IMG/VR virus record: IMGVR_UViG_3300023504_000019
Coordinates: 1-37,873 of that record
From: a virus
DNA length: 37,873 bases
Reading direction: 5' to 3' (one strand)
Position numbers and translations under genes: made by a program
Notes under the pieces: generated by a model
Told to the model about the DNA's origin: nothing
The model's database searches: none
What the model saw: only the letters and a program-made list of their open reading frames with translations
In this document: one piece after another, positions 1 through 37,873 of the stretch
Layout of the letters: every line of letters starts with the position of its first letter
Numbering within the stretch: the first letter of the stretch is position 1

Positions 1-55
1 AAGCGGTTCCACGTTCCCACATGTTCACATCGAACACCCGGTTAACATAAGGATC
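1..55. repeat. Terminal direct repeat, left copy (identical to 37819-37873)
   Basis: Read directly: aagcggttccacgttcccacatgttcacatcgaacacccggttaacataaggatc occurs at 1-55 and again at 37819-37873. This implies a circular or terminally redundant molecule with a 37,818-bp unit. Confidence 0.95.
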
Positions 56-1804
56 GCCATGTAGCTGAACATCCCCACGAACCGTACACCCCGCACCCAC
101 GTAGGCAGATCCTGTGACCTCCGGTGCTTTCGTGTGGTCTATGATTCGCAGAGTCCTGTTAAGCGCAATGAAATCCGTTACATTTATTGCGGAATCGTCA
201 TCCTTTCTGAATACCATAACCACATATGGATAGGTAGTGTCTAGTCCGGTCGGATCCGTAACAGAAGAGCGTTTTATGAAATCCTCGTCCAAGTAAACGA
301 AATCTCTCACCGAATACCCGGCGGGTAAAGACGGGAACGATAAGCCAAAAGTAGGCAGCGGTTTACCTGTCCGGACCCGGACAGAGCTATTCGCCTTAAT
401 GTATTCATAAGGTAACTGACCACCTCCGTATAATCCTTGCTCCATAATAGACCCATCCAAAGGAATGCGCTCTTCTGCTTGATACAGTATAGCCGTATCA
501 GCCAAGTTACCCTTGTGACTAACGAATCCTAAAGCACTAGGACCACCGGACATGCGGTATATTCCCTGCTTATGACTTGAAATGAATCTAGTGTATCCCG
601 CCATCGTGAATCCCAAGTCTTCGTTTGCGTAGGAGAAATCTATGTCTTCGTAGGTATTCCTGTTTATAACGTCATTTAGGAATTCAGCTTTAGGGACAAT
701 ACATCTACGAAGCGTTAAATTCCCCTCCGCAGCCAAACTATCGTTGTAAGTAGTATTGTCTACCCGTAACAGGGGACAATCATAAGCGGAGATGTAAGTA
801 TCCCGGTTTGCATTGGTTCTGTGAGAATCACCTAGATACTTAGTATATTCCAGCCGTTCCACATTCCGGAATGTACCATACAGTTTATAATCCGGTCTAT
901 CCGTCTTTGTGTACATGGCAGTATTGTACATTCTGCCAGCCAAGAATCGCAGTTGCGTGGTATTCAATCCAAAGTTGTCGGTTTCCGCAATGAAAGAAGA
1001 ATTGACCATCACGTACTGACCCGAAGCTGACTCCGGACGAAGGTCCTGTAACAGGGAACCGCTAATGTGTCCGAGTATCTTAGCTCCGGTAGCCAACAGA
1101 TTAGCGGGGGTCATTGCAGTTCCGTCAGCCTTCACTATGGATACCATAGCTAGTCTGTAAACTGAATGGTTTAACTTTATCAGTCCTGCTCGGACTGCTG
1201 TAGATTCCCCCGAATACGCTAGTTGCTTAGAGCTGTCGTAGTATGCCCAAAATACCCTAGCTCTATAGCCTGTTGGGATATATAAATACGTGTTCCGTCC
1301 TAGCCGTAAGGTAGCGGTGTTTCTACATGCGCTAGTGTCATCTAATCTCATAGACGCTGAAGTAAACAAGGTCCCTTTTGCTGCTTCTGCTTTTAAGTCC
1401 CCCTGCTCAAACGGGAACGCTGTTGCAGTGGTAGAAGGTCCGCAAAGGACATCCATAGACACCCCGATGAATGAATCTTTTGCATAAAAATTGTTTATCG
1501 GGGTGTCTATTAGATTTCGCACTATTATTTTACCCGGTATCAACGTGTTACCACTAAATTCAGTTACGCCGTCCGTGCGCACTCCGGTAGTTCCTACGAA
1601 GTCCCCTACATAAGCATTATCCTTAATACGAATATCCGGTCTACCCGAGATGTCCCCACCTGCTAGCCAACACTCACCCTCCTGCGATAACTGCGCCTCG
1701 CTAGCGATTTTACCGCCTACTGCCCCTTTCGGGATAAAGCCGCCGAGAGAGTATATGTCTCTCTCGGCCACTATGTTACCTGTTCCGTTAATACTATATT
1801 TCAT
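1..1804 (-). CDS. Tail fibre / receptor-binding protein: N-terminal 601 codons of a 904-aa ORF that crosses the circular junction into 36908-37818
   Basis: ATG at 1804, 4 nt after the stop of the 664-aa ORF. My manual translation (MKYSINGTGNIVAERDIYSLGG...) met no stop down to base 1. Frame check: 1804-37 = 1767 = 3 x 589, so it is in frame with track ORF 36908..37855, whose first codon is an internal GTG. Not in the ORF track because it runs off the window edge. Function is inferred from size, position beside another fibre-like ORF and repetitive domain architecture. Confidence 0.65.
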   Translation of the reverse strand, partial: MKYSINGTGNIVAERDIYSLGGFIPKGAVGGKIASEAQLSQEGECWLAGGDISGRPDIRIKDNAYVGDFVGTTGVRTDGVTEFSGNTLIPGKIIVRNLIDTPINNFYAKDSFIGVSMDVLCGPSTTATAFPFEQGDLKAEAAKGTLFTSASMRLDDTSACRNTATLRLGRNTYLYIPTGYRARVFWAYYDSSKQLAYSGESTAVRAGLIKLNHSVYRLAMVSIVKADGTAMTPANLLATGAKILGHISGSLLQDLRPESASGQYVMVNSSFIAETDNFGLNTTQLRFLAGRMYNTAMYTKTDRPDYKLYGTFRNVERLEYTKYLGDSHRTNANRDTYISAYDCPLLRVDNTTYNDSLAAEGNLTLRRCIVPKAEFLNDVINRNTYEDIDFSYANEDLGFTMAGYTRFISSHKQGIYRMSGGPSALGFVSHKGNLADTAILYQAEERIPLDGSIMEQGLYGGGQLPYEYIKANSSVRVRTGKPLPTFGLSFPSLPAGYSVRDFVYLDEDFIKRSSVTDPTGLDTTYPYVVMVFRKDDDSAINVTDFIALNRTLRIIDHTKAPEVTGSAYVGAGCTVRGDVQLHGDPYVNRVFDVNMWERGTA

Positions 1805-1807
1805 ATC

Positions 1808-3802
1808 TTACCAAGTTGTTTTAGTTGGTGGTACATCTGCTACCTCTATCTGCGATACATCAGAGAGTACGCGTTTACCGTAGATCGTTCTTGCACCGGA
1901 TGCAGCGAAGTTTCCTACTAAGGTTATTTCCCCTCTTATGTCTACCGACGCCGTTCCTTCTACCCGTGCACGGTCTTTCAATACAAGTTTCCCGTAGACG
2001 GTGGCTGCACTATTCGCATCTGCACGCACGATTCGGGAATCGTCCCGCATTATCAGTTCTCCCACGAATCCAATAGCGGCATCTAATACCGCATTATCCG
2101 ACATAACTAGGTTCATTACTCCCGATGCCGCGTCCCGTTGTTTCAGTACTTTCGCGTTTCCGGACAGAATCAATCTTCTAATAATCGGAGGATTCGCCAC
2201 AACGGCGGGAATGTACTTCGCATTGTCAGCCATGTAAATGTAACCTTCGACATTACCGTTCTTCAATTCAGCATTGCCTCCGATGTAGCCGTTACCCTTA
2301 AGTGGCGTATCGGTTACCTGTGCGTTCCCTTCGATCCTGAATGATCCGTCAATTACAATCGTAGTTGCTGTTGTGTTCACAAGCTGACTAGCACCGTCCT
2401 GCGTGCCTCCGAATACGTTGCCTCCTCTGATTGTGAAAAGACCCGTAATAGTGCAGTCTTTGTATATGACGCTCTCATAACCTGATACGCTACCTATGTT
2501 CCAGTTAACCACGCTAGCATGAGCTTCTACTAAAGCCAAGAAGGTTTTTCCGCTCGAACTGTATAGGCGATACATTCCCTGTACGTTAGAACTTACTAGA
2601 CTGATAGTGGAATTCTTAGACGGGGACTTCCCTAAGTCCGCCATAGCCTTGGTGAAGTCGATGTTATCCCATACGTTCACCTTTGGGTCGTAGTAATGGA
2701 TCGCCGAACCTGCGGGCATGTTACACTGCTTAAAGTAGAACGTCTTGCCGGATGCATACATAGCAGTTAGGTCGGGGAACACCACGGACGAAAATTCGAA
2801 GTTCGGGCAATCGGTCACGTTGAAAAGTCCCTTTATTACGTAAACCTCCGATACGCTAGCCGGAGTATTGATGTTCGTGTTACGGAACACACCGGAAATG
2901 TGATGGCTAACCCCACCCGTCAATACCAAGTTGTAATTGACCTTGATAAAGTCCGCATTCGCCAGGAATATATTTTGTTTATCGAACACGCATTCCACAC
3001 GGATGTATGAATTCTGAACGACTGATTTGGTAGGTGACGCGGATAGCCCCGATACCGTGTACCGTAGCATGTTACTAGCATTAGTTACAGCACCATTATA
3101 CACTGGAACGATAGACGAATTGAACACGGTTATCTCGGATGCCCTTGCCTGTGTTACGGTCACCCCTGCTGCGGTCACGTCCGCCGGAGTTATTGCCGTT
3201 TCGGTTACTCCGCGAACCTCCACAAGGATATACGGTGCTGTCGAAGTCAAGGTAACAGCAGGACCGCCAACGGCCCAATCAGTTGCGGACACAACGATTC
3301 CGGCTTCGTTCAATGAAATTAACCTAGCTCTGTAGGCGGTGCCTGTGATAGCCACCATTCCCACAGTCCCGGCATGTATTGGTACCGGAATTCTCACACG
3401 GTTAGCTGAGGGCGATTTAACGGGAACGCTCCCCACCACCGCGCCATATGCACCTTGCTCAAACATAGCTGGGGTCTGCGCTACCTCAGATACGCCCGTT
3501 TCAAACGAGATAGCACCCATGATACGGGAATTACCGGAAATGATAGTAGCTTTAGGTCTAGCGCTGCTCTTTGGTAGGTTGTTACCCATGTCCACAATAG
3601 CCTCATCCATAACACGTACACCGGGATATTCCAGTGACCCGCTAAATATCCAACAGTTACCGTCCTGCGACAACGTGTTAGCATCGTAGACGTATCCGCC
3701 TAGTTCCATAGGACAAACGTCCCGCCCTTGTACCGTGAAGGGGCGTAACGCTCTTACCCGTTTACGCCCGCCTTCATCGATAATGTCATACTTACAACTC
3801 AT
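1808..3802 (-). CDS. Tail fibre / tailspike-like protein (664 aa), paralogous in parts to the 904-aa fibre
   Basis: ATG at 3802. The C-terminal 200 aa consist of repeated G-N-A-x-V / G-x-x-x-V turns (GNAQVTD, GGNAELKNGNVEG, SGNAKVL, SDNAVLD), suggestive of a beta-helix. It shares the SQ[DE]G[NE]CW motif and an FEQG-initiated module with the neighbouring fibre. Confidence 0.5.
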   Translation of the reverse strand: MSCKYDIIDEGGRKRVRALRPFTVQGRDVCPMELGGYVYDANTLSQDGNCWIFSGSLEYPGVRVMDEAIVDMGNNLPKSSARPKATIISGNSRIMGAISFETGVSEVAQTPAMFEQGAYGAVVGSVPVKSPSANRVRIPVPIHAGTVGMVAITGTAYRARLISLNEAGIVVSATDWAVGGPAVTLTSTAPYILVEVRGVTETAITPADVTAAGVTVTQARASEITVFNSSIVPVYNGAVTNASNMLRYTVSGLSASPTKSVVQNSYIRVECVFDKQNIFLANADFIKVNYNLVLTGGVSHHISGVFRNTNINTPASVSEVYVIKGLFNVTDCPNFEFSSVVFPDLTAMYASGKTFYFKQCNMPAGSAIHYYDPKVNVWDNIDFTKAMADLGKSPSKNSTISLVSSNVQGMYRLYSSSGKTFLALVEAHASVVNWNIGSVSGYESVIYKDCTITGLFTIRGGNVFGGTQDGASQLVNTTATTIVIDGSFRIEGNAQVTDTPLKGNGYIGGNAELKNGNVEGYIYMADNAKYIPAVVANPPIIRRLILSGNAKVLKQRDAASGVMNLVMSDNAVLDAAIGFVGELIMRDDSRIVRADANSAATVYGKLVLKDRARVEGTASVDIRGEITLVGNFAASGARTIYGKRVLSDVSQIEVADVPPTKTTW

Positions 3803-3804
3803 AA

Positions 3805-4452
3805 TTACTTAGTTTTAGATTTTTGCCTCTCTACTTCCTCGTGTCTTGCGCTAATCGCCAATATCACGTCGGAGTAGTTTATCAACTTAGCTTCTTCGAA
3901 GGTACAGTGCATCAGTTCTGCTGCTAGCTGTATCATTCCAAGAACACTTTTAGCCTCTGCAATCGGATTACTTTCGACTTTCCCACCTCCGGCGGGTAAC
4001 AGGACTCGTTCGAATTGATCTGCCCGGTCTATCTCACCTGCTATGAACTTTGACATCTTCACCATATCGGCGATGGTTTCCGGAACGTAGCCTCCGGTCC
4101 ATCCTTTGATACGGTCTACCGCCGTTTCCGCCATCCGTGCCTCGATCATCTGCCAAAGCGTGATATCCTCCAACCGTGGGCACGTGTAGTGGATTCTGCC
4201 ATTTCTTGTAATCCACTGCGAAGGTAGTAAATATTCAGACATGGTGCGCAATAACTCCGCATCATCTTCCGATAACTCCCTCATTTCGTCCGGTCTAAGG
4301 TTCGCGATAGCCCGCATCGCCATAAGCCGTTGCTTCCGGCTGATTCTCCGGACCGTCCATTTCCACGCCTCCTTAATCGGTCGTAGCAATGGCTTCACGT
4401 GGAACACATAGATGTAGTTCCTGTAACTCTTAATCTTACTAATTTGTTTCAT
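3805..4452 (-). CDS. Hypothetical late protein (215 aa from MKQISKIKSY)
   Basis: Track ORF 3805..4476. I prefer the ATG at 4452 because it forms an ATGA overlap with a small upstream ORF. No motif recognised. Confidence 0.55.
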   Translation of the reverse strand: MKQISKIKSYRNYIYVFHVKPLLRPIKEAWKWTVRRISRKQRLMAMRAIANLRPDEMRELSEDDAELLRTMSEYLLPSQWITRNGRIHYTCPRLEDITLWQMIEARMAETAVDRIKGWTGGYVPETIADMVKMSKFIAGEIDRADQFERVLLPAGGGKVESNPIAEAKSVLGMIQLAAELMHCTFEEAKLINYSDVILAISARHEEVERQKSKTK

Positions 4453-4529
4453 AACGCATATTCTCTGTCGGTCCACGGATTGAAATCTTCCTCTATCGGC
4501 GGACCCGGTTCAACTTGGTAATGTTTCAT
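4449..4529 (-). CDS. Possible 26-aa micro-ORF (MKHYQVEPGPPIEEDFNPWTDREYAL) bridging terL and the next gene
   Basis: ATG at 4529 lies 4 nt after the terL stop. Its TGA overlaps the ATG at 4452. It is below the 60-aa track cut-off and supported only by this translational-coupling geometry. Confidence 0.2.
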   Translation of the reverse strand: MKHYQVEPGPPIEEDFNPWTDREYAL

Positions 4530-4533
4530 GATT

Positions 4534-5697
4534 CTATGATTTGCGGGAACGTCCCGGTTTATACTTGGCAATTAGGTACTCCACCGCATAACGGGTAGCG
4601 TCCATTGCGTGGTTATGGTCATCTATCGCCTCTGTGACGTCATACAAGCCCGTCATTCGATCCAACACATAAGAATAGGTATCTAGCTCATCCGTGATCC
4701 CTCGGCTTCCCACAACCACGCAAATCTTCTTGAATTGCTTGATTTGTGCGATGCCCGACATGATGGACCCCGCCCCCTTGATGCAAGGAAATATCTTGCA
4801 CCCCAGTGACGAGATTTCAGCGATACTCTTTTGCTCGGCCGAATCGGCGATAGTCACAACCTTATGCAGCCCTTTCGACTTAAGCAGCGTAGCGATATCC
4901 CAGTTAAGCAGACCGGGCGTATATGCGATTTCCTGCAAATACAGAACGTCATCCAAGAAACCTACTTTCACGATCGCCGTAGGGTCACCCGTGAAACCGA
5001 AGTCCATCCCAAGACAGAATTTAGCGGTAGCCGGGAATTCCTGCACCATCTCGTATTCCGGGAATATCAGACCCTCGGTTCCGCCTGTCTCGCCTTCACC
5101 GAATACCCGCCACCAGTTTTCATCGTTCCTGTTGGATTCGATTTCCTCGACTTGTTCGGGCGTCAGATACGGATTATCGCGATACGTGGAAACTATCTCC
5201 ACCATGTTGTCTCCTACAAAGTACTCGTGTGCCCAAAACTTCTTGACTGGATTAAAGTCAACGAATAGCATGAGACGGGTACGGACCGCCATCTGTCTGA
5301 ACACTTCTTTAGGGACCCTTTGCGCCTCATTGACAAAGAGGATGTCACGGGCGGGACCGAATACCTTAGCGGAATTCTCGCACCCGAAAAATTCGATCTG
5401 TGACCCGTTCTCCGTGGTGTAGATCATCTCGGTGTACTGCATCCGCTTCTCGGACCATACCCCCTCATCCTGTAACATACGTTTGAAGTCACGGAACATA
5501 CCACGCTTCACGCCGGGCAATGTATCCGTGACACACGAAATAAGGAGCGGCTTCTCCGATTGAGTAGCCATCAAGTAGATTAGTTGCAGCATGGACCATG
5601 TTTTCGAGGATCGTGTTCCGCCTCGACTGGATACCCCGCGGATATTCGGGTCCACGGCTGCTGCTAATAACTTGTCAAATACATACGTGGTTTTCAT
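4534..5697 (-). CDS. terL: Terminase large subunit (387 aa)
   Basis: Walker A-like RGGTRSSKTW, Walker B-like ILFVNEAQ. RNaseH-like nuclease motifs GMDFGFTGDPTAIV, IADSAEQKSIAEI and DDHNHAMDATRYA, typical of PBSX/Terminase_3-type TerL. ATGA overlap with the upstream terS. Confidence 0.9.
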   Translation of the reverse strand: MKTTYVFDKLLAAAVDPNIRGVSSRGGTRSSKTWSMLQLIYLMATQSEKPLLISCVTDTLPGVKRGMFRDFKRMLQDEGVWSEKRMQYTEMIYTTENGSQIEFFGCENSAKVFGPARDILFVNEAQRVPKEVFRQMAVRTRLMLFVDFNPVKKFWAHEYFVGDNMVEIVSTYRDNPYLTPEQVEEIESNRNDENWWRVFGEGETGGTEGLIFPEYEMVQEFPATAKFCLGMDFGFTGDPTAIVKVGFLDDVLYLQEIAYTPGLLNWDIATLLKSKGLHKVVTIADSAEQKSIAEISSLGCKIFPCIKGAGSIMSGIAQIKQFKKICVVVGSRGITDELDTYSYVLDRMTGLYDVTEAIDDHNHAMDATRYAVEYLIAKYKPGRSRKS

Positions 5698-6317
5698 TCC
5701 TTCGGTTTATCCTTTAAGTTCTCAACTCCTTTAGCTTTCCTTTCTCTCTTAGTGGAAATGCCTCGCAACTGCTGCAAATTACCTGCTGCTTCGTTGCTGA
5801 GTACCTCCACCTTCAATGATCCTTCTACCTTCTCGCCGCCACTGGTGACATCCCTGTATTCCTTTAGCCCTCTTAGCTTGGCGGTGTAAGTGGCATCGAA
5901 CTGTCCTACCATCGCCGATTTATCCATGTCGTCACGAATCCATTCACGGATGTTATCTATCTCTCTCATGAACTTCGCTGATTCCGCATCTCCAAACTTT
6001 TCGTGCATATCCTTGTAACTCTTCATGCGGTCGGTTAGGTAGCTCCCGTTTGCGCCGAGGAACTGAGTAAATCCGAATTCAGTTACCATCAGTTTCATTT
6101 TCTTCGTGTAACTACGTCCTGCGTTCATCCCCGACTTCACGTAATCAAGCACCTCGATCGGGTGATTCCGGCACCATTGGACGTACACATCGAACACTTC
6201 CCGTAGCTGTCCCGGTTCCGTGAATAGCGGCGTCTTGCCGAATCGTGCGGTGTAAAGACTCCACAGTTCATCGCCGGAGTAGGGGTCGTATATATCGTTT
6301 AATAATTTATTTGCCAT
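5694..6317 (-). CDS. terS: Putative terminase small subunit (207 aa from MANKLL)
   Basis: Immediately upstream of and overlapping terL. First gene after a promoter. The N-terminal segment ...LREVFDVYVQWCRNHP resembles the gp3-type packaging-protein pattern. The track start at 6329 is a GTG; the ATG at 6317 is more likely. Confidence 0.5.
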   Translation of the reverse strand: MANKLLNDIYDPYSGDELWSLYTARFGKTPLFTEPGQLREVFDVYVQWCRNHPIEVLDYVKSGMNAGRSYTKKMKLMVTEFGFTQFLGANGSYLTDRMKSYKDMHEKFGDAESAKFMREIDNIREWIRDDMDKSAMVGQFDATYTAKLRGLKEYRDVTSGGEKVEGSLKVEVLSNEAAGNLQQLRGISTKRERKAKGVENLKDKPKE

Positions 6318-6350
6318 ATCAATGTACACATGCGTGGTTATTTAATGCGG

Positions 6351-6382
6351 CAAAGGTAAGAGAAACAACTGATGATTCCAAA
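6351..6382 (-). promoter_or_regulatory. Bacteroidota-type promoter driving terS and the late arc
   Basis: On the minus strand: TTTG (6382-6379), 20-nt spacer, TACCTTTG (6358-6351). This is an exact fit to TTTG-N19-21-TAnnTTTG, 26-40 nt upstream of the terS start candidates. Confidence 0.6.
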
Positions 6383-6439
6383 GAGGACCGGACCAAGTTA
6401 TGGCGTGCCGGATGGGGCCGTGAATCGCTAGGTCATCTC

Positions 6440-7080
6440 ACTGCAAAATCGGGTGGATAGATTACTAATCACTATAAACACGTGATTCTCAGACGCTTAC
6501 AAAAAAGGTGATAGGTAGTGATTTTTTACTATCACCTGTAACTCACTGATTCACTGCTATTTACAGAAAATGGATAGATCGATAGGAAAATCTCAAAGAG
6601 TATATCAGAAAAACACGGTTTGCGATGTTCAATTAACATAATCGAATTAACACAATTCATCAACACACCGTTTTTTTTCTTGTAATAGCAAATACCCCAT
6701 TTTTACCTATTTTCCTATCATCCCTATCATAACTAACTAATAATCAGTAACTTACAATGATAGATATATAAATAGGCATCTATCTTTAAATATGTTAACT
6801 ACCTTGAAATGAGCAAGTTACAATGATTGGTAAAAAATCACTACCTATCCATTTTCTCCTACTTGGTTTGTATCTTACTGTATTTCAATCACTTATGAAG
6901 CTACTAGGGGACTCCCGTTTTCCCTGCCTTCCTATCTATATGGACCCTCGAAAACTACCGTTTTTAATGTTATGTAAATATTCTCGCTTCCGTATTTTCG
7001 CCTCACAGCACCTTTGTATCCAAACTATTCAAAACTAATCAAAAAGACGCAATGAAAAATTCGGACCCTAGATAGGGGTG
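6440..7080. repeat. Iteron-rich non-coding module A (GATAG-core repeats around an AT-rich spacer)
   Basis: GGATAGAT at 6455-6462 and 6572-6579. GATAGG at 6581-6586 and 7071-7076. GATAGAT at 6759-6765. Reverse copies CCTATC at 6714-6719 and 6723-6728, ATCTATCT at 6778-6785, CCTATCC at 6844-6850, CCTATCTAT at 6931-6939. Perfect dyad AGGTGATAG (6506-6514) / CTATCACCT (6529-6537). No credible ORF on either strand. Confidence 0.8.
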
Positions 7081-7228
7081 AAAAACTGTTCTTCCATTTT
7101 TTGGCAAAAATAGGGTGATTCAAAGGTTTTGCCTCGCTACTGTAAACATTTATACAGGCTAATTTCGGAAACGTTTTATCACACATTTCTCTACTTTGCA
7201 CAAAACACTACCGTCTCCCGAAAATAAG

Positions 7229-7269
7229 AAACGAGGACCCTCGGCAATCACACCGAAAAGTCCTCGTTT
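7229..7269 (-). terminator. Rho-independent-type terminator ending the early arc
   Basis: 10-bp stem AAACGAGGAC (7229-7238) / GTCCTCGTTT (7260-7269) with inner TCGG/CCGA pairing. On the minus strand it is followed by CTTATTTTCGG. It lies 26 nt downstream of the last early CDS. Confidence 0.6.
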
Positions 7270-7294
7270 GACACTATGAAATTAAGAAAAGGTT

Positions 7295-7909
7295 TTACAA
7301 CATTATTGCATATTTCTCGCAAATGTGGTTTAGAAAGCTATTTTTCAGCAGTGAATTCGTTTCCCCTTCCAAGAATACCCATGATGATCCGTCCCATTCG
7401 AAGATAGAAACGCCACCATTTGCGTAGTGCCGGACCTCATAGATCGGCGGCATCTCTCCGGCTTCCGGTTGTTCCCGACCTATCCGGATGAGGCGTTTGG
7501 TACGGGATTCCTTCGCTGCTAGCTTTTCTTCGAATTGCGCCGCTTCATATCGGGTGGTGGATAGACAGCCGTTCACCATCTTCTTTCTCTCCTCGCTTAC
7601 CGATAACGGGCTACGGCGTTCAAACAGGTTACGGCAAAACTCTTGGAACTCGATCCGGTTATCCTCGATAACGTGTGCCGGGCAAAGGTAACGAGGCGAC
7701 CCTTTTTTCATTGGGTCTAGCTCCGGCTTGTATCCCATCTGTCTCATGAACTGCATAAAGACGAACGCCCGCACATTAAAGATTCTAGCGACTTGCCTAA
7801 CATCTACACACCTAGTAGAAGGGCTATTAGCAATACGAACGCTGCACCCGCAACTAGTCCCACGGCGATCGCCGCAATTATCGAAAGTATGATTGATTTC
7901 ATTTTTCAT
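7295..7909 (-). CDS. Hypothetical early protein (204 aa from MKNEINHTF), last gene of the early arc
   Basis: Track ORF 7295..7984. The ATG at 7909 lies 2 nt after the upstream stop, so the longer form would overlap the preceding gene by 73 nt. Cys-rich N-terminus (CGDRRGTSCGCS). No family recognised. Confidence 0.55.
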   Translation of the reverse strand: MKNEINHTFDNCGDRRGTSCGCSVRIANSPSTRCVDVRQVARIFNVRAFVFMQFMRQMGYKPELDPMKKGSPRYLCPAHVIEDNRIEFQEFCRNLFERRSPLSVSEERKKMVNGCLSTTRYEAAQFEEKLAAKESRTKRLIRIGREQPEAGEMPPIYEVRHYANGGVSIFEWDGSSWVFLEGETNSLLKNSFLNHICEKYAIML

Positions 7910-7911
7910 TG

Positions 7912-8574
7912 TTATCTTGGATTTAAAAACATTAATGTTAGTAGTGTACCGATCGCGAATCCGGCGACCGCTACTCCCCACCATACACGACTGGTTCGTT
8001 CTCTGAAGGATTCATATTCCTCTTTCAAGTCTTTTAATCCGGTTCGTAGCCTGTTATTCTCGATTGATAAGTCCGCCATTTTAATTTGCGCCGCCTCTTC
8101 CGCCTTATCTCTCCGGTAATCTTTGTAACAGTCGGGACAAAGCTTATACGGCTCGCATCCGTACTTCCCGGGTACCCTTGTTATCAAGGAAGGGTGTACC
8201 GCTTTCCCGCAACATGAACATTTACCCCTCAACGCCTCATGCGTTCCGTTGGCAAACTTAATCGCCGCCTCCGTTATCCGGCTTGCCTTCCGTTTCGCCT
8301 CGGTTTCTGCACGCACCTTAGTTTCTATGCTCGCCTCGATCTCCTTCCTTGGCTTATCCTTAAATTCCGTCATTGACTCGTACTTTGCTTTTGGCAAGCC
8401 CTCCACGCTAATCACCTTCTCCTTGTTTTCCTTTAGCTTCCGTTCCGCATTATCATGGATAAAAGACTGAGCGGCGATCCCCATGCACCGGTGACACAGG
8501 CACATGCCATAGTTGAACATGAATAAATTAGCTATCTTGGTTTCTCCGCACACGGCGCAACTTGGTCCCATCAT
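7912..8574 (-). CDS. Tail-anchored membrane protein with two CxxC...CxxC zinc ribbons and a coiled coil (220 aa)
   Basis: CAVCGE...CLCHRC and CSCCGK...CPDCY motifs. Charged helical middle region. C-terminal hydrophobic segment WWGVAVAGFAIGTLLTLMFL. Confidence 0.55.
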   Translation of the reverse strand: MMGPSCAVCGETKIANLFMFNYGMCLCHRCMGIAAQSFIHDNAERKLKENKEKVISVEGLPKAKYESMTEFKDKPRKEIEASIETKVRAETEAKRKASRITEAAIKFANGTHEALRGKCSCCGKAVHPSLITRVPGKYGCEPYKLCPDCYKDYRRDKAEEAAQIKMADLSIENNRLRTGLKDLKEEYESFRERTSRVWWGVAVAGFAIGTLLTLMFLNPR

Positions 8575-8768
8575 CGCTTGCCTCCTTTCTTCATATCTGA
8601 GATAGCACCCGCCATAGATCGGAGTCCGTACAATGCTCGTTTCAGCATATTATCTTTAAACTTTTGGTCTTTCTCAGCCCAACATTCGCCGCAAAACGAA
8701 CCTATCGGGGTGGCGTAGCGGGGACCGCCGTCTGCTATTACTTTCCCGCATTCAACACATTTAATCAT
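8571..8768 (-). CDS. Small zinc-ribbon protein (65 aa)
   Basis: CVECGK-x18-CGECW. Same CxxCG[KE]...CxxC[WYM] pattern as both ribbons of the downstream 220-aa protein. ATGA overlaps on both sides. Confidence 0.55.
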   Translation of the reverse strand: MIKCVECGKVIADGGPRYATPIGSFCGECWAEKDQKFKDNMLKRALYGLRSMAGAISDMKKGGKR

Positions 8769-9250
8769 TTTCTTCGTTGTTTATTGGTTATACTTAAAAT
8801 CTCGTTCGCTAGTAACCTAGCCTCTAACACTGACATCTCAACTAATGGTAAGCCGGATGGTCCTTTCTTTATCTTCACCTTGTCACCATCAATGTAGGCG
8901 TGCGCCCACTTGGTTCTGATCTCGTGCATCCGCTCCTTCATCTTCCGGGTAGCTTCCTCGGCACGCTCCACCCAGTTATCGAAGGTAGAGGCGGGTCGGC
9001 TACTCTCCAATTCTTTGAACTCCTTATCTAGCTCGGATAACTTGTGGATAGAGTGCTCGTAAGAAATTTCCCCATCCTCGTACTCCTTGACTATCTTCCG
9101 TTGCCGGGCTTCGTAATCATCTACTGACTGACCTTCGTATTCTCGGTTTAGATCGGCTAGCTTGGATTGCATATCGGGAAAGTCTATTCTCCAGTCACGG
9201 TAAGCGCTTAATATAGCCTTCCGCCTATCATCATATTCTTGGTACGTCAT
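8765..9250 (-). CDS. Hypothetical charged helical protein (161 aa from MTYQEYDD)
   Basis: Track ORF 8765..9364. The internal ATG at 9250 makes an ATGA overlap with the stop of ORF 9247..9495, which removes a 118-nt overlap. Confidence 0.5.
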   Translation of the reverse strand: MTYQEYDDRRKAILSAYRDWRIDFPDMQSKLADLNREYEGQSVDDYEARQRKIVKEYEDGEISYEHSIHKLSELDKEFKELESSRPASTFDNWVERAEEATRKMKERMHEIRTKWAHAYIDGDKVKIKKGPSGLPLVEMSVLEARLLANEILSITNKQRRK

Positions 9251-9495
9251 AACCACAGCCAATCTAAGTTGAACATATTCTTTAATAACATCCGGATCAT
9301 CAGACCGAACCACGCTCCGGCTCCGGTCAGCCAAAAGTCTATCCAGTCCCATTTGCCACCCCATTGGCTATCCTTGAATTCCATCCCTGCGGCTGCTCCA
9401 CAGGTGAATGCGAATCCGGCAACTAAGGATACTAGGAAGCCGTACACTAGGTGCTTCCACCGATTCGACTGTTTAAACCAATTCAATATTTTCAT
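9247..9495 (-). CDS. Small integral membrane protein, two predicted TM segments (82 aa)
   Basis: Hydrophobic stretches LVYGFLVSLVAGFAFTCGAAAG and WIDFWLTGAGAWFGLMI. Trp-rich loop GGKWDWIDFW. Confidence 0.5.
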   Translation of the reverse strand: MKILNWFKQSNRWKHLVYGFLVSLVAGFAFTCGAAAGMEFKDSQWGGKWDWIDFWLTGAGAWFGLMIRMLLKNMFNLDWLWL

Positions 9496-9868
9496 CTTTC
9501 AATTCCTCCATTACTGCTTTAAAGTTTTTAATAATCTTCGATAATCTTTCGGCGTCTTTCTCTAGGATGCCCAAAACATAACGCCTACCTTGTCTCTTCC
9601 TTTGCCTCGCCGCCCATTCCTTTTTCTCGTTCGGTGTGAGATACTCATAGGTATCTAGGAACGGACGCAACCTCTCGATCGTTTTCTCTCTCAGTTCCTC
9701 ATAGAACTGTTTCCTTACATACTTGGTTAGCCTGTTATCGGATTCTTTTGGGAAGAGAATTGATTCGGGGTATTCCATCAGCATGTCGAACTTAATCTCA
9801 TCCTCCGCCTCCTTCCATTCGTTCGGGAACCAAGTAGTTAGGAATCTTTCGGCTATCTTTCCTTTCAT
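9473..9868 (-). CDS. Hypothetical early protein (131 aa)
   Basis: ATG at 9868 with an ATGA overlap to the upstream gene. Charged, helical composition. No motif recognised. Confidence 0.5.
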   Translation of the reverse strand: MKGKIAERFLTTWFPNEWKEAEDEIKFDMLMEYPESILFPKESDNRLTKYVRKQFYEELREKTIERLRPFLDTYEYLTPNEKKEWAARQRKRQGRRYVLGILEKDAERLSKIIKNFKAVMEELKDENIELV

Positions 9869-10098
9869 GGCGTCACCAGTTCAAAGTGAACATCTTTCCC
9901 GTCATCCCGTTTGTCTCCGGAACATTCGAAGTGAATGCAACCTTTTCCGTACTTCATCCGGTGATTCTTACTCAGCAGGGGACAGCCTTCACACATGCTT
10001 ATCCATTCGAACGCCGGGTCCTCTCTGCAAACTATTTCCGTACCATCGTCTAGCTTAAACGTTTCGTCTACGGGAACTTGGATGTATCTTGTTTTCAT
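9865..10098 (-). CDS. Small Cys4 protein (77 aa from MKTRYIQ), tandem paralogue of 10101..10307
   Basis: Shared pattern V-x-C-x-ED...C-x2-C...C...C...RDD-x2-DVHF-x2-V with the adjacent ORF. The ATG at 10098 lies 2 nt after the upstream stop; the track start at 10158 would overlap. Confidence 0.5.
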   Translation of the reverse strand: MKTRYIQVPVDETFKLDDGTEIVCREDPAFEWISMCEGCPLLSKNHRMKYGKGCIHFECSGDKRDDGKDVHFELVTP

Positions 10099-10100
10099 GG

Positions 10101-10307
10101 TTAATCTACTTTTATAAAATGAACGTCTCTCATATCGTCTCTCTCGTGTGACGCACAACTTATGGTATTACATCTTAGTGATCCGTGGAAGGCGCAAGAT
10201 TCGCATTGGTCATCCCGTCTAGTATCATCTTCCACACATTGTACTCTCTTCCCTATGTACTCGAATACTTCGTCTAGTTCCGGGTGAATCTTAGTTTTTA
10301 CTTTCAT
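10101..10307 (-). CDS. Small Cys4 protein (68 aa), tandem paralogue of 9865..10098
   Basis: VQCVEDD...CESC...C...C...ERDDMRDVHFIKV aligns with the neighbouring ORF. Confidence 0.5.
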   Translation of the reverse strand: MKVKTKIHPELDEVFEYIGKRVQCVEDDTRRDDQCESCAFHGSLRCNTISCASHERDDMRDVHFIKVD

Positions 10308-10309
10308 GG

Positions 10310-10723
10310 CTACTCACTTATTGCTTTCAACATCTTCTTTAACTCACCCTTGCTTACCATGATGGAGGACGCGAACATTTGCGTTATTCCGATCTCCCAT
10401 CCTCCCATCATTGCACCCATGTTCCGGGCGATGTTATCAGAAGGATTATTCAAAGGTACGGTTTCCTTTCCGGAGTAATCAAGCATTGACTGAATGATGG
10501 CGACCGCTTGTTCCTTAGTTCCTAGCGATACAGTCATTATCGTGGTGACGTCCTGTTTGACTAGTCCTTTGATCTCGAAGGTATCAGCTACCTTGTACAA
10601 CTTGATAACGCCCATGCGATAGGAAGCTACTTGTTCCGGTTTCGGTGATTCTTTGATCTGAGCGATTGCACTTGCTGCAAAAGCAGCGATTAAAACGATA
10701 AATGCTAATGTAAACTTTTTCAC
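10310..10723 (-). CDS. Secreted or periplasmic early protein with a signal peptide (137 aa)
   Basis: N-terminus (V/M)KKFTLAFIVLIAAFAASAIAQ shows n-, h- and c-regions with an AxA-like cleavage site. The start codon is GTG. No lipobox Cys. Confidence 0.5.
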   Translation of the reverse strand: MKKFTLAFIVLIAAFAASAIAQIKESPKPEQVASYRMGVIKLYKVADTFEIKGLVKQDVTTIMTVSLGTKEQAVAIIQSMLDYSGKETVPLNNPSDNIARNMGAMMGGWEIGITQMFASSIMVSKGELKKMLKAISE

Positions 10724-10749
10724 GATTCTTTGTTTTTAAATGATTAATA

Positions 10750-11001
10750 TTATATTTCTGATCTTAATTCGTCTACTATGTTGTACCAAAATTGCCGTCC
10801 CTCCGGACAATCAAAGAATATGAATGATGCTTCTATCATATCGGATAGATACGGGTAGGTAGTTAATAACATATTTCTCCTTTGTACACAGTTTAGCTTG
10901 ACCTCCGTGGCCCGCTTATCCGTGTTGGATACCCATTTATCGAATATACCAAGCTCTTTCATCTTGGCTACTTTCTGAACTGCATTTCTATAATTTTCCA
11001 T
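10750..11001 (-). CDS. Hypothetical early protein (83 aa)
   Basis: ATG-initiated minus-strand ORF in the co-directional array. No motif recognised. Confidence 0.45.
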   Translation of the reverse strand: MENYRNAVQKVAKMKELGIFDKWVSNTDKRATEVKLNCVQRRNMLLTTYPYLSDMIEASFIFFDCPEGRQFWYNIVDELRSEI

Positions 11002-11019
11002 GATCCTGTATTTTAATAG

Positions 11020-11205
11020 TTAATATGACAATGATACAAGAGTCATTCCACCACCCTGCGACTTGATGTATCTTCTAGCTTGTTGGTAAGCTGCGTTTCG
11101 GTTCATCGCATATAGATGAAGGGTCTCTAGGTCATAGTGGCCGTTTATCATCTCTACTCTGAATGTTGTTACAAATCTCGGTTTCCATTGGTCGTTACGT
11201 CTCAT
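11020..11205 (-). CDS. Hypothetical early protein (61 aa), first gene after promoter cassette P1
   Basis: ATG at 11205, 41 nt downstream of the -7 box at 11246-11253. Confidence 0.4.
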   Translation of the reverse strand: MRRNDQWKPRFVTTFRVEMINGHYDLETLHLYAMNRNAAYQQARRYIKSQGGGMTLVSLSY

Positions 11206-11245
11206 AATCTTTATTATTTAGATTGTTATTCTTATTTCTATATGA

Positions 11246-11305
11246 CAAATGTACGGCGAAGTTTTGGTTTTGCCAAATTTTGAACAAAGTATTAACATTC
11301 ATTAG
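11246..11305 (-). promoter_or_regulatory. Promoter cassette P1 (Bacteroidota type, conserved about 65-bp unit)
   Basis: Minus strand: TTTG (11277-11274), 20 nt, TACATTTG (11253-11246). The upstream block TAATGAATGTTAATACTTTGTTCAAAATTTGGCAAA is shared with P2 and P3. Confidence 0.65.
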
Positions 11306-11313
11306 TGGACCGA

Positions 11314-11354
11314 TGTTTCACAGTAACGTCCATTAACGTTTATACTGTGAAACA
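11314..11354 (-). other. Perfect 12-bp hairpin enclosing the SNF2 stop codon
   Basis: TGTTTCACAGTA (11314-11325) and TACTGTGAAACA (11343-11354) are exact reverse complements. The loop has additional ACGT/ACGT pairing. There is no U-tract on the minus strand. Confidence 0.6.
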
Positions 11355-12736
11355 ATCTCTTTGATAGTGTCTATTAACATATTCTGTGTACCTGCTTTTT
11401 CCTGTAACCTGCTAGCTACCTTCTCGTCTATGGTGCGCTTGGCGATGATGTGATGAATGAACACGGGCTTGGTCTGTCCCTGTCTCCACAAGCGGGCGTT
11501 GAACTGCTGATACAATTCCAAATTCCAAGTAGTACCAAACCAAATGATGTTGTTACCACCCTTCTGTAAATTCAGCCCGTGACCCACTGAGGCGGGATGA
11601 GCGATGAGGACCTTTATCTTTCCGGCGTTCCAGTCCTTTATGACGGTCGTGGCGTCTGCTTTCGAATCACCACCGATCCGGACAGGCTTTAGCTTGGCTA
11701 GTGCTTTCATGATACGTTCAGCCTCGTGAATGAAGTTGTAAGCGATAAGCACTGGCGACCCGTTCAACGCCTCTACCATCTCCACAAGCATCTCGATCTT
11801 GGCGTCCCCCACCTTTATGATCTTCCGGTCTGCATCATACAGAGCACCGCTTGCGAACTGCTGTAACTTGCTCGACAGAGCGGCGGCGGACATAGCGGTT
11901 ATCTCCTTCTCATCTCCCATTTCATCGAACATGGCTAGTACCTGCTCACTCTCGAATTCCTTGTACGCTGCATACTCGCTGTCAGACAATGCCACCCTGT
12001 CATACAGGTAACTTACTTCCGGCATATCCAAGTAGTCTACGGCTTTCATCGAAAGGGTGATGTCGGCGATACGCTCGGACAATTCCGTTTCGGTGTTTTC
12101 CCGCGGCTTATAGTTATAGACGATGCCACCATTTTGCGCGCCGGGCTTAAAGTAGTTAGCCCGGTAATCGGTGATAGACTTGCCTAGCCGCTTGCCTCCA
12201 TCTATGACGAACATTTGCGCCCAAAGGTCTATCAAACCATTAGGAGCGGGCGTTCCGGTTAGCCCGATGATCCGGGTAGCGAATCGGCGTATCTTCTTCA
12301 TAGCTTTAAAGCGTTCCGACTGGTGGTTCTTGAATGACGATAGCTCATCGATCACGATGCAGTCGAAAGGGACCTTAACGCCTCCGAAGTGTTCCAACAA
12401 CCAAACAAGGTTATCACGTCCGATGGTGTACACGTCCGCATCAGCATGCGCCGCCGCTATCCGCTTCTTCTGTGTCCCGGCAATGACAGATATACGAAGG
12501 TTGTGAAGGTGGGACCAGTTCGTTATCTCATCAGCCCACGTCACCTCGGCGACGCGTTTAGGCGCAACGATAAGTACCTTAGTCACTTCGAAGTATTCTA
12601 TCATATCGGAGATAGCGGTCAGAGTGGTAACCGTTTTCCCTAGTCCCATGTCAAGGAATAGAGCGCATTCGGGATTATCCTTGATATGCTCTACTCCTTG
12701 CACTTGGTATTTATGCAGTTGGTTTCTATTCAACAT
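11333..12736 (-). CDS. SNF2/Rad54-family (SF2) helicase/translocase (467 aa)
   Basis: Motif I DMGLGKT, motif II VIDELSSF, motif III LTGTPAPNGLIDLWAQ, motif VI QQFNARLWRQGQTKPV. Confidence 0.85.
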   Translation of the reverse strand: MLNRNQLHKYQVQGVEHIKDNPECALFLDMGLGKTVTTLTAISDMIEYFEVTKVLIVAPKRVAEVTWADEITNWSHLHNLRISVIAGTQKKRIAAAHADADVYTIGRDNLVWLLEHFGGVKVPFDCIVIDELSSFKNHQSERFKAMKKIRRFATRIIGLTGTPAPNGLIDLWAQMFVIDGGKRLGKSITDYRANYFKPGAQNGGIVYNYKPRENTETELSERIADITLSMKAVDYLDMPEVSYLYDRVALSDSEYAAYKEFESEQVLAMFDEMGDEKEITAMSAAALSSKLQQFASGALYDADRKIIKVGDAKIEMLVEMVEALNGSPVLIAYNFIHEAERIMKALAKLKPVRIGGDSKADATTVIKDWNAGKIKVLIAHPASVGHGLNLQKGGNNIIWFGTTWNLELYQQFNARLWRQGQTKPVFIHHIIAKRTIDEKVASRLQEKAGTQNMLIDTIKEIVSQYKR

Positions 12737-13028
12737 CTTCTAGGTCATTAATATCAACGTACCAATAACTTGTCAACGGGTCAGCGTCTAGGATCATCCG
12801 GTCATATAAACCTTGCTTATCTTCGGGGGACCACCCACGGTTATTCATCGGAAGGGTATCGGGCAATTCCACTATGATGGAAGGAGCACCTAGCCCGTCT
12901 TGCTTGGTGTACCCGGCTATGGTTACGGCCTCGCCTTCGAACATGCCTTTCTTGATAACGAATTTCTTTGCTAGGTTCGTGTCTACGAAGTCCTGCACAT
13001 CTTTTAATAATTCATCATAATATTTCAT
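12726..13028 (-). CDS. Hypothetical early protein (100 aa)
   Basis: ATG-initiated ORF overlapping both neighbours by a few nt. No motif recognised. Confidence 0.45.
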   Translation of the reverse strand: MKYYDELLKDVQDFVDTNLAKKFVIKKGMFEGEAVTIAGYTKQDGLGAPSIIVELPDTLPMNNRGWSPEDKQGLYDRMILDADPLTSYWYVDINDLEDVE

Positions 13029-13459
13029 AATCCAATGCTTTTTGTATAAAGTTCATCTAATAAATCGTCTAGCGTCCACCGTTCCGGAAACAGCTTGATA
13101 AGTGCTTCCACCGTTTCGAGAAGGTCCGGTCTTACGCAATCAGTTCCTAACAAGTCGGCTACGGTGTGTAGCTTGTTATTCTTGTAAACCTCAGACCGAA
13201 ATGTTTCTTTCAGTTCGTCTGCCGACTGGACCATCGCCGCACCTTCCAAGTCACCCAAGTTCCGGCGGGAATACTCAGCCCGGAGGACCTTATCGGGAAC
13301 CTCTGATAACAAGAACTGTTTAATGTTATCCGGTAACCGTCCCACGGCCTCACCGATCATGTAACCGTCCGCTGGGGTGTTGTTCGCCATCTTTGTTACG
13401 TTATCCACGAACAAGGCTATCCGGTCCTCCTTTAGTTTCTTTCTAAAATCTACCGCCAT
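13025..13459 (-). CDS. Hypothetical early protein (144 aa)
   Basis: ATG-initiated ORF with an ATGA overlap downstream. No motif recognised. Confidence 0.45.
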   Translation of the reverse strand: MAVDFRKKLKEDRIALFVDNVTKMANNTPADGYMIGEAVGRLPDNIKQFLLSEVPDKVLRAEYSRRNLGDLEGAAMVQSADELKETFRSEVYKNNKLHTVADLLGTDCVRPDLLETVEALIKLFPERWTLDDLLDELYTKSIGL

Positions 13460-13463
13460 AATC

Positions 13464-13739
13464 CTATAAATTTTTAAATTCTTGATTCTGTTTTCTTAAT
13501 ACTTGCCGGATTCTTTTACGGGCATATTCGGCGATGTCCCTTGCCATATCGTCCTCTAGCACAACCGAATCACTATGATGCACCCCGTCGCCATTTACGA
13601 ACGATAGTACTACCCCTTCGAAACGTTCGCTCTCTAACCACGATGTTATTTCGGTTACCGCTTCCTCGTTTCTCTCTATATCATAATTTAACTTTGAGGC
13701 ACGAAAATAATCATCTCTATCCATACTACAAAATTTCAT
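13464..13739 (-). CDS. Hypothetical early protein (91 aa)
   Basis: ATG-initiated ORF in the co-directional array. Confidence 0.45.
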   Translation of the reverse strand: MKFCSMDRDDYFRASKLNYDIERNEEAVTEITSWLESERFEGVVLSFVNGDGVHHSDSVVLEDDMARDIAEYARKRIRQVLRKQNQEFKNL

Positions 13740-14010
13740 TTAGTCTTTTATCAATCGAATTAACTATCTCCCTATGAACGATTATTCGCAAAGCGTTGTA
13801 CGCGGTTGGGGCGTCTTTGAATTGATCATACCGTAACCGGAACATTAGTACATCCTTATCAATGGTTACCCGAACGTTCATATCCTCGGGATTGAAGTAG
13901 ATGTTTACCCGGTCCCACCCGTTAGCCTGCTTCTTTCTAAGGTTCCACGGACCGACTTTAATAAAGCCGAGTGCAAGGAAATGCTGCATAAATTCTGTCC
14001 TATCTTCCAT
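13726..14010 (-). CDS. Hypothetical early protein (94 aa)
   Basis: ATG-initiated ORF in the co-directional array. Confidence 0.45.
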   Translation of the reverse strand: MEDRTEFMQHFLALGFIKVGPWNLRKKQANGWDRVNIYFNPEDMNVRVTIDKDVLMFRLRYDQFKDAPTAYNALRIIVHREIVNSIDKRLNEIL

Positions 14011-14323
14011 ATACTTCGCTCATTTTAATTAAATGGTCTATAAGATTCTTAGCTTTCTCGTATGTCTCTACGCTATCCACCACAAGGACCGGAAAGTCTA
14101 AAGCCTGTATTCTCTTATGAACGTATTCCTGTATCTTGGTGGGCTTCTTTCCAGTGCTTTTGAATTCCACAAAAACCACTATCCCGCCTTTCAAAAGAAA
14201 CATCCTGTCCGGCAAGCCTCGGAGGAACTGAGATAGCAGTTTAACCGCCATCCCTCCCATGTCATCCACGTACTTTGAAAGGGTACGCTCGAATACTTTC
14301 TCACTTGTCTCTGCACTTTTCAT
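14000..14323 (-). CDS. VRR-NUC domain nuclease (107 aa)
   Basis: PD-(D/E)XK-like core ...GLPDRMFLLKGGIVVFVEFKSTGKKPTKIQ (D...ExK). Size and placement next to SNF2 fit the DUF2800/DUF2815/PolA/VirE replication module. Confidence 0.7.
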   Translation of the reverse strand: MKSAETSEKVFERTLSKYVDDMGGMAVKLLSQFLRGLPDRMFLLKGGIVVFVEFKSTGKKPTKIQEYVHKRIQALDFPVLVVDSVETYEKAKNLIDHLIKMSEVYGR

Positions 14324-14540
14324 AATCTACCGGGAATGTAAGTACTTGGTGTTGGAACTTAGCGTTGAACTGTTGTACCCGCTTTGCGGTTAGCTTGTAC
14401 GCTTTGCGAACCTTTTGCGCCTCTTCTAAGGTTTTGCAGCACCCGCCGTATATGGTGCGGAATTGTCTATCACTACCTAGTTCCTGAACACAGAAACGTT
14501 CTTCGCGTTGTTCGTTAATCTTTTTAATCCTTGTTTTCAT
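14301..14540 (-). CDS. Hypothetical early protein (79 aa)
   Basis: ATG-initiated ORF. Basic. No motif recognised. Confidence 0.4.
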   Translation of the reverse strand: MKTRIKKINEQREERFCVQELGSDRQFRTIYGGCCKTLEEAQKVRKAYKLTAKRVQQFNAKFQHQVLTFPVDYEKCRDK

Positions 14541-14703
14541 CTTCTTCTACGGTATAAGTTAATAATACTCGGTCACATCTGAATAGTGCCATTACATTCG
14601 CTTTGAACTCTTCCGGAGTAAGCCCGGAGACCATGATAGGCGTCTTACTTATGGTATCCCATACCTCGCCGTTAATGATGGTTACTTTTTCGATTCTCAA
14701 CAT
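14524..14703 (-). CDS. Possible small ORF (59 aa, MLRIEKVTIINGEVWD...)
   Basis: Translated manually; it is below the track cut-off. It overlaps both flanking ORFs in the coupled pattern used throughout the array. Confidence 0.35.
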   Translation of the reverse strand: MLRIEKVTIINGEVWDTISKTPIMVSGLTPEEFKANVMALFRCDRVLLTYTVEEDENKD

Positions 14704-14774
14704 ACAAATAAAATATAAGCGGTGATTAATACACAGATTCCGATGAATCCCAAAACGTTTAGTACCTGTTTCAT
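14697..14774 (-). CDS. Possible 25-aa hydrophobic micro-protein (MKQVLNVLGFIGICVLITAYILFVC)
   Basis: Translated manually. Single TM-like stretch. Its TGA overlaps the next ATG (ATGTTGA). Confidence 0.3.
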   Translation of the reverse strand: MKQVLNVLGFIGICVLITAYILFVC

Positions 14775-14789
14775 ATCCTTTGATTTTGT

Positions 14790-14805
14790 GGGCGGTTTCC
14801 CGCCC
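14790..14805 (-). other. GC hairpin with a GAAA tetraloop (minus-strand RNA)
   Basis: GGGCGG (14790-14795), tttc, CCGCCC (14800-14805). On the minus strand this reads GGGCGG-GAAA-CCGCCC, 15 nt upstream of the micro-ORF ATG. No U-tract. Confidence 0.4.
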
Positions 14806-14814
14806 GGTTAATGA

Positions 14815-15012
14815 TTAGTCTAATATTTGTTCTACTCCGATTAAGTACCCGTTCTCGAACATTTCATTTAATTTTGGAGAATTCGTGCAATATAATTCAT
14901 CAACTAGTTCACCAAAACATGGATATTTATCCTTCCGGAATTTTAGGTCTACCTTAATAGATTTGATTCTGCTTCCCATTTTGAACTTAGCTTTTAATGT
15001 AATTGTCTTCAT
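14815..15012 (-). CDS. Hypothetical early protein (65 aa)
   Basis: ATG-initiated ORF in the track. Confidence 0.4.
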   Translation of the reverse strand: MKTITLKAKFKMGSRIKSIKVDLKFRKDKYPCFGELVDELYCTNSPKLNEMFENGYLIGVEQILD

Positions 15013-15015
15013 ATC

Positions 15016-15174
15016 TTAAGCCTCCCTTACTCCTATTAGTTCATATTTATTTGCTTTACAGTATCTATACGCCACATCGAAAACTTTCTTTATAGTTGTT
15101 TCTGTGTAACATTGATAATCTCTTTTACCTTCTGAGTTTCTAAATTCAATGATGTAAACTTTACCAGCTTTCAT
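15016..15174 (-). CDS. Possible small ORF (52 aa, MKAGKVYIIEFRNSEGKRDY...), first gene after cassette P2
   Basis: Translated manually. ATG at 15174 lies 47 nt downstream of the -7 box. Its stop is 3 nt before the next ATG. Confidence 0.35.
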   Translation of the reverse strand: MKAGKVYIIEFRNSEGKRDYQCYTETTIKKVFDVAYRYCKANKYELIGVREA

Positions 15175-15220
15175 AATCTTATATTTTTTAATTGTTACTA
15201 CTTGTTTAACTTTGATGATG

Positions 15221-15291
15221 CAAATATAGGGCAGGTTTCTGAATTTGCCAAATTTTGAACAAAGAATTAACTTTGATTAACGATACAATAA
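15221..15291 (-). promoter_or_regulatory. Promoter cassette P2 (Bacteroidota type)
   Basis: Minus strand: TTTG (15252-15249), 20 nt, TATATTTG (15228-15221). Upstream block GTTAATCAAAGTTAATTCTTTGTTCAAAATTTGGCAAA. Confidence 0.65.
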
Positions 15292-15332
15292 AAAACCACC
15301 CTTACAGGACCGTCTCGGCTGTGTAAGGGTGG
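15290..15332 (-). terminator. Rho-independent terminator after the primase-helicase gene
   Basis: 11-bp perfect stem CCACCCTTACA (15296-15306) / TGTAAGGGTGG (15322-15332), followed on the minus strand by TTTTTT (15295-15290). Confidence 0.75.
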
Positions 15333-15458
15333 AAAAATAATGAAAAGCATTCGACAAAATTAGTTTCATGCTGAGGACCTCCGTCCCCGTGAATTATCAA
15401 TAAATACTATATATCTCAATGGTGCTACAAAGATAATGCTTTATTCGGTATATGTATC

Positions 15459-17819
15459 CTATCTCCGCACAAACATTGTTTGCTTACCGTACAGTTTTAC
15501 GTTTCTCTGCTTGTCGGGTTTAAATCCCGCCCGTTTCAGCATGTTCGCTACCTGTTTAGCCCTTGCCACGTTGAAGTCGGTACGCTTGTTTCCTAAGCAT
15601 TCCACCCATATTTCGAAGGCACAAAAGCTGTCCCGTATCTCGGTTCCCTCCGGTTGCAATCCCACTCCGTTAACGAAATCCAAACGGTCGGCTACATACA
15701 TATCCTCCCAATTGGCGGGGAACTTGCGGTTAACGTATTCGAATACCAAACCTTCTTGCGGGTCCTTCTCGGTAAATTCTTCACGTTTACCGTTAGCTAT
15801 CTCCTCGGCTTCCGGTGACAGGATAAGACTTTCGCCGGCTTTATACAATTCTACCGCTTCCGCCCAAAGTTGGTCCACGATAACTTGAAATTCCGCTTTC
15901 CGTTTCGGATTCAGAAATATATCAGATGCCGGAACACGTCTCACAGGGACCGGAAAGAATCGGCGGCTTCCCGTGGGGTCCTTAAGGAAATCATCATTGT
16001 TGGTGGACCCAAAGAAAACACATTGCCGTCTGTGTGTCTTAACTCGCATCGCATATGCCGCCCTATAGGTATCCTCCGTTTTAGAGATGAAATTCTTCAT
16101 CGTCTCTATGTCGGTTTTCTTTAGGGCTGACAGTTCGGCAAGCTCCACAAGCCAAGACTTTTGTAGGGCTTCATAGGCTTTCGTGCCCTCCATCGAAACA
16201 AGCGAGTCGTTAAACCAACCGTTCGCAAGTTTCTGTATAAGAGTTGACTTACCTACGCCCTGCTCTGATACCATGATGAACGCCGTATCAAACTTTGTTC
16301 CCGGTTCGAAGATGCGGGCAACCGCCGCCACGAGCATTTTACGGAATGCCTCTGCCGTGTAAATGTTCTGTTCGGCACCCATGTAATCGTGCATGAACGT
16401 GTCTATTCTTGGAATAAAATCCCATTCCAAACCATTCAAATAGTCTTTAATCGGGTGGAAAGAATTCTCCAAAGCCAGTACTTCGATCACGTCGTTTAAC
16501 CTGTCTTTCGCATACAGGCGGTGAAGGCGTTCGATTCTACATTTGATAACAGCTACCCCGGTATCGTCCAGTACGTCACCTTTTACTTTCGTCTTGTCAA
16601 AGTACGGTGTGCGGGTATAAACCACCACGTCACGGAAAAGGTCATAAGCAAGTAACTTGTTCAATAACGGGTCAGACTTAAAGGCGTTGATAAAGTTAAC
16701 CGTCGTATTGGTCTTGTTACCTTTTGAGTCAAGGTCCCATTCGATTTCCGTTTCTTCCTCTGTCTCTGCAATGGCTTCGTCCGGAATTTCCTCGAAATCG
16801 CCTAGATAATCCTCTACGGCGGTTAGTTCCTTAACGACTTCCGAATCCTCATGTACTAGCTGATTCATTGCCGTCTCGCTCTCCTTCTTCCCCAAATGTC
16901 CGAACAAGTGAACACGTACCAAGTCATAAGCGTTGTATGTGTGTCCGTCTCCGATGGGGTCAGTTGAATGGTGGGAATAAGCGAATTTATCTTCATACAC
17001 TACCATTCCGGCGGCGGATGTTCCACCCTTGTATGTGTATCGGTCGTTACCGCATTCCTCGTAAACATCGGACAGATATTTTTCTATCGCTCCCTGTATG
17101 GTGTAAACGCGACAGAACGCACCGATTAATCCGGTCTTGGTTGTGGGGTCGGCTGATTCTTTGATGAGCGTTCTTACCGTTTGCTCTTCGCTGTCAGCGA
17201 ACGCCCATAGGCGAACGTCTTGCCAAGCCTCACCGCCTCCGTACAAGTCTAGGATGTAGTCTACATCCAGTGGTTCGCCTTCTTGCTGCTCGAAATAGAA
17301 TTGTTGGTCACAGGAAATGGTAGCCCAAAACATTAAACGCTCGGCTTGGAACGTAGTCGGGTCGAATAGTTCGATCCCCATTATTTCCGCCACTTTGCGT
17401 GAACAAGCCTCGTACTCTTCCCGTGTATCTATTTCCCTATTCAAAGGGATAATAAGGCGGAATCTACGCTTGTTCGGTCTATCGGAACGTGTACCATAGA
17501 TGGCTGCGGCGCAACCGAACTTGATAGAGAAATCGAAAAAGAAATCATCGTTCCCGTAGTCAACATCCAATGTGATAAGTGATCGTGATGTTACCGAATT
17601 CTTGGTGCGGCGACCTCCGGAAAGCGTGCCACCTACGAAACCGCCCTTGTCTTTGCGGATAGCCCTTTCCGACTTTGCTAGCAAATCATATTCTCTGACG
17701 GTTTCTGTATCCACCTTCGGCGTGGAAAGGATGCCTATCAGCTCATCCCATGTGTAAGACTTCCTTTTCCAATTCGTTGAACGGGCACCACCACCGACAG
17801 AGATATTGTATTTTTCCAT
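15459..17819 (-). CDS. Bifunctional primase-polymerase / VirE (D5-like SF3) helicase (786 aa)
   Basis: C-terminal P-loop MVSEQGVGKSTLIQKL and the VirE signature FFGSTNNDDFLKDPTGSRRFFPV. The N-terminal half has PrimPol-like acidic motifs (LITLDVDYG). Confidence 0.85.
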   Translation of the reverse strand: MEKYNISVGGGARSTNWKRKSYTWDELIGILSTPKVDTETVREYDLLAKSERAIRKDKGGFVGGTLSGGRRTKNSVTSRSLITLDVDYGNDDFFFDFSIKFGCAAAIYGTRSDRPNKRRFRLIIPLNREIDTREEYEACSRKVAEIMGIELFDPTTFQAERLMFWATISCDQQFYFEQQEGEPLDVDYILDLYGGGEAWQDVRLWAFADSEEQTVRTLIKESADPTTKTGLIGAFCRVYTIQGAIEKYLSDVYEECGNDRYTYKGGTSAAGMVVYEDKFAYSHHSTDPIGDGHTYNAYDLVRVHLFGHLGKKESETAMNQLVHEDSEVVKELTAVEDYLGDFEEIPDEAIAETEEETEIEWDLDSKGNKTNTTVNFINAFKSDPLLNKLLAYDLFRDVVVYTRTPYFDKTKVKGDVLDDTGVAVIKCRIERLHRLYAKDRLNDVIEVLALENSFHPIKDYLNGLEWDFIPRIDTFMHDYMGAEQNIYTAEAFRKMLVAAVARIFEPGTKFDTAFIMVSEQGVGKSTLIQKLANGWFNDSLVSMEGTKAYEALQKSWLVELAELSALKKTDIETMKNFISKTEDTYRAAYAMRVKTHRRQCVFFGSTNNDDFLKDPTGSRRFFPVPVRRVPASDIFLNPKRKAEFQVIVDQLWAEAVELYKAGESLILSPEAEEIANGKREEFTEKDPQEGLVFEYVNRKFPANWEDMYVADRLDFVNGVGLQPEGTEIRDSFCAFEIWVECLGNKRTDFNVARAKQVANMLKRAGFKPDKQRNVKLYGKQTMFVRR

Positions 17820-17830
17820 AACTAAATTAT

Positions 17831-19843
17831 TTAATCGTCCTTTTTATAATAGTAACTTTCGAAGCCTTCGGCGTTTAAAGGTATATCGAAAACCTTTGCC
17901 CAATCCGGTAAAATGCACATCGCAATACACACATCATCGAGGCTTGGACCGCCATCCTCCAATACTTCGGCTATCAGTTCATCGTGGATGTGCCCGACAA
18001 TTCCTCCGTAGTGGGGGTCCAAAGATAATACATTTTTCAATGCGGACGCCATAAGATCACGTGAAACTGCTTGAATTAAATTTTCGGTCAGCTTTCCGCC
18101 GTATGTATCCAACTCGCACCAAGCTCCCACGGGATGCCCTTTATCGGCTGTTCCGGCGATTCCGTAGTAACATATAGCCTCTACTTCCCTTGTGTCCCCA
18201 TTGGGGTATCTGATGGTCTTTGGCTTGATTGAGGCGAACGGATAATGCAGGGAACGACCGGACGGTAAGCGAACGCCCAACGTATTAAACTGTGGAATCC
18301 AGTAAAAGGTGCAAACCTTGCGACCTGCTATTATTACAGGAACTTCCCGTTTTGCAAGGATGGCACGCTTTGCCGAATTTTCTAGGGTGCGCCATAATGC
18401 CACGATGTTGGGGGATGCGTCCCTCCATTTTAAGATAATTCCTTTAATATCCTCTTCGGGGATAGCTCCCTTTTTATCCATTATCTTGATAGCTGATACC
18501 CATCCGCCGTACCCTAGTGCTAGCTCGGTTACCTTACCCTGTTGGCGGTACGGCGAATGTTTGTCAATCTTGGATTCATCTAAACCGAACGTTCTTGCGG
18601 CTGATGTTATGTAGATATCTCCACCCCTACGGAATGTTTCGACACGCCATTCTTCATTGGCTAGACAAGCGATTACACGGGCTTCAATCGCCGAGAAGTC
18701 AGCCACCTTAAACTTGTACCCCTTGCGGGCAATGAACGCCGTACGCAACAACTGAGATAGCAAATAAGGGATGTTATCGTAGAATAACAGTAAGTCGTCT
18801 AGTTCCATGCTCTTAACAGCTTCTCGTGCCGCCTCTAGTTCTTCCACCGTTTTAAAATGGTTCTTAGCTAGGTTCTGCATTTGGACCATGCGGCCCGCCC
18901 ATCGTCCGGTACGGTTAGCTCCGTAGAATCGGAACAAGCCCTTAACGCTACCATCCCGGCAAACACAGTCGAGCATCGCACCGAACTTGGTTACGGATGT
19001 CTTGTACACGATTTTGCGTGCCTCTAGTACCTTCGTTACATCTTCGTTATCACATTCTTTGATGATACCGTCTACTGTGTCTTTGTTGATGGAATCGAAA
19101 TGTTTCCCGGTAAGTTTAAGGATGAACGCATCTATCTGCTTGGATGACTTTAGGGAAGTTATTCCGAATTCCTTCTCGATTTCGCTTTCGATCCTGTGGA
19201 TGTACTCGTCAAACAGTATTTTTGCTTTTGATGCCAAATGGATGTCTATCCGACTACCACGGTCGTTAATTTCTTGGTCAACGCCGTAGTTTATGATTTC
19301 CGCCTCCGGTATTTCGATATGGCGCAATTTGCTTTCGATCTCCCTCTCTGATAGGATATCATACTTTAAGTACTCCTTGAAAGCCTCCCATTTTTCCGGG
19401 TAATCTTCCGGGTAAATGCGTTTTCCTTTTGCTTGTGGAAGGCAAAACAGTTTGATAAGATTCAGACCAGTGTCTAATTTCCCGTCGGTTAGCTTCATCG
19501 CTTTAGACACTTTGCCTAATGATTCGGGGAATCCTGCATACAAGGACAGGGTAGCCGTACAACGGAACTTCGTAGCCGGGATGTCATAACCGTATTTACG
19601 GAGACAAAGACGTTCAAATGTGGCGTTGTGGGCATATATAAGGGTATCAGATGCTGTCACCAGTTCGAAGAACTCCGTAGTATCCTCGTACTGTGTAAGG
19701 TCGATCTCGTGGACCTCTCCATCATCAATGGCGTAACCGATAAGCAATATTTCGAAAGCGTCCGATTCGGTGTACTTGTACATGCCACCTTTTTTGATGT
19801 CTACATCGGAAAATGTTTCGAAGTCAATAAATACTTTTCTCAT
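17831..19843 (-). CDS. Family A DNA polymerase with 3'-5' exonuclease domain (670 aa); no 5'-3' exonuclease domain
   Basis: Exo I FIDFETFS. Pol motif A KVADFSAIEARVIA, motif B RQQGKVTELALGYGG, motif C GHIHDELIAEV. Confidence 0.9.
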   Translation of the reverse strand: MRKVFIDFETFSDVDIKKGGMYKYTESDAFEILLIGYAIDDGEVHEIDLTQYEDTTEFFELVTASDTLIYAHNATFERLCLRKYGYDIPATKFRCTATLSLYAGFPESLGKVSKAMKLTDGKLDTGLNLIKLFCLPQAKGKRIYPEDYPEKWEAFKEYLKYDILSEREIESKLRHIEIPEAEIINYGVDQEINDRGSRIDIHLASKAKILFDEYIHRIESEIEKEFGITSLKSSKQIDAFILKLTGKHFDSINKDTVDGIIKECDNEDVTKVLEARKIVYKTSVTKFGAMLDCVCRDGSVKGLFRFYGANRTGRWAGRMVQMQNLAKNHFKTVEELEAAREAVKSMELDDLLLFYDNIPYLLSQLLRTAFIARKGYKFKVADFSAIEARVIACLANEEWRVETFRRGGDIYITSAARTFGLDESKIDKHSPYRQQGKVTELALGYGGWVSAIKIMDKKGAIPEEDIKGIILKWRDASPNIVALWRTLENSAKRAILAKREVPVIIAGRKVCTFYWIPQFNTLGVRLPSGRSLHYPFASIKPKTIRYPNGDTREVEAICYYGIAGTADKGHPVGAWCELDTYGGKLTENLIQAVSRDLMASALKNVLSLDPHYGGIVGHIHDELIAEVLEDGGPSLDDVCIAMCILPDWAKVFDIPLNAEGFESYYYKKDD

Positions 19844-19863
19844 GATTCTTTTTTATTTTTAAT

Positions 19864-19897
19864 TAAAAAGGGTGGCGTGCTTCTACTCACACCACCC
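19864..19897 (-). terminator. Terminator/attenuator between the SSB-like gene and the polymerase
   Basis: Stem GGGTGGCGTG (19870-19879) / CACACCACCC (19888-19897) with one C/A mismatch, followed on the minus strand by TTTTTAATT. It ends about 20 nt upstream of the polymerase ATG at 19843. Confidence 0.6.
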
Positions 19898-19995
19898 TCT
19901 GCACACTTGTTACTTATTGGTTGTTAAATAATAAAATGGATTAAATAAAATGGGTGACCCTCTTTTGGTTAGGCGTGGTCTATTCCTATTTTATG

Positions 19996-20562
19996 TTATT
20001 GCAATAACGGGTCATCTCCGTCTTCCGATTCATCGTCGAAATCATCTTCCACGTTTCCGGCGCCGCCTCCGAATGCGGTATCATCTTTCACCTTCTGCAA
20101 ACCGTTCAGACCGAATGAAATTCCCTTTCCGGCGGCATTGTCATAGACATAGGCATCAATCGAGGCAACTCCCCAAGAACCGGAATAGATTTGTTCTTTC
20201 TTTGTCAACGGCTGTTTGAACTTGTCAAGTAATAGCGGCTGTCCGTCTTTTTCTTTGCGGTAAGCGGAGATCATGATATAACCGAAGTTTTCGCTATGTG
20301 CCGTATCGTCACCGTCTTTGATAGGATTCCACTTTTCTCCGGCTGCTCCGGTTGTGGGGATGTTGAATTTCGGATGCTCGGCTTTATATTCATCCTGCAA
20401 CTCCTTGATAGTGCGGTTTACTTTGGCAATCTGTCCCTTGTCAGACTTCGGAATGAGCAGTGTTACTTCGTAACGAGGATTACCACTGTTGAATGCGTCT
20501 CTTGCTTCAAATACCCGTACCCATGAAAAGCGTACATTTTTTAAAACTAATTTTTTTCCCAT
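19996..20562 (-). CDS. DUF2815-type single-stranded DNA-binding-like protein (188 aa)
   Basis: The N-terminus KLVLKNVRFSWVRVFEA and the acidic C-terminal tail (DDFDDESEDGDDPLLQ) are typical of this family. It sits in the conserved position between the DUF2800 nuclease and PolA. Confidence 0.7.
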   Translation of the reverse strand: MGKKLVLKNVRFSWVRVFEARDAFNSGNPRYEVTLLIPKSDKGQIAKVNRTIKELQDEYKAEHPKFNIPTTGAAGEKWNPIKDGDDTAHSENFGYIMISAYRKEKDGQPLLLDKFKQPLTKKEQIYSGSWGVASIDAYVYDNAAGKGISFGLNGLQKVKDDTAFGGGAGNVEDDFDDESEDGDDPLLQ

Positions 20563-20611
20563 AATCGTAAATTTTTAAATTTGTTGTTATTACTGTTTCT
20601 TTAAGACTCTG

Positions 20612-20672
20612 CAAATATATGACAAGTTTTTGATACTTCCAAATTTTGACAAAACTGTTAACGTTGATTAAC
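20612..20672 (-). promoter_or_regulatory. Promoter cassette P3 (Bacteroidota type)
   Basis: Minus strand: TTTG (20643-20640), 20 nt, TATATTTG (20619-20612). The upstream block GTTAATCAACGTTAACAGTTTTGTCAAAATTTGG overlaps the stop of the nuclease gene. Confidence 0.65.
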
Positions 20673-21840
20673 TTTCGATGTCGAAATCACTTGATACATC
20701 ATAGTCCTTACCGGGGTGACTGTCCGGGACAAGTTTAGGTGCACCGGGCTGAGACTTAACGTATTCACCCAATTTGGCGGTGAAAACCTTCTTTCCCACT
20801 AGCTTCTCTAGGTCGGTGATCCCTTTCAGACTGATGTTCAGCACTTCGTCTTCTAGGTATTCTTTTAGAAGGATGTTACGCACCTTATCGGGGTCTACTA
20901 TCTTCCGGGCTGTCCGTCCCTCAACTAGCTTGTACCCTTCCCACTTCTTTCCCCTCATAGCCTCGCTATATGCGTATTGGTTGAGAGATTCAAGCCACGA
21001 CTTATACCTATCCAGTTTACCAAGCATATCGACAATTTCCTCATCAGTCATAACCAATGTGTCGGGATGTTCTTCGAAGTCACGGGCTATCTCATCCTTT
21101 TGCGCTCGGCATGTGGCTTTCACCGGGCAAAACTGGCACCAACTTCCTACCACCTGCTTTCCCTTTCCTTCGAACGCTAGCTTGGCTTTAGGCTGCAATA
21201 TCTTCGTAGCCCATTCTAGCAGATCGGGGACCGACATTTCGATAGTATCGTAGTGGTGTAATCTAGGCTGTCCCACTGACATACGAACGTACTTGATACT
21301 TCCATTGTTGAACTTGGCAAGCGCACCAAGTGCGTACATTTTGAACTGTGGGCTTTCCGCCGGGACCTTCACCCCTTTTCCATACTTAAGGTCTATGATG
21401 TGCAAAATAGAAGAGGATAACAGTGTAACATCGGCACTACCGAACGATTCCGGTGCAAACTTAGAGATATCTAGCTTTTCCTCTAGGTGTGTTGCCACTG
21501 GTCCTCCAAGCGGTCCTTTCTGCATCTCGTAGAATTCTCCCGCCACGAAGTTAACGTATTCGCCTACCGCATCTCTCATTTCCTCTGAGAAGTACTTGTT
21601 TTTGGCTATTTCATCCGGGACGGGCATCTCGTCGCATTCGGGGTAAAACGTTCCATTTATCCAACTTTTCAGCGCATATTCAGCCAATTCGTGCGCTGTC
21701 GTGCCTTCCTCGGCGTATTCGCTTGTCTTGCTTCCGGCGGCTTCCGCTAGGCGTGCGGACGGCGTGCAATTAAGCCAACGCTCGGAGGATGAAGGGGACA
21801 AAACAGCGTGTCCCCTTTCGGAATGGTTTATGCTTGACAT
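20668..21840 (-). CDS. DUF2800-type PD-(D/E)XK (Cas4-like) nuclease (390 aa)
   Basis: N-terminal HAVLSPSSSERWLNCTPS. Catalytic-like core ILHIIDLKYGKG. C-terminal cysteine cluster CQFCPVKATC, consistent with a Cas4-type Fe-S site together with the N-terminal Cys. Confidence 0.8.
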   Translation of the reverse strand: MSSINHSERGHAVLSPSSSERWLNCTPSARLAEAAGSKTSEYAEEGTTAHELAEYALKSWINGTFYPECDEMPVPDEIAKNKYFSEEMRDAVGEYVNFVAGEFYEMQKGPLGGPVATHLEEKLDISKFAPESFGSADVTLLSSSILHIIDLKYGKGVKVPAESPQFKMYALGALAKFNNGSIKYVRMSVGQPRLHHYDTIEMSVPDLLEWATKILQPKAKLAFEGKGKQVVGSWCQFCPVKATCRAQKDEIARDFEEHPDTLVMTDEEIVDMLGKLDRYKSWLESLNQYAYSEAMRGKKWEGYKLVEGRTARKIVDPDKVRNILLKEYLEDEVLNISLKGITDLEKLVGKKVFTAKLGEYVKSQPGAPKLVPDSHPGKDYDVSSDFDIES

Positions 21841-22580
21841 ATCAATTCGTAAAAGTCGTTATAACGCTCTGATTGCAATGTCCCAAAGTTAGTCGCTCCA
21901 CATTCGGCGAATGCGTCCGCAACGGCTTGACGCTTTTTCAATCGGATTAACTCGGTCGCTTTCTCTCTCAGCATCTCGATCGTCACTTCCGGAAAATCTT
22001 CGGCGGGTGCTGCTTTTTCCGGAACTTCTTCTGCTTCCTGTGGTTCAATAGCTTGCGTCTGTGGTGCGTTCTCTTCCTCTGCTACCGTTTCTTCTTCTTT
22101 GGCCTCGGCGTTAATAGCGGACAGCAATAAGCCCCTCAATTTGGCGTTCGTATTCTTACCGGGACGTTCCGCCGGATCAATATTGAAATGCCCAGTTAGG
22201 ATGTCATAAAGCACCTGTGTAGGAACGGCTTTCATTTCTTCCTCAGACATTGCACAAACGGCGTCTACCGTGTGATAAGTCAAGTCATCTCCCGGTGCTT
22301 CCGGTGCTTCTTCCCCTTTCACCTGTGTAGCTTCCACTACCTTGTTAGCTAAAGCCGCTACCTTTTCCTCGTGGGTGATTTCTTCCTCTACCACTTCGGT
22401 GGGTGCCTTCTTGCTTTCCAAGATTATCGCTTTCCCTGTCGGTACTTCCTTCGGTGTTTCTCCAAAGGTGGGGAAACCGTTCGCTTGGTTACGTTCGTTC
22501 GCCAGTGCGAGAAGAAAATCTGAGGCACATTTCATCTCATTACCTAAACTCTGCTCGTCAATGCTAATCGTTACTTTCAT
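21828..22580 (-). CDS. Highly acidic early protein (250 aa)
   Basis: Long Glu/Pro/Ala-rich tracts (EEAPEAPGDD, AKEEETVAEEENAPQTQAIEPQEAEEVPEKAAPAED). Third gene of the first early transcription unit. No family recognised. Confidence 0.5.
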   Translation of the reverse strand: MKVTISIDEQSLGNEMKCASDFLLALANERNQANGFPTFGETPKEVPTGKAIILESKKAPTEVVEEEITHEEKVAALANKVVEATQVKGEEAPEAPGDDLTYHTVDAVCAMSEEEMKAVPTQVLYDILTGHFNIDPAERPGKNTNAKLRGLLLSAINAEAKEEETVAEEENAPQTQAIEPQEAEEVPEKAAPAEDFPEVTIEMLREKATELIRLKKRQAVADAFAECGATNFGTLQSERYNDFYELICQA

Positions 22581-22582
22581 GA

Positions 22583-22768
22583 TTACTGTTTTTTAAATGT
22601 TAAATATTTGTTAGTTATCTCGTTCTCGTCTACGCGAATCTTCCCCTGTTGGTTCTTATACTCGCTTAAATGACCTTGCCTAATTTTGTACCGGATGGCA
22701 TTTTCCGTTAGCCCTATCATATGGGCTGCTTCGCTGATTCTAATCAACTTTGGTTTTACTTCTTCCAT
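22583..22768 (-). CDS. Small helix-turn-helix DNA-binding protein, MerR/excisionase-like (61 aa)
   Basis: LIRISEAAHMIGLTENAIRYKIRQGHL fits the HTH_17/Xis-type motif. Confidence 0.6.
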   Translation of the reverse strand: MEEVKPKLIRISEAAHMIGLTENAIRYKIRQGHLSEYKNQQGKIRVDENEITNKYLTFKKQ

Positions 22769-22770
22769 TT

Positions 22771-23076
22771 TTAAAAATTCTTAGATTTGTGAAACGTACT
22801 CAAAAAATCTTTGTAAGCCATCTCCACCGCTCCGGCGTAAACCGAACGATACTTGTTAGCTGTCGGATAGATGAACGCACGAATTTTAAATTCAAACTTT
22901 TCTCCGCCGTCCTCCCTCGCTAGCTTTTCACGAAATAACTCTTCGGTCGTTAGCCGAAACGGTGAACTGAACTTGTTATATACGTCTGTGGCTTTTAATT
23001 GCGTGTTGATGTGCAACCAAGCCTCGTCATAATAAAATTTCTCTAGCTTGCAAAGATTAACTCTCTCTTTTCTCAT
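22771..23076 (-). CDS. Hypothetical first early protein (101 aa from MRKERVNL)
   Basis: Track ORF 22771..23094 begins at a TTG. The first ATG is at 23076. Confidence 0.45.
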   Translation of the reverse strand: MRKERVNLCKLEKFYYDEAWLHINTQLKATDVYNKFSSPFRLTTEELFREKLAREDGGEKFEFKIRAFIYPTANKYRSVYAGAVEMAYKDFLSTFHKSKNF

Positions 23077-23174
23077 AACTTGATTGTTTTGCAAATGACC
23101 CGTGAACGCTCGTATCGTTACTTTTGTGTCACCTCGGAGTGTTGATGACCCGTTTCATTTGTAATTCGATGCTG

Positions 23175-23235
23175 CAAAGATACTGCTTTTATTTGAATCT
23201 GCAACAATTTGGGCAAAAGAAATCGTATCATTAAC
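23175..23235 (-). promoter_or_regulatory. Promoter cassette P4 (diverged copy), first early promoter
   Basis: The -7 box TATCTTTG (23182-23175) is exact. The -33 region is only near-consensus (ATTG/TTGT). The upstream block GTTAATGATACGATTTCTTTTGCCCAAATTGTTGCAGA aligns with P1-P3. Confidence 0.5.
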
Positions 23236-23259
23236 TTTTCTTAGCTATTCGGGGTGATT

Positions 23260-23650
23260 TTGAGGCGTGGATAGATAACTATCCGTTTAAAGCCTATGAT
23301 TACTAGCGAGTTACGTAATGGGTGGATAGATTAAAAAGTCTTAAAATCATTGTAACTTGCTGCAAATCAGTGATTTATGGAAAAGTGGATAGATTGCTGC
23401 AAACTTCTCAAGAGTATAACGTAAAAGTGTGTATGTTGATTGATAAATTATCTACACAAGCTAAAAATACACACTATAAAAGTTTTCTCATATATACATG
23501 GAAATTACCTATCACATCTATCCATATTAGTATAAATGCCTTAAGATTAGTGAGTTACGAGGATAGGTGAAAAAGTGTTTCCTATCTGTATAAATGTTAA
23601 ATCCCTGCAAATCAATGACTTACAGGGATAGATTTATGGATAGGTTAATT
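23260..23650. repeat. Iteron-rich non-coding module B, paralogous to module A
   Basis: GGATAGAT at 23269-23276, 23324-23331, 23387-23394 and 23626-23633. GGATAGG at 23561-23567 and 23638-23644. Reverse copies CTATCC at 23279-23284, CCTATC at 23508-23513 and 23581-23586, ATCTATCC at 23516-23523. Palindrome GGATAG-ataa-CTATCC at 23269-23284. Confidence 0.8.
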
Positions 23651-23678
23651 TATTTAACTCGATTTTGCCATCTCGACA

Positions 23679-24245
23679 TTACAATTCAGCACTAAATCGG
23701 ACGTGTAACCGTGATTTTGGATTCTGATTTGTGACTGTGGTCTGTATTTTGGGCTTCCCAATTCTAAAAAATAGGAATCTCTTCTGCTTAACATGGCTAA
23801 TTACGTCTAGCGTATCGACGGAACTAAATTCTAATTTGGTGGTATCCGGGGAAACTACGCCGCTAATTTTGTTCCAAGAATCATCGTAGGAGAACTTATA
23901 CTGGTTCGGGACCTCCGTTTTCTCTGTTACTACTACCGTATCTATCCGTAACTCTGATTCTATGGTGTGTACCGCCTTAACGTCCCTTAACTTTAGACGT
24001 AGGTTTGCAACCTGTTCTGTTAAACGACTGTTAAATAATTCCAGTTCGTTACTTTTCAAAGTTAGGGCTTGGACCGTCTCGGCGTCCTTTCCGGCTTTCG
24101 TTTTGAACCGGGTAGCCTCGGTATTAATGGCTTCTATATTGCTATCTAGCCGCCGTATCTCCTTCTTTTGGCTTTCCACCTTATTATATAAGATGCCCAC
24201 TACTATGAGAAGTAGTAGGCAACCTGCGATTAAATATTTGCTCAT
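23679..24245 (-). CDS. Membrane-anchored coiled-coil protein, spanin-like lysis accessory (188 aa from MSKYLIAG)
   Basis: The ATG at 24245 makes an ATGA overlap with the amidase stop. N-terminal TM segment YLIAGCLLLLIVVGILY, then heptad-rich helix, then a beta-rich C-terminus. Last gene of the late arc, after holin and amidase. Confidence 0.35.
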   Translation of the reverse strand: MSKYLIAGCLLLLIVVGILYNKVESQKKEIRRLDSNIEAINTEATRFKTKAGKDAETVQALTLKSNELELFNSRLTEQVANLRLKLRDVKAVHTIESELRIDTVVVTEKTEVPNQYKFSYDDSWNKISGVVSPDTTKLEFSSVDTLDVISHVKQKRFLFFRIGKPKIQTTVTNQNPKSRLHVRFSAEL

Positions 24246-24748
24246 GGCGTGATGATTACGTTTTTCATGAATGTTCCATACTCCGCCCGCACATCGTAGC
24301 AGGGACACATCTTAATGAACTCGAAAGGTTCTACCTCGCCGCTTCCATTCTTATCGGGGGACGTGTCACGGTGACCCAACAGTTCCACGATAGGATAACG
24401 TTTACATATGTCGTTGATTAGGTCTATCAACGCCGCTTTTTGTTCCGGCGTGCGGGTATCCTTCGCCTTCCCGTCTTTATCCAAACCGCCTACGTAGCAG
24501 ATACCAATCGAATGGCGGTTATATGATTCTTTAGAAAAGCCTTTTGTGTTGCAGTGAGCACCGATTGCGGTTTCATTCCGTCCCTTTTCGATCTTACCGT
24601 CTAGACGGATAACATAGTGATAGCCGATGCCGTTAAAGCCTCGCTGCTTGTGCATGGCATCAATTTCCTTTGCGCCAATGTCTTGCCCTTCCCTAGTGGC
24701 CGAGCAATGGATAATAATGGCGTCTACTTTATTGCTGTTGTTTATCAT
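24242..24748 (-). CDS. N-acetylmuramoyl-L-alanine amidase endolysin (Amidase_2/PGRP type, 168 aa)
   Basis: IIHCSAT, GYHYVIRLDG and HCN...SIGICYVGG match the zinc amidase signature. Confidence 0.85.
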   Translation of the reverse strand: MINNSNKVDAIIIHCSATREGQDIGAKEIDAMHKQRGFNGIGYHYVIRLDGKIEKGRNETAIGAHCNTKGFSKESYNRHSIGICYVGGLDKDGKAKDTRTPEQKAALIDLINDICKRYPIVELLGHRDTSPDKNGSGEVEPFEFIKMCPCYDVRAEYGTFMKNVIITP

Positions 24749-24986
24749 CTTCCTTGTTCCTTTCTGTGAAGTCTTTTAGCGCATTATGAACGCGACCGTT
24801 TACGTAGATGTACACGCCGAATATTGACCCGGCATAAACCAAACATTGTGCGAAAAACCATAAAACCGAATCGTGAATAATTCCAAGCGGTTCTACTAAA
24901 AATCCCGCAACTGACAAACTTACTCCGGCGATAAGCATCCCTACCGCCGTCCAAATCTGAACATCTTCCTTTGTTTCCTTTTTCAT
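24729..24986 (-). CDS. Holin-like protein, two TM segments (85 aa)
   Basis: TM segments IWTAVGMLIAGVSLSVAGFLV and VLWFFAQCLVYAGSIFGVYIYV. Charged C-terminus. Overlaps the endolysin start by 20 nt. Confidence 0.6.
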   Translation of the reverse strand: MKKETKEDVQIWTAVGMLIAGVSLSVAGFLVEPLGIIHDSVLWFFAQCLVYAGSIFGVYIYVNGRVHNALKDFTERNKEDDKQQQ

Positions 24987-24998
24987 AACCTCAAAATG

Positions 24999-25538
24999 TT
25001 AAGTAATAAAGCAAACTCGGTAAGGTTTAACAGGATTACAACATGCATCTTTCGGCGGATTATCGGCGGCTTTATACTTCTCCCACACGTCGTGAAAATC
25101 TTCTATGAAAGCATCCGCTTTCCCACGTTCTTCCTCCCATCGTTTGTTTTTGTTGTAATCGGGAATGACTACCGAATTGCCGTATTGTTGTATCTTTAAT
25201 CCTGTTGATGTACTCTTTTGATCCGCCGCTTTCAGATAACGAACGAAAGCGTAGTAACACAGGATTGTGGAAAGGGGAACAATATTATAGGTGTTTCCGT
25301 CTATTACAACATCCAACGAATAATTGGAATCAGAATCAGTCCCGGCGGGTATATCGGTCATACCCTCTCCGCCTCCCAAGTCACTAGGTACTGAAAAGAA
25401 CGTATCGCCGCAAAGAGCTATCTTTATATCCAGCTTGTCCGCTTCTTGGATACTCTTGTTAATTTCAGTATCTTTCACGTCCGCCGCTATATCGAATAGC
25501 TCTCGGAACTTCTTAAGTACTGGTGCAAAACTACTCAT
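24999..25538 (-). CDS. Hypothetical virion protein, possibly head-tail adaptor-like (179 aa)
   Basis: Directly downstream of the portal and overlapping it. The N-terminus resembles the gp6-like connector pattern only loosely. Confidence 0.25.
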   Translation of the reverse strand: MSSFAPVLKKFRELFDIAADVKDTEINKSIQEADKLDIKIALCGDTFFSVPSDLGGGEGMTDIPAGTDSDSNYSLDVVIDGNTYNIVPLSTILCYYAFVRYLKAADQKSTSTGLKIQQYGNSVVIPDYNKNKRWEEERGKADAFIEDFHDVWEKYKAADNPPKDACCNPVKPYRVCFIT

Positions 25539-26682
25539 TTCCTTCTGTATTTAGTGAGGCTACCGTAGTAGATTCCTCAAGTTCGTTGTAAATCTCACAT
25601 AATTCGGTTGGCACGTCCATAGCACGAGCAATCTCTCTGCTTAACTTGCTACGCAACTTCGTAACCGAACGCCTGTAAACCTTCTGCATCTCCTTAACGA
25701 CTTCGCCGGATGCGTTCGAAAACGAGATAAGGGAGGAGTCAACCAAAGGGATAGGAATGTTATACGCTTGTGAGGCGATGTCCTTTTTCAATGGCTCGTT
25801 GTAGGCTTTATACAGGTTCGCATCGATCGGCACGCCTAACTGGTCCACCTTAATAAATGGCTTCTGAGAAAGCGCGTTATCGTCTCTCACCAAAACGGCG
25901 GAACCTGCACCCTGCGCACCCATCACTTCGGCGATACCCTTAACGAAGGCATCCTGTTCCTCCTGTTCGTTAAAGTCACCGTGAGAAATGATGCTGCACA
26001 TGTGGAATCCACGTGTCAAGGTACGTTCTACATAGGTACTGTTCATTGCCTCGGCTTGCATTTCCGACTGGACGGCGTGGAATGGAGAAAGCGGGTAAGG
26101 CTTCGTGGTGAAAAAGTTGATGTATAAGAGCTGTCCGGGATGATTCTCGATACCTCCGTATTCTTCCACTTCGGCGGCGAAATTGTCCGGATCAAAGGCG
26201 GGATAGGTAACGGCGGTTTTGTCCAGCTGAGTAGACTTGATATTCTGACGGTCCCAATTGTTGAACACGACCCATTTATGAATAACGGGATTCGTTAGGT
26301 AGTCCTTGTTAAGCCCTGCACGCACATATTCAAACGGGACCGGGTAAATCATCTTCGGACGGTAATCACCTCCGTACTGCACGATTAGAGCGCACCCACG
26401 AAAGCGGGCAACATCGTAGGCAAGCATATTCAGAATATCGTCCATGTTGTCACCGTGGGCGTTCGTTAACTCGCCGAATGCACGATCTTTGAATCCTTCA
26501 CATTCGATGGCTTCGCTTAATCTCTCAACGCTCAAAGATGCGGTTTTACTCGCATATATCAGTTCGGAAATAATTTGGGGATACAGGTTGCCATCCCCGT
26601 ATCCCACAATTTTCTCGGAAACTTTGGCGTTAATCTTTAAAGCCCTATCGACTATTACATTTACTTTCTTATGAGCTATCAT
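25531..26682 (-). CDS. Portal protein (383 aa)
   Basis: Overall pattern resembles small HK97-type portals (GNLYPQIISELIYASKTASLSVERLSEAI near the N-terminus; later ...AYNIPIPLV...). No other portal candidate exists in the genome. Confidence 0.6.
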   Translation of the reverse strand: MIAHKKVNVIVDRALKINAKVSEKIVGYGDGNLYPQIISELIYASKTASLSVERLSEAIECEGFKDRAFGELTNAHGDNMDDILNMLAYDVARFRGCALIVQYGGDYRPKMIYPVPFEYVRAGLNKDYLTNPVIHKWVVFNNWDRQNIKSTQLDKTAVTYPAFDPDNFAAEVEEYGGIENHPGQLLYINFFTTKPYPLSPFHAVQSEMQAEAMNSTYVERTLTRGFHMCSIISHGDFNEQEEQDAFVKGIAEVMGAQGAGSAVLVRDDNALSQKPFIKVDQLGVPIDANLYKAYNEPLKKDIASQAYNIPIPLVDSSLISFSNASGEVVKEMQKVYRRSVTKLRSKLSREIARAMDVPTELCEIYNELEESTTVASLNTEGNE

Positions 26683-26702
26683 ATTAACTTGCCTTATTTA
26701 GT

Positions 26703-27158
26703 TTAACCTAGTTCGTTTATCAGTTCTTCGTCCGTCTTTTCTTCCGGTTCTACGGGTGCCTCCGGTTCTACGGGTGCTACTTCTTCGGGAACTTCCGGGA
26801 TAGGCGTTGGTTCATCTTCCACACCGATAGGTCCCAAATCGTCGAAGTAAGGAATGTAATCGGCGTTCTCCTTCATCAGTCGTTCGGCGATAGCGTCCGT
26901 ACAATTGAATGCCCGGTACACAATTCCGTCCGCTACATGATTGATGGAAAGACCCGACTTCATAACGTAACGAACGTGTACGCCTGTCATATAGTGGCTT
27001 TCGTACCATTTCTTAGCATACGCCCGGTCCATGTGGCACATAGGGTCCAAGTTTAAACGGGTGATACTTTTACAGAGATTCAAAATCTCGATCTCATCAG
27101 TCAAAACTACCAATTCTCTAGCAACTGGTTCTGCTATTTTTGCTTTCTTCTTAGCCAT
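26703..27158 (-). CDS. Hypothetical late protein with a Pro/Glu-rich C-terminus (151 aa)
   Basis: ATG-initiated ORF. The C-terminal PEVPEEVAPVEPEAPVEPEE is encoded partly by an 18-bp tandem duplication. Confidence 0.45.
   Translation of the reverse strand: MAKKKAKIAEPVARELVVLTDEIEILNLCKSITRLNLDPMCHMDRAYAKKWYESHYMTGVHVRYVMKSGLSINHVADGIVYRAFNCTDAIAERLMKENADYIPYFDDLGPIGVEDEPTPIPEVPEEVAPVEPEAPVEPEEKTDEELINELG
26743..26778. repeat. 18-bp tandem duplication (2 copies, 17/18 identical)
   Basis: tccggttctacgggtgcc (26743-26760) then tccggttctacgggtgct (26761-26778). In frame, it encodes a repeated APVEPE. Confidence 0.85.
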
Positions 27159-27162
27159 GATG

Positions 27163-27693
27163 TTATACTGTTTTTAGGGCGTTATATTGTGACGCCGTGA
27201 TACTATATCGGAAATCCCCGCAAGAACCGTCCGGTGTTTTTAAAGTCGCTGTTGATACGCCATCAGTTGCGCTGTCCGTAGCGAAATCGGACAGTTCCAA
27301 AGGTGAGTTGCAACCAAGTACGAAATACTGATTGTTTTTCGTCTTAACTGCTACAATGAATGCACCCGATACCAAACCAATGATGTACGGAACGATAGGC
27401 AATGATGAAAGTAACTTCATCACAACCGTAATTTCCAACATCGTAGGAGCGTTATCGTTAATGCGTGCCGCCTCTGTTTCTTGGATTGAGTTTTTTACCG
27501 CTTGTACGGTGTATCCTCTCGTTCCTGCTTTCTTTGTTACGATAGCTTCCCCGGTTGCTGGGGATGCCGATACACTGGAAATATCTTCGTAATTAAGCAG
27601 TACGGCTTCCTCTATTCCGGCGATACCGGAGATTAAGCCCGGATTAGCGCAATCAAACGCCAAGTCCTGTGAAATTCGTTTCAAACATGCCAT
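27163..27693 (-). CDS. 175-aa structural paralogue 3 of 3 (putative tail tube or head-associated protein)
   Basis: MACLKRISQDLAFDC... aligns along its full length with the two upstream ORFs. Invariant Cys3 and Cys14/15, and a shared ...TL[KT]TP[DE]... motif near the C-terminus. Confidence 0.35.
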   Translation of the reverse strand: MACLKRISQDLAFDCANPGLISGIAGIEEAVLLNYEDISSVSASPATGEAIVTKKAGTRGYTVQAVKNSIQETEAARINDNAPTMLEITVVMKLLSSLPIVPYIIGLVSGAFIVAVKTKNNQYFVLGCNSPLELSDFATDSATDGVSTATLKTPDGSCGDFRYSITASQYNALKTV

Positions 27694-27695
27694 AG

Positions 27696-28220
27696 TTACG
27701 ATGCTTTAGCCAAGAGAGTATTCCAAGTGGATTCCGTCACGCTCGCTCGTGCTTCACCTAGTACACTTTCCGGTGTGGTTAATGTGATAGCGGTAAATCC
27801 GCCGTTCTCGTTCGCTGATTCTTCCAGTCCGGTGATTTCCAAACCATAGTTGCAGCCGTATATCCGGTAAACGCCTGTCTCCACCATCTTAGCAACCGCA
27901 ACCAAGCGGGAATTAAGAATGGTGTTGATGAACACGTTTTCAGCAGTCGTTTTCTTGTAAACCGTGAAGTTTACCGCCTGTTCGATTGCGTTCGGTGCGT
28001 TCTCATTGATTCTCGGTGCTTCCGTTGCGTTCGCTCCTTTCCGGATCGAGGCGACCCGGATAGTTTTTCCGGTCGGTGTAAGGGCAACTGTTGCCACGCC
28101 TGCCGATACGGAAATGGATTGAATGTCTGAGTAGTTGATAAGCAACAAATCAGCTATCCCAACCGCACCGCCTAAACAGTCGTAGGTAATCGCACCTGTG
28201 ATATTACTAATACATCCCAT
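27696..28220 (-). CDS. 175-aa structural paralogue 2 of 3
   Basis: MGCISNITGAITYDCLGGAVGIADLLLINYSD... aligns with both neighbours. Confidence 0.35.
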   Translation of the reverse strand: MGCISNITGAITYDCLGGAVGIADLLLINYSDIQSISVSAGVATVALTPTGKTIRVASIRKGANATEAPRINENAPNAIEQAVNFTVYKKTTAENVFINTILNSRLVAVAKMVETGVYRIYGCNYGLEITGLEESANENGGFTAITLTTPESVLGEARASVTESTWNTLLAKAS

Positions 28221-28224
28221 AATA

Positions 28225-28752
28225 CTAAGTTAATTTGTTAGCTTCTAAGTAAGTCCAAACAGCAGGCAAAGCAACCATGTTGCGATCACCCCGTGAATTA
28301 TCCGGCGTTTTCAGCGTAACGGTTACGAATCCGCCTGCTGCGGATGTATCGCCGTCCATGCTTGCCGCCTCTAGTCCTGCGTAAAGTCCTGCGACTTTAA
28401 TGTTACCACCGTCTTTCAGTTTTGCAAAAGCTACGAAGTTACCGGAAAGAAGAGATTCAAGAATCGCCATGCCGTCGGCTGACTTATCATAAACCGTAAT
28501 CGTTACCGTCTGTTCCATGCCCGCCGCACCATCTAGCGAACGCAAAGCGTCCGTGATTTTTGCACCGTTCTTGTAACAGTCAACCGGGATAGCCTTCCCA
28601 CCGGATACGAGCGCAATAGAATTTACTACTATATCGCTACCTACCACAAATGAGGCAAGGTCCGCCTTGTTAACAAGGTATAGCCCCGCCAAGCCGACGG
28701 AGCCACCTACGCACCCGAACGTGATAGCCTTATTGAGTTTAATACATGCCAT
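28225..28752 (-). CDS. 175-aa structural paralogue 1 of 3
   Basis: MACIKLNKAITFGCVGGSVGLAGLYLVNKAD... Immediately downstream of the capsid gene. Confidence 0.35.
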   Translation of the reverse strand: MACIKLNKAITFGCVGGSVGLAGLYLVNKADLASFVVGSDIVVNSIALVSGGKAIPVDCYKNGAKITDALRSLDGAAGMEQTVTITVYDKSADGMAILESLLSGNFVAFAKLKDGGNIKVAGLYAGLEAASMDGDTSAAGGFVTVTLKTPDNSRGDRNMVALPAVWTYLEANKLT

Positions 28753-28771
28753 AGTTCTAGGTATTTACTTG

Positions 28772-29722
28772 TTATTTCGCTGTTGTGGCGAGTTTAAGAA
28801 TCTGAGGAATAGCCACCATCGCATCAGCAGCAAAGACAGTAGTACTGTAATACTTGCGGTCTTTTGCGTCTTGGATAAACGGCTTAATGTTCACGCTTGA
28901 ATCTTCCAAAGCGATCTGAATGTTCGTTTTCGGAGTAAATGCGATGAACGCTTTCTGATCGGTTGCGTCGGCGATCATTGATGCAGACACGTGCGGCAAC
29001 TCATTGATGCGGTAACCTTCCAAAGTGTAAACGGGCTTGCCGTCCTCCATGTTCTGCTGAGCGGTTGTGTTATCCTTCTTCTGCACCAAGTTTTTGAACA
29101 AGCGCATAACGTTAGAAGTTACGAAGAACTCAGAGTTTTCCTTTTGGTCTGCACGCTGAGAGTCGATCAAGGCTTTCATAGTTGCCTCTACGCCTGTTGT
29201 AACGTTATCGTCCAATGTCAAGGCGAGGATCGTCTCGGAGCTGTCCTGCATCTGTTTCAAGAAACCACCACGTTTGAAGATGTTGTAAGCAACGTCTGCC
29301 GCTTTAGTTCCATCCAACCAAGCCAAACGGAGCAAGTCAGCTTCTAATACTTTCAGTACCTCAGCCGCCATGAATCCCGCTAACTGTGTTTCATCGAAAT
29401 CGTCTGAGATGTGGATGCCCTTAGCCACCATCTTTCCCCACAAGTCCTGCAAGCAGACAACGATAGGTAATTCGATAGGTTGGAAATCGTAGTATTTAAC
29501 GCTATCCTTCATTGCGTTGTACTCGTAAGTTCCGGCGCATCCTGCTGACTTGCGAAGTGCTTTAGTATCAGCCGCGAATGTCACGATAGGCGTTTTGTTG
29601 TCCAGTCCTGCAAGAACGGTTGCGCCTCTCTCCATTTCTCCCACCAATCCGACAGTCATAGAGATAACGTCAGACAGGCTGTTAATATTCAGATTATTTA
29701 AATCCGTAAAAGTCATTGCCAT
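28772..29722 (-). CDS. Major capsid protein, HK97-fold type (316 aa)
   Basis: Size, position directly after the protease-scaffold gene and the segment LEADLLRLAWLDG are typical of HK97-like capsid proteins. It is preceded by the only strong AGGAGG ribosome-binding site I noticed. Confidence 0.7.
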   Translation of the reverse strand: MAMTFTDLNNLNINSLSDVISMTVGLVGEMERGATVLAGLDNKTPIVTFAADTKALRKSAGCAGTYEYNAMKDSVKYYDFQPIELPIVVCLQDLWGKMVAKGIHISDDFDETQLAGFMAAEVLKVLEADLLRLAWLDGTKAADVAYNIFKRGGFLKQMQDSSETILALTLDDNVTTGVEATMKALIDSQRADQKENSEFFVTSNVMRLFKNLVQKKDNTTAQQNMEDGKPVYTLEGYRINELPHVSASMIADATDQKAFIAFTPKTNIQIALEDSSVNIKPFIQDAKDRKYYSTTVFAADAMVAIPQILKLATTAK

Positions 29723-29752
29723 AATTTTAGCCTCCTATAATTTATAAAGTGA

Positions 29753-30769
29753 TTACTTCTGTTTAGCGAATTTAATCATCGCTTCCTTAGCTTTCGCTCT
29801 CGCCTCTTCGTTTGACAGCTTGGTTTTCTCCTGTGCGCTGCTTTTGTCCCCTACGGTGCGACTAGATACGATTGGCGTTTTGGTCTGCTTGGAAAGCATC
29901 GTTTTAATCTCACCCAAAGATTTTTCCAGTGCGCCAAGACGTTTAGAAAATTCGTCCGGTGTTTTGGATTTCTTTTCGTCATCTTCGGTTTCCTCCGCCA
30001 TCTCTTCTACGTCTTCCTTAACTTCCTCTTCCACCTCTTTAAAGGATTCGATCACGCCGTCTTTCACCACGAGAATGAGTTGACCTTCGTCTGTTACTAC
30101 TGTGATTTCTCCGTCTGCTACGGGCGTGCCATCTGCATTTACTACTGCATCACCTACGGCGACCTCTTCACCCGCCGATTTAATCGTGATTTTCTCGCCG
30201 TTGATGGCTTCCACGATATTCTCGGCTAATTTTGTCTTTGCCGAGAATTTACTGAAAATTCCTGTAAAAATTCCCATCTTGTTACTTTGATTTTGGTTAT
30301 TAAATAGTGAACTTGTGGCGGCGGGTAATCCTACCAAGTCACAAGTAAAAAGTTCTAAAAATTCGGTTACGTCCCAAGTTCCGGTTTCTTCGTTCCACTG
30401 CTTGATATCGTTATCCACAACAGATACGCCTAACATATCCGGTTCTTTCTCGATAAGCGAGCGCATGAAGGTTACCTCCGCGGGGTAAGCGTCCACCATA
30501 GCGGGTGAAAAGTCGAAGTCGGCATAAACAATGCCATCCTCTTCTACGAAGTTGGAAAACTTGCCGATGTACTGGTCCAACAGGTCACCCCCGTTGTGCG
30601 TTTTGCGGGAATGGATAGGTCTAGAATTACCACAGGCAACAAGAGATGCCAAAGATTCCGGTGTAATCACTATCTTACCTATCAGTGATTCGCCGTTTAT
30701 GCCTAAGTCCTCCCACGAATTGGCGGTTTCCCCGGCTTCTATGATGCGTACTTTAACAAAATCTGCCAT
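29753..30769 (-). CDS. Prohead protease (S78-like) fused to an acidic scaffold-like C-terminal half (338 aa from MADFVKV)
   Basis: IHSRKTHNGG...YIGKFSNFVEEDGIVYADFDF...MLGVSVV resembles the H...IG...ED.GL...S.G pattern of Peptidase_S78. The C-terminal half is Glu/Lys-rich and helical. The track start at 30790 is a TTG inside the -7 box, so the ATG at 30769 is preferred. Confidence 0.5.
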   Translation of the reverse strand: MADFVKVRIIEAGETANSWEDLGINGESLIGKIVITPESLASLVACGNSRPIHSRKTHNGGDLLDQYIGKFSNFVEEDGIVYADFDFSPAMVDAYPAEVTFMRSLIEKEPDMLGVSVVDNDIKQWNEETGTWDVTEFLELFTCDLVGLPAATSSLFNNQNQSNKMGIFTGIFSKFSAKTKLAENIVEAINGEKITIKSAGEEVAVGDAVVNADGTPVADGEITVVTDEGQLILVVKDGVIESFKEVEEEVKEDVEEMAEETEDDEKKSKTPDEFSKRLGALEKSLGEIKTMLSKQTKTPIVSSRTVGDKSSAQEKTKLSNEEARAKAKEAMIKFAKQK

Positions 30770-30787
30770 ACAATCAATTAATTTGTG

Positions 30788-30819
30788 CAAATATACTAGA
30801 TAATTACGTGATTTCGAAA
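30788..30819 (-). promoter_or_regulatory. Internal late promoter for the protease-capsid block
   Basis: Minus strand: TTTC (30819-30816), 20 nt, TATATTTG (30795-30788). It lies 18 nt upstream of the ATG at 30769. Confidence 0.5.
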
Positions 30820-30824
30820 GGATG

Positions 30825-30844
30825 CCGCACCAATTAAAGTGCGG
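30825..30844 (-). other. Hairpin enclosing the tape-measure stop codon
   Basis: CCGCAC (30825-30830) / GTGCGG (30839-30844) with an 8-nt loop. Only a weak U-tract follows on the minus strand (CATCCTTTCG). Confidence 0.4.
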
Positions 30845-33380
30845 ATTCCCTTATAAATGCCATATTTGAGGCTACATCGTTGAACTCCTGCACCGAAACA
30901 ACCGGATTCGGAACGTTTTCCACCCCTTGTACGAATGCGGCGGCTATCTGATTAATCGTTTTATCCGATAAATCTACCGTATTCTTCGACATTTGGCGGT
31001 TCAAAGTGGTGTACGAGCTAGTACTAAGTACGTCAAAACCGCCTCCTTGTGCGTATTTATACGCATTAGACCTACCGAATGAACGTCCTCCGTACTGTTG
31101 GTTCAGTGCAGACAGCGCATTTATTGCACGGGATGCCGATTTATTAAGGATGTACATGTTCTCTCCTCCTTCGGCTTCGAATTGCTGCCCGTTTGATCCG
31201 GTAAAAGTTACGCCGCCCTGTGAATGCGGTGCACCAAATACCGTACCACCTTTGGCAAATTTCCGTGTAGAGGCTTGTGTCTTCGGGACATCATCTTTTA
31301 CCTTCATGATGGAGGCTACTTGTTTCAGACCCGCCGCAATAACGATCGCCGCCTGTGCTACTCCCCAAATACCACCCTGCGCAATCGCCTTAGATGCACC
31401 TAGATAGGTATTGATCGTTGCCTGCGCTACGGCGAAAATCTTCCCTGCTTCGGATTCCTGTCCTAGCAGGTTAGACATTTGCCCGGCGGTTTCGCTTGCC
31501 ATAGTCAATTCAGCGTTATAACGAGCGGCGGCGTTCTTCCGTTTCAGTTCGTTATACTTCTGTTCGATAAGTGCGGTGTTAGCTCCTATCTTCTCGGCGT
31601 TCGCAATCTCCTGCGCCATCTGAGCATCTAGTTGCATCTGTCGCAACTCGTACTCGTTTGATATGTTCTGCTCGGCGATTACTCGGCGGTTCTCGGCGTT
31701 CATAGCCTCGGCTTGTTTCTTCCGTTCCGCCTCCTGCTGTTCCAAAGCGTAGGTCTTTTCCTGCAAAGAAACCTGCATCTCATACTTAGTGTTATCGAAT
31801 TCCTGTTGCGTAATTAGTCCTTGCTCCAAACGAAATCGTTCTTTCGCCAAGATAGCTTGGTTTATCTCGTTTTGGTCTTCGATGGCTTTCCGCTTGTCAA
31901 TGACGCCGATGTTACTTTCCCGAATCTTAAGTTGCAGCTCGGTTATGCCCGTCTCGTAGCTTTTAAGAACCTCCGCCTGTATCGCTTTCGCTTTCGCTGC
32001 TGCTGCTTTCTCGGCATCCTCCTTCGCTTTCTTGGCGTCCTCGGCTGCTTTCTTATCGGCGGCCGCTTTCGCTGTCGCTGCCGCCTTGTTTGCGGCTGCT
32101 ACGGCGGCTATATCCGCTTTCTCTAGCCCCGAGACTTGACTAGTCAGTTCCTTTCGTTGTGATAGGTACTGTGCTCTCTTTTCTTCCAAAGCTGCCAACG
32201 CCTCTAGCTCCTTCCGACGGTCTTCGTCCGTGGTGTAGCTCAATGAGTTTTGCGTTTTGATCTGCTGGTATTTTGCCTCTAGTATTTTCAGTTCCGCCGC
32301 TTCCATCTCCCGGGAAATTCTTAAGGCTTCATTGGCGGCTGCTTGCCGATCTTTCGAGGATTTAGTTTGATCTGCTAGGATAGCCTTTTGCGCCTCCATT
32401 TCCCGCCGTTGCCGGGCTAGCACGACTATTAGGTCCGATTCGGCATTATAGATGTCCCGCTCAACCTGTACCATCCCTTTAGCCGTGTTGATGGCTTCTA
32501 CTGTTTCGTCCGAGATCAGTCCCAACCAATTGTAGACCTTTATGTAGGCTTCCGCCAGCCACTCGAAAACCTTCACAATTTCGGCAAACAGAGCCGCCAC
32601 CGCATCAAGTACTTTCGCGATGATCAACTGAATCGGTGCAAGAATCGTTTTAACGGACGTAGCTAGTTCGTTATTGCGGTCCATTAGCTTTCCAATAGTC
32701 GAGATCAGAAACAGGACAGCCGAAGCGATAGCGACAAATGGATTCGCCATCAACGCGGCGTTGAAGGCTTTCACGGATGCGATGCCGCCCGACATACCTT
32801 TCACCATCATTCCGGTTGCACCCGTCAAGCCACCCAAGCTACCCGTAGTTTTCTCTATATCCTCGGCATAGTTACCCACGTTTCGGCGCGTGTCGCCTAC
32901 CCCTTTTTCCAAGTCCTTAAGCCTGTCGGATAGTTCTTTGGTTTGGGCTACCAGTTCTTTCCCGTACTGTCCTGTGGTGCGCTCGGCAACTGACATCTTA
33001 TTCAATTCAATGGTGTTCTTCGCCACCTTTGCCCGCAATGTTTCTACGGTTTCGGCTTGACTGTTCATCACCGTGGTGGTAGCCTTAATCGTCCCGTTAA
33101 CCGCTTTTAGGTTGCTGTTGGTTGCGTCTAGGTCTTTTTGAAAACCTGCAATGGTGGCTGATGATTTGGCCAGGGCTTTCTCATAGGCTGTTTGGTCTAT
33201 GAGATTATCCCGGTAATTCTGACGAGCACCTGCGAGGGCTAGCTTCTCGGCGTTTATCTGCTTGGTTAACTGCGCCTTTTGATCGGACAGTTCCAACGAC
33301 TTGGCGATGAGTTTATCCAGTCCGTCCACGGCGTCCGCCGTGTTAAACGAAAGGTCTAATAATGTAACGTTCTCTGCCAT
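30834..33380 (-). CDS. Tail tape measure protein (848 aa)
   Basis: Long coiled-coil and Ala/Lys/Glu-rich stretches. Hydrophobic blocks (MANPFVAIASAVLFLISTIG; GIWGVAQAAIVIAAGL). C-terminal KFAKGGTVFGAPHSQGGVTF motif. Largest helical ORF in the late arc. No sheath gene is seen, so the tail is presumably non-contractile. Confidence 0.8.
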   Translation of the reverse strand: MAENVTLLDLSFNTADAVDGLDKLIAKSLELSDQKAQLTKQINAEKLALAGARQNYRDNLIDQTAYEKALAKSSATIAGFQKDLDATNSNLKAVNGTIKATTTVMNSQAETVETLRAKVAKNTIELNKMSVAERTTGQYGKELVAQTKELSDRLKDLEKGVGDTRRNVGNYAEDIEKTTGSLGGLTGATGMMVKGMSGGIASVKAFNAALMANPFVAIASAVLFLISTIGKLMDRNNELATSVKTILAPIQLIIAKVLDAVAALFAEIVKVFEWLAEAYIKVYNWLGLISDETVEAINTAKGMVQVERDIYNAESDLIVVLARQRREMEAQKAILADQTKSSKDRQAAANEALRISREMEAAELKILEAKYQQIKTQNSLSYTTDEDRRKELEALAALEEKRAQYLSQRKELTSQVSGLEKADIAAVAAANKAAATAKAAADKKAAEDAKKAKEDAEKAAAAKAKAIQAEVLKSYETGITELQLKIRESNIGVIDKRKAIEDQNEINQAILAKERFRLEQGLITQQEFDNTKYEMQVSLQEKTYALEQQEAERKKQAEAMNAENRRVIAEQNISNEYELRQMQLDAQMAQEIANAEKIGANTALIEQKYNELKRKNAAARYNAELTMASETAGQMSNLLGQESEAGKIFAVAQATINTYLGASKAIAQGGIWGVAQAAIVIAAGLKQVASIMKVKDDVPKTQASTRKFAKGGTVFGAPHSQGGVTFTGSNGQQFEAEGGENMYILNKSASRAINALSALNQQYGGRSFGRSNAYKYAQGGGFDVLSTSSYTTLNRQMSKNTVDLSDKTINQIAAAFVQGVENVPNPVVSVQEFNDVASNMAFIRESAL

Positions 33381-33384
33381 ACTG

Positions 33385-35085
33385 TTAAATATTTAACTTA
33401 GTTAATTTAATCTTGCAATCACCCGTAGCAACCGAATAGTCCGACACCGAACGGATGTAAAACCACGATTTGAAAGCATCCAACCAAATCGCACCATCCG
33501 GTCTGTATAACTTCTTAAACCGGAAAAACGGGATATTGGCATTTATCGTCACATCAATACCCGACTTAAACAGGTCATAGTATTTACGGAACGTGTTATA
33601 CAAGTAGTTGTTTGAGTAAAAATAATCAGCAACTACGTTTGTACTGGTGTTAAAGAACATCGCCCGTGGTAGTGTTTGGTCCATCTTGTATGGAAGTTCC
33701 GCCGTAAACACTTCGGCACGAGTAGTGAACATCCCACGTGTCACCGTGTACCACACGTTTTTCTCACCGATCTTGCCGTTTATACTGTTGGCGAATCCGG
33801 ACGAATCCTCTATCTTCTCCGTGCTCACATAGAACTCGCTCCAATCCTGTAAGGTCGTTCCGTTTATCCCCTTCCGGAATCCTGCGGTCGTTATGTCCGC
33901 ATGCAGAAGGTCACGGATATACAGGCTTACTTTTCCGGTGTCCGTTATGGTGAATTCATAAGTCCACATCATAGCCTTGCAAAAGCCATCCAGTAACTCC
34001 CTAGCCGATTCAGTTCCCAATCCCCCATTGATCGTGGTGTTCCCGCCGCCCGATACGCTAATGATTTTAAGAGGAATGCGGAACGCCGCCTCTGAATCCA
34101 TATCTTCGGGTGGGTGCACGTCTAGCGCTATGGTATTGCTCAACGTGGTTAGGTACATCCCGGTGTACGGAGTAGTCCCGCTTATGCGAATCTGTGGACT
34201 AGACGTGTTAGTGACATACCGGATGTGTGTCTTATCGGTTAAGTCGCCGACAGGTGACAGGGAAATAACCACCTGCTTGTGTGTCTTGTCACGCACCGCC
34301 AAGCTAACCGGAGTACCCGCCAAGAATGATACGTCTAGTATTACTTCCTGCGGAATTGACAGGTCACAGAACAGTGTGTCGTAGTTCCCTAGTGTCGGAA
34401 ATGAGGCGGGGTCACGGACAGCGTATTCCATGATGTCGATATCATTATTAAGGTACTTCGTTCCGGCGTCCGTATTCATCGCAAACCGGAAAGCTAGCGT
34501 TATCGCTTGCCCTACATAAACGTCTGTCATTGGTTTGGTTTCGTAGGTGGTACGGATGATTGGCTGCATGTTATCAGCGTAATACGGGAAGTATACGTTT
34601 AATCCGGGTGCGTTGAACGAATCAGCGATCACCCGGTTAAGGTTCACATTGTACGCTCCGCCCACGCCTGCGCCTCTGATATCGGCATGCGACAAAATGC
34701 GGCTAGGTAGTTGTTCGGCGGTTACTGCTGTCTGTGACAGGGCTATGTCGTAGCCCGTTTCCTTGCACGTTACCTTCGCCCGGAAATCACCGGGAATTTG
34801 AACGTTTCCGATGAATACCTGCGCCGTGTACCCGTTCAAAACCTTAATCACTTCATTGCCGGGTAACAGCCATGTTTCGGTGAGATAGTCACGGGGTATC
34901 ATACCGAAATGCCGCATGCCCTTGAATATTTGGTCGTTGTTCGCCGACCTCGGAACGGTGATGGTTCCGGAGTAGGAGCGGGTAGGCTGTGACATCGTGT
35001 AAGGGTCGGCTGACACAACGGATAACTTTAAGTCACCCGTTACGCCGTCCAACATCCGTCTATTTATCATTATTCCTAGTTCCAT
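33385..35085 (-). CDS. Tail tip / baseplate hub-like protein (566 aa from MELGIM)
   Basis: Adjacent to the tape measure. Large and beta-rich. The ATG at 35085 shares one base with the upstream TGA; the track start at 35088 is a TTG. Function inferred from position only. Confidence 0.35.
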   Translation of the reverse strand: MELGIMINRRMLDGVTGDLKLSVVSADPYTMSQPTRSYSGTITVPRSANNDQIFKGMRHFGMIPRDYLTETWLLPGNEVIKVLNGYTAQVFIGNVQIPGDFRAKVTCKETGYDIALSQTAVTAEQLPSRILSHADIRGAGVGGAYNVNLNRVIADSFNAPGLNVYFPYYADNMQPIIRTTYETKPMTDVYVGQAITLAFRFAMNTDAGTKYLNNDIDIMEYAVRDPASFPTLGNYDTLFCDLSIPQEVILDVSFLAGTPVSLAVRDKTHKQVVISLSPVGDLTDKTHIRYVTNTSSPQIRISGTTPYTGMYLTTLSNTIALDVHPPEDMDSEAAFRIPLKIISVSGGGNTTINGGLGTESARELLDGFCKAMMWTYEFTITDTGKVSLYIRDLLHADITTAGFRKGINGTTLQDWSEFYVSTEKIEDSSGFANSINGKIGEKNVWYTVTRGMFTTRAEVFTAELPYKMDQTLPRAMFFNTSTNVVADYFYSNNYLYNTFRKYYDLFKSGIDVTINANIPFFRFKKLYRPDGAIWLDAFKSWFYIRSVSDYSVATGDCKIKLTKLNI

Positions 35086-36077
35086 CAATATACAAATTTT
35101 AAAGTTGCTGTTCTCATTAGTCCCGATGCGGATATCTTGATTCCGGATGTCGTACTTCCCGATACCCTTAACGCCTTGTCATTGGGAAGAATACCCTTAA
35201 CCTGTATGTCCGGGCTAACCGCTAGCCTCGAAAGGGCTGCGAAATTGTCGTTGTTCACGGGCATTATACATGTTATCTCGTTCTTGGTTACCGTACCGCC
35301 TAGCGAATCCCTGCGGATCGTGGGGGTCACCGTCCAGTTATGACACGATATATAATCCATAGACCCTGTGGTGTTCAGCCATCGGAAGGTGATGGCACAT
35401 TCGGAAGGTACAAGCGGCGCATATTTCTTGGTTAGCATCAGCTCTGATGTGCTATCATTCCGCACTTCTAACTTTGTGCTTGTCCCCTGTATGCCGTCCG
35501 GTTCTACTTCGACCCCCTGTCTTTCATAATACAGTCGCACGCCGTCATCGAACTCGTATTCGTAGGTCGTGTTAACGCCTATCGGAGAAATCCAAACTTG
35601 GTCGGAGAACGCATGCGCTACGGGAACTTTCGTGCCTTCGCCGTTAAGGAAGTCCGTACCATTCATGGCCTTTGCATTCCGAAGGTTCGGAGCGTCAATG
35701 TTCATAACAGGGATGCGGAAGTAATATTGCTTCAATGCTCCGTTTGGATTCACCGTGAACAAAAGGGTAACGGATCTTGCCGCCTGCGTTCCGGTGCTCG
35801 TTTCTAGGTCCTTCTGAAAAGTGGTGAAATATGAGGCAATAACGCTAAGGTCTATGATGCTGTTATCGAAGATAGGCAAGGTAAGCGTAGCACCCGGTAG
35901 GCTATCCACTACTGCGCCCGCCACTTCTACCCATGAGTTTAGCGGTTCGTCGCTCAACACGTTTATACGGACAAGGCAAGGCTTATTGTAGTGTAGTATC
36001 TGAAATCCTGGCGTGACTACATAAGTCCCGGCAATTCCTGTGATAGTCTGATTCGTTTCAAGTAATTGTATCTTCAT
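35085..36077 (-). CDS. Distal-tail / baseplate-like protein (330 aa)
   Basis: Position within the tail block and beta-rich composition. No motif recognised. Confidence 0.3.
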   Translation of the reverse strand: MKIQLLETNQTITGIAGTYVVTPGFQILHYNKPCLVRINVLSDEPLNSWVEVAGAVVDSLPGATLTLPIFDNSIIDLSVIASYFTTFQKDLETSTGTQAARSVTLLFTVNPNGALKQYYFRIPVMNIDAPNLRNAKAMNGTDFLNGEGTKVPVAHAFSDQVWISPIGVNTTYEYEFDDGVRLYYERQGVEVEPDGIQGTSTKLEVRNDSTSELMLTKKYAPLVPSECAITFRWLNTTGSMDYISCHNWTVTPTIRRDSLGGTVTKNEITCIMPVNNDNFAALSRLAVSPDIQVKGILPNDKALRVSGSTTSGIKISASGLMRTATLKFVY

Positions 36078-36508
36078 TTCAATAAGATGTTAGAAATTTT
36101 AGCGTTGATGATCTTGTAAAAGTCCGTGGTTAACCGCTTTATCCTTTGCTCATTTAGAACATCAGAAACGACCGTTCCGGAGTTATGTTTGTTAGGAACT
36201 TTTATCCCATCCCGTTTGATGACATAGGCGATGGCGAATGCGGCTTCTTCCGGGATGTTCGTTCCGGCTGTCCGGTTCTTGTCCTGTATCCACTTCTTAA
36301 TAGCAGAAACGGGCGGGAAAGCACCAGCCTTCCTACCCAATTCCATCTGATACACATGCGCCGGAGCTGTGATCGTTACCCGGTTGCCCAAATCATTAAC
36401 CTTTAGTTCCCGTCCGAACTCGCCGGATGCGACTAGACCTTTCGAAATGTAACTCTCGAATATCTCCTTTTTAATCTGCTCAACGGCGGCTAGTATATCT
36501 TTATCCAT
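36074..36508 (-). CDS. HK97 gp10-like neck/tail-completion protein (144 aa)
   Basis: YQMELGRKAGAFPPVSAIKKWIQDK resembles the G-R-x-P-G-x-x-P-P...W pattern of gp10-family proteins. Confidence 0.4.
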   Translation of the reverse strand: MDKDILAAVEQIKKEIFESYISKGLVASGEFGRELKVNDLGNRVTITAPAHVYQMELGRKAGAFPPVSAIKKWIQDKNRTAGTNIPEEAAFAIAYVIKRDGIKVPNKHNSGTVVSDVLNEQRIKRLTTDFYKIINAKISNILLK

Positions 36509-36911
36509 AGTTCAATAAATCATCAGTTACAGAGAACGTTACTTGCCACCCCGACTTTTTCGAGTCATAAATGTTCTGAACCTTTCGGAAGATTAGACCG
36601 TCAACTTCGAAATGACAGACAAAAGTACTCATTAGTTTGTTTAAAGCCAAGTCGGTACGAACCAATGTATCAAGTTCCGCCGCGTTATTCTCCATGTAGT
36701 ATGACTTGTCCAAGCACTGCAACACTACGTTGTACTTCCGGGTAGCGGGCGGTAACTTAGACATCCCGCCGTCCGGTACATCGAACGTCAAGAACATTCC
36801 GGAGATGTCATTCACCATTTCATTCACGGTGTAGTTATCTCCGAAATAGATAGGCAAGCCGAGTTTCACGGCTTGCTCATCCATAAAGGTTAATATATCG
36901 CTGAATCTCAT
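36501..36911 (-). CDS. Hypothetical virion protein (136 aa)
   Basis: ATG at 36911 makes an ATGA overlap with the fibre stop. No motif recognised. Confidence 0.35.
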   Translation of the reverse strand: MRFSDILTFMDEQAVKLGLPIYFGDNYTVNEMVNDISGMFLTFDVPDGGMSKLPPATRKYNVVLQCLDKSYYMENNAAELDTLVRTDLALNKLMSTFVCHFEVDGLIFRKVQNIYDSKKSGWQVTFSVTDDLLNYG

Positions 36912-37873
36912 GGTAACTTAATTATTGCGTCACTGTGACCATTAGAACACATACACGACCCCGAATTAAAGTCGTAGCCCATTACCGCATCACCCTGCAA
37001 AACAATCTCCCCTTCTTGGTTTAGGTTCCGGGATAACACGGCGTTGTCGTACATCCGGATTTTAGGACCCCTTATGAACAAAGTAGCAGACCCATAAGGA
37101 ACGATGATTCTCGGCTGTGGTACGAATTCCAACACTAGCCTAGAAGTGGGTATCTCCGATGGAGTTATCGCAGCCGATGGGTCTTTCTGAATAATAACAG
37201 CAAGTAAAGCCATCTCGGCGCTGTTCATCTGTTCGCCTAAACGGAATTTAGTTACTGCGTCTAGCACCCTAATATACCTTGAAAATCCCGATACCGATGT
37301 TCTACTAGATGACTGGGAAACATTTATAGGACGTTTAAGTCTTATAGTGGTTCCGGATGTTGCTTTAATTTCCTCGTAGGTTTTACCTGCGTCTGCTTGT
37401 CCGCCTCCGGCTGTTCCCTGTTCCCAATAATCCACGCTTAACAGAATGTCTTCCGGGCTAGTACGGTCTAGTTCGTTAACTATGTATCTACGATTCTTGA
37501 ATGCTCGAACGTACTTAACGTTTGCTAAAGGAATGTCGGAGTCTTCGATTAACCCGCCCGGTTCAGATGCGGATGTAGCTTTCTTGATAACGATTCCGGC
37601 ATATGCGGCCCCTGCGGGTGCGTAGTTTGACGTACGTCCCCATCCCGGAGAACTTATGAATATACCATTGGAATCGAAGAAATAGCACTCTACCCAATAC
37701 CCCGAATTACAGGTTATAAGTCCTCTCGGTTCAACCGGAAAAGTATCCATTAATCTAAAACGGTTTCCGAGTGTAGTAGAGATCTTAGAATCCTCCCATG
37801 ACTTTCCCACGGTTTGATAAGCGGTTCCACGTTCCCACATGTTCACATCGAACACCCGGTTAACATAAGGATC
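36908..37873 (-). CDS. Tail fibre / receptor-binding protein: C-terminal 303 codons of the 904-aa junction-spanning ORF (37819-37873 duplicates 1-55)
   Basis: Track ORF 36908..37855 starts at an internal GTG. The frame stays open to the window end and continues from 1..1804 once the repeat is collapsed: 1804 + 911 = 2715 nt = 905 codons including the stop. Confidence 0.65.
   Translation of the reverse strand, partial: DPYVNRVFDVNMWERGTAYQTVGKSWEDSKISTTLGNRFRLMDTFPVEPRGLITCNSGYWVECYFFDSNGIFISSPGWGRTSNYAPAGAAYAGIVIKKATSASEPGGLIEDSDIPLANVKYVRAFKNRRYIVNELDRTSPEDILLSVDYWEQGTAGGGQADAGKTYEEIKATSGTTIRLKRPINVSQSSSRTSVSGFSRYIRVLDAVTKFRLGEQMNSAEMALLAVIIQKDPSAAITPSEIPTSRLVLEFVPQPRIIVPYGSATLFIRGPKIRMYDNAVLSRNLNQEGEIVLQGDAVMGYDFNSGSCMCSNGHSDAIIKLP
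37819..37873. repeat. Terminal direct repeat, right copy (identical to 1-55)
   Basis: Exact 55/55 match to the first 55 bases. A length of 55 is typical of an assembler k-mer overlap on a circular contig. Confidence 0.95.

Follow-up and report, generated by a model that had tools for sequence, protein, structure and literature searches.

The window analysed here is the whole stretch of 37,873 nucleotides in IMG/VR record IMGVR_UViG_3300023504_000019 (positions 1 to 37,873), which comes from a virulent Bacteroides siphophage. A non-coding gap lies between the early/replication operon and the small terminase gene (terS). The features of this gap, referred to as module A with its borders, are as follows.

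6351 to 6382, minus strand: Bacteroides-type promoter, TTTG-N20-TAccTTTG, for terS and the late operon; conserved in relatives.
6399 to 6428, no strand: conserved GC-rich element that separates the iteron array from the terS promoter and lies outside the repeated module.
About 6440 to 6860: core of the putative origin oriA (module of ~420-450 bp), the conserved part of the non-coding gap.
6440 to 6585, no strand: promoter-proximal iteron cluster of oriA, which aligns with module B.
6586 to 6714: iteron-free AT-rich spacer of oriA, 129 bp, a putative DNA unwinding element.
6709 to 6860, no strand: promoter-distal iteron cluster of oriA, with blocks conserved in 13 relatives.
6900 to 7228, no strand: variable distal filler without a conserved feature, containing an isolated GATAGG at 7071.
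7229 to 7269, minus strand: intrinsic terminator, a perfect 10-bp inverted repeat (7229-7238 / 7260-7269) followed by a T-rich run on the minus strand.

A genome-wide scan with the pattern TTTG...TAnnTTTG, used in place of a sigma-70 scan, which is inapplicable to Bacteroides, gave only five strict matches on the coding strand, and the promoter at 6351-6382 is one of them. At the opposite border, the terminator is conserved in phages BT12 and BT19, and is predicted from its sequence to close the upstream early/replication operon and to shield module A from read-through transcription. The adjoining filler is not alignable between the sublineage of this phage (WIN) and BT12 and that of SJC17 and BT04. 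The GC-rich element is conserved in BT12, SJC17, BT04 and BF1-3. It occupies the same place in BT2 but is inverted there, and it is absent from module B; it is a candidate packaging (pac) site or a site for another protein. The gap had been described as lacking a credible ORF, and comparison with relatives found no conserved ORF in it. Two candidates were rejected as genes: the ORF at 6823-7038 has an in-frame stop in BT12 and that at 7025-7201 is frameshifted in BT12, both being unmatched in more distant relatives.

The gap contains a dense array of short repeats, or iterons, built on a GATAG/CTATC core. This core occurs 12 times between 6383 and 7100, against 1.47±1.20 expected from 1000 dinucleotide shuffles (maximum 7), and GATAGG occurs seven times against 0.35 in the shuffles. 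The density of the core, 12.4/kb in module A and 17.1/kb in module B, is far above that of both shuffled and coding sequence (3.1/kb in the rest of the genome). All six genome-wide copies of the 9-mer ATCTATCCA (chance expectation ~0.3) fall within the modules, two in A and four in B. The iteron consensus is a word of ~9 bp, A[T/C]CTATC[C/A]A, which is accompanied by companion boxes. The repeat positions listed in the original prediction are all correct: GGATAGAT at 6455 and 6572, GATAGG at 6581 and 7071, GATAGAT at 6759, and five reverse copies (CCTATC at 6714, 6723, 6844 and 6931; ATCTATC at 6778). A GATAGG at 6510 was absent from that list, and GATAGAT is also found at 6456 and 6573. The array had been placed at 6383-7100. 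Enrichment holds over this interval; the conserved core is limited to ~6440-6860, with the GATAGG at 7071 being isolated and deleted in BT12.

The mapped strands agree with the proposed division into forward copies on the left and mostly reverse copies on the right. The order is + + - + + / spacer / - - + - - -, with 11 cores in the extended oriA interval 6440-6940. The promoter-proximal cluster contains ATCTATCCAC at 6455-6464 (minus strand), the dyad AGGTGATAG-N14-CTATCACCT at 6506-6537, which is present as first described, and a GATAG pair at 6573 and 6581 adjoining the spacer. The promoter-distal cluster begins with a CTATC pair at 6715 and 6724, also adjoining the spacer, and continues with the dyad GATAG(6759)-N16-CTATC(6780), a further copy at 6845 and two AATCAG..GTTACA companion boxes. 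The pairs 6573/6581 and 6715/6724 face opposite ways across the spacer. A second conserved element beside the forward copies had also been proposed, and AATCA...GTTACA is indeed found beside the core, conserved both in relatives and in module B.

An AT-rich spacer was originally placed at 6590-6700. This segment is iteron-free and AT-rich over 6586-6714 (A+T 70%, compared with 54% for the genome), although the 100-bp segment of lowest stability, ranking first among the 37773 windows of the genome, is 6701-6800, on its right edge. The sequence of the spacer drifts between sublineages, while its A+T richness and its length of ~100-130 bp are kept.

A second module with the same organisation, module B, is located 16.8 kb from module A.

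23255 to 23665, no strand: putative origin oriB, paralogous to oriA, flanked by the lysis genes on one side and the first early gene on the other.
23270 (+), 23279 (-), 23325 (+) and 23388 (+): oriB iterons left of the spacer.
23393 to 23508: oriB spacer, 116 bp.
23509 (-), 23518 (-), 23562 (+), 23582 (-), 23627 (+) and 23639 (+): oriB iterons right of the spacer.

Module B holds 10 GATAG cores, against 0.86 in shuffles. The two modules align over ~430 nt with their blocks in the same order, the iterons sharing order and orientation around AT-rich spacers of 116-129 bp. The local alignment score is 50, compared with 21.7±2.9 for shuffles, a difference of ~10 sd. The third AT-rich gap of the genome has no similarity to either module. 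The 100-bp segment that comes second in this genome-wide ranking of instability, 23437-23536, lies in oriB. The promoter-side edge of the oriB spacer has only one abutting iteron, at 23388, the next (23325) being 63 bp further out. oriA and oriB lie on roughly opposite sides of the 37.8-kb circle, in two inter-operon gaps. GC skew is uninformative for an origin because every gene is on one strand. The paralogy of module B was not part of the original prediction, and neither were the lineage-specific iteron and its likely binder.

Modules A and B are each ~60-100 bp upstream of a main operon promoter, late (6351-6382) and early (predicted at about 23180) respectively, in the same orientation relative to transcription. 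A position so close to promoters, on their upstream side, is the one expected of operator arrays and counts against a reading as replication origins. The modules could serve a phage transcription factor as operators or enhancers for co-ordinated control of the early and the late terS promoters, and the second early gene does encode a helix-turn-helix protein, the 61-aa HTH_17/MerR-like product of 22583-22768. The phages of B. uniformis, Phocaeicola and Parabacteroides keep the modules, yet no homologue of this protein or of its neighbours could be detected in them. Moreover, 10-12 sites spread over 450 bp around an AT-rich spacer of 116-129 bp would be atypical for operators.

The array of module A is also immediately upstream of terS, and SPP1 pac and lambda cosB are precedents for repeats that the small terminase binds upstream of its own gene. 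It could therefore be a packaging region, pac or cosB-like, for the terminase encoded immediately downstream. PhageTerm analysis of the alpha and gamma clusters of B. thetaiotaomicron phages, a statement that would extend to this phage if its lineage belongs to one of them, found no fixed ends, from which the authors of that study suggested headful packaging, which requires a pac site. Against this, the array is duplicated 16.8 kb away beside early genes, with no packaging gene adjoining, and the GC-rich element at 6399-6428, unique to module A, is the better pac candidate. The identity of TerS is 85% between WIN and SJC17 and 57% to BT2, with no special link to iteron type.

The long inverted repeat of module A has 42-nt arms at 6510-6551 and 6808-6849 that are 79% complementary. 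A further alternative is that the two modules are paralogues which each encode a large structured non-coding RNA. The minus strand of 6440-6900 has a fold z-score of -5.55, a value due to this inverted repeat, and some paired columns change on both sides among relatives. Rfam is unmatched even at E ≤ 1. The RNAalifold consensus of 13 relatives is weak (-24.4 and -16.5 kcal/mol over ~570 columns, with covariation terms of -3.0 and -2.3 on the two strands), and it pairs mostly invariant iterons whose partners differ by strand. In addition, both orientations are represented among the conserved units, and the region follows a terminator and contains no strict promoter match. An RNA of this kind is a highly improbable explanation.

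The family to which the phage belongs comprises cultured siphophages of ~36-38 kb that infect human-gut Bacteroides, Phocaeicola and Parabacteroides; a related terS is present in 135 GenBank records. A blastn search of the 965-bp gap against GenBank phages matched the four closest relatives only, and distant homology was therefore recovered by position, MAFFT and k-mers. Searches of IMG/VR based on terS gave only 3-7 loci. Discovery of 8-mer motifs was noisy for AT-rich words such as AAAGTTTT, for which reason exact 9-mers and inspection were relied upon.

The two copies of the module are kept across this Bacteroidales phage family. Motif and layout are conserved in the relatives, with no conserved protein encoded, while the remaining sequence drifts. 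Inverted iterons around an AT-rich spacer are also found in SJC17, EMB1 and BV200P1. The iteron itself differs by lineage, examples being ATCTATCCA (CTATCC), ATCTATGCA (CTATGCA), CTGCACAG, TGGAACAC, ATCTGTGACA, TGGCACAG and CTGGTCA, among others. Within one genome both gaps carry the same iteron, as recorded in 10 GenBank relatives and many IMG/VR contigs, and a motif learned from module A predicts module B within the same lineage only. This concerted, lineage-specific change points to an iteron binder that is encoded by the phage rather than the host. A fast-evolving regulator would also give lineage-specific sites common to both modules, which is compatible with operators.

The same pattern bears on host DnaA boxes. 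The DnaA box consensus is TTATCCACA, which CTATCCAC resembles; CTATCCAC is present in 4 of the 21 copies and matches TTATCCAC at seven of eight positions. On this basis the modules might act as a DnaA sink or as an origin that depends on the host initiator. Boxes read by a host protein would not vary, yet WIN (CTATCC) and BT2 (ATCTATGCA, CTATGCA), both phages of B. thetaiotaomicron, differ in their iteron, and the words of other lineages (CTGCACAG, TGGAACAC, ATCTGTGACA) are unrelated. The DnaA reading is rejected for this reason and has very little probability left.

The leading candidate for the binder is a primase-helicase.

15459 to 17819, minus strand: PriRep-type primase-helicase, 786 aa, with a primase, a VapE-like SF3 helicase domain and a C-terminal tail.

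Residues 461-683 of this protein match Pfam PF05272 (E 2e-75), and the protein also matches PHROG primase/helicase families. By sequence it is a homologue of Rep1, the initiator helicase of SaPI1 (PDB 7PDS). The phmmer E-value to 7pds_A is 3e-70, and a profile alignment (E 7.8e-109) covers chain residues 29-465 of 477, reaching into the C-terminal region of Rep1. No other initiator-like protein was found in the phage genome by Pfam, PHROG or inspection of the replication genes. The phage also encodes a family-A DNA polymerase, an exonuclease, a gp2.5-like annealing protein and a VRR-NUC endonuclease. On homology and analogy, the primase-helicase is a predicted iteron-binding, self-loading initiator.

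Between lineages the protein diverges most in its tail, and a homologue search with the 147-aa tail alone returned two matches. The AF2 model of the tail has a strand-helix-helix-strand-strand topology with a pLDDT of ~90. A Foldseek search of this model against the PDB gave no significant match (best E 0.3), the weak matches including winged-helix DNA-binding domains; the winged-helix assignment consequently rests on the profile alignment and the topology. Among the closely related phages of the B. caccae/ovatus group, the four types of tail (T1-T4) track the iteron variants, but they also follow the phylogeny of the whole protein and are for that reason not independent evidence. Differences in the predicted recognition helix, ARA[KR]Q..N in class I and SKAREVAG in BT2, are suggestive only.

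Among ~30 loci of distant homologues of the primase-helicase (38-41% identity), 11 carry a private 8-mer at least nine times within the 330 bp immediately downstream of the gene, and a further three carry one seven times, the background being ~3. The grammar of these arrays is two direct iterons, ~95-105 bp of AT-rich sequence, and then one or two inverted iterons. In the Bacteroidales phage family, none of ~60 loci has an iteron family above background in the 330 bp that follow the stop codon of the primase-helicase gene. As a second counterpoint to an origin, the canonical site of the family, after the initiator gene, lacks an array in this phage, where the gap after the gene contains a terminator and a promoter only.

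The SaPI Rep protein is described as a self-loading initiator whose C-terminal winged helix reads the iterons, and 7PDS is the complex of SaPI1 Rep1 with DNA (PMC9371898). The SaPI origin consists of 6-12 iterons around a central AT-rich region, with at least two per side that point in opposite directions (PMC9371898). The phage system resembles this in several respects. The helicase is homologous to SaPI Rep/PriRep (PDB 7PDS, 7OLA), with an alignment that extends into the Rep1 region of the published winged helix, and primase and helicase are fused as in PriRep5 of SaPI5. The modules likewise contain 6-12 short iterons of element-specific sequence, and oriA has a central AT-rich region with two oppositely pointing iterons per side. 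Unlike the SaPI origin, the putative phage origin is not immediately downstream of the initiator gene (the distances are 8-9 kb and 5-6 kb) and is present in two paralogous copies. The phage module is also larger (~420 bp), with AATCAG..GTTACA companion boxes and dyads of a conserved 14-nt spacer. Finally, the carrier is a virulent siphophage with its own DNA polymerase and not a satellite island.

The first reading in the original prediction was that of a replication origin, and the paralogous module B, the SaPI Rep homologue and the gene-adjacent arrays of distant phages all strengthen it. The checks proposed with it, on motif density, on conservation in relatives and on an encoded protein, also came out in its favour. 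It had also held that a multi-operator switch or a pac region would fit equally. This parity is lost, as the module recurs beside no packaging gene, the same grammar directly follows the primase-helicase gene in distant phages, and the phage encodes a homologue of SaPI Rep, which is known to target such arrays. The operator reading is additionally opposed by the agreement of the grammar with the published SaPI origin description (PMC9371898), and is considered rather unlikely. The packaging reading, equally at odds with an array beside a primase-helicase gene, is very unlikely. The operator, pac and RNA explanations are all weaker than that of twin origins. With a probability of roughly 70%, oriA (6440-6860) and oriB (23255-23665) are twin SaPI-type origins that moved away from the initiator gene and were duplicated upstream of the early and late promoters. 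The proposed origin type is a known one; what is unusual is the two-copy layout far from the initiator gene. The presence of a gene-adjacent array in at least 11 distant homologues marks it as a relocated variant with an evolutionary link to the SaPI origin.

By analogy, the primase-helicase would recognise the iterons through its winged-helix-like C-terminal tail and assemble on both flanks of the 116-129 bp spacer, at the oppositely pointing iteron pairs. It would then melt the spacer region and load itself as the replicative helicase, after which its primase domain and the phage family-A DNA polymerase would start synthesis. We infer in this way that iteron binding by the primase-helicase, melting of the spacer and the start of replication take place at the modules.

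Similar arrangements are known elsewhere. The large T antigen of SV40 and E1 of papillomavirus are self-loading SF3 helicases, two hexamers of which assemble where inverted sites flank an AT-rich or easily melted element. Their DNA-binding domains are unrelated and each has one compact origin of ~60-100 bp, so that the likeness is an analogy only. The alpha protein of satellite phage P4 combines a primase and an SF3 helicase in one chain and binds the origin through a C-terminal domain. P4 has an octamer iteron in both orientations and two separate cis-acting repeat clusters, ori and crr. The fused helicase, the two-orientation iteron and the two clusters are points of likeness to the present phage. 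Unlike oriB, crr is a helper element ~4.5 kb from ori and not a full paralogue with its own AT-rich spacer.

In the Bacillus phage SPP1, oriL and oriR are ~13 kb apart and contain similar repeats and an AT-rich unwinding element recognised by the same origin-binding protein, one of the origins being in a non-coding segment bracketed by transcription signals (PMC6316719). It has been proposed that the second SPP1 origin stalls forks and triggers the switch from theta to sigma replication, with an exonuclease, an annealing protein and a resolvase acting in the processing (PMC6316719). The present phage likewise has two similarly organised repeat-plus-unwinding-element modules in one siphophage genome, and its exonuclease, gp2.5-like annealing protein and VRR-NUC endonuclease resemble the SPP1 processing set. 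SPP1 relies on gp38, a helicase loader, a DnaB-type helicase and host polymerases, whereas the phage studied here has an SF3 primase-helicase and its own family-A polymerase. No gp38-type origin-binding protein, separate loader or DnaB-type helicase was found among its replication genes. The SPP1 oriL is inside the initiator gene, while both putative origins here are outside it. The resemblance to SPP1 is one of function and not of membership.

By analogy, the second copy could be a second firing origin, or an initiator-bound fork barrier similar to SPP1 oriR that triggers the switch to concatemers. It is conceivable, though rather unlikely, that the two copies are non-redundant, either because initiator occupancy or origin firing gates the early-to-late transcription switch or because one copy is a fork barrier that turns theta into concatemer synthesis. 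Gating by initiator occupancy or origin firing, if true, would couple late expression to replication without a dedicated late factor. With either role, the pair would serve replication and timing together and would be conserved in a large family of Bacteroidales phages of the human gut, whose iteron and initiator specificities would have diversified in the manner of incompatibility groups.

No paper describing a replication origin of these Bacteroidales siphophages was found in the literature. Tools for phage and plasmid engineering are few in the host genus, and a defined origin with its initiator would supply it with a testable replicon. The iteron of each lineage would predict which phages can and cannot cross-replicate or interfere with each other. 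The arrangement would be a second natural case of two origins in one phage, a matter still debated for SPP1. The movement of a SaPI-type origin away from its rep gene, together with its duplication, would represent an evolutionary variant that links the replication of phage satellites with that of phages.

The genome carries an exact 55-bp direct repeat (window 1-55 and 37819-37873). A terminal overlap of this kind is usual in circularly closed assemblies, so the assembly is closed and the genome is complete and circular, at 37,818 bp. It belongs to a virulent siphophage that infects Bacteroides thetaiotaomicron, and all genes are on the - strand. The closest GenBank relatives are phages BT12, BT16, BT19 and BT23 (~89% identity), followed by SJC17, BT04 and BF1-3 (~78%). 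Among phages of Bacteroides, Phocaeicola and Parabacteroides, 135 records carry the related small terminase. The gap between the early/replication and late operons contains no conserved ORF, in keeping with the original prediction that it holds no credible one.

Transcription features of the window
5694-6329, - strand, terS, first gene of the late operon
6330-7294, gap of 965 bp between the early/replication operon and the late operon, holding module A
6351-6382, Bacteroides-type promoter, among five strict coding-strand matches
7229-7269, terminator closing the early/replication operon
7295-7909, - strand, last gene of the early/replication operon
11246-11277, 15221-15252, 20612-20643 and 36620-36650, the other strict Bacteroides promoters
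15296-15306 and 15322-15332, strong terminator hairpin with a T run, directly after the primase-helicase gene

The terminator (15296-15332) and strict promoter (15221-15252) after the primase-helicase gene indicate that the ‘early’ region comprises at least two transcription units. Just upstream of the operon-ending 204-aa gene, two adjacent genes (7912-8574 and 8571-8768, both -) encode proteins with paired, zinc-ribbon-like CxxC motifs, the larger (7912-8574) with a hydrophobic helix at its end; neither matched a Pfam or PHROG family. A 250-aa early protein of unknown function (21828-22580, -) is 41-46% identical to its counterparts in SJC17, BT04 and BF1-3, compared with ~80% for the adjoining genes, and has no homologue in more distant lineages. 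It is evolving fast, judging by these identities, and may act in host interaction or anti-defence.

Module A (core ~6440-6860) had been proposed, from its GATAG iterons, as a replication origin, an operator switch or a pac region, and all of the coordinates put forward are correct. The GATAG core (CTATC on the other strand) is present in 12 copies in 6383-7100; 1000 dinucleotide-preserving shuffles gave 1.47±1.20, and no shuffle reached 12. GATAGG occurs seven times in the same interval, against 0.35. Core density is 12.4 per kb in module A and 3.1 per kb in the genome outside the two non-coding modules. Alignment of 21 copies gives the extended consensus A[T/C]CTATC[C/A]A, and all six genomic copies of the 9-mer ATCTATCCA lie inside modules A and B. 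On the + strand, iteron orientation runs + + - + +, then an iteron-free spacer (6586-6714, 129 bp, 70% A+T), then - - + - - -. Genome-wide, DNA stability is lowest over the 100 bp at 6701-6800, which lie at the right edge of this spacer, not its centre.

The second GATAG hot spot, module B, has the lysis genes on one side and the first early gene on the other. In transcription direction, 23255-23665 aligns with 6420-6900 over ~430 nt with blocks in identical succession (local alignment score 50 vs 21.7±2.9 in shuffles); a third AT-rich gap resembles neither module. Ten cores lie in module B, where 0.86 are expected, in the pattern + - + +, a 116-bp spacer of 72% A+T, then - - + - + +; the module also includes the genome's second least stable 100-bp stretch. 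Measured from spacer centre to spacer centre, the modules are 16.8 kb apart on the 37.8-kb circle. A Bacteroides-type promoter lies ~60-100 bp downstream of the end of each module, a placement that favours operator arrays bound by an early regulator, the main alternative to an origin. Against this, lineages retaining the modules do not conserve the small early proteins, and the geometry of the arrays matches an origin.

Blastn with the gap found no match in SJC17 or BT04, though a gap persists there (~900 bp). Its core was aligned by MAFFT, with 12-13 GATAG cores kept at matching positions and unrelated A-rich sequence in place of the spacer. Motif layout is conserved while spacer sequence changes. 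Antisense ORFs have been annotated in the variable, distal stretch of module A in SJC17 (SJC17_49, L004 37464-37628) and BF1-3 (gp38, L018 33495-33710); they are 80% identical to each other, lack a counterpart in the window and probably result from spurious gene calling in conserved non-coding DNA. In each of 10 whole genomes the most enriched k-mers of module A are those of module B. They vary by lineage, and the module A motif predicts module B within its own lineage only.

Iteron words by lineage
CTATCC, phage of the window, SJC17, BF1-3 lineage
ATCTATGCA, BT2
CTGCACAG, EMB1, B. uniformis phage
TGGAACAC, BV200P1, Phocaeicola phage
ATCTGTGACA, ATCTATTACA, ATCTTTTACA, TGGCACAG, TGTCACAA, CTGGTCA and GTAAACAAT, further words from 80 IMG/VR loci

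DnaA or another host factor is an unlikely reader of the iterons, despite the similarity of CTATCCAC to a DnaA box, because BT2 shares its host species with the phage of the window and has a different word. By this comparison, it must be a phage protein with which the sites co-evolve. The 14-nt spacer of an iteron dyad, TAAAAAATCACTAC (6515-6528), is identical in the window and in module A of EMB1 (L014), while the iterons around it are wholly different (GTGATAG-spacer-CTATCAC and CTGCACAG-spacer-CTGTGCAG, respectively); this spacer may be bound by a host factor or by some conserved portion of the initiator. The Parabacteroides phage PM116P5 (L017), whose genome gave no clear iteron word in the k-mer screen, has a ~44-bp tandem duplication, GGGCAACACGTGTACATTATACAACTAATAAAACTTTATACAGTT, within ~100 nt upstream of terS.

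A GC-rich element of ~26 nt (6399-6428; GAGATGACCTAGCGATTCACGGCCCC in transcription orientation) separates the iteron array from the terS promoter. It is conserved in BT12, SJC17, BT04 and BF1-3, occupies the same place in opposite orientation in BT2 and is absent from module B. This element is a candidate pac or terS site, and a better one than module A, which is unlikely to be the pac region given its duplication away from the terminase genes. A structured RNA is not supported: the strong single-sequence fold (z = -5.55) is a product of the inverted iteron clusters, Rfam gave no match, and folding 13 relatives together yields weak consensus structures for both strands.

Among the products of the replication module are an exonuclease, a gp2.5-like SSB/annealing protein, a family-A polymerase, a 786-aa primase-helicase, a VRR-NUC endonuclease and an SNF2 helicase, with no DnaA-, RepA- or O-like initiator. 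The primase-helicase contains a VapE-like SF3 domain and matches PDB 7PDS, the SaPI1 Rep1-DNA complex (PMC9371898), at E 3e-70 as a single sequence. Its family profile matches at E 7.8e-109 over chain residues 29-465 of 477, reaching the C-terminal region. Rep proteins are self-loading initiator helicases that read iterons through a C-terminal winged helix (PMC9371898). Between lineages, the primase-helicase diverges most in its last ~85 residues (16-20% identity vs 45-55% elsewhere). The AF2 model of this tail is strand-helix-helix-strand-strand (pLDDT ~90), and its assignment as a winged helix is provisional because Foldseek returned no significant structural match. The primase-helicase is the likely reader of the iterons.

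SaPI origins have 6-12 iterons immediately downstream of rep around a central AT-rich region, with at least two per side in opposite directions (PMC9371898). Module A fits this geometry, as the pair 6573/6581 faces the pair 6715/6724 across the spacer, but both modules lie in inter-operon gaps. Among ~30 loci with a primase-helicase only 38-41% identical, 11 have 9-13 copies of a private 8-mer within 330 bp past the gene's end (background ~3), and three more have seven. These arrays follow one grammar, in which direct and inverted iterons come first, followed by two adjacent direct copies, 95-105 bp of AT-rich sequence and one or two inverted copies. A shared quasi-palindrome, TTAGGCG...ATATAAC...CGCCTAAT, lies in the AT-rich part of such arrays in distant phages, each phage having its own iteron (L081 6640-6720, L083 9815-9895, L082 6290-6360; also L094 and L085). 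It is absent from the window and has the look of a further conserved element of the origin in the distant phages. None of ~60 Bacteroidales phage family loci has an array after the primase-helicase gene, and in the window that gap holds the terminator and promoter.

Enrichment, the paralogous module B, conserved layout, Rep homology and the distant arrays support the origin interpretation. We put at roughly 70% the probability that the modules are two copies of a relocated iteron origin of SaPI type, an arrangement for which a literature search found no published description. By homology with SaPI Rep, the primase-helicase would bind iterons on either side of the spacer, melt the AT-rich region and load itself; its primase domain would then prime synthesis, to be extended by the phage polymerase. 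The simplest reading of the sequence comparisons is that the origin of the Bacteroidales phage family moved from the canonical rep-adjacent site to two inter-operon gaps and was duplicated. For a possible role of the second copy, SPP1 offers a precedent by analogy. Its oriL and oriR are alike in organisation, and oriR-bound gp38 is proposed to stall forks, triggering a theta-to-sigma switch in which the stalled fork is processed by an exonuclease, an annealing protein and a resolvase (PMC6316719), functions with analogues encoded by the phage of the window.

Follow-up and report, generated by a model that had tools for sequence, protein, structure and literature searches.

Paralogous box arrays at both borders of the early and late gene blocks of a Bacteroides siphophage are candidate Rep-type replication origins

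Two non-coding modules, A and B, separate the early from the late genes of a circular Bacteroides siphophage, and each consists of arrays of short repeat boxes on both sides of an AT-rich centre. Considering this anatomy, the joint change of the boxes of A and B between phage lineages, and the presence in the early arc of a primase-helicase that matches the Rep1 protein of a staphylococcal island (SaPI), the modules are probably two Rep-type origins, or one origin and an origin-like partner. Few phages of Bacteroides, the dominant gut genus, have been cultured; ARB25-like siphophages belong to these, no function is assigned to about 80% of their genes, and no description of their origins or control regions was found in the literature. 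Two candidate origins together with a candidate initiator would provide handles for phage engineering (e.g., minimal replicons and origin-based Bacteroides plasmids), while lineage-specific iterons would offer a natural system for the co-evolution of initiator-origin specificity.

Results

The window (the whole stretch of 37,873 nt) is the genome of a Bacteroides siphophage that belongs to the ARB25/BT12 group; it is circular, ~37.8 kb in size, and the true circle measures 37,818 bp once a 55-nt terminal assembly overlap is removed. All genes of the phage are carried by the minus strand, so that "upstream" means higher window coordinates and the box in gene sense reads ATCTATCC. The division made by the first-pass annotation into an early arc of 15.8 kb (7295-23094) and a late arc of 20.5 kb (55-nt overlap removed) was reproduced. 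It had also placed each module upstream of the first promoter of the next arc, which is correct: module B precedes the early/replication operon, and module A precedes terS and the late genes (Table 1). The terS annotation is also present in BT12 and BF1-8. When the early arc was scanned with Pfam and PHROG, only an exonuclease, an SSB, PolA, a VapE primase-helicase and an SNF2 helicase were recovered.

Table 1. Features of modules A and B and of associated genes, in window coordinates
Feature	Position	Strand	Description
terS	5694..6329	-	First late-arc gene; PHROG 606 terminase small subunit; weak Pfam GP3_package match
Module A	6330..7294	-	Non-coding gap between last early gene and terS
terS (late) promoter	6351..6382	-	TTTG-N20-TACCTTTG, motif scan
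GC-rich 21-mer	6414..6434	-	GACCTAGCGATTCACGGCCCC; only in module A
A promoter-proximal iteron array	6452..6587		Boxes 6455(+), 6509(+), 6527(-), 6572(+), 6580(+)
A AT-rich centre	6588..6712		TCTCAAAGAGTATA at promoter-side edge
A distal iteron array	6713..6850		Boxes 6713(-), 6722(-), 6758(+), 6778(-), 6843(-)
Terminator-like hairpin and U-tract	7220..7268	-	Early-arc end; RNA fold -26.8 kcal/mol, z = -3.2
Fused primase / Rep-type helicase (PriRep)	15459..17819	-	786 aa; proposed iteron-binding initiator; Pfam, PDB matches
Module B	23095..23678	-	Non-coding gap between late/lysis gene end and first early gene
Early promoter, Bacteroides type	23175..23215	-	-7 element TATCTTTG at 23182-23175, motif scan
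B promoter-proximal iteron array	23266..23394		GGATAGAT at 23269, 23324, 23387 (+); inverted copy 23277
B AT-rich centre	23395..23506		Candidate DNA-unwinding element; about 71% A+T vs. genome 54%
B distal iteron array	23507..23645		Boxes 23507(-), 23516(-), 23561(+), 23580(-), 23626(+), 23638(+)

All sequence strings quoted in the first-pass annotation were found in place, i.e., GGATAGAT-N11-TCTCAA(A)GAGTATA at 6572-6604 in A and at 23387-23418 in B, the spacer measuring 11 nt in each, and the TTACCTAT...CTATC blocks at 6703-6728 and 23505-23523. The genome contains 10 copies of GGATAGAT compared to 1.19 expected (0 of 100 shuffles reach 10), seven of which fall in the two gaps that make up 4.1% of its length (binomial P = 2e-8). 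The similarity of the gaps exceeds this shared motif, as they have a common paralogous core of ~400 nt in which the best local alignment (A 6453-6612 vs. B 23267-23426) reached a score of 50, against 22.7 +/- 2.2 and a maximum of 30 in dinucleotide shuffles (n = 300). Seven boxes are colinear and equally oriented in A and B, with B-minus-A offsets of 16,794 to 16,815; these are 6455, 6509 and 6572 in the A proximal array (16,814 to 16,815) and 6713, 6722, 6758 and 6778, but not 6843, in the A distal array (16,794 to 16,803). Conservation of module A and its paralogy to B are limited to the terS-proximal ~450 nt. As had been suggested, A and B are diverged paralogues of the same polarity that bracket the early and late arcs, an arrangement that was found family-wide.

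Each module contains about ten GGATAG(AT) boxes of 8 nt with a GATAG core (5-6 nt, CTATC in gene sense), arranged as two arrays around an AT-rich centre of ~110-125 bp and about 70% A+T. The innermost boxes are opposed across the centre in both A (6572(+), 6580(+) vs. 6713(-), 6722(-)) and B (23324(+), 23387(+) vs. 23507(-), 23516(-)), with those of the B distal array directed away from it, and orientations are mixed within each array when the outer boxes are included. The copies in the B promoter-proximal array are spaced 55-63 nt apart, and the TCTCAAGAGTATA motif noticed in the first reading is located at the promoter-side edge of the B centre. Of all 100-bp windows in the genome, the two with the lowest stability fall in the modules: the first (6701-6801) overlaps the distal edge of the A centre and the distal array, and the second is located at 23438-23538. 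About 70% A+T was also found for 6580-6757, which encloses the A centre. Module B has no conserved ORF and is alignable across six relatives with a mean column identity of 80%, the early promoter block being almost invariant among them (alignment columns 480-535); the terS promoter is conserved in the module A alignment of relatives.

Both modules are present at equivalent positions in eight GenBank relatives and were kept in 13 of 13 IMG/VR loci of the ~36-38-kb lineage that were long enough to span both gaps. Relatives with a single module, which the first reading had named as evidence against its proposal, were not encountered, all checkable syntenic relatives keeping both. The sequence of the box is lineage-specific (ATCTATCC, ATC[TA]ATGC, ATCTGTGAC, ATCTTT(T)ACA, ATCTGTTA, CGGAACA, or GAGAAACAA), A and B of one genome always have the same box, and boxes are nearly restricted to non-coding DNA (e.g., 8/8, 15/18, and 9/9 copies). 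Because the box changes by lineage, while the hosts are all Bacteroides or Phocaeicola, the binder is likely phage-encoded rather than a conserved host factor, and the constant agreement between A and B points to a common phage-encoded binding protein together with gene conversion. Identity between A and B within a genome varies from 76% to 98% across relatives and in BD26P1 amounts to 98% over 283 nt, including an exact run of 218 nt, which argues for concerted evolution. All proteins track lineage, so the binder could not be singled out by protein-box covariation.

The same observations bear on the idea that the boxes are sites of host factors, for instance DnaA-box-like elements (GTGGATAG vs. 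TGTGGATAA) that recruit host replication or nucleoid proteins. Of the 9 positions of the DnaA box TTATCCACA, 8 are matched by the extended box ATCTATCCAC, but the box changes completely between phage lineages on the same host genus and no exact TTATCCACA occurs in A or B, the only one in the window being located at 30411, so we give this idea hardly any credence.

The candidate initiator is the primase-helicase of the early arc, which matches Pfam VapE-like (E = 2e-75) and DUF5906 and, by its residues 371-781, SaPI1 Rep1 (PDB 7PDS; E = 2e-103 for the profile and 3e-70 for the single sequence), and is, judged by these matches, a homologue of the latter, a self-loading initiator-helicase. In an AF2 model of aa 641-786 the last ~95 residues are confident (10-residue pLDDT blocks 85-96, mostly > 90) and have a beta-beta-alpha-alpha-beta-beta topology, for which a PDB fold search returned 7pds_A as the sole significant match (E = 9.6e-5, TM 0.60). 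The modelled C-terminus is thus winged-helix-like and a candidate iteron reader, and these ~95 aa diverge faster than the remainder of the protein. As the primase-helicase served as the query with which the loci of all relatives were collected, its presence in every locus is given by construction and is no independent test.

SaPI Reps bind iterons of 5-6 nt through a C-terminal winged helix, and in SaPI origins an AT-rich centre is flanked by a total of 6-12 iterons, two or more per side being oppositely directed (PMC9371898). The phage likewise combines a Rep-family helicase (VapE/DUF5906, SF3-like) with about ten iterons per module, an AT-rich centre and at least two opposed iterons per side. 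A single ori directly downstream of rep was not found: the modules are situated 5.3 kb upstream and 8.2 kb downstream of the primase-helicase gene, and the gap behind this gene (14324-15458) has no boxes.

Discussion

The first-pass annotation had offered three readings of the modules, namely two origins, one protein that coordinates the early/late switch from both sites, and substrates for recombination. The first fits best, considering the SaPI-Rep-type anatomy and the Rep1 homologue in the early arc, with the reservation that one of the copies may be only an origin-like partner. We infer that the primase-helicase would bind the iterons via its C-terminal winged-helix domain, melt the AT-rich centre and then load itself, replication starting at both borders of the early and late gene blocks. 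Since A and B would both have to fit one protein, their iteron sequences would change jointly between lineages, and gene conversion between the modules may help to maintain their likeness. Alternatively, one copy would fire and the other would be an auxiliary or fork-arrest site, comparable to what was proposed for SPP1 oriR. Several aspects count against origins, i.e., the distance of the modules from rep, the mixed box orientations, the GC skew, which shows no shift at module A or B, and the sequence of the B centre, which is conserved beyond the needs of a purely compositional unwinding element.

The modules could also act as a coupled pair instead of as two independent origins, in which initiators bound at A and B pair or loop the DNA, or in which one copy is a programmed fork barrier; taken as a whole, we find such a coupled switch quite improbable. 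If true, the 16-kb early and the 20-kb late arc would replicate at different times, coupled to the change from early to late transcription at the neighbouring promoters, and the two copies would be held alike by gene conversion. The phage would then have a replication-coupled genome-partitioning switch, so far undescribed for tailed phages.

The position of the modules, each immediately ahead of the promoter with which an arc begins, fits a regulatory role as well, in which they would be operator or enhancer arrays where a phage transcription factor sets the early-to-late switch at P_early and P_terS. One candidate for the binder is the HTH_17 protein (61 aa, 22583-22768), perhaps together with the first early protein (107 aa). 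The HTH_17 protein is the sole annotated HTH regulator and is encoded by the second gene of the early operon, its ORF is fused with the first early ORF in one lineage, and in its helix region an invariant core (TENAIRY) precedes residues that are specific to the lineage, just as the box has an ATCTnT core and a variable suffix. However, the boxes cover about -94 to -460 relative to the promoter, and the nearest one is found 94-180 nt upstream of the -7 element, at a distance that differs among close relatives, which is poor geometry for a promoter-proximal regulator; sites that abut the promoter core at fixed geometry, as in lambda OL/OR, were not observed. Moreover, three internal promoters are without boxes, and an AT-rich centre between opposed arrays is the anatomy of an origin and not of an operator. 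An hmmsearch (E <= 10) gave no homologue of the HTH_17 protein in BD26P1, in L083 or in the 45-55-kb group, nor was one detected in the 42%-identity group, all of which have iteron modules; the protein occurs in most, not all, loci of the ATCTnT lineages, and an unrelated regulator could substitute elsewhere. We consider operator arrays unlikely. A single binder for both sites is supported indirectly, by the concerted change of the boxes; the role in the early/late switch given to it in the first reading is a hypothetical one.

Packaging sites bound by TerS oligomers, with A as pac and B as a second pac or decoy, would be another explanation of repeats next to terS. The pac site of phage P1 likewise has repeats on both sides of a central region. 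Module A adjoins terS, a headful mechanism of packaging seems to be used in this family (10.1101/2020.03.04.977157), and the N-terminus of terS diverges rapidly from one box lineage to another. Module B, however, heads the replication operon 17-20 kb from terS and yet has the same anatomy as A, and the Rep1 homologue is a direct, family-based explanation of the iterons. Module A also has a better pac candidate of its own in the conserved 21-mer by terS, absent from B, which is present as a single copy in each genome with a match. In all of these it is located between terS and the last iteron; it reads in the sense direction in the ATCTATCC lineage, whereas the ATC[TA]ATGC lineage has it inverted. 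We propose the 21-mer as a candidate packaging site or other terS-linked site. A packaging role of the modules themselves is very unlikely, and both packaging sites and operator arrays are less likely than origins.

Recombination, the last of the three initial readings, would be no more than a side effect. Direct repeats, as the modules are, their near-identity in BD26P1, and the presence of phage genes for an exonuclease and a single-strand annealing-type SSB would all suit sites of recombination, resolution or partition that split or rearrange the arcs or are centromere-like in a carrier state. Nevertheless, no integrase, resolvase, ParA, or ParB was found by annotation or by Pfam and PHROG scans, exact A-B matches in the present genome reach only 14 nt, and, as an essential arc would be lost by crossover of A with B, such an event is likelier a cost than a function. 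We regard such sites as highly improbable.

Comparison with known systems

The Rep1 homology places the candidate origins beside those of SaPI/PICI elements, with which the phage shares a homologous helicase core and, according to the model, a C-terminal winged-helix-like domain, as well as the fused primase-Rep architecture of SaPI5 PriRep5 and the general layout of short iterons opposed on both sides of an AT-rich centre. Unlike SaPIs with their single copy, the phage has two in each genome, located away from rep at the early/late borders beside the main promoters, the boxes (8 nt with a 5-6-nt core) differ from SaPI iterons, and the carrier is a lytic Bacteroides siphophage and not a staphylococcal island.

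The remark in the first-pass annotation that no described system has this layout was too strong. A two-site layout is known from P4, in which octamer iterons are found at two separate loci (ori and crr), both required in cis, and the alpha protein is a fused primase-helicase with a C-terminal DNA-binding domain. The likeness to alpha is one of fused primase-helicase architecture. P4 crr consists of two ~120-bp direct repeats and is not known to have the anatomy of the origin, whereas A and B are alike in anatomy.

SPP1 oriL/oriR are the other precedent, being two similar regions with repeats and an AT-rich unwinding element, kilobases apart on a circular map. A single phage initiator binds to both, and fork stalling at the second copy was proposed to set off the change from theta to sigma replication (PMC6316719). 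By analogy, we propose that one initiator may act at both modules and that the second copy could have a role as in SPP1. In contrast to gp38 of SPP1, which needs a separate loader and a DnaB-type helicase, the candidate here would be a self-loading primase-helicase, and searches of the early arc against Pfam and PHROG found no gp38-type origin binder with separate loader and DnaB-type helicase. Furthermore, SPP1 oriL is located within gene 38, while both modules are intergenic, and the SPP1 origins do not bracket early and late blocks symmetrically as seen here. With an origin that is duplicated where the early and late blocks meet and is kept uniform by gene conversion, this phage would join SPP1 as a second dual-origin tailed phage, and the purpose of a second origin would become testable in a new host.

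Genome organization and gene order

The first and last 55 nt of the window form an exact direct repeat, which is the overlap left by circular assembly of this phage genome; its real length is therefore 37,818 bp. DNA searches matched 56 records and placed the phage among the Bacteroides siphophages of the ARB25/SJC/HNL/BT group, with BT12, BT16, BT19, and BT23 as the nearest DNA matches (~89% identity). All long ORFs are located on the minus strand. The first-pass annotation had divided the circle into an early and a late arc bracketed by modules A and B, and the gene order obtained from annotated relatives together with Pfam and PHROG scans bears this division out in content. The phage encodes neither a recombinase nor a protein for partition, and whole-window scans gave zero matches to Rfam families or tRNAs. 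Neither gap A nor gap B holds a conserved ORF. The 71-aa ORF inside module A, annotated as ARB25_44 in ARB25 (L002) and BF1-8_gp39 in BF1-8 (L001), is the only opposite-strand CDS annotated among the GenBank relatives; it was rejected as a gene (the protein is not conserved, BT12 has a truncated version, and BT709P1 lacks it) and is probably a spurious gene call.

Coordinates and gene content of the features discussed in the text (L-numbers are handles of related phages or loci)
Feature	Position	Strand	Remarks
Terminal direct repeat	1-55, 37819-37873
Module (gap) A	6330-7294		before terS
Module (gap) B	23095-23678		before early genes
Early arc	7295-23094		late arc = rest of the circle
Early block 1 (gene sense, after gap B)			107-aa unknown protein, 61-aa HTH_17 protein, DUF2800 PD-(D/E)XK exonuclease
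Early block 2 (gene sense)			Enc34-type SSB, PolA, 786-aa VapE-type primase-helicase, small ORFs, SNF2 helicase, more small ORFs
Late block (gene sense, after gap A)			terS, terL, tail genes, tape measure, capsid, portal, amidase; then gap B
First early ORFs (107-aa + 61-aa HTH_17)	22583-23094	-
Primase-helicase (786 aa)	15459-17819	-
71-aa ORF	6823-7038	+
Early promoter TATCTTTG	23182	-	block nearly invariant in relatives
terS promoter TACCTTTG	6358	-	terS start 29 nt further on
Internal promoters	~20612-20665, 15221-15274, 11246-11299	-
Terminator-like hairpin	7220-7268		start of the variable part of gap A
21-mer GACCTAGCGATTCACGGCCCC	6414-6434	-	between last module A iteron and terS promoter
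TATACTCT(T)TGAGA element	23405-23418, 6591-6604		TATAG(A/G)GAA-like element at the equivalent position in L001, L006, L007, L018, L034
Innermost boxes, A	6572, 6580 / 6713, 6722	+ / -	opposed
Innermost boxes, B	23324, 23387 / 23507, 23516	+ / -	opposed
Least stable 100-bp windows	6701-6801, 23438-23538		the genome's two lowest by nearest-neighbour stability
AT-rich centre of B	23395-23506
Full ATCTATCC box in coding sequence	22865-22872		within the 107-aa first early ORF

Paralogy of modules A and B

Modules A and B had been described as diverged direct-repeat paralogues, and the strings on which this rested were all found in place. The motif GGATAGAT is present in 10 copies against 1.19 expected in the window. 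Although gaps A and B together account for only 4.1% of the genome, seven of the copies lie inside them (P = 2e-8). The pairwise comparison that the first-pass annotation had proposed as a check revealed similarity well beyond the short motif: Smith-Waterman gave a 160-nt direct alignment (6453-6612 vs. 23267-23426) with a score of 50, compared to 22.7 ± 2.2 for dinucleotide shuffles, none of which (0/300) reached 31. A second match between A and B is inverted, i.e., the repeat unit also occurs reversed within B. Each module carries ten boxes (iterons) with a GATAG core, arranged in two arrays flanking a centre that measures 112 nt in B and 125 nt in A. Colinearity between the modules, with orientation kept, extends to seven boxes, at offsets (B minus A) of 16,814, 16,815, and 16,815 on one side and 16,794, 16,794, 16,803, and 16,802 on the other. 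By sequence, A and B are genuine diverged direct-repeat paralogues of ~400 nt.

Of the two additional motifs noted previously, one marks the edge of the centre on the promoter side and the other corresponds to the innermost distal boxes. A TATAG(A/G)GAA-like element was observed immediately before the first promoter-side iteron in both modules and in many lineages; the second motif of the first-pass annotation, after the shared 8-mer, is its variant TATACTCT(T)TGAGA, found in the window phage and BT12. Outside the modules, the full ATCTATCC box within the first early ORF keeps its position in each of the five GenBank relatives of this lineage that we inspected, which may reflect coding conservation alone or a putative additional binding site.

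Conservation across the family and box lineages

Both modules are present in five close relatives (BF1-8, ARB25, BT12, BT709P1, and SJC10), with the positions and the box of the window phage, similar box patterns, and a significant A-B alignment in 5/5. Two gaps were also found in more distant syntenic phages, namely BKO1-1, BC679P2, BD26P1 (L007), and the 13 IMG/VR loci of the ~36-38-kb lineage that reach both gaps; their primase-helicase is 41-67% identical to that of the window. A and B are paralogous within every genome of this distant set. Counting the window phage as well, within-genome A-B identities range from 76% over 160 nt in the window to 98% over 283 nt in BD26P1. The modules of the latter (gene-sense 5443-5954 and 23028-23766) contain a 218-nt exact direct repeat, which by its length would suffice for frequent homologous recombination, an event that would divide the genome into a pair of circles.

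The box sequence itself is lineage-specific: ATCTATCC belongs to the group of the window phage, while the other lineages carry ATC[TA]ATGC, ATCTGTGAC, ATCTTT(T)ACA, ATCTTTCACA, ATCTGTTA, CGGAACA (in tandem, with an 11-nt period), or GAGAAACAA. Within the genomes that carry it, each variant lies almost exclusively in the non-coding modules (e.g., 8/8, 15/18, and 9/9 copies), and DnaA boxes were rejected on account of this lineage specificity. Since the boxes of A and B change together between lineages and the hosts are Bacteroides or Phocaeicola in all cases, the pattern points to one phage-encoded factor of drifting specificity that would read both sites, and likewise to gene conversion homogenising the two copies. 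The paralogous layout is thus stronger than initially noted, being family-wide with copies that evolve in concert. A similar module, with AAACAAT iterons around an AT-rich centre, lies upstream of the early genes in a 45-55-kb group of relatives, and a second iteron cluster occurs elsewhere on at least one 51-kb contig of this group (IMGVR_UViG_3300045988_125318; L124, L159). Among the genes neighbouring the second cluster of L124, only an HNH endonuclease received a functional assignment.

Promoters and other elements next to the modules

Promoters were called with the Bacteroides-type motifs TTTG and TAnnTTTG and not with the sigma-70 consensus, hits to which were at or below shuffle expectation. 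Each box array is followed, on the coding strand, by a promoter of the form TTTG-N20-TAnnTTTG, and gap A opens with 440 nt of variable sequence that starts with a terminator-like hairpin, in agreement with the earlier proposal that each module follows the end of one arc and precedes the first promoter of the next. The boxes could accordingly be sites of a classical promoter-proximal regulator, but this is less likely, given that the distance from the nearest iteron to the -7 element varies (94, 104, 149, 156, 167, or 180 nt, by module and relative) and that three internal promoters of the same type are without boxes. The HTH_17 protein of the first early block has an invariant helix core and lineage-specific flanking residues, and its homologue was undetectable in BD26P1, L083, and the 45-55-kb group, all of which carry iteron modules. 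The primase-helicase is present in all of these loci by construction, as it served as the search query. In the ATC[TA]ATGC lineage (L013, L016, L045) this protein and the 107-aa first early protein form one fused ORF, which hints that the two act together.

The internal promoters have a longer upstream block in common (TTTGTTCAAAATTTGG ... TAnATTTG), and no repeat pair of the genome is stronger than that formed by the ~100-nt regions around 15228 and 11253, as is also the case in L009, L042, and SJC10. The arrangement resembles a 'middle promoter' cassette that is repeated and devoid of iterons.

A GC-rich 21-mer, GACCTAGCGATTCACGGCCCC, is conserved at one copy per genome in module A and absent from B; the ATCTATCC lineage has it in sense orientation, and the ATC[TA]ATGC lineage (L012, L014, L045) has it inverted. 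This phage family appears to use headful packaging (10.1101/2020.03.04.977157). The shared iterons are the less likely packaging sites, as the A-specific 21-mer, a possible pac or terS-linked signal, ranks above them as a candidate.

The primase-helicase as candidate initiator

The profile search with the 786-aa protein matched one solved structure, 7PDS (E = 2e-103, residues 371-781; E = 3e-70 with the single sequence), which is SaPI1 Rep1 bound to DNA (PMC9371898). SaPI Reps are self-loading initiator-helicases whose C-terminal domain includes a winged helix that recognises 5-6-nt iterons, and in SaPI5 the primase and Rep are fused (PMC9371898). An AlphaFold2 model of residues 641-786 was confident in its C-terminal half (pLDDT mostly > 90), which adopts a beta-beta-alpha-alpha-beta-beta topology; the sole significant PDB match of the model was 7pds_A (E = 9.6e-5, probability 1.0, TM 0.60). 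An analysis of covariation between proteins and boxes in 35 genomes or loci contained no informative recombinant and did not single out a box-binding protein, because every conserved protein tracks lineage. Its only signal was that two segments diverge faster, namely the C-terminal ~95 residues of the primase-helicase, relative to the remainder of that protein, and the N-terminus of terS.

Two putative replication origins

Three readings of the layout had been put forward: one DNA-binding protein coordinating the early/late switch from both sites, two origins, or substrates for recombination that resolves or rearranges the arcs. The module anatomy and the Rep1 homology support the two-origin reading best, and the other two rank lower. 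In SaPI origins, an AT-rich centre is flanked by 6-12 iterons, of which two or more on each side point in opposite directions (PMC9371898), and the ten boxes, opposed innermost boxes, and unstable AT-rich windows of each module match this definition. Based on this anatomy, the homology to 7PDS, and the stability minima, A and B are, on balance, probably two Rep-type origins that share one phage-encoded binding protein; both would be served by the fused primase-Rep protein of the phage itself. Both binding and origin firing at the modules are what we infer from these data.

Several features speak against origins: the modules are two and do not directly follow rep, iteron orientations are mixed inside each array, and the sequence conservation of the B centre exceeds what a plain unwinding element needs. 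This centre (columns 200-300 of our alignment A1) is conserved in sequence beyond composition among relatives that are ~72% identical overall. The modules may have a regulatory side-function, e.g., early-operon autoregulation or a link that couples late transcription with replication. Because all genes lie on one strand, GC skew and cumulative skew are monotonic; they show no shift at A or B and are uninformative for origins.

Comparison with known systems

We liken the modules mechanistically to SaPI Rep origins. Four of the six defining features of that type are present in this phage, and a fifth, iteron binding by Rep with melting of the centre, is presumed. An origin immediately downstream of rep was rejected, as no iterons occur there in the window or in the 42%-identity group. 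The SaPI origin is single and lies right after rep, whereas the phage studied here has two copies away from rep; the modules are therefore not filed simply as SaPI-type origins. P4 also has two loci, ori and crr, which combine octamer iterons with a fused primase-helicase. Our searches of the literature on Bacteroides siphophages yielded no account of their origins or of repeats between genes. The initial statement that no described system has such a layout was too strong: in SPP1, oriL and oriR have a similar organization and both bind gp38, and the role proposed for oriR is to stall forks and set off the change to concatemer synthesis (PMC6316719). SPP1, although its initiator belongs to a different family and its oriL is intragenic, is a described precedent for the two-copy layout of A and B.

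Follow-up and report, generated by a model that had tools for sequence, protein, structure and literature searches.

The locus raises a plain question: what is the role of an intergenic gap of about 585 bases (23095-23678, here called module B) that separates the last late from the first early gene of a phage and carries copies of one short word in both orientations? The window, that is, the whole stretch of DNA analysed, is 37,873 bp long and is the complete, circularly permuted genome of a 38-kb cluster-alpha Bacteroides siphophage. It showed 94% identity across the query region to the Bacteroides phages BT16, BT19, BT23 and BT12, and about 75% identity to BT709P1 and BF1-8; SJC25 was also related. 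Cluster alpha consists of 38-kb siphoviruses of B. thetaiotaomicron (bioRxiv 10.1101/2020.03.04.977157), and its members are among the commonest isolates against this gut bacterium. The paper describing the cluster is silent on replication, promoters and intergenic regions (bioRxiv 10.1101/2020.03.04.977157), and a full-text literature search for iterons and origins of Bacteroides phages found none.

The reading favoured here, with a probability only a little above even (about 0.55), is that module B may be a replication origin with iterons of the type known from the SaPIs, the pathogenicity islands of Staphylococcus aureus, and one of two paralogous copies that would co-evolve within the genome. 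The origin function implied by the original prediction stands as the best-supported reading, on the basis of analogy and homology.

All genes of the window are carried by the minus strand. The early operon comprises, in order, the genes for a 101-aa protein, a 61-aa HTH_17 protein, a 250-aa acidic protein, a DUF2800 nuclease, an Enc34-type single-strand binding protein (SSB), a family-A DNA polymerase and a 786-aa primase-helicase. The genes and gaps that bear on the question are:

24242-24748, minus strand: amidase, a lysis gene, upstream of module B in the direction of transcription
23679-24308, minus strand: last late gene, a lysis gene for a DUF6549 / spanin-like protein, whose stop codon (23679-23681) forms the upstream boundary of module B
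23095-23678: module B, the intergenic gap
22771-23076, minus strand: first early gene (101 aa, ATG at 23076), an alternative candidate for the protein that binds the sites
22583-22768, minus strand: second early gene (61-aa HTH_17 protein), also an alternative candidate binder
15459-17819, minus strand: primase-helicase (786 aa), the proposed reader of the sites
6330-7294: module A gap, directly upstream of terS and terL
5694-6329, minus strand: terS (phrog_606, weak gp3-type match); terL also adjoins the module A side

The repeat array of module B

As had been predicted, module B is non-coding, lying between the late-gene stop (23679) and the first early gene, and it holds a short word in both orientations around an AT-rich spacer. 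On the coding strand of the window the word reads ATCTATCC(AC), with CTATCC as its core. The motif coordinates given in the original prediction all agreed with the sequence: GGATAGA(T) starts at 23269, 23324, 23387 and 23626, GGATAGG starts at 23561 and 23638, reverse CTATC cores are found at 23279, 23509, 23518 and 23582, and the dyad GGATAGG-N13-CCTATC occupies 23561-23586. Two further elements are repeated, CTGCAAATCA at 23361 and 23606, and GAGTTACG at 23309 and 23552.

Judged by the rest of the genome, the interval 23240-23660 (421 bp) should hold 1.3 CTATC and 0.35 CTATCC cores; it had 10 (P = 1e-6) and 8 (P = 4e-9) respectively. Neither count was equalled in any of 2000 shuffles that preserved the dinucleotides, among which the highest values were 5 CTATC and 3 CTATCC. 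The 8-mer ATCTATCC occurred 10 times in the window (about 1.2 expected), with five copies in module B and two in module A. Both the array and its enrichment are real. In the direction of transcription the elements of module B are:

23638-23645, minus strand: site S1, ACCTATCC, direct on the coding strand, mean conservation 0.91 in 12 T1 genomes
23626-23633, minus strand: site S2, ATCTATCC, direct
23601-23629, minus strand (transcript): 13-bp hairpin AUCCCUGUAAGUCA-U-UGAUUUGCAGGGAU, probable terminator of the late operon
23579-23586, plus strand: site S3, TTCCTATC, inverted
23561-23568, minus strand: site S4, ACCTATCC, direct
23507-23523, plus strand: sites S6 and S5, ACCTATCA and ATCTATCC, an inverted tandem pair 9 bp apart that abuts the AT-rich core
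23395-23506, no strand: AT-rich core of 112 bp, about 73% AT, candidate DNA-unwinding element
23387-23394, minus strand: site S7, ATCTATCC, direct, abutting the core and facing S5/S6, invariant in 12 T1 genomes
23324-23331, minus strand: site S8, ATCTATCC, direct
23277-23284, plus strand: site S9, AACTATCC, half of a palindrome with S10
23269-23276, minus strand: site S10, ATCTATCC, half of a palindrome with S9
23175-23205, minus strand: early promoter of Bacteroides sigma-A type, with -33 GTTG, a 19-nt spacer and -7 TATCTTTG, conservation 0.94

The order is therefore the late stop, two sites, the hairpin, four sites, the core, four sites, the promoter and the first early gene. Individual sites measure 8-10 bp and point either way along the DNA; neighbouring sites follow at intervals of 9-65 bp, and further conserved elements lie in between. 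S10 and S9 together form the perfect palindrome GGATAG-ATAA-CTATCC (23269-23284).

The spacer 23395-23507 was 72.6% AT, compared with 54% for the genome. When the stability of the duplex was calculated genome-wide in 100-bp windows, the least stable DNA was found in module A (6701-6800) and the second least stable in module B (23437-23536). This low duplex stability, like the array itself, is established.

Conservation of the array and its paralogue, module A

Relatives were gathered by means of the last late gene (53), the nuclease (80), TerL (65) and the helicase (1 more). In the relatives that hold the whole gap, its length was 560-710 bp. The layout was kept across all related clades, in the order direct site or sites, hairpin, inverted and direct sites, inverted tandem pair, core, direct sites and promoter; the AT-rich core measured 100-115 bp, and the inverted tandem pair stood next to it in all clades. 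The word itself differed between clades, as follows:

T1 (the clade of the window): ATCTATCC
T2: ATC(T/A)ATGCA
T3: ATCTATTACAC / ATCTGTGACAC
T4: ATCTTTnnCAC
33-kb group: TCTGTGTA / CTGTGCAG
More distant phages with the same replication module: ATTGTTTA and TGTAGTG

The repeats are thus not confined to this single genome, a possibility that the original prediction had raised against itself; the array was conserved in all relatives examined, with a word that varied by clade and a fixed layout, and both its conservation and the change of word are established. Within the T1 clade (12 genomes, gap 60-93% identical), conservation was 0.85 at the sites and 0.715 between them (P = 6e-4). A scan of viral contigs for the exact T4 tandem pair was discarded, as this is a low-complexity pattern and the matches were mostly unrelated giant-virus contigs.

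The constant layout, combined with a clade-specific word, points to a reader of the sites that would be encoded by the phage and would evolve with its sites, rather than to the DnaA of the host. That the sites serve a host protein, for example as DnaA boxes in a DnaA-dependent origin or in a DnaA sink, is hardly credible. There is some likeness, in that ATCTATCCAC resembles TTATCCACA and three copies read CTATCCAC, which agrees with 7/9 positions of the E. coli-type DnaA box. However, it is the ATCTATC side that is conserved among copies and relatives and not the CAC flank, the word changes between phage clades, and the T1 word is common to a B. fragilis phage and B. thetaiotaomicron phages. 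The sole 8/9 match to a DnaA box in the module (TTATCTACA, 23448-23456) was not conserved, and a cluster of boxes of the form TTATNCACA, with a CACA end conserved among copies and relatives, was not found in module B. DnaA boxes were rejected as the identity of the sites on the grounds of the variable CAC flank and the clade-specific word.

The original prediction also held that module A shares the word family and the layout of module B, and this was borne out. Its elements are:

6430-6860, minus strand: module A array, with the layout of inverted pair, AT-rich core and direct pair seen in module B
6715-6728: inverted tandem pair, followed by the AT-rich DNA of the core
6573-6585: direct tandem pair on the other side of the core
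6351-6382, minus strand: promoter at the downstream end of module A, followed by terS

Modules A and B of the window aligned collinearly (local alignment z = 10.8, 69% identity over 168 nt). In the sister clade T2 the two modules of one genome were 72-89% identical over 185-336 nt, with exact repeats up to 60 nt. On these alignments module A is a paralogue of module B, and the paralogy is established. The word variant was common to both modules in each genome: those of T2 matched genome by genome in their sub-variant, ATCAATGCA-rich or ATCTATGCA-rich, and both of the T3 variants present in the module B of one genome recurred in the module A of a similar, T3-like genome. Exactly the stretch from module A to module B was covered by each of five contigs, which were about 21 kb long. 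Because of the repeat between the two modules, these half-genome contigs were interpreted as assembly breaks at the modules, and the repeat modules would thus explain the breaks that give such contigs in these phages.

The position of module A, directly upstream of the gene for the small terminase subunit, allows a different reading, namely that the arrays are pac sites bound by TerS, which is distinctly improbable. The pac regions of SPP1 and P1 have repeated boxes on both sides of the cut site, and module A abuts both terS and terL. In phages whose TerL is 77% identical but whose TerS has another N-terminal domain, no array precedes terS, which is in line with binding by TerS; the use of this array-less group as evidence against TerS was withdrawn, as its TerS N-terminal domain also differs. 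PhageTerm analysis of cluster-alpha phages gave neither terminal repeats nor cohesive ends, and headful packaging has been inferred for the cluster because no defined ends were obtained (bioRxiv 10.1101/2020.03.04.977157). The headful inference suits a pac site; the lack of defined ends counts against one. The same published result makes terminal repeats or cohesive ends at module B unlikely. A pac site would lie in or next to terS and would be the start of a packaging series, but only module A abuts this gene; module B is about 17 kb away, and a second pac site would be unusual. Moreover, the N-terminal half of TerS was the better conserved one (T1 vs T2, 67-69% against 49%) despite the different word, and distant phages that share the replication module have similar arrays upstream of the replication operon.

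Transcription signals at the operon junctions

The hairpin at 23601-23629 had a folding energy of -18.6 kcal/mol (z = -6.1) on the minus strand, compared with -12.2 kcal/mol (z = -2.4) on the plus strand. In other clades a hairpin of unrelated sequence was present at the equivalent position, several being followed by a U-run, and for this reason the hairpin is probably the terminator of the late operon. Elements of the form CTGCAAATCA-n-TGA-n-TTA had been noted in front of the forward copies; they are present, with the refinement that one such element makes up both arms of this terminator-like hairpin.

It is very unlikely that the repeats as a whole are parts of a non-coding RNA, or several terminators, instead of protein-binding DNA. 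One palindrome does fold far better on the transcribed strand, with G-U pairs, and hairpins recur at the same position in the other clades. Against this, only one unit gives a strong hairpin, and what this hairpin explains is a single element of module B, not the array. The CTATCC cores, which are found in both orientations, are placed outside the stem or reach no further than its foot. Scans of the region against Rfam and for tRNA and tmRNA gave no match, and the empty Rfam result also speaks against an RNA.

The position that had been claimed for module B, after the late genes and upstream of a promoter, was corroborated by a canonical Bacteroides promoter at 23205-23175 on the minus strand. 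This promoter was conserved across clades and begins about 65 nt beyond the last array site; it is followed by a leader and then by the ATG at 23076. The Bacteroides sigma-A consensus, reportedly described by Bayley et al. in 2000, consists of -33 TTTG, a spacer of 19-21 nt and -7 TAnnTTTG. On the coding strand of the genome the promoter consensus was matched in full five times, always in intergenic DNA (5/5), and the three canonical promoters other than those of the two modules had no array. No additional host-type promoters were found within the array: TGATTTGCAG is without the TA that a -7 box has, and its distances from the sites differ by 6 nt. T7-like promoters, suggested by a likeness to ...ACTCACTA..., were rejected, as the genome has no gene for a single-subunit RNA polymerase. 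Module B is probably also the boundary between late and early transcription, with the terminator inside its upstream arm and the early promoter just beyond it.

Each module stands at an operon junction, shortly before a promoter, a placement that a role in transcription would equally predict. A regulatory array is for this reason a serious rival and the main one, although its probability is low and it must be called doubtful. The arrays would then be nucleoprotein sites for the 101-aa protein or the 61-aa HTH_17 protein (excisionase/MerR-like), which would control transcription at the two junctions; they might silence or insulate the early promoter, activate the late promoter in front of terS, or stop read-through when the DNA is circular or concatemeric. 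The modules end 65-75 nt upstream of the canonical promoters (23205-23175 and 6382-6351), at the late-to-early and the middle-to-late junction, and the HTH_17 protein is encoded by the second gene of the early operon in all clades. Binding to arrays of short repeats occurs among winged-helix proteins of the excisionase type, lambda Xis and P2 Cox being examples. The first early protein, which is fused to the HTH protein in T2, diverges as fast as the C-terminal domain of the helicase (32% identity, T1 vs T4).

Several observations weigh against regulation. The predicted recognition helix of the HTH protein (TENAIRY...) was nearly unchanged across clades with different words. The distance from the last site to the -33 element varied by clade from about 53 to about 100 nt, which argues against the fixed geometry of an activator, and the array is missing from the other three canonical promoters. 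The conserved 100-115-bp core with its facing sites, the least stable DNA of the genome, has no obvious part in promoter control. For the first early protein AlphaFold gave a model with a pLDDT of 57.6, too low for a fold search.

An unlikely further reading joins replication and transcription, in that modules A and B would form one coupled system instead of two redundant origins, with the initiator-helicase on matching arrays at the only two major operon junctions, late-to-early and middle-to-late. The occupied arrays would pair or would block transcription, the loading of replication would time the early-to-late switch and divide the genome into two domains, and the need of the arrays to match would maintain the co-evolution of A and B, as in the clade with exact repeats up to 60 nt.

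A candidate initiator and comparison with known origins

For the preferred reading of module B as a SaPI-type origin, the candidate reader of the sites is the 786-aa protein. It consists of an N-terminal primase, a VapE-type SF3 helicase and a C-terminal domain of predicted winged-helix topology. The N-terminal 376 residues matched phage primases (phrog_9765, E = 1.5e-90), and the protein matched VapE-like_dom with E = 2e-75. Residues 372-704 matched SaPI1 Rep1 (PDB 7PDS, E = 3.4e-70), with the Walker A, Walker B and arginine-finger motifs intact; 7PDS, a complex of Rep1 with DNA, was the only solved structure that matched the protein. The homology of the helicase to the SaPI Rep is established.

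The C-terminal domain (691-786) was the most divergent part of the protein between word types, with 33% identity between T1 and T4 (whole protein 56%) and 52% between T1 and T2 (whole protein 67%), and a homologue search with this domain alone gave two proteins only. The AlphaFold model of residues 655-786 (pLDDT 81.5) showed the order strand-helix-helix-helix-hairpin, a winged-helix topology. Foldseek with the model of the domain gave no significant match (best E = 0.38), the weak matches being to winged-helix proteins and none to a SaPI Rep structure. Naming the binder by its divergence was rejected: every protein diverges clade by clade, the first early protein as fast as the helicase C-terminal domain, and for this reason the comparison does not single out a reader.

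By analogy with the SaPI system, replication would start at module B as follows. The primase-helicase would bind the sites through its C-terminal winged-helix-like domain, assemble on both flanks of the core, melt the AT-rich DNA and load itself. Primers would be made by the N-terminal primase domain, after which the family-A DNA polymerase, the Enc34-type single-strand binding protein and the DUF2800 nuclease would take over.

The SaPI-like design as such is known, and what would be new, if the origin reading holds, is its occurrence in the cluster-alpha Bacteroides phages, a group in which no origin has been described. The reading would be useful and tidy, and is unlikely to surprise a specialist. 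It would give these phages two defined origin candidates and a named initiator, and would extend the design of self-loading helicase and iterons from Gram-positive satellites to lytic phages of Bacteroidota. The clades would then provide a natural series of word variants with matching C-terminal domains, suited to the study of how such helicases read DNA, and Bacteroides tools could draw on the modules, for instance for phage-dependent replicons or for a conserved early promoter.

Among the origins of other replicons, the iteron origins of lambdoid phages and plasmids (lambda O; the Rep proteins of P1, F, R6K and pSC101) also have repeated initiator sites beside an AT-rich unwinding region, and their site specificity co-evolves with the initiator. 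They differ in that their iterons are 17-22 bp long, arranged head-to-tail at a regular spacing of about 22 bp, an arrangement absent from module B, and in that their initiator is a protein of its own, through which the host helicase is recruited, often with DnaA boxes present as well.

The Bacillus phage SPP1 likewise has two separate origin regions per genome, oriL and oriR, with the same repeated boxes beside AT-rich DNA. These are bound by G38P, which acts together with a loader and a DnaB-type helicase; unlike the primase-helicase proposed here, the SPP1 initiator is thus an origin-binding protein apart from the helicase, and the SPP1 proteins are not known to be homologous to those of the present phage. 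The oriL of SPP1 lies inside a gene.

A closer parallel in the build of the initiator is offered by the satellite phage P4, whose alpha protein joins primase, helicase and C-terminal DNA binding in one polypeptide of about 780 aa, a likeness that is one of description. Alpha binds short repeats at two loci several kb apart, ori and crr. However, crr, which comprises two 120-bp repeats, serves as a helper element and does not duplicate the origin in full.

The SaPI origins differ from the arrays of this phage in several respects. The SaPI origin lies directly downstream of rep, whereas the phage arrays are distant from the helicase gene, module B being 5.3 kb upstream and module A 8.2 kb downstream of it; the gap 3' of the helicase gene (15013-15458) had a hairpin and promoters, and no array. 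The phage genome has two paralogous copies, each built into an operon junction together with a terminator and a host-type promoter, and its sites, at 9-65 bp, are more widely spaced than the iterons of SaPI origins. The replicon is here a lytic Bacteroides siphophage with its own DNA polymerase and not a satellite island, and DNA binding by the C-terminal domain of the phage helicase is predicted from a structural model.

The likenesses concern the design itself. SaPI origins have 6-12 penta- or hexanucleotide iterons around an AT-rich centre, with about half of the iterons per side and, on each side, at least two iterons in opposite orientation (PMC9371898). Module B has 10 CTATC cores, 8 of them CTATCC, within 23269-23645, six sites lying upstream and four downstream of an AT-rich core, and S5/S6 on the plus strand face S7/S8 on the minus strand, an opposition found likewise in T2-T4 and in module A. 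The SaPI Reps are self-loading initiator-helicases whose C-terminal winged-helix domain reads the penta- or hexanucleotide iterons, and PriRep5 of SaPI5 is a primase-helicase fusion of 790 aa (PMC9371898). The phage encodes its own SF3 helicase of the Rep family, also with a variable C-terminal domain, in a fusion that at 786 aa is nearly the length of PriRep5.

Internal promoters and intergenic elements

In the window, the extended -33 region, TTTGTTCAAAATTTGG, is almost the same in three internal promoters of the canonical Bacteroides type:

20643-20612, minus strand, internal promoter
15252-15221, minus strand, internal promoter
11277-11246, minus strand, internal promoter

The promoters of module A (the array upstream of terS) and module B (the array at the late/early junction) lack this extended region. 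As it is common to the three internal promoters and absent from those of the two modules, a separate 'middle' promoter class is suggested.

Directly downstream of the primase-helicase gene, an ORF of approximately 52 aa (MKAGKVYIIEFRNSEGKRDYQCYTE...) was observed on the minus strand (15015-15174), which is below the 60-aa minimum of the ORF list. The surrounding gap also contains a perfect hairpin with an 11-bp stem (15296-15332). In the gap that contains module A, the upstream third (6860-7294) includes a terminator-like hairpin at about 7267-7228. It also includes approximately 350 bp of additional non-coding sequence, in which GGGTCC repeats and two more CTATC cores (6932 and 7071) occur.

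Contig ends and apparent mosaicism in related phages

In clade T2, a group of related phages with its own repeated word, five contigs of approximately 21 kb (loci L017/L181, L020/L184, L019/L189, L027/L193 and L022/L197) end inside module A and inside module B and carry late genes only. This fits with assembly breaks at long exact repeats common to both modules. Among related phages, the start of at least 13 independent contigs (L070-L072, L080, L081, L083, L089, L090, L098, L106, L119, L127 and L285) lies upstream of the DUF2800 nuclease gene, at a distance of 225-400 nt. These starts fall within or just past the third early gene (window 21828-22580), which is acidic and variable in length. 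They could reflect a recurrent assembly break in a hypervariable region, or could alternatively hint at a genuine packaging or terminus position.

A group of 34-36-kb phages (L151-L179, L196, L198 and L201) has a TerL 77% identical to that of the window. Its TerS matches that of the window in the C-terminal 45 aa, but the N-terminal domain is unrelated. The array was absent upstream of terS in this group, and recombination appears to have taken place within terS.

First early genes and their leader

The products of the first two early genes (22583-23076), a 101-aa protein and the 61-aa HTH_17 protein, are joined as a single 166-aa protein in clade T2 (L013-L029), a fusion which suggests that the two are functionally connected. 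In phage SJC25 (L004, about 3385-3700), a GC-rich leader element of approximately 120 nt (gttagacgttcagccccaccgaaaccggg...ggggaaaagtgaaagggattcccc) occurs three times in tandem after the early promoter and ahead of the first ATG, whereas a single copy is present in BT16 and BF1-8. The leader of the window (23077-23170) is different and shorter. The element may represent a 5' leader RNA with a defined structure.
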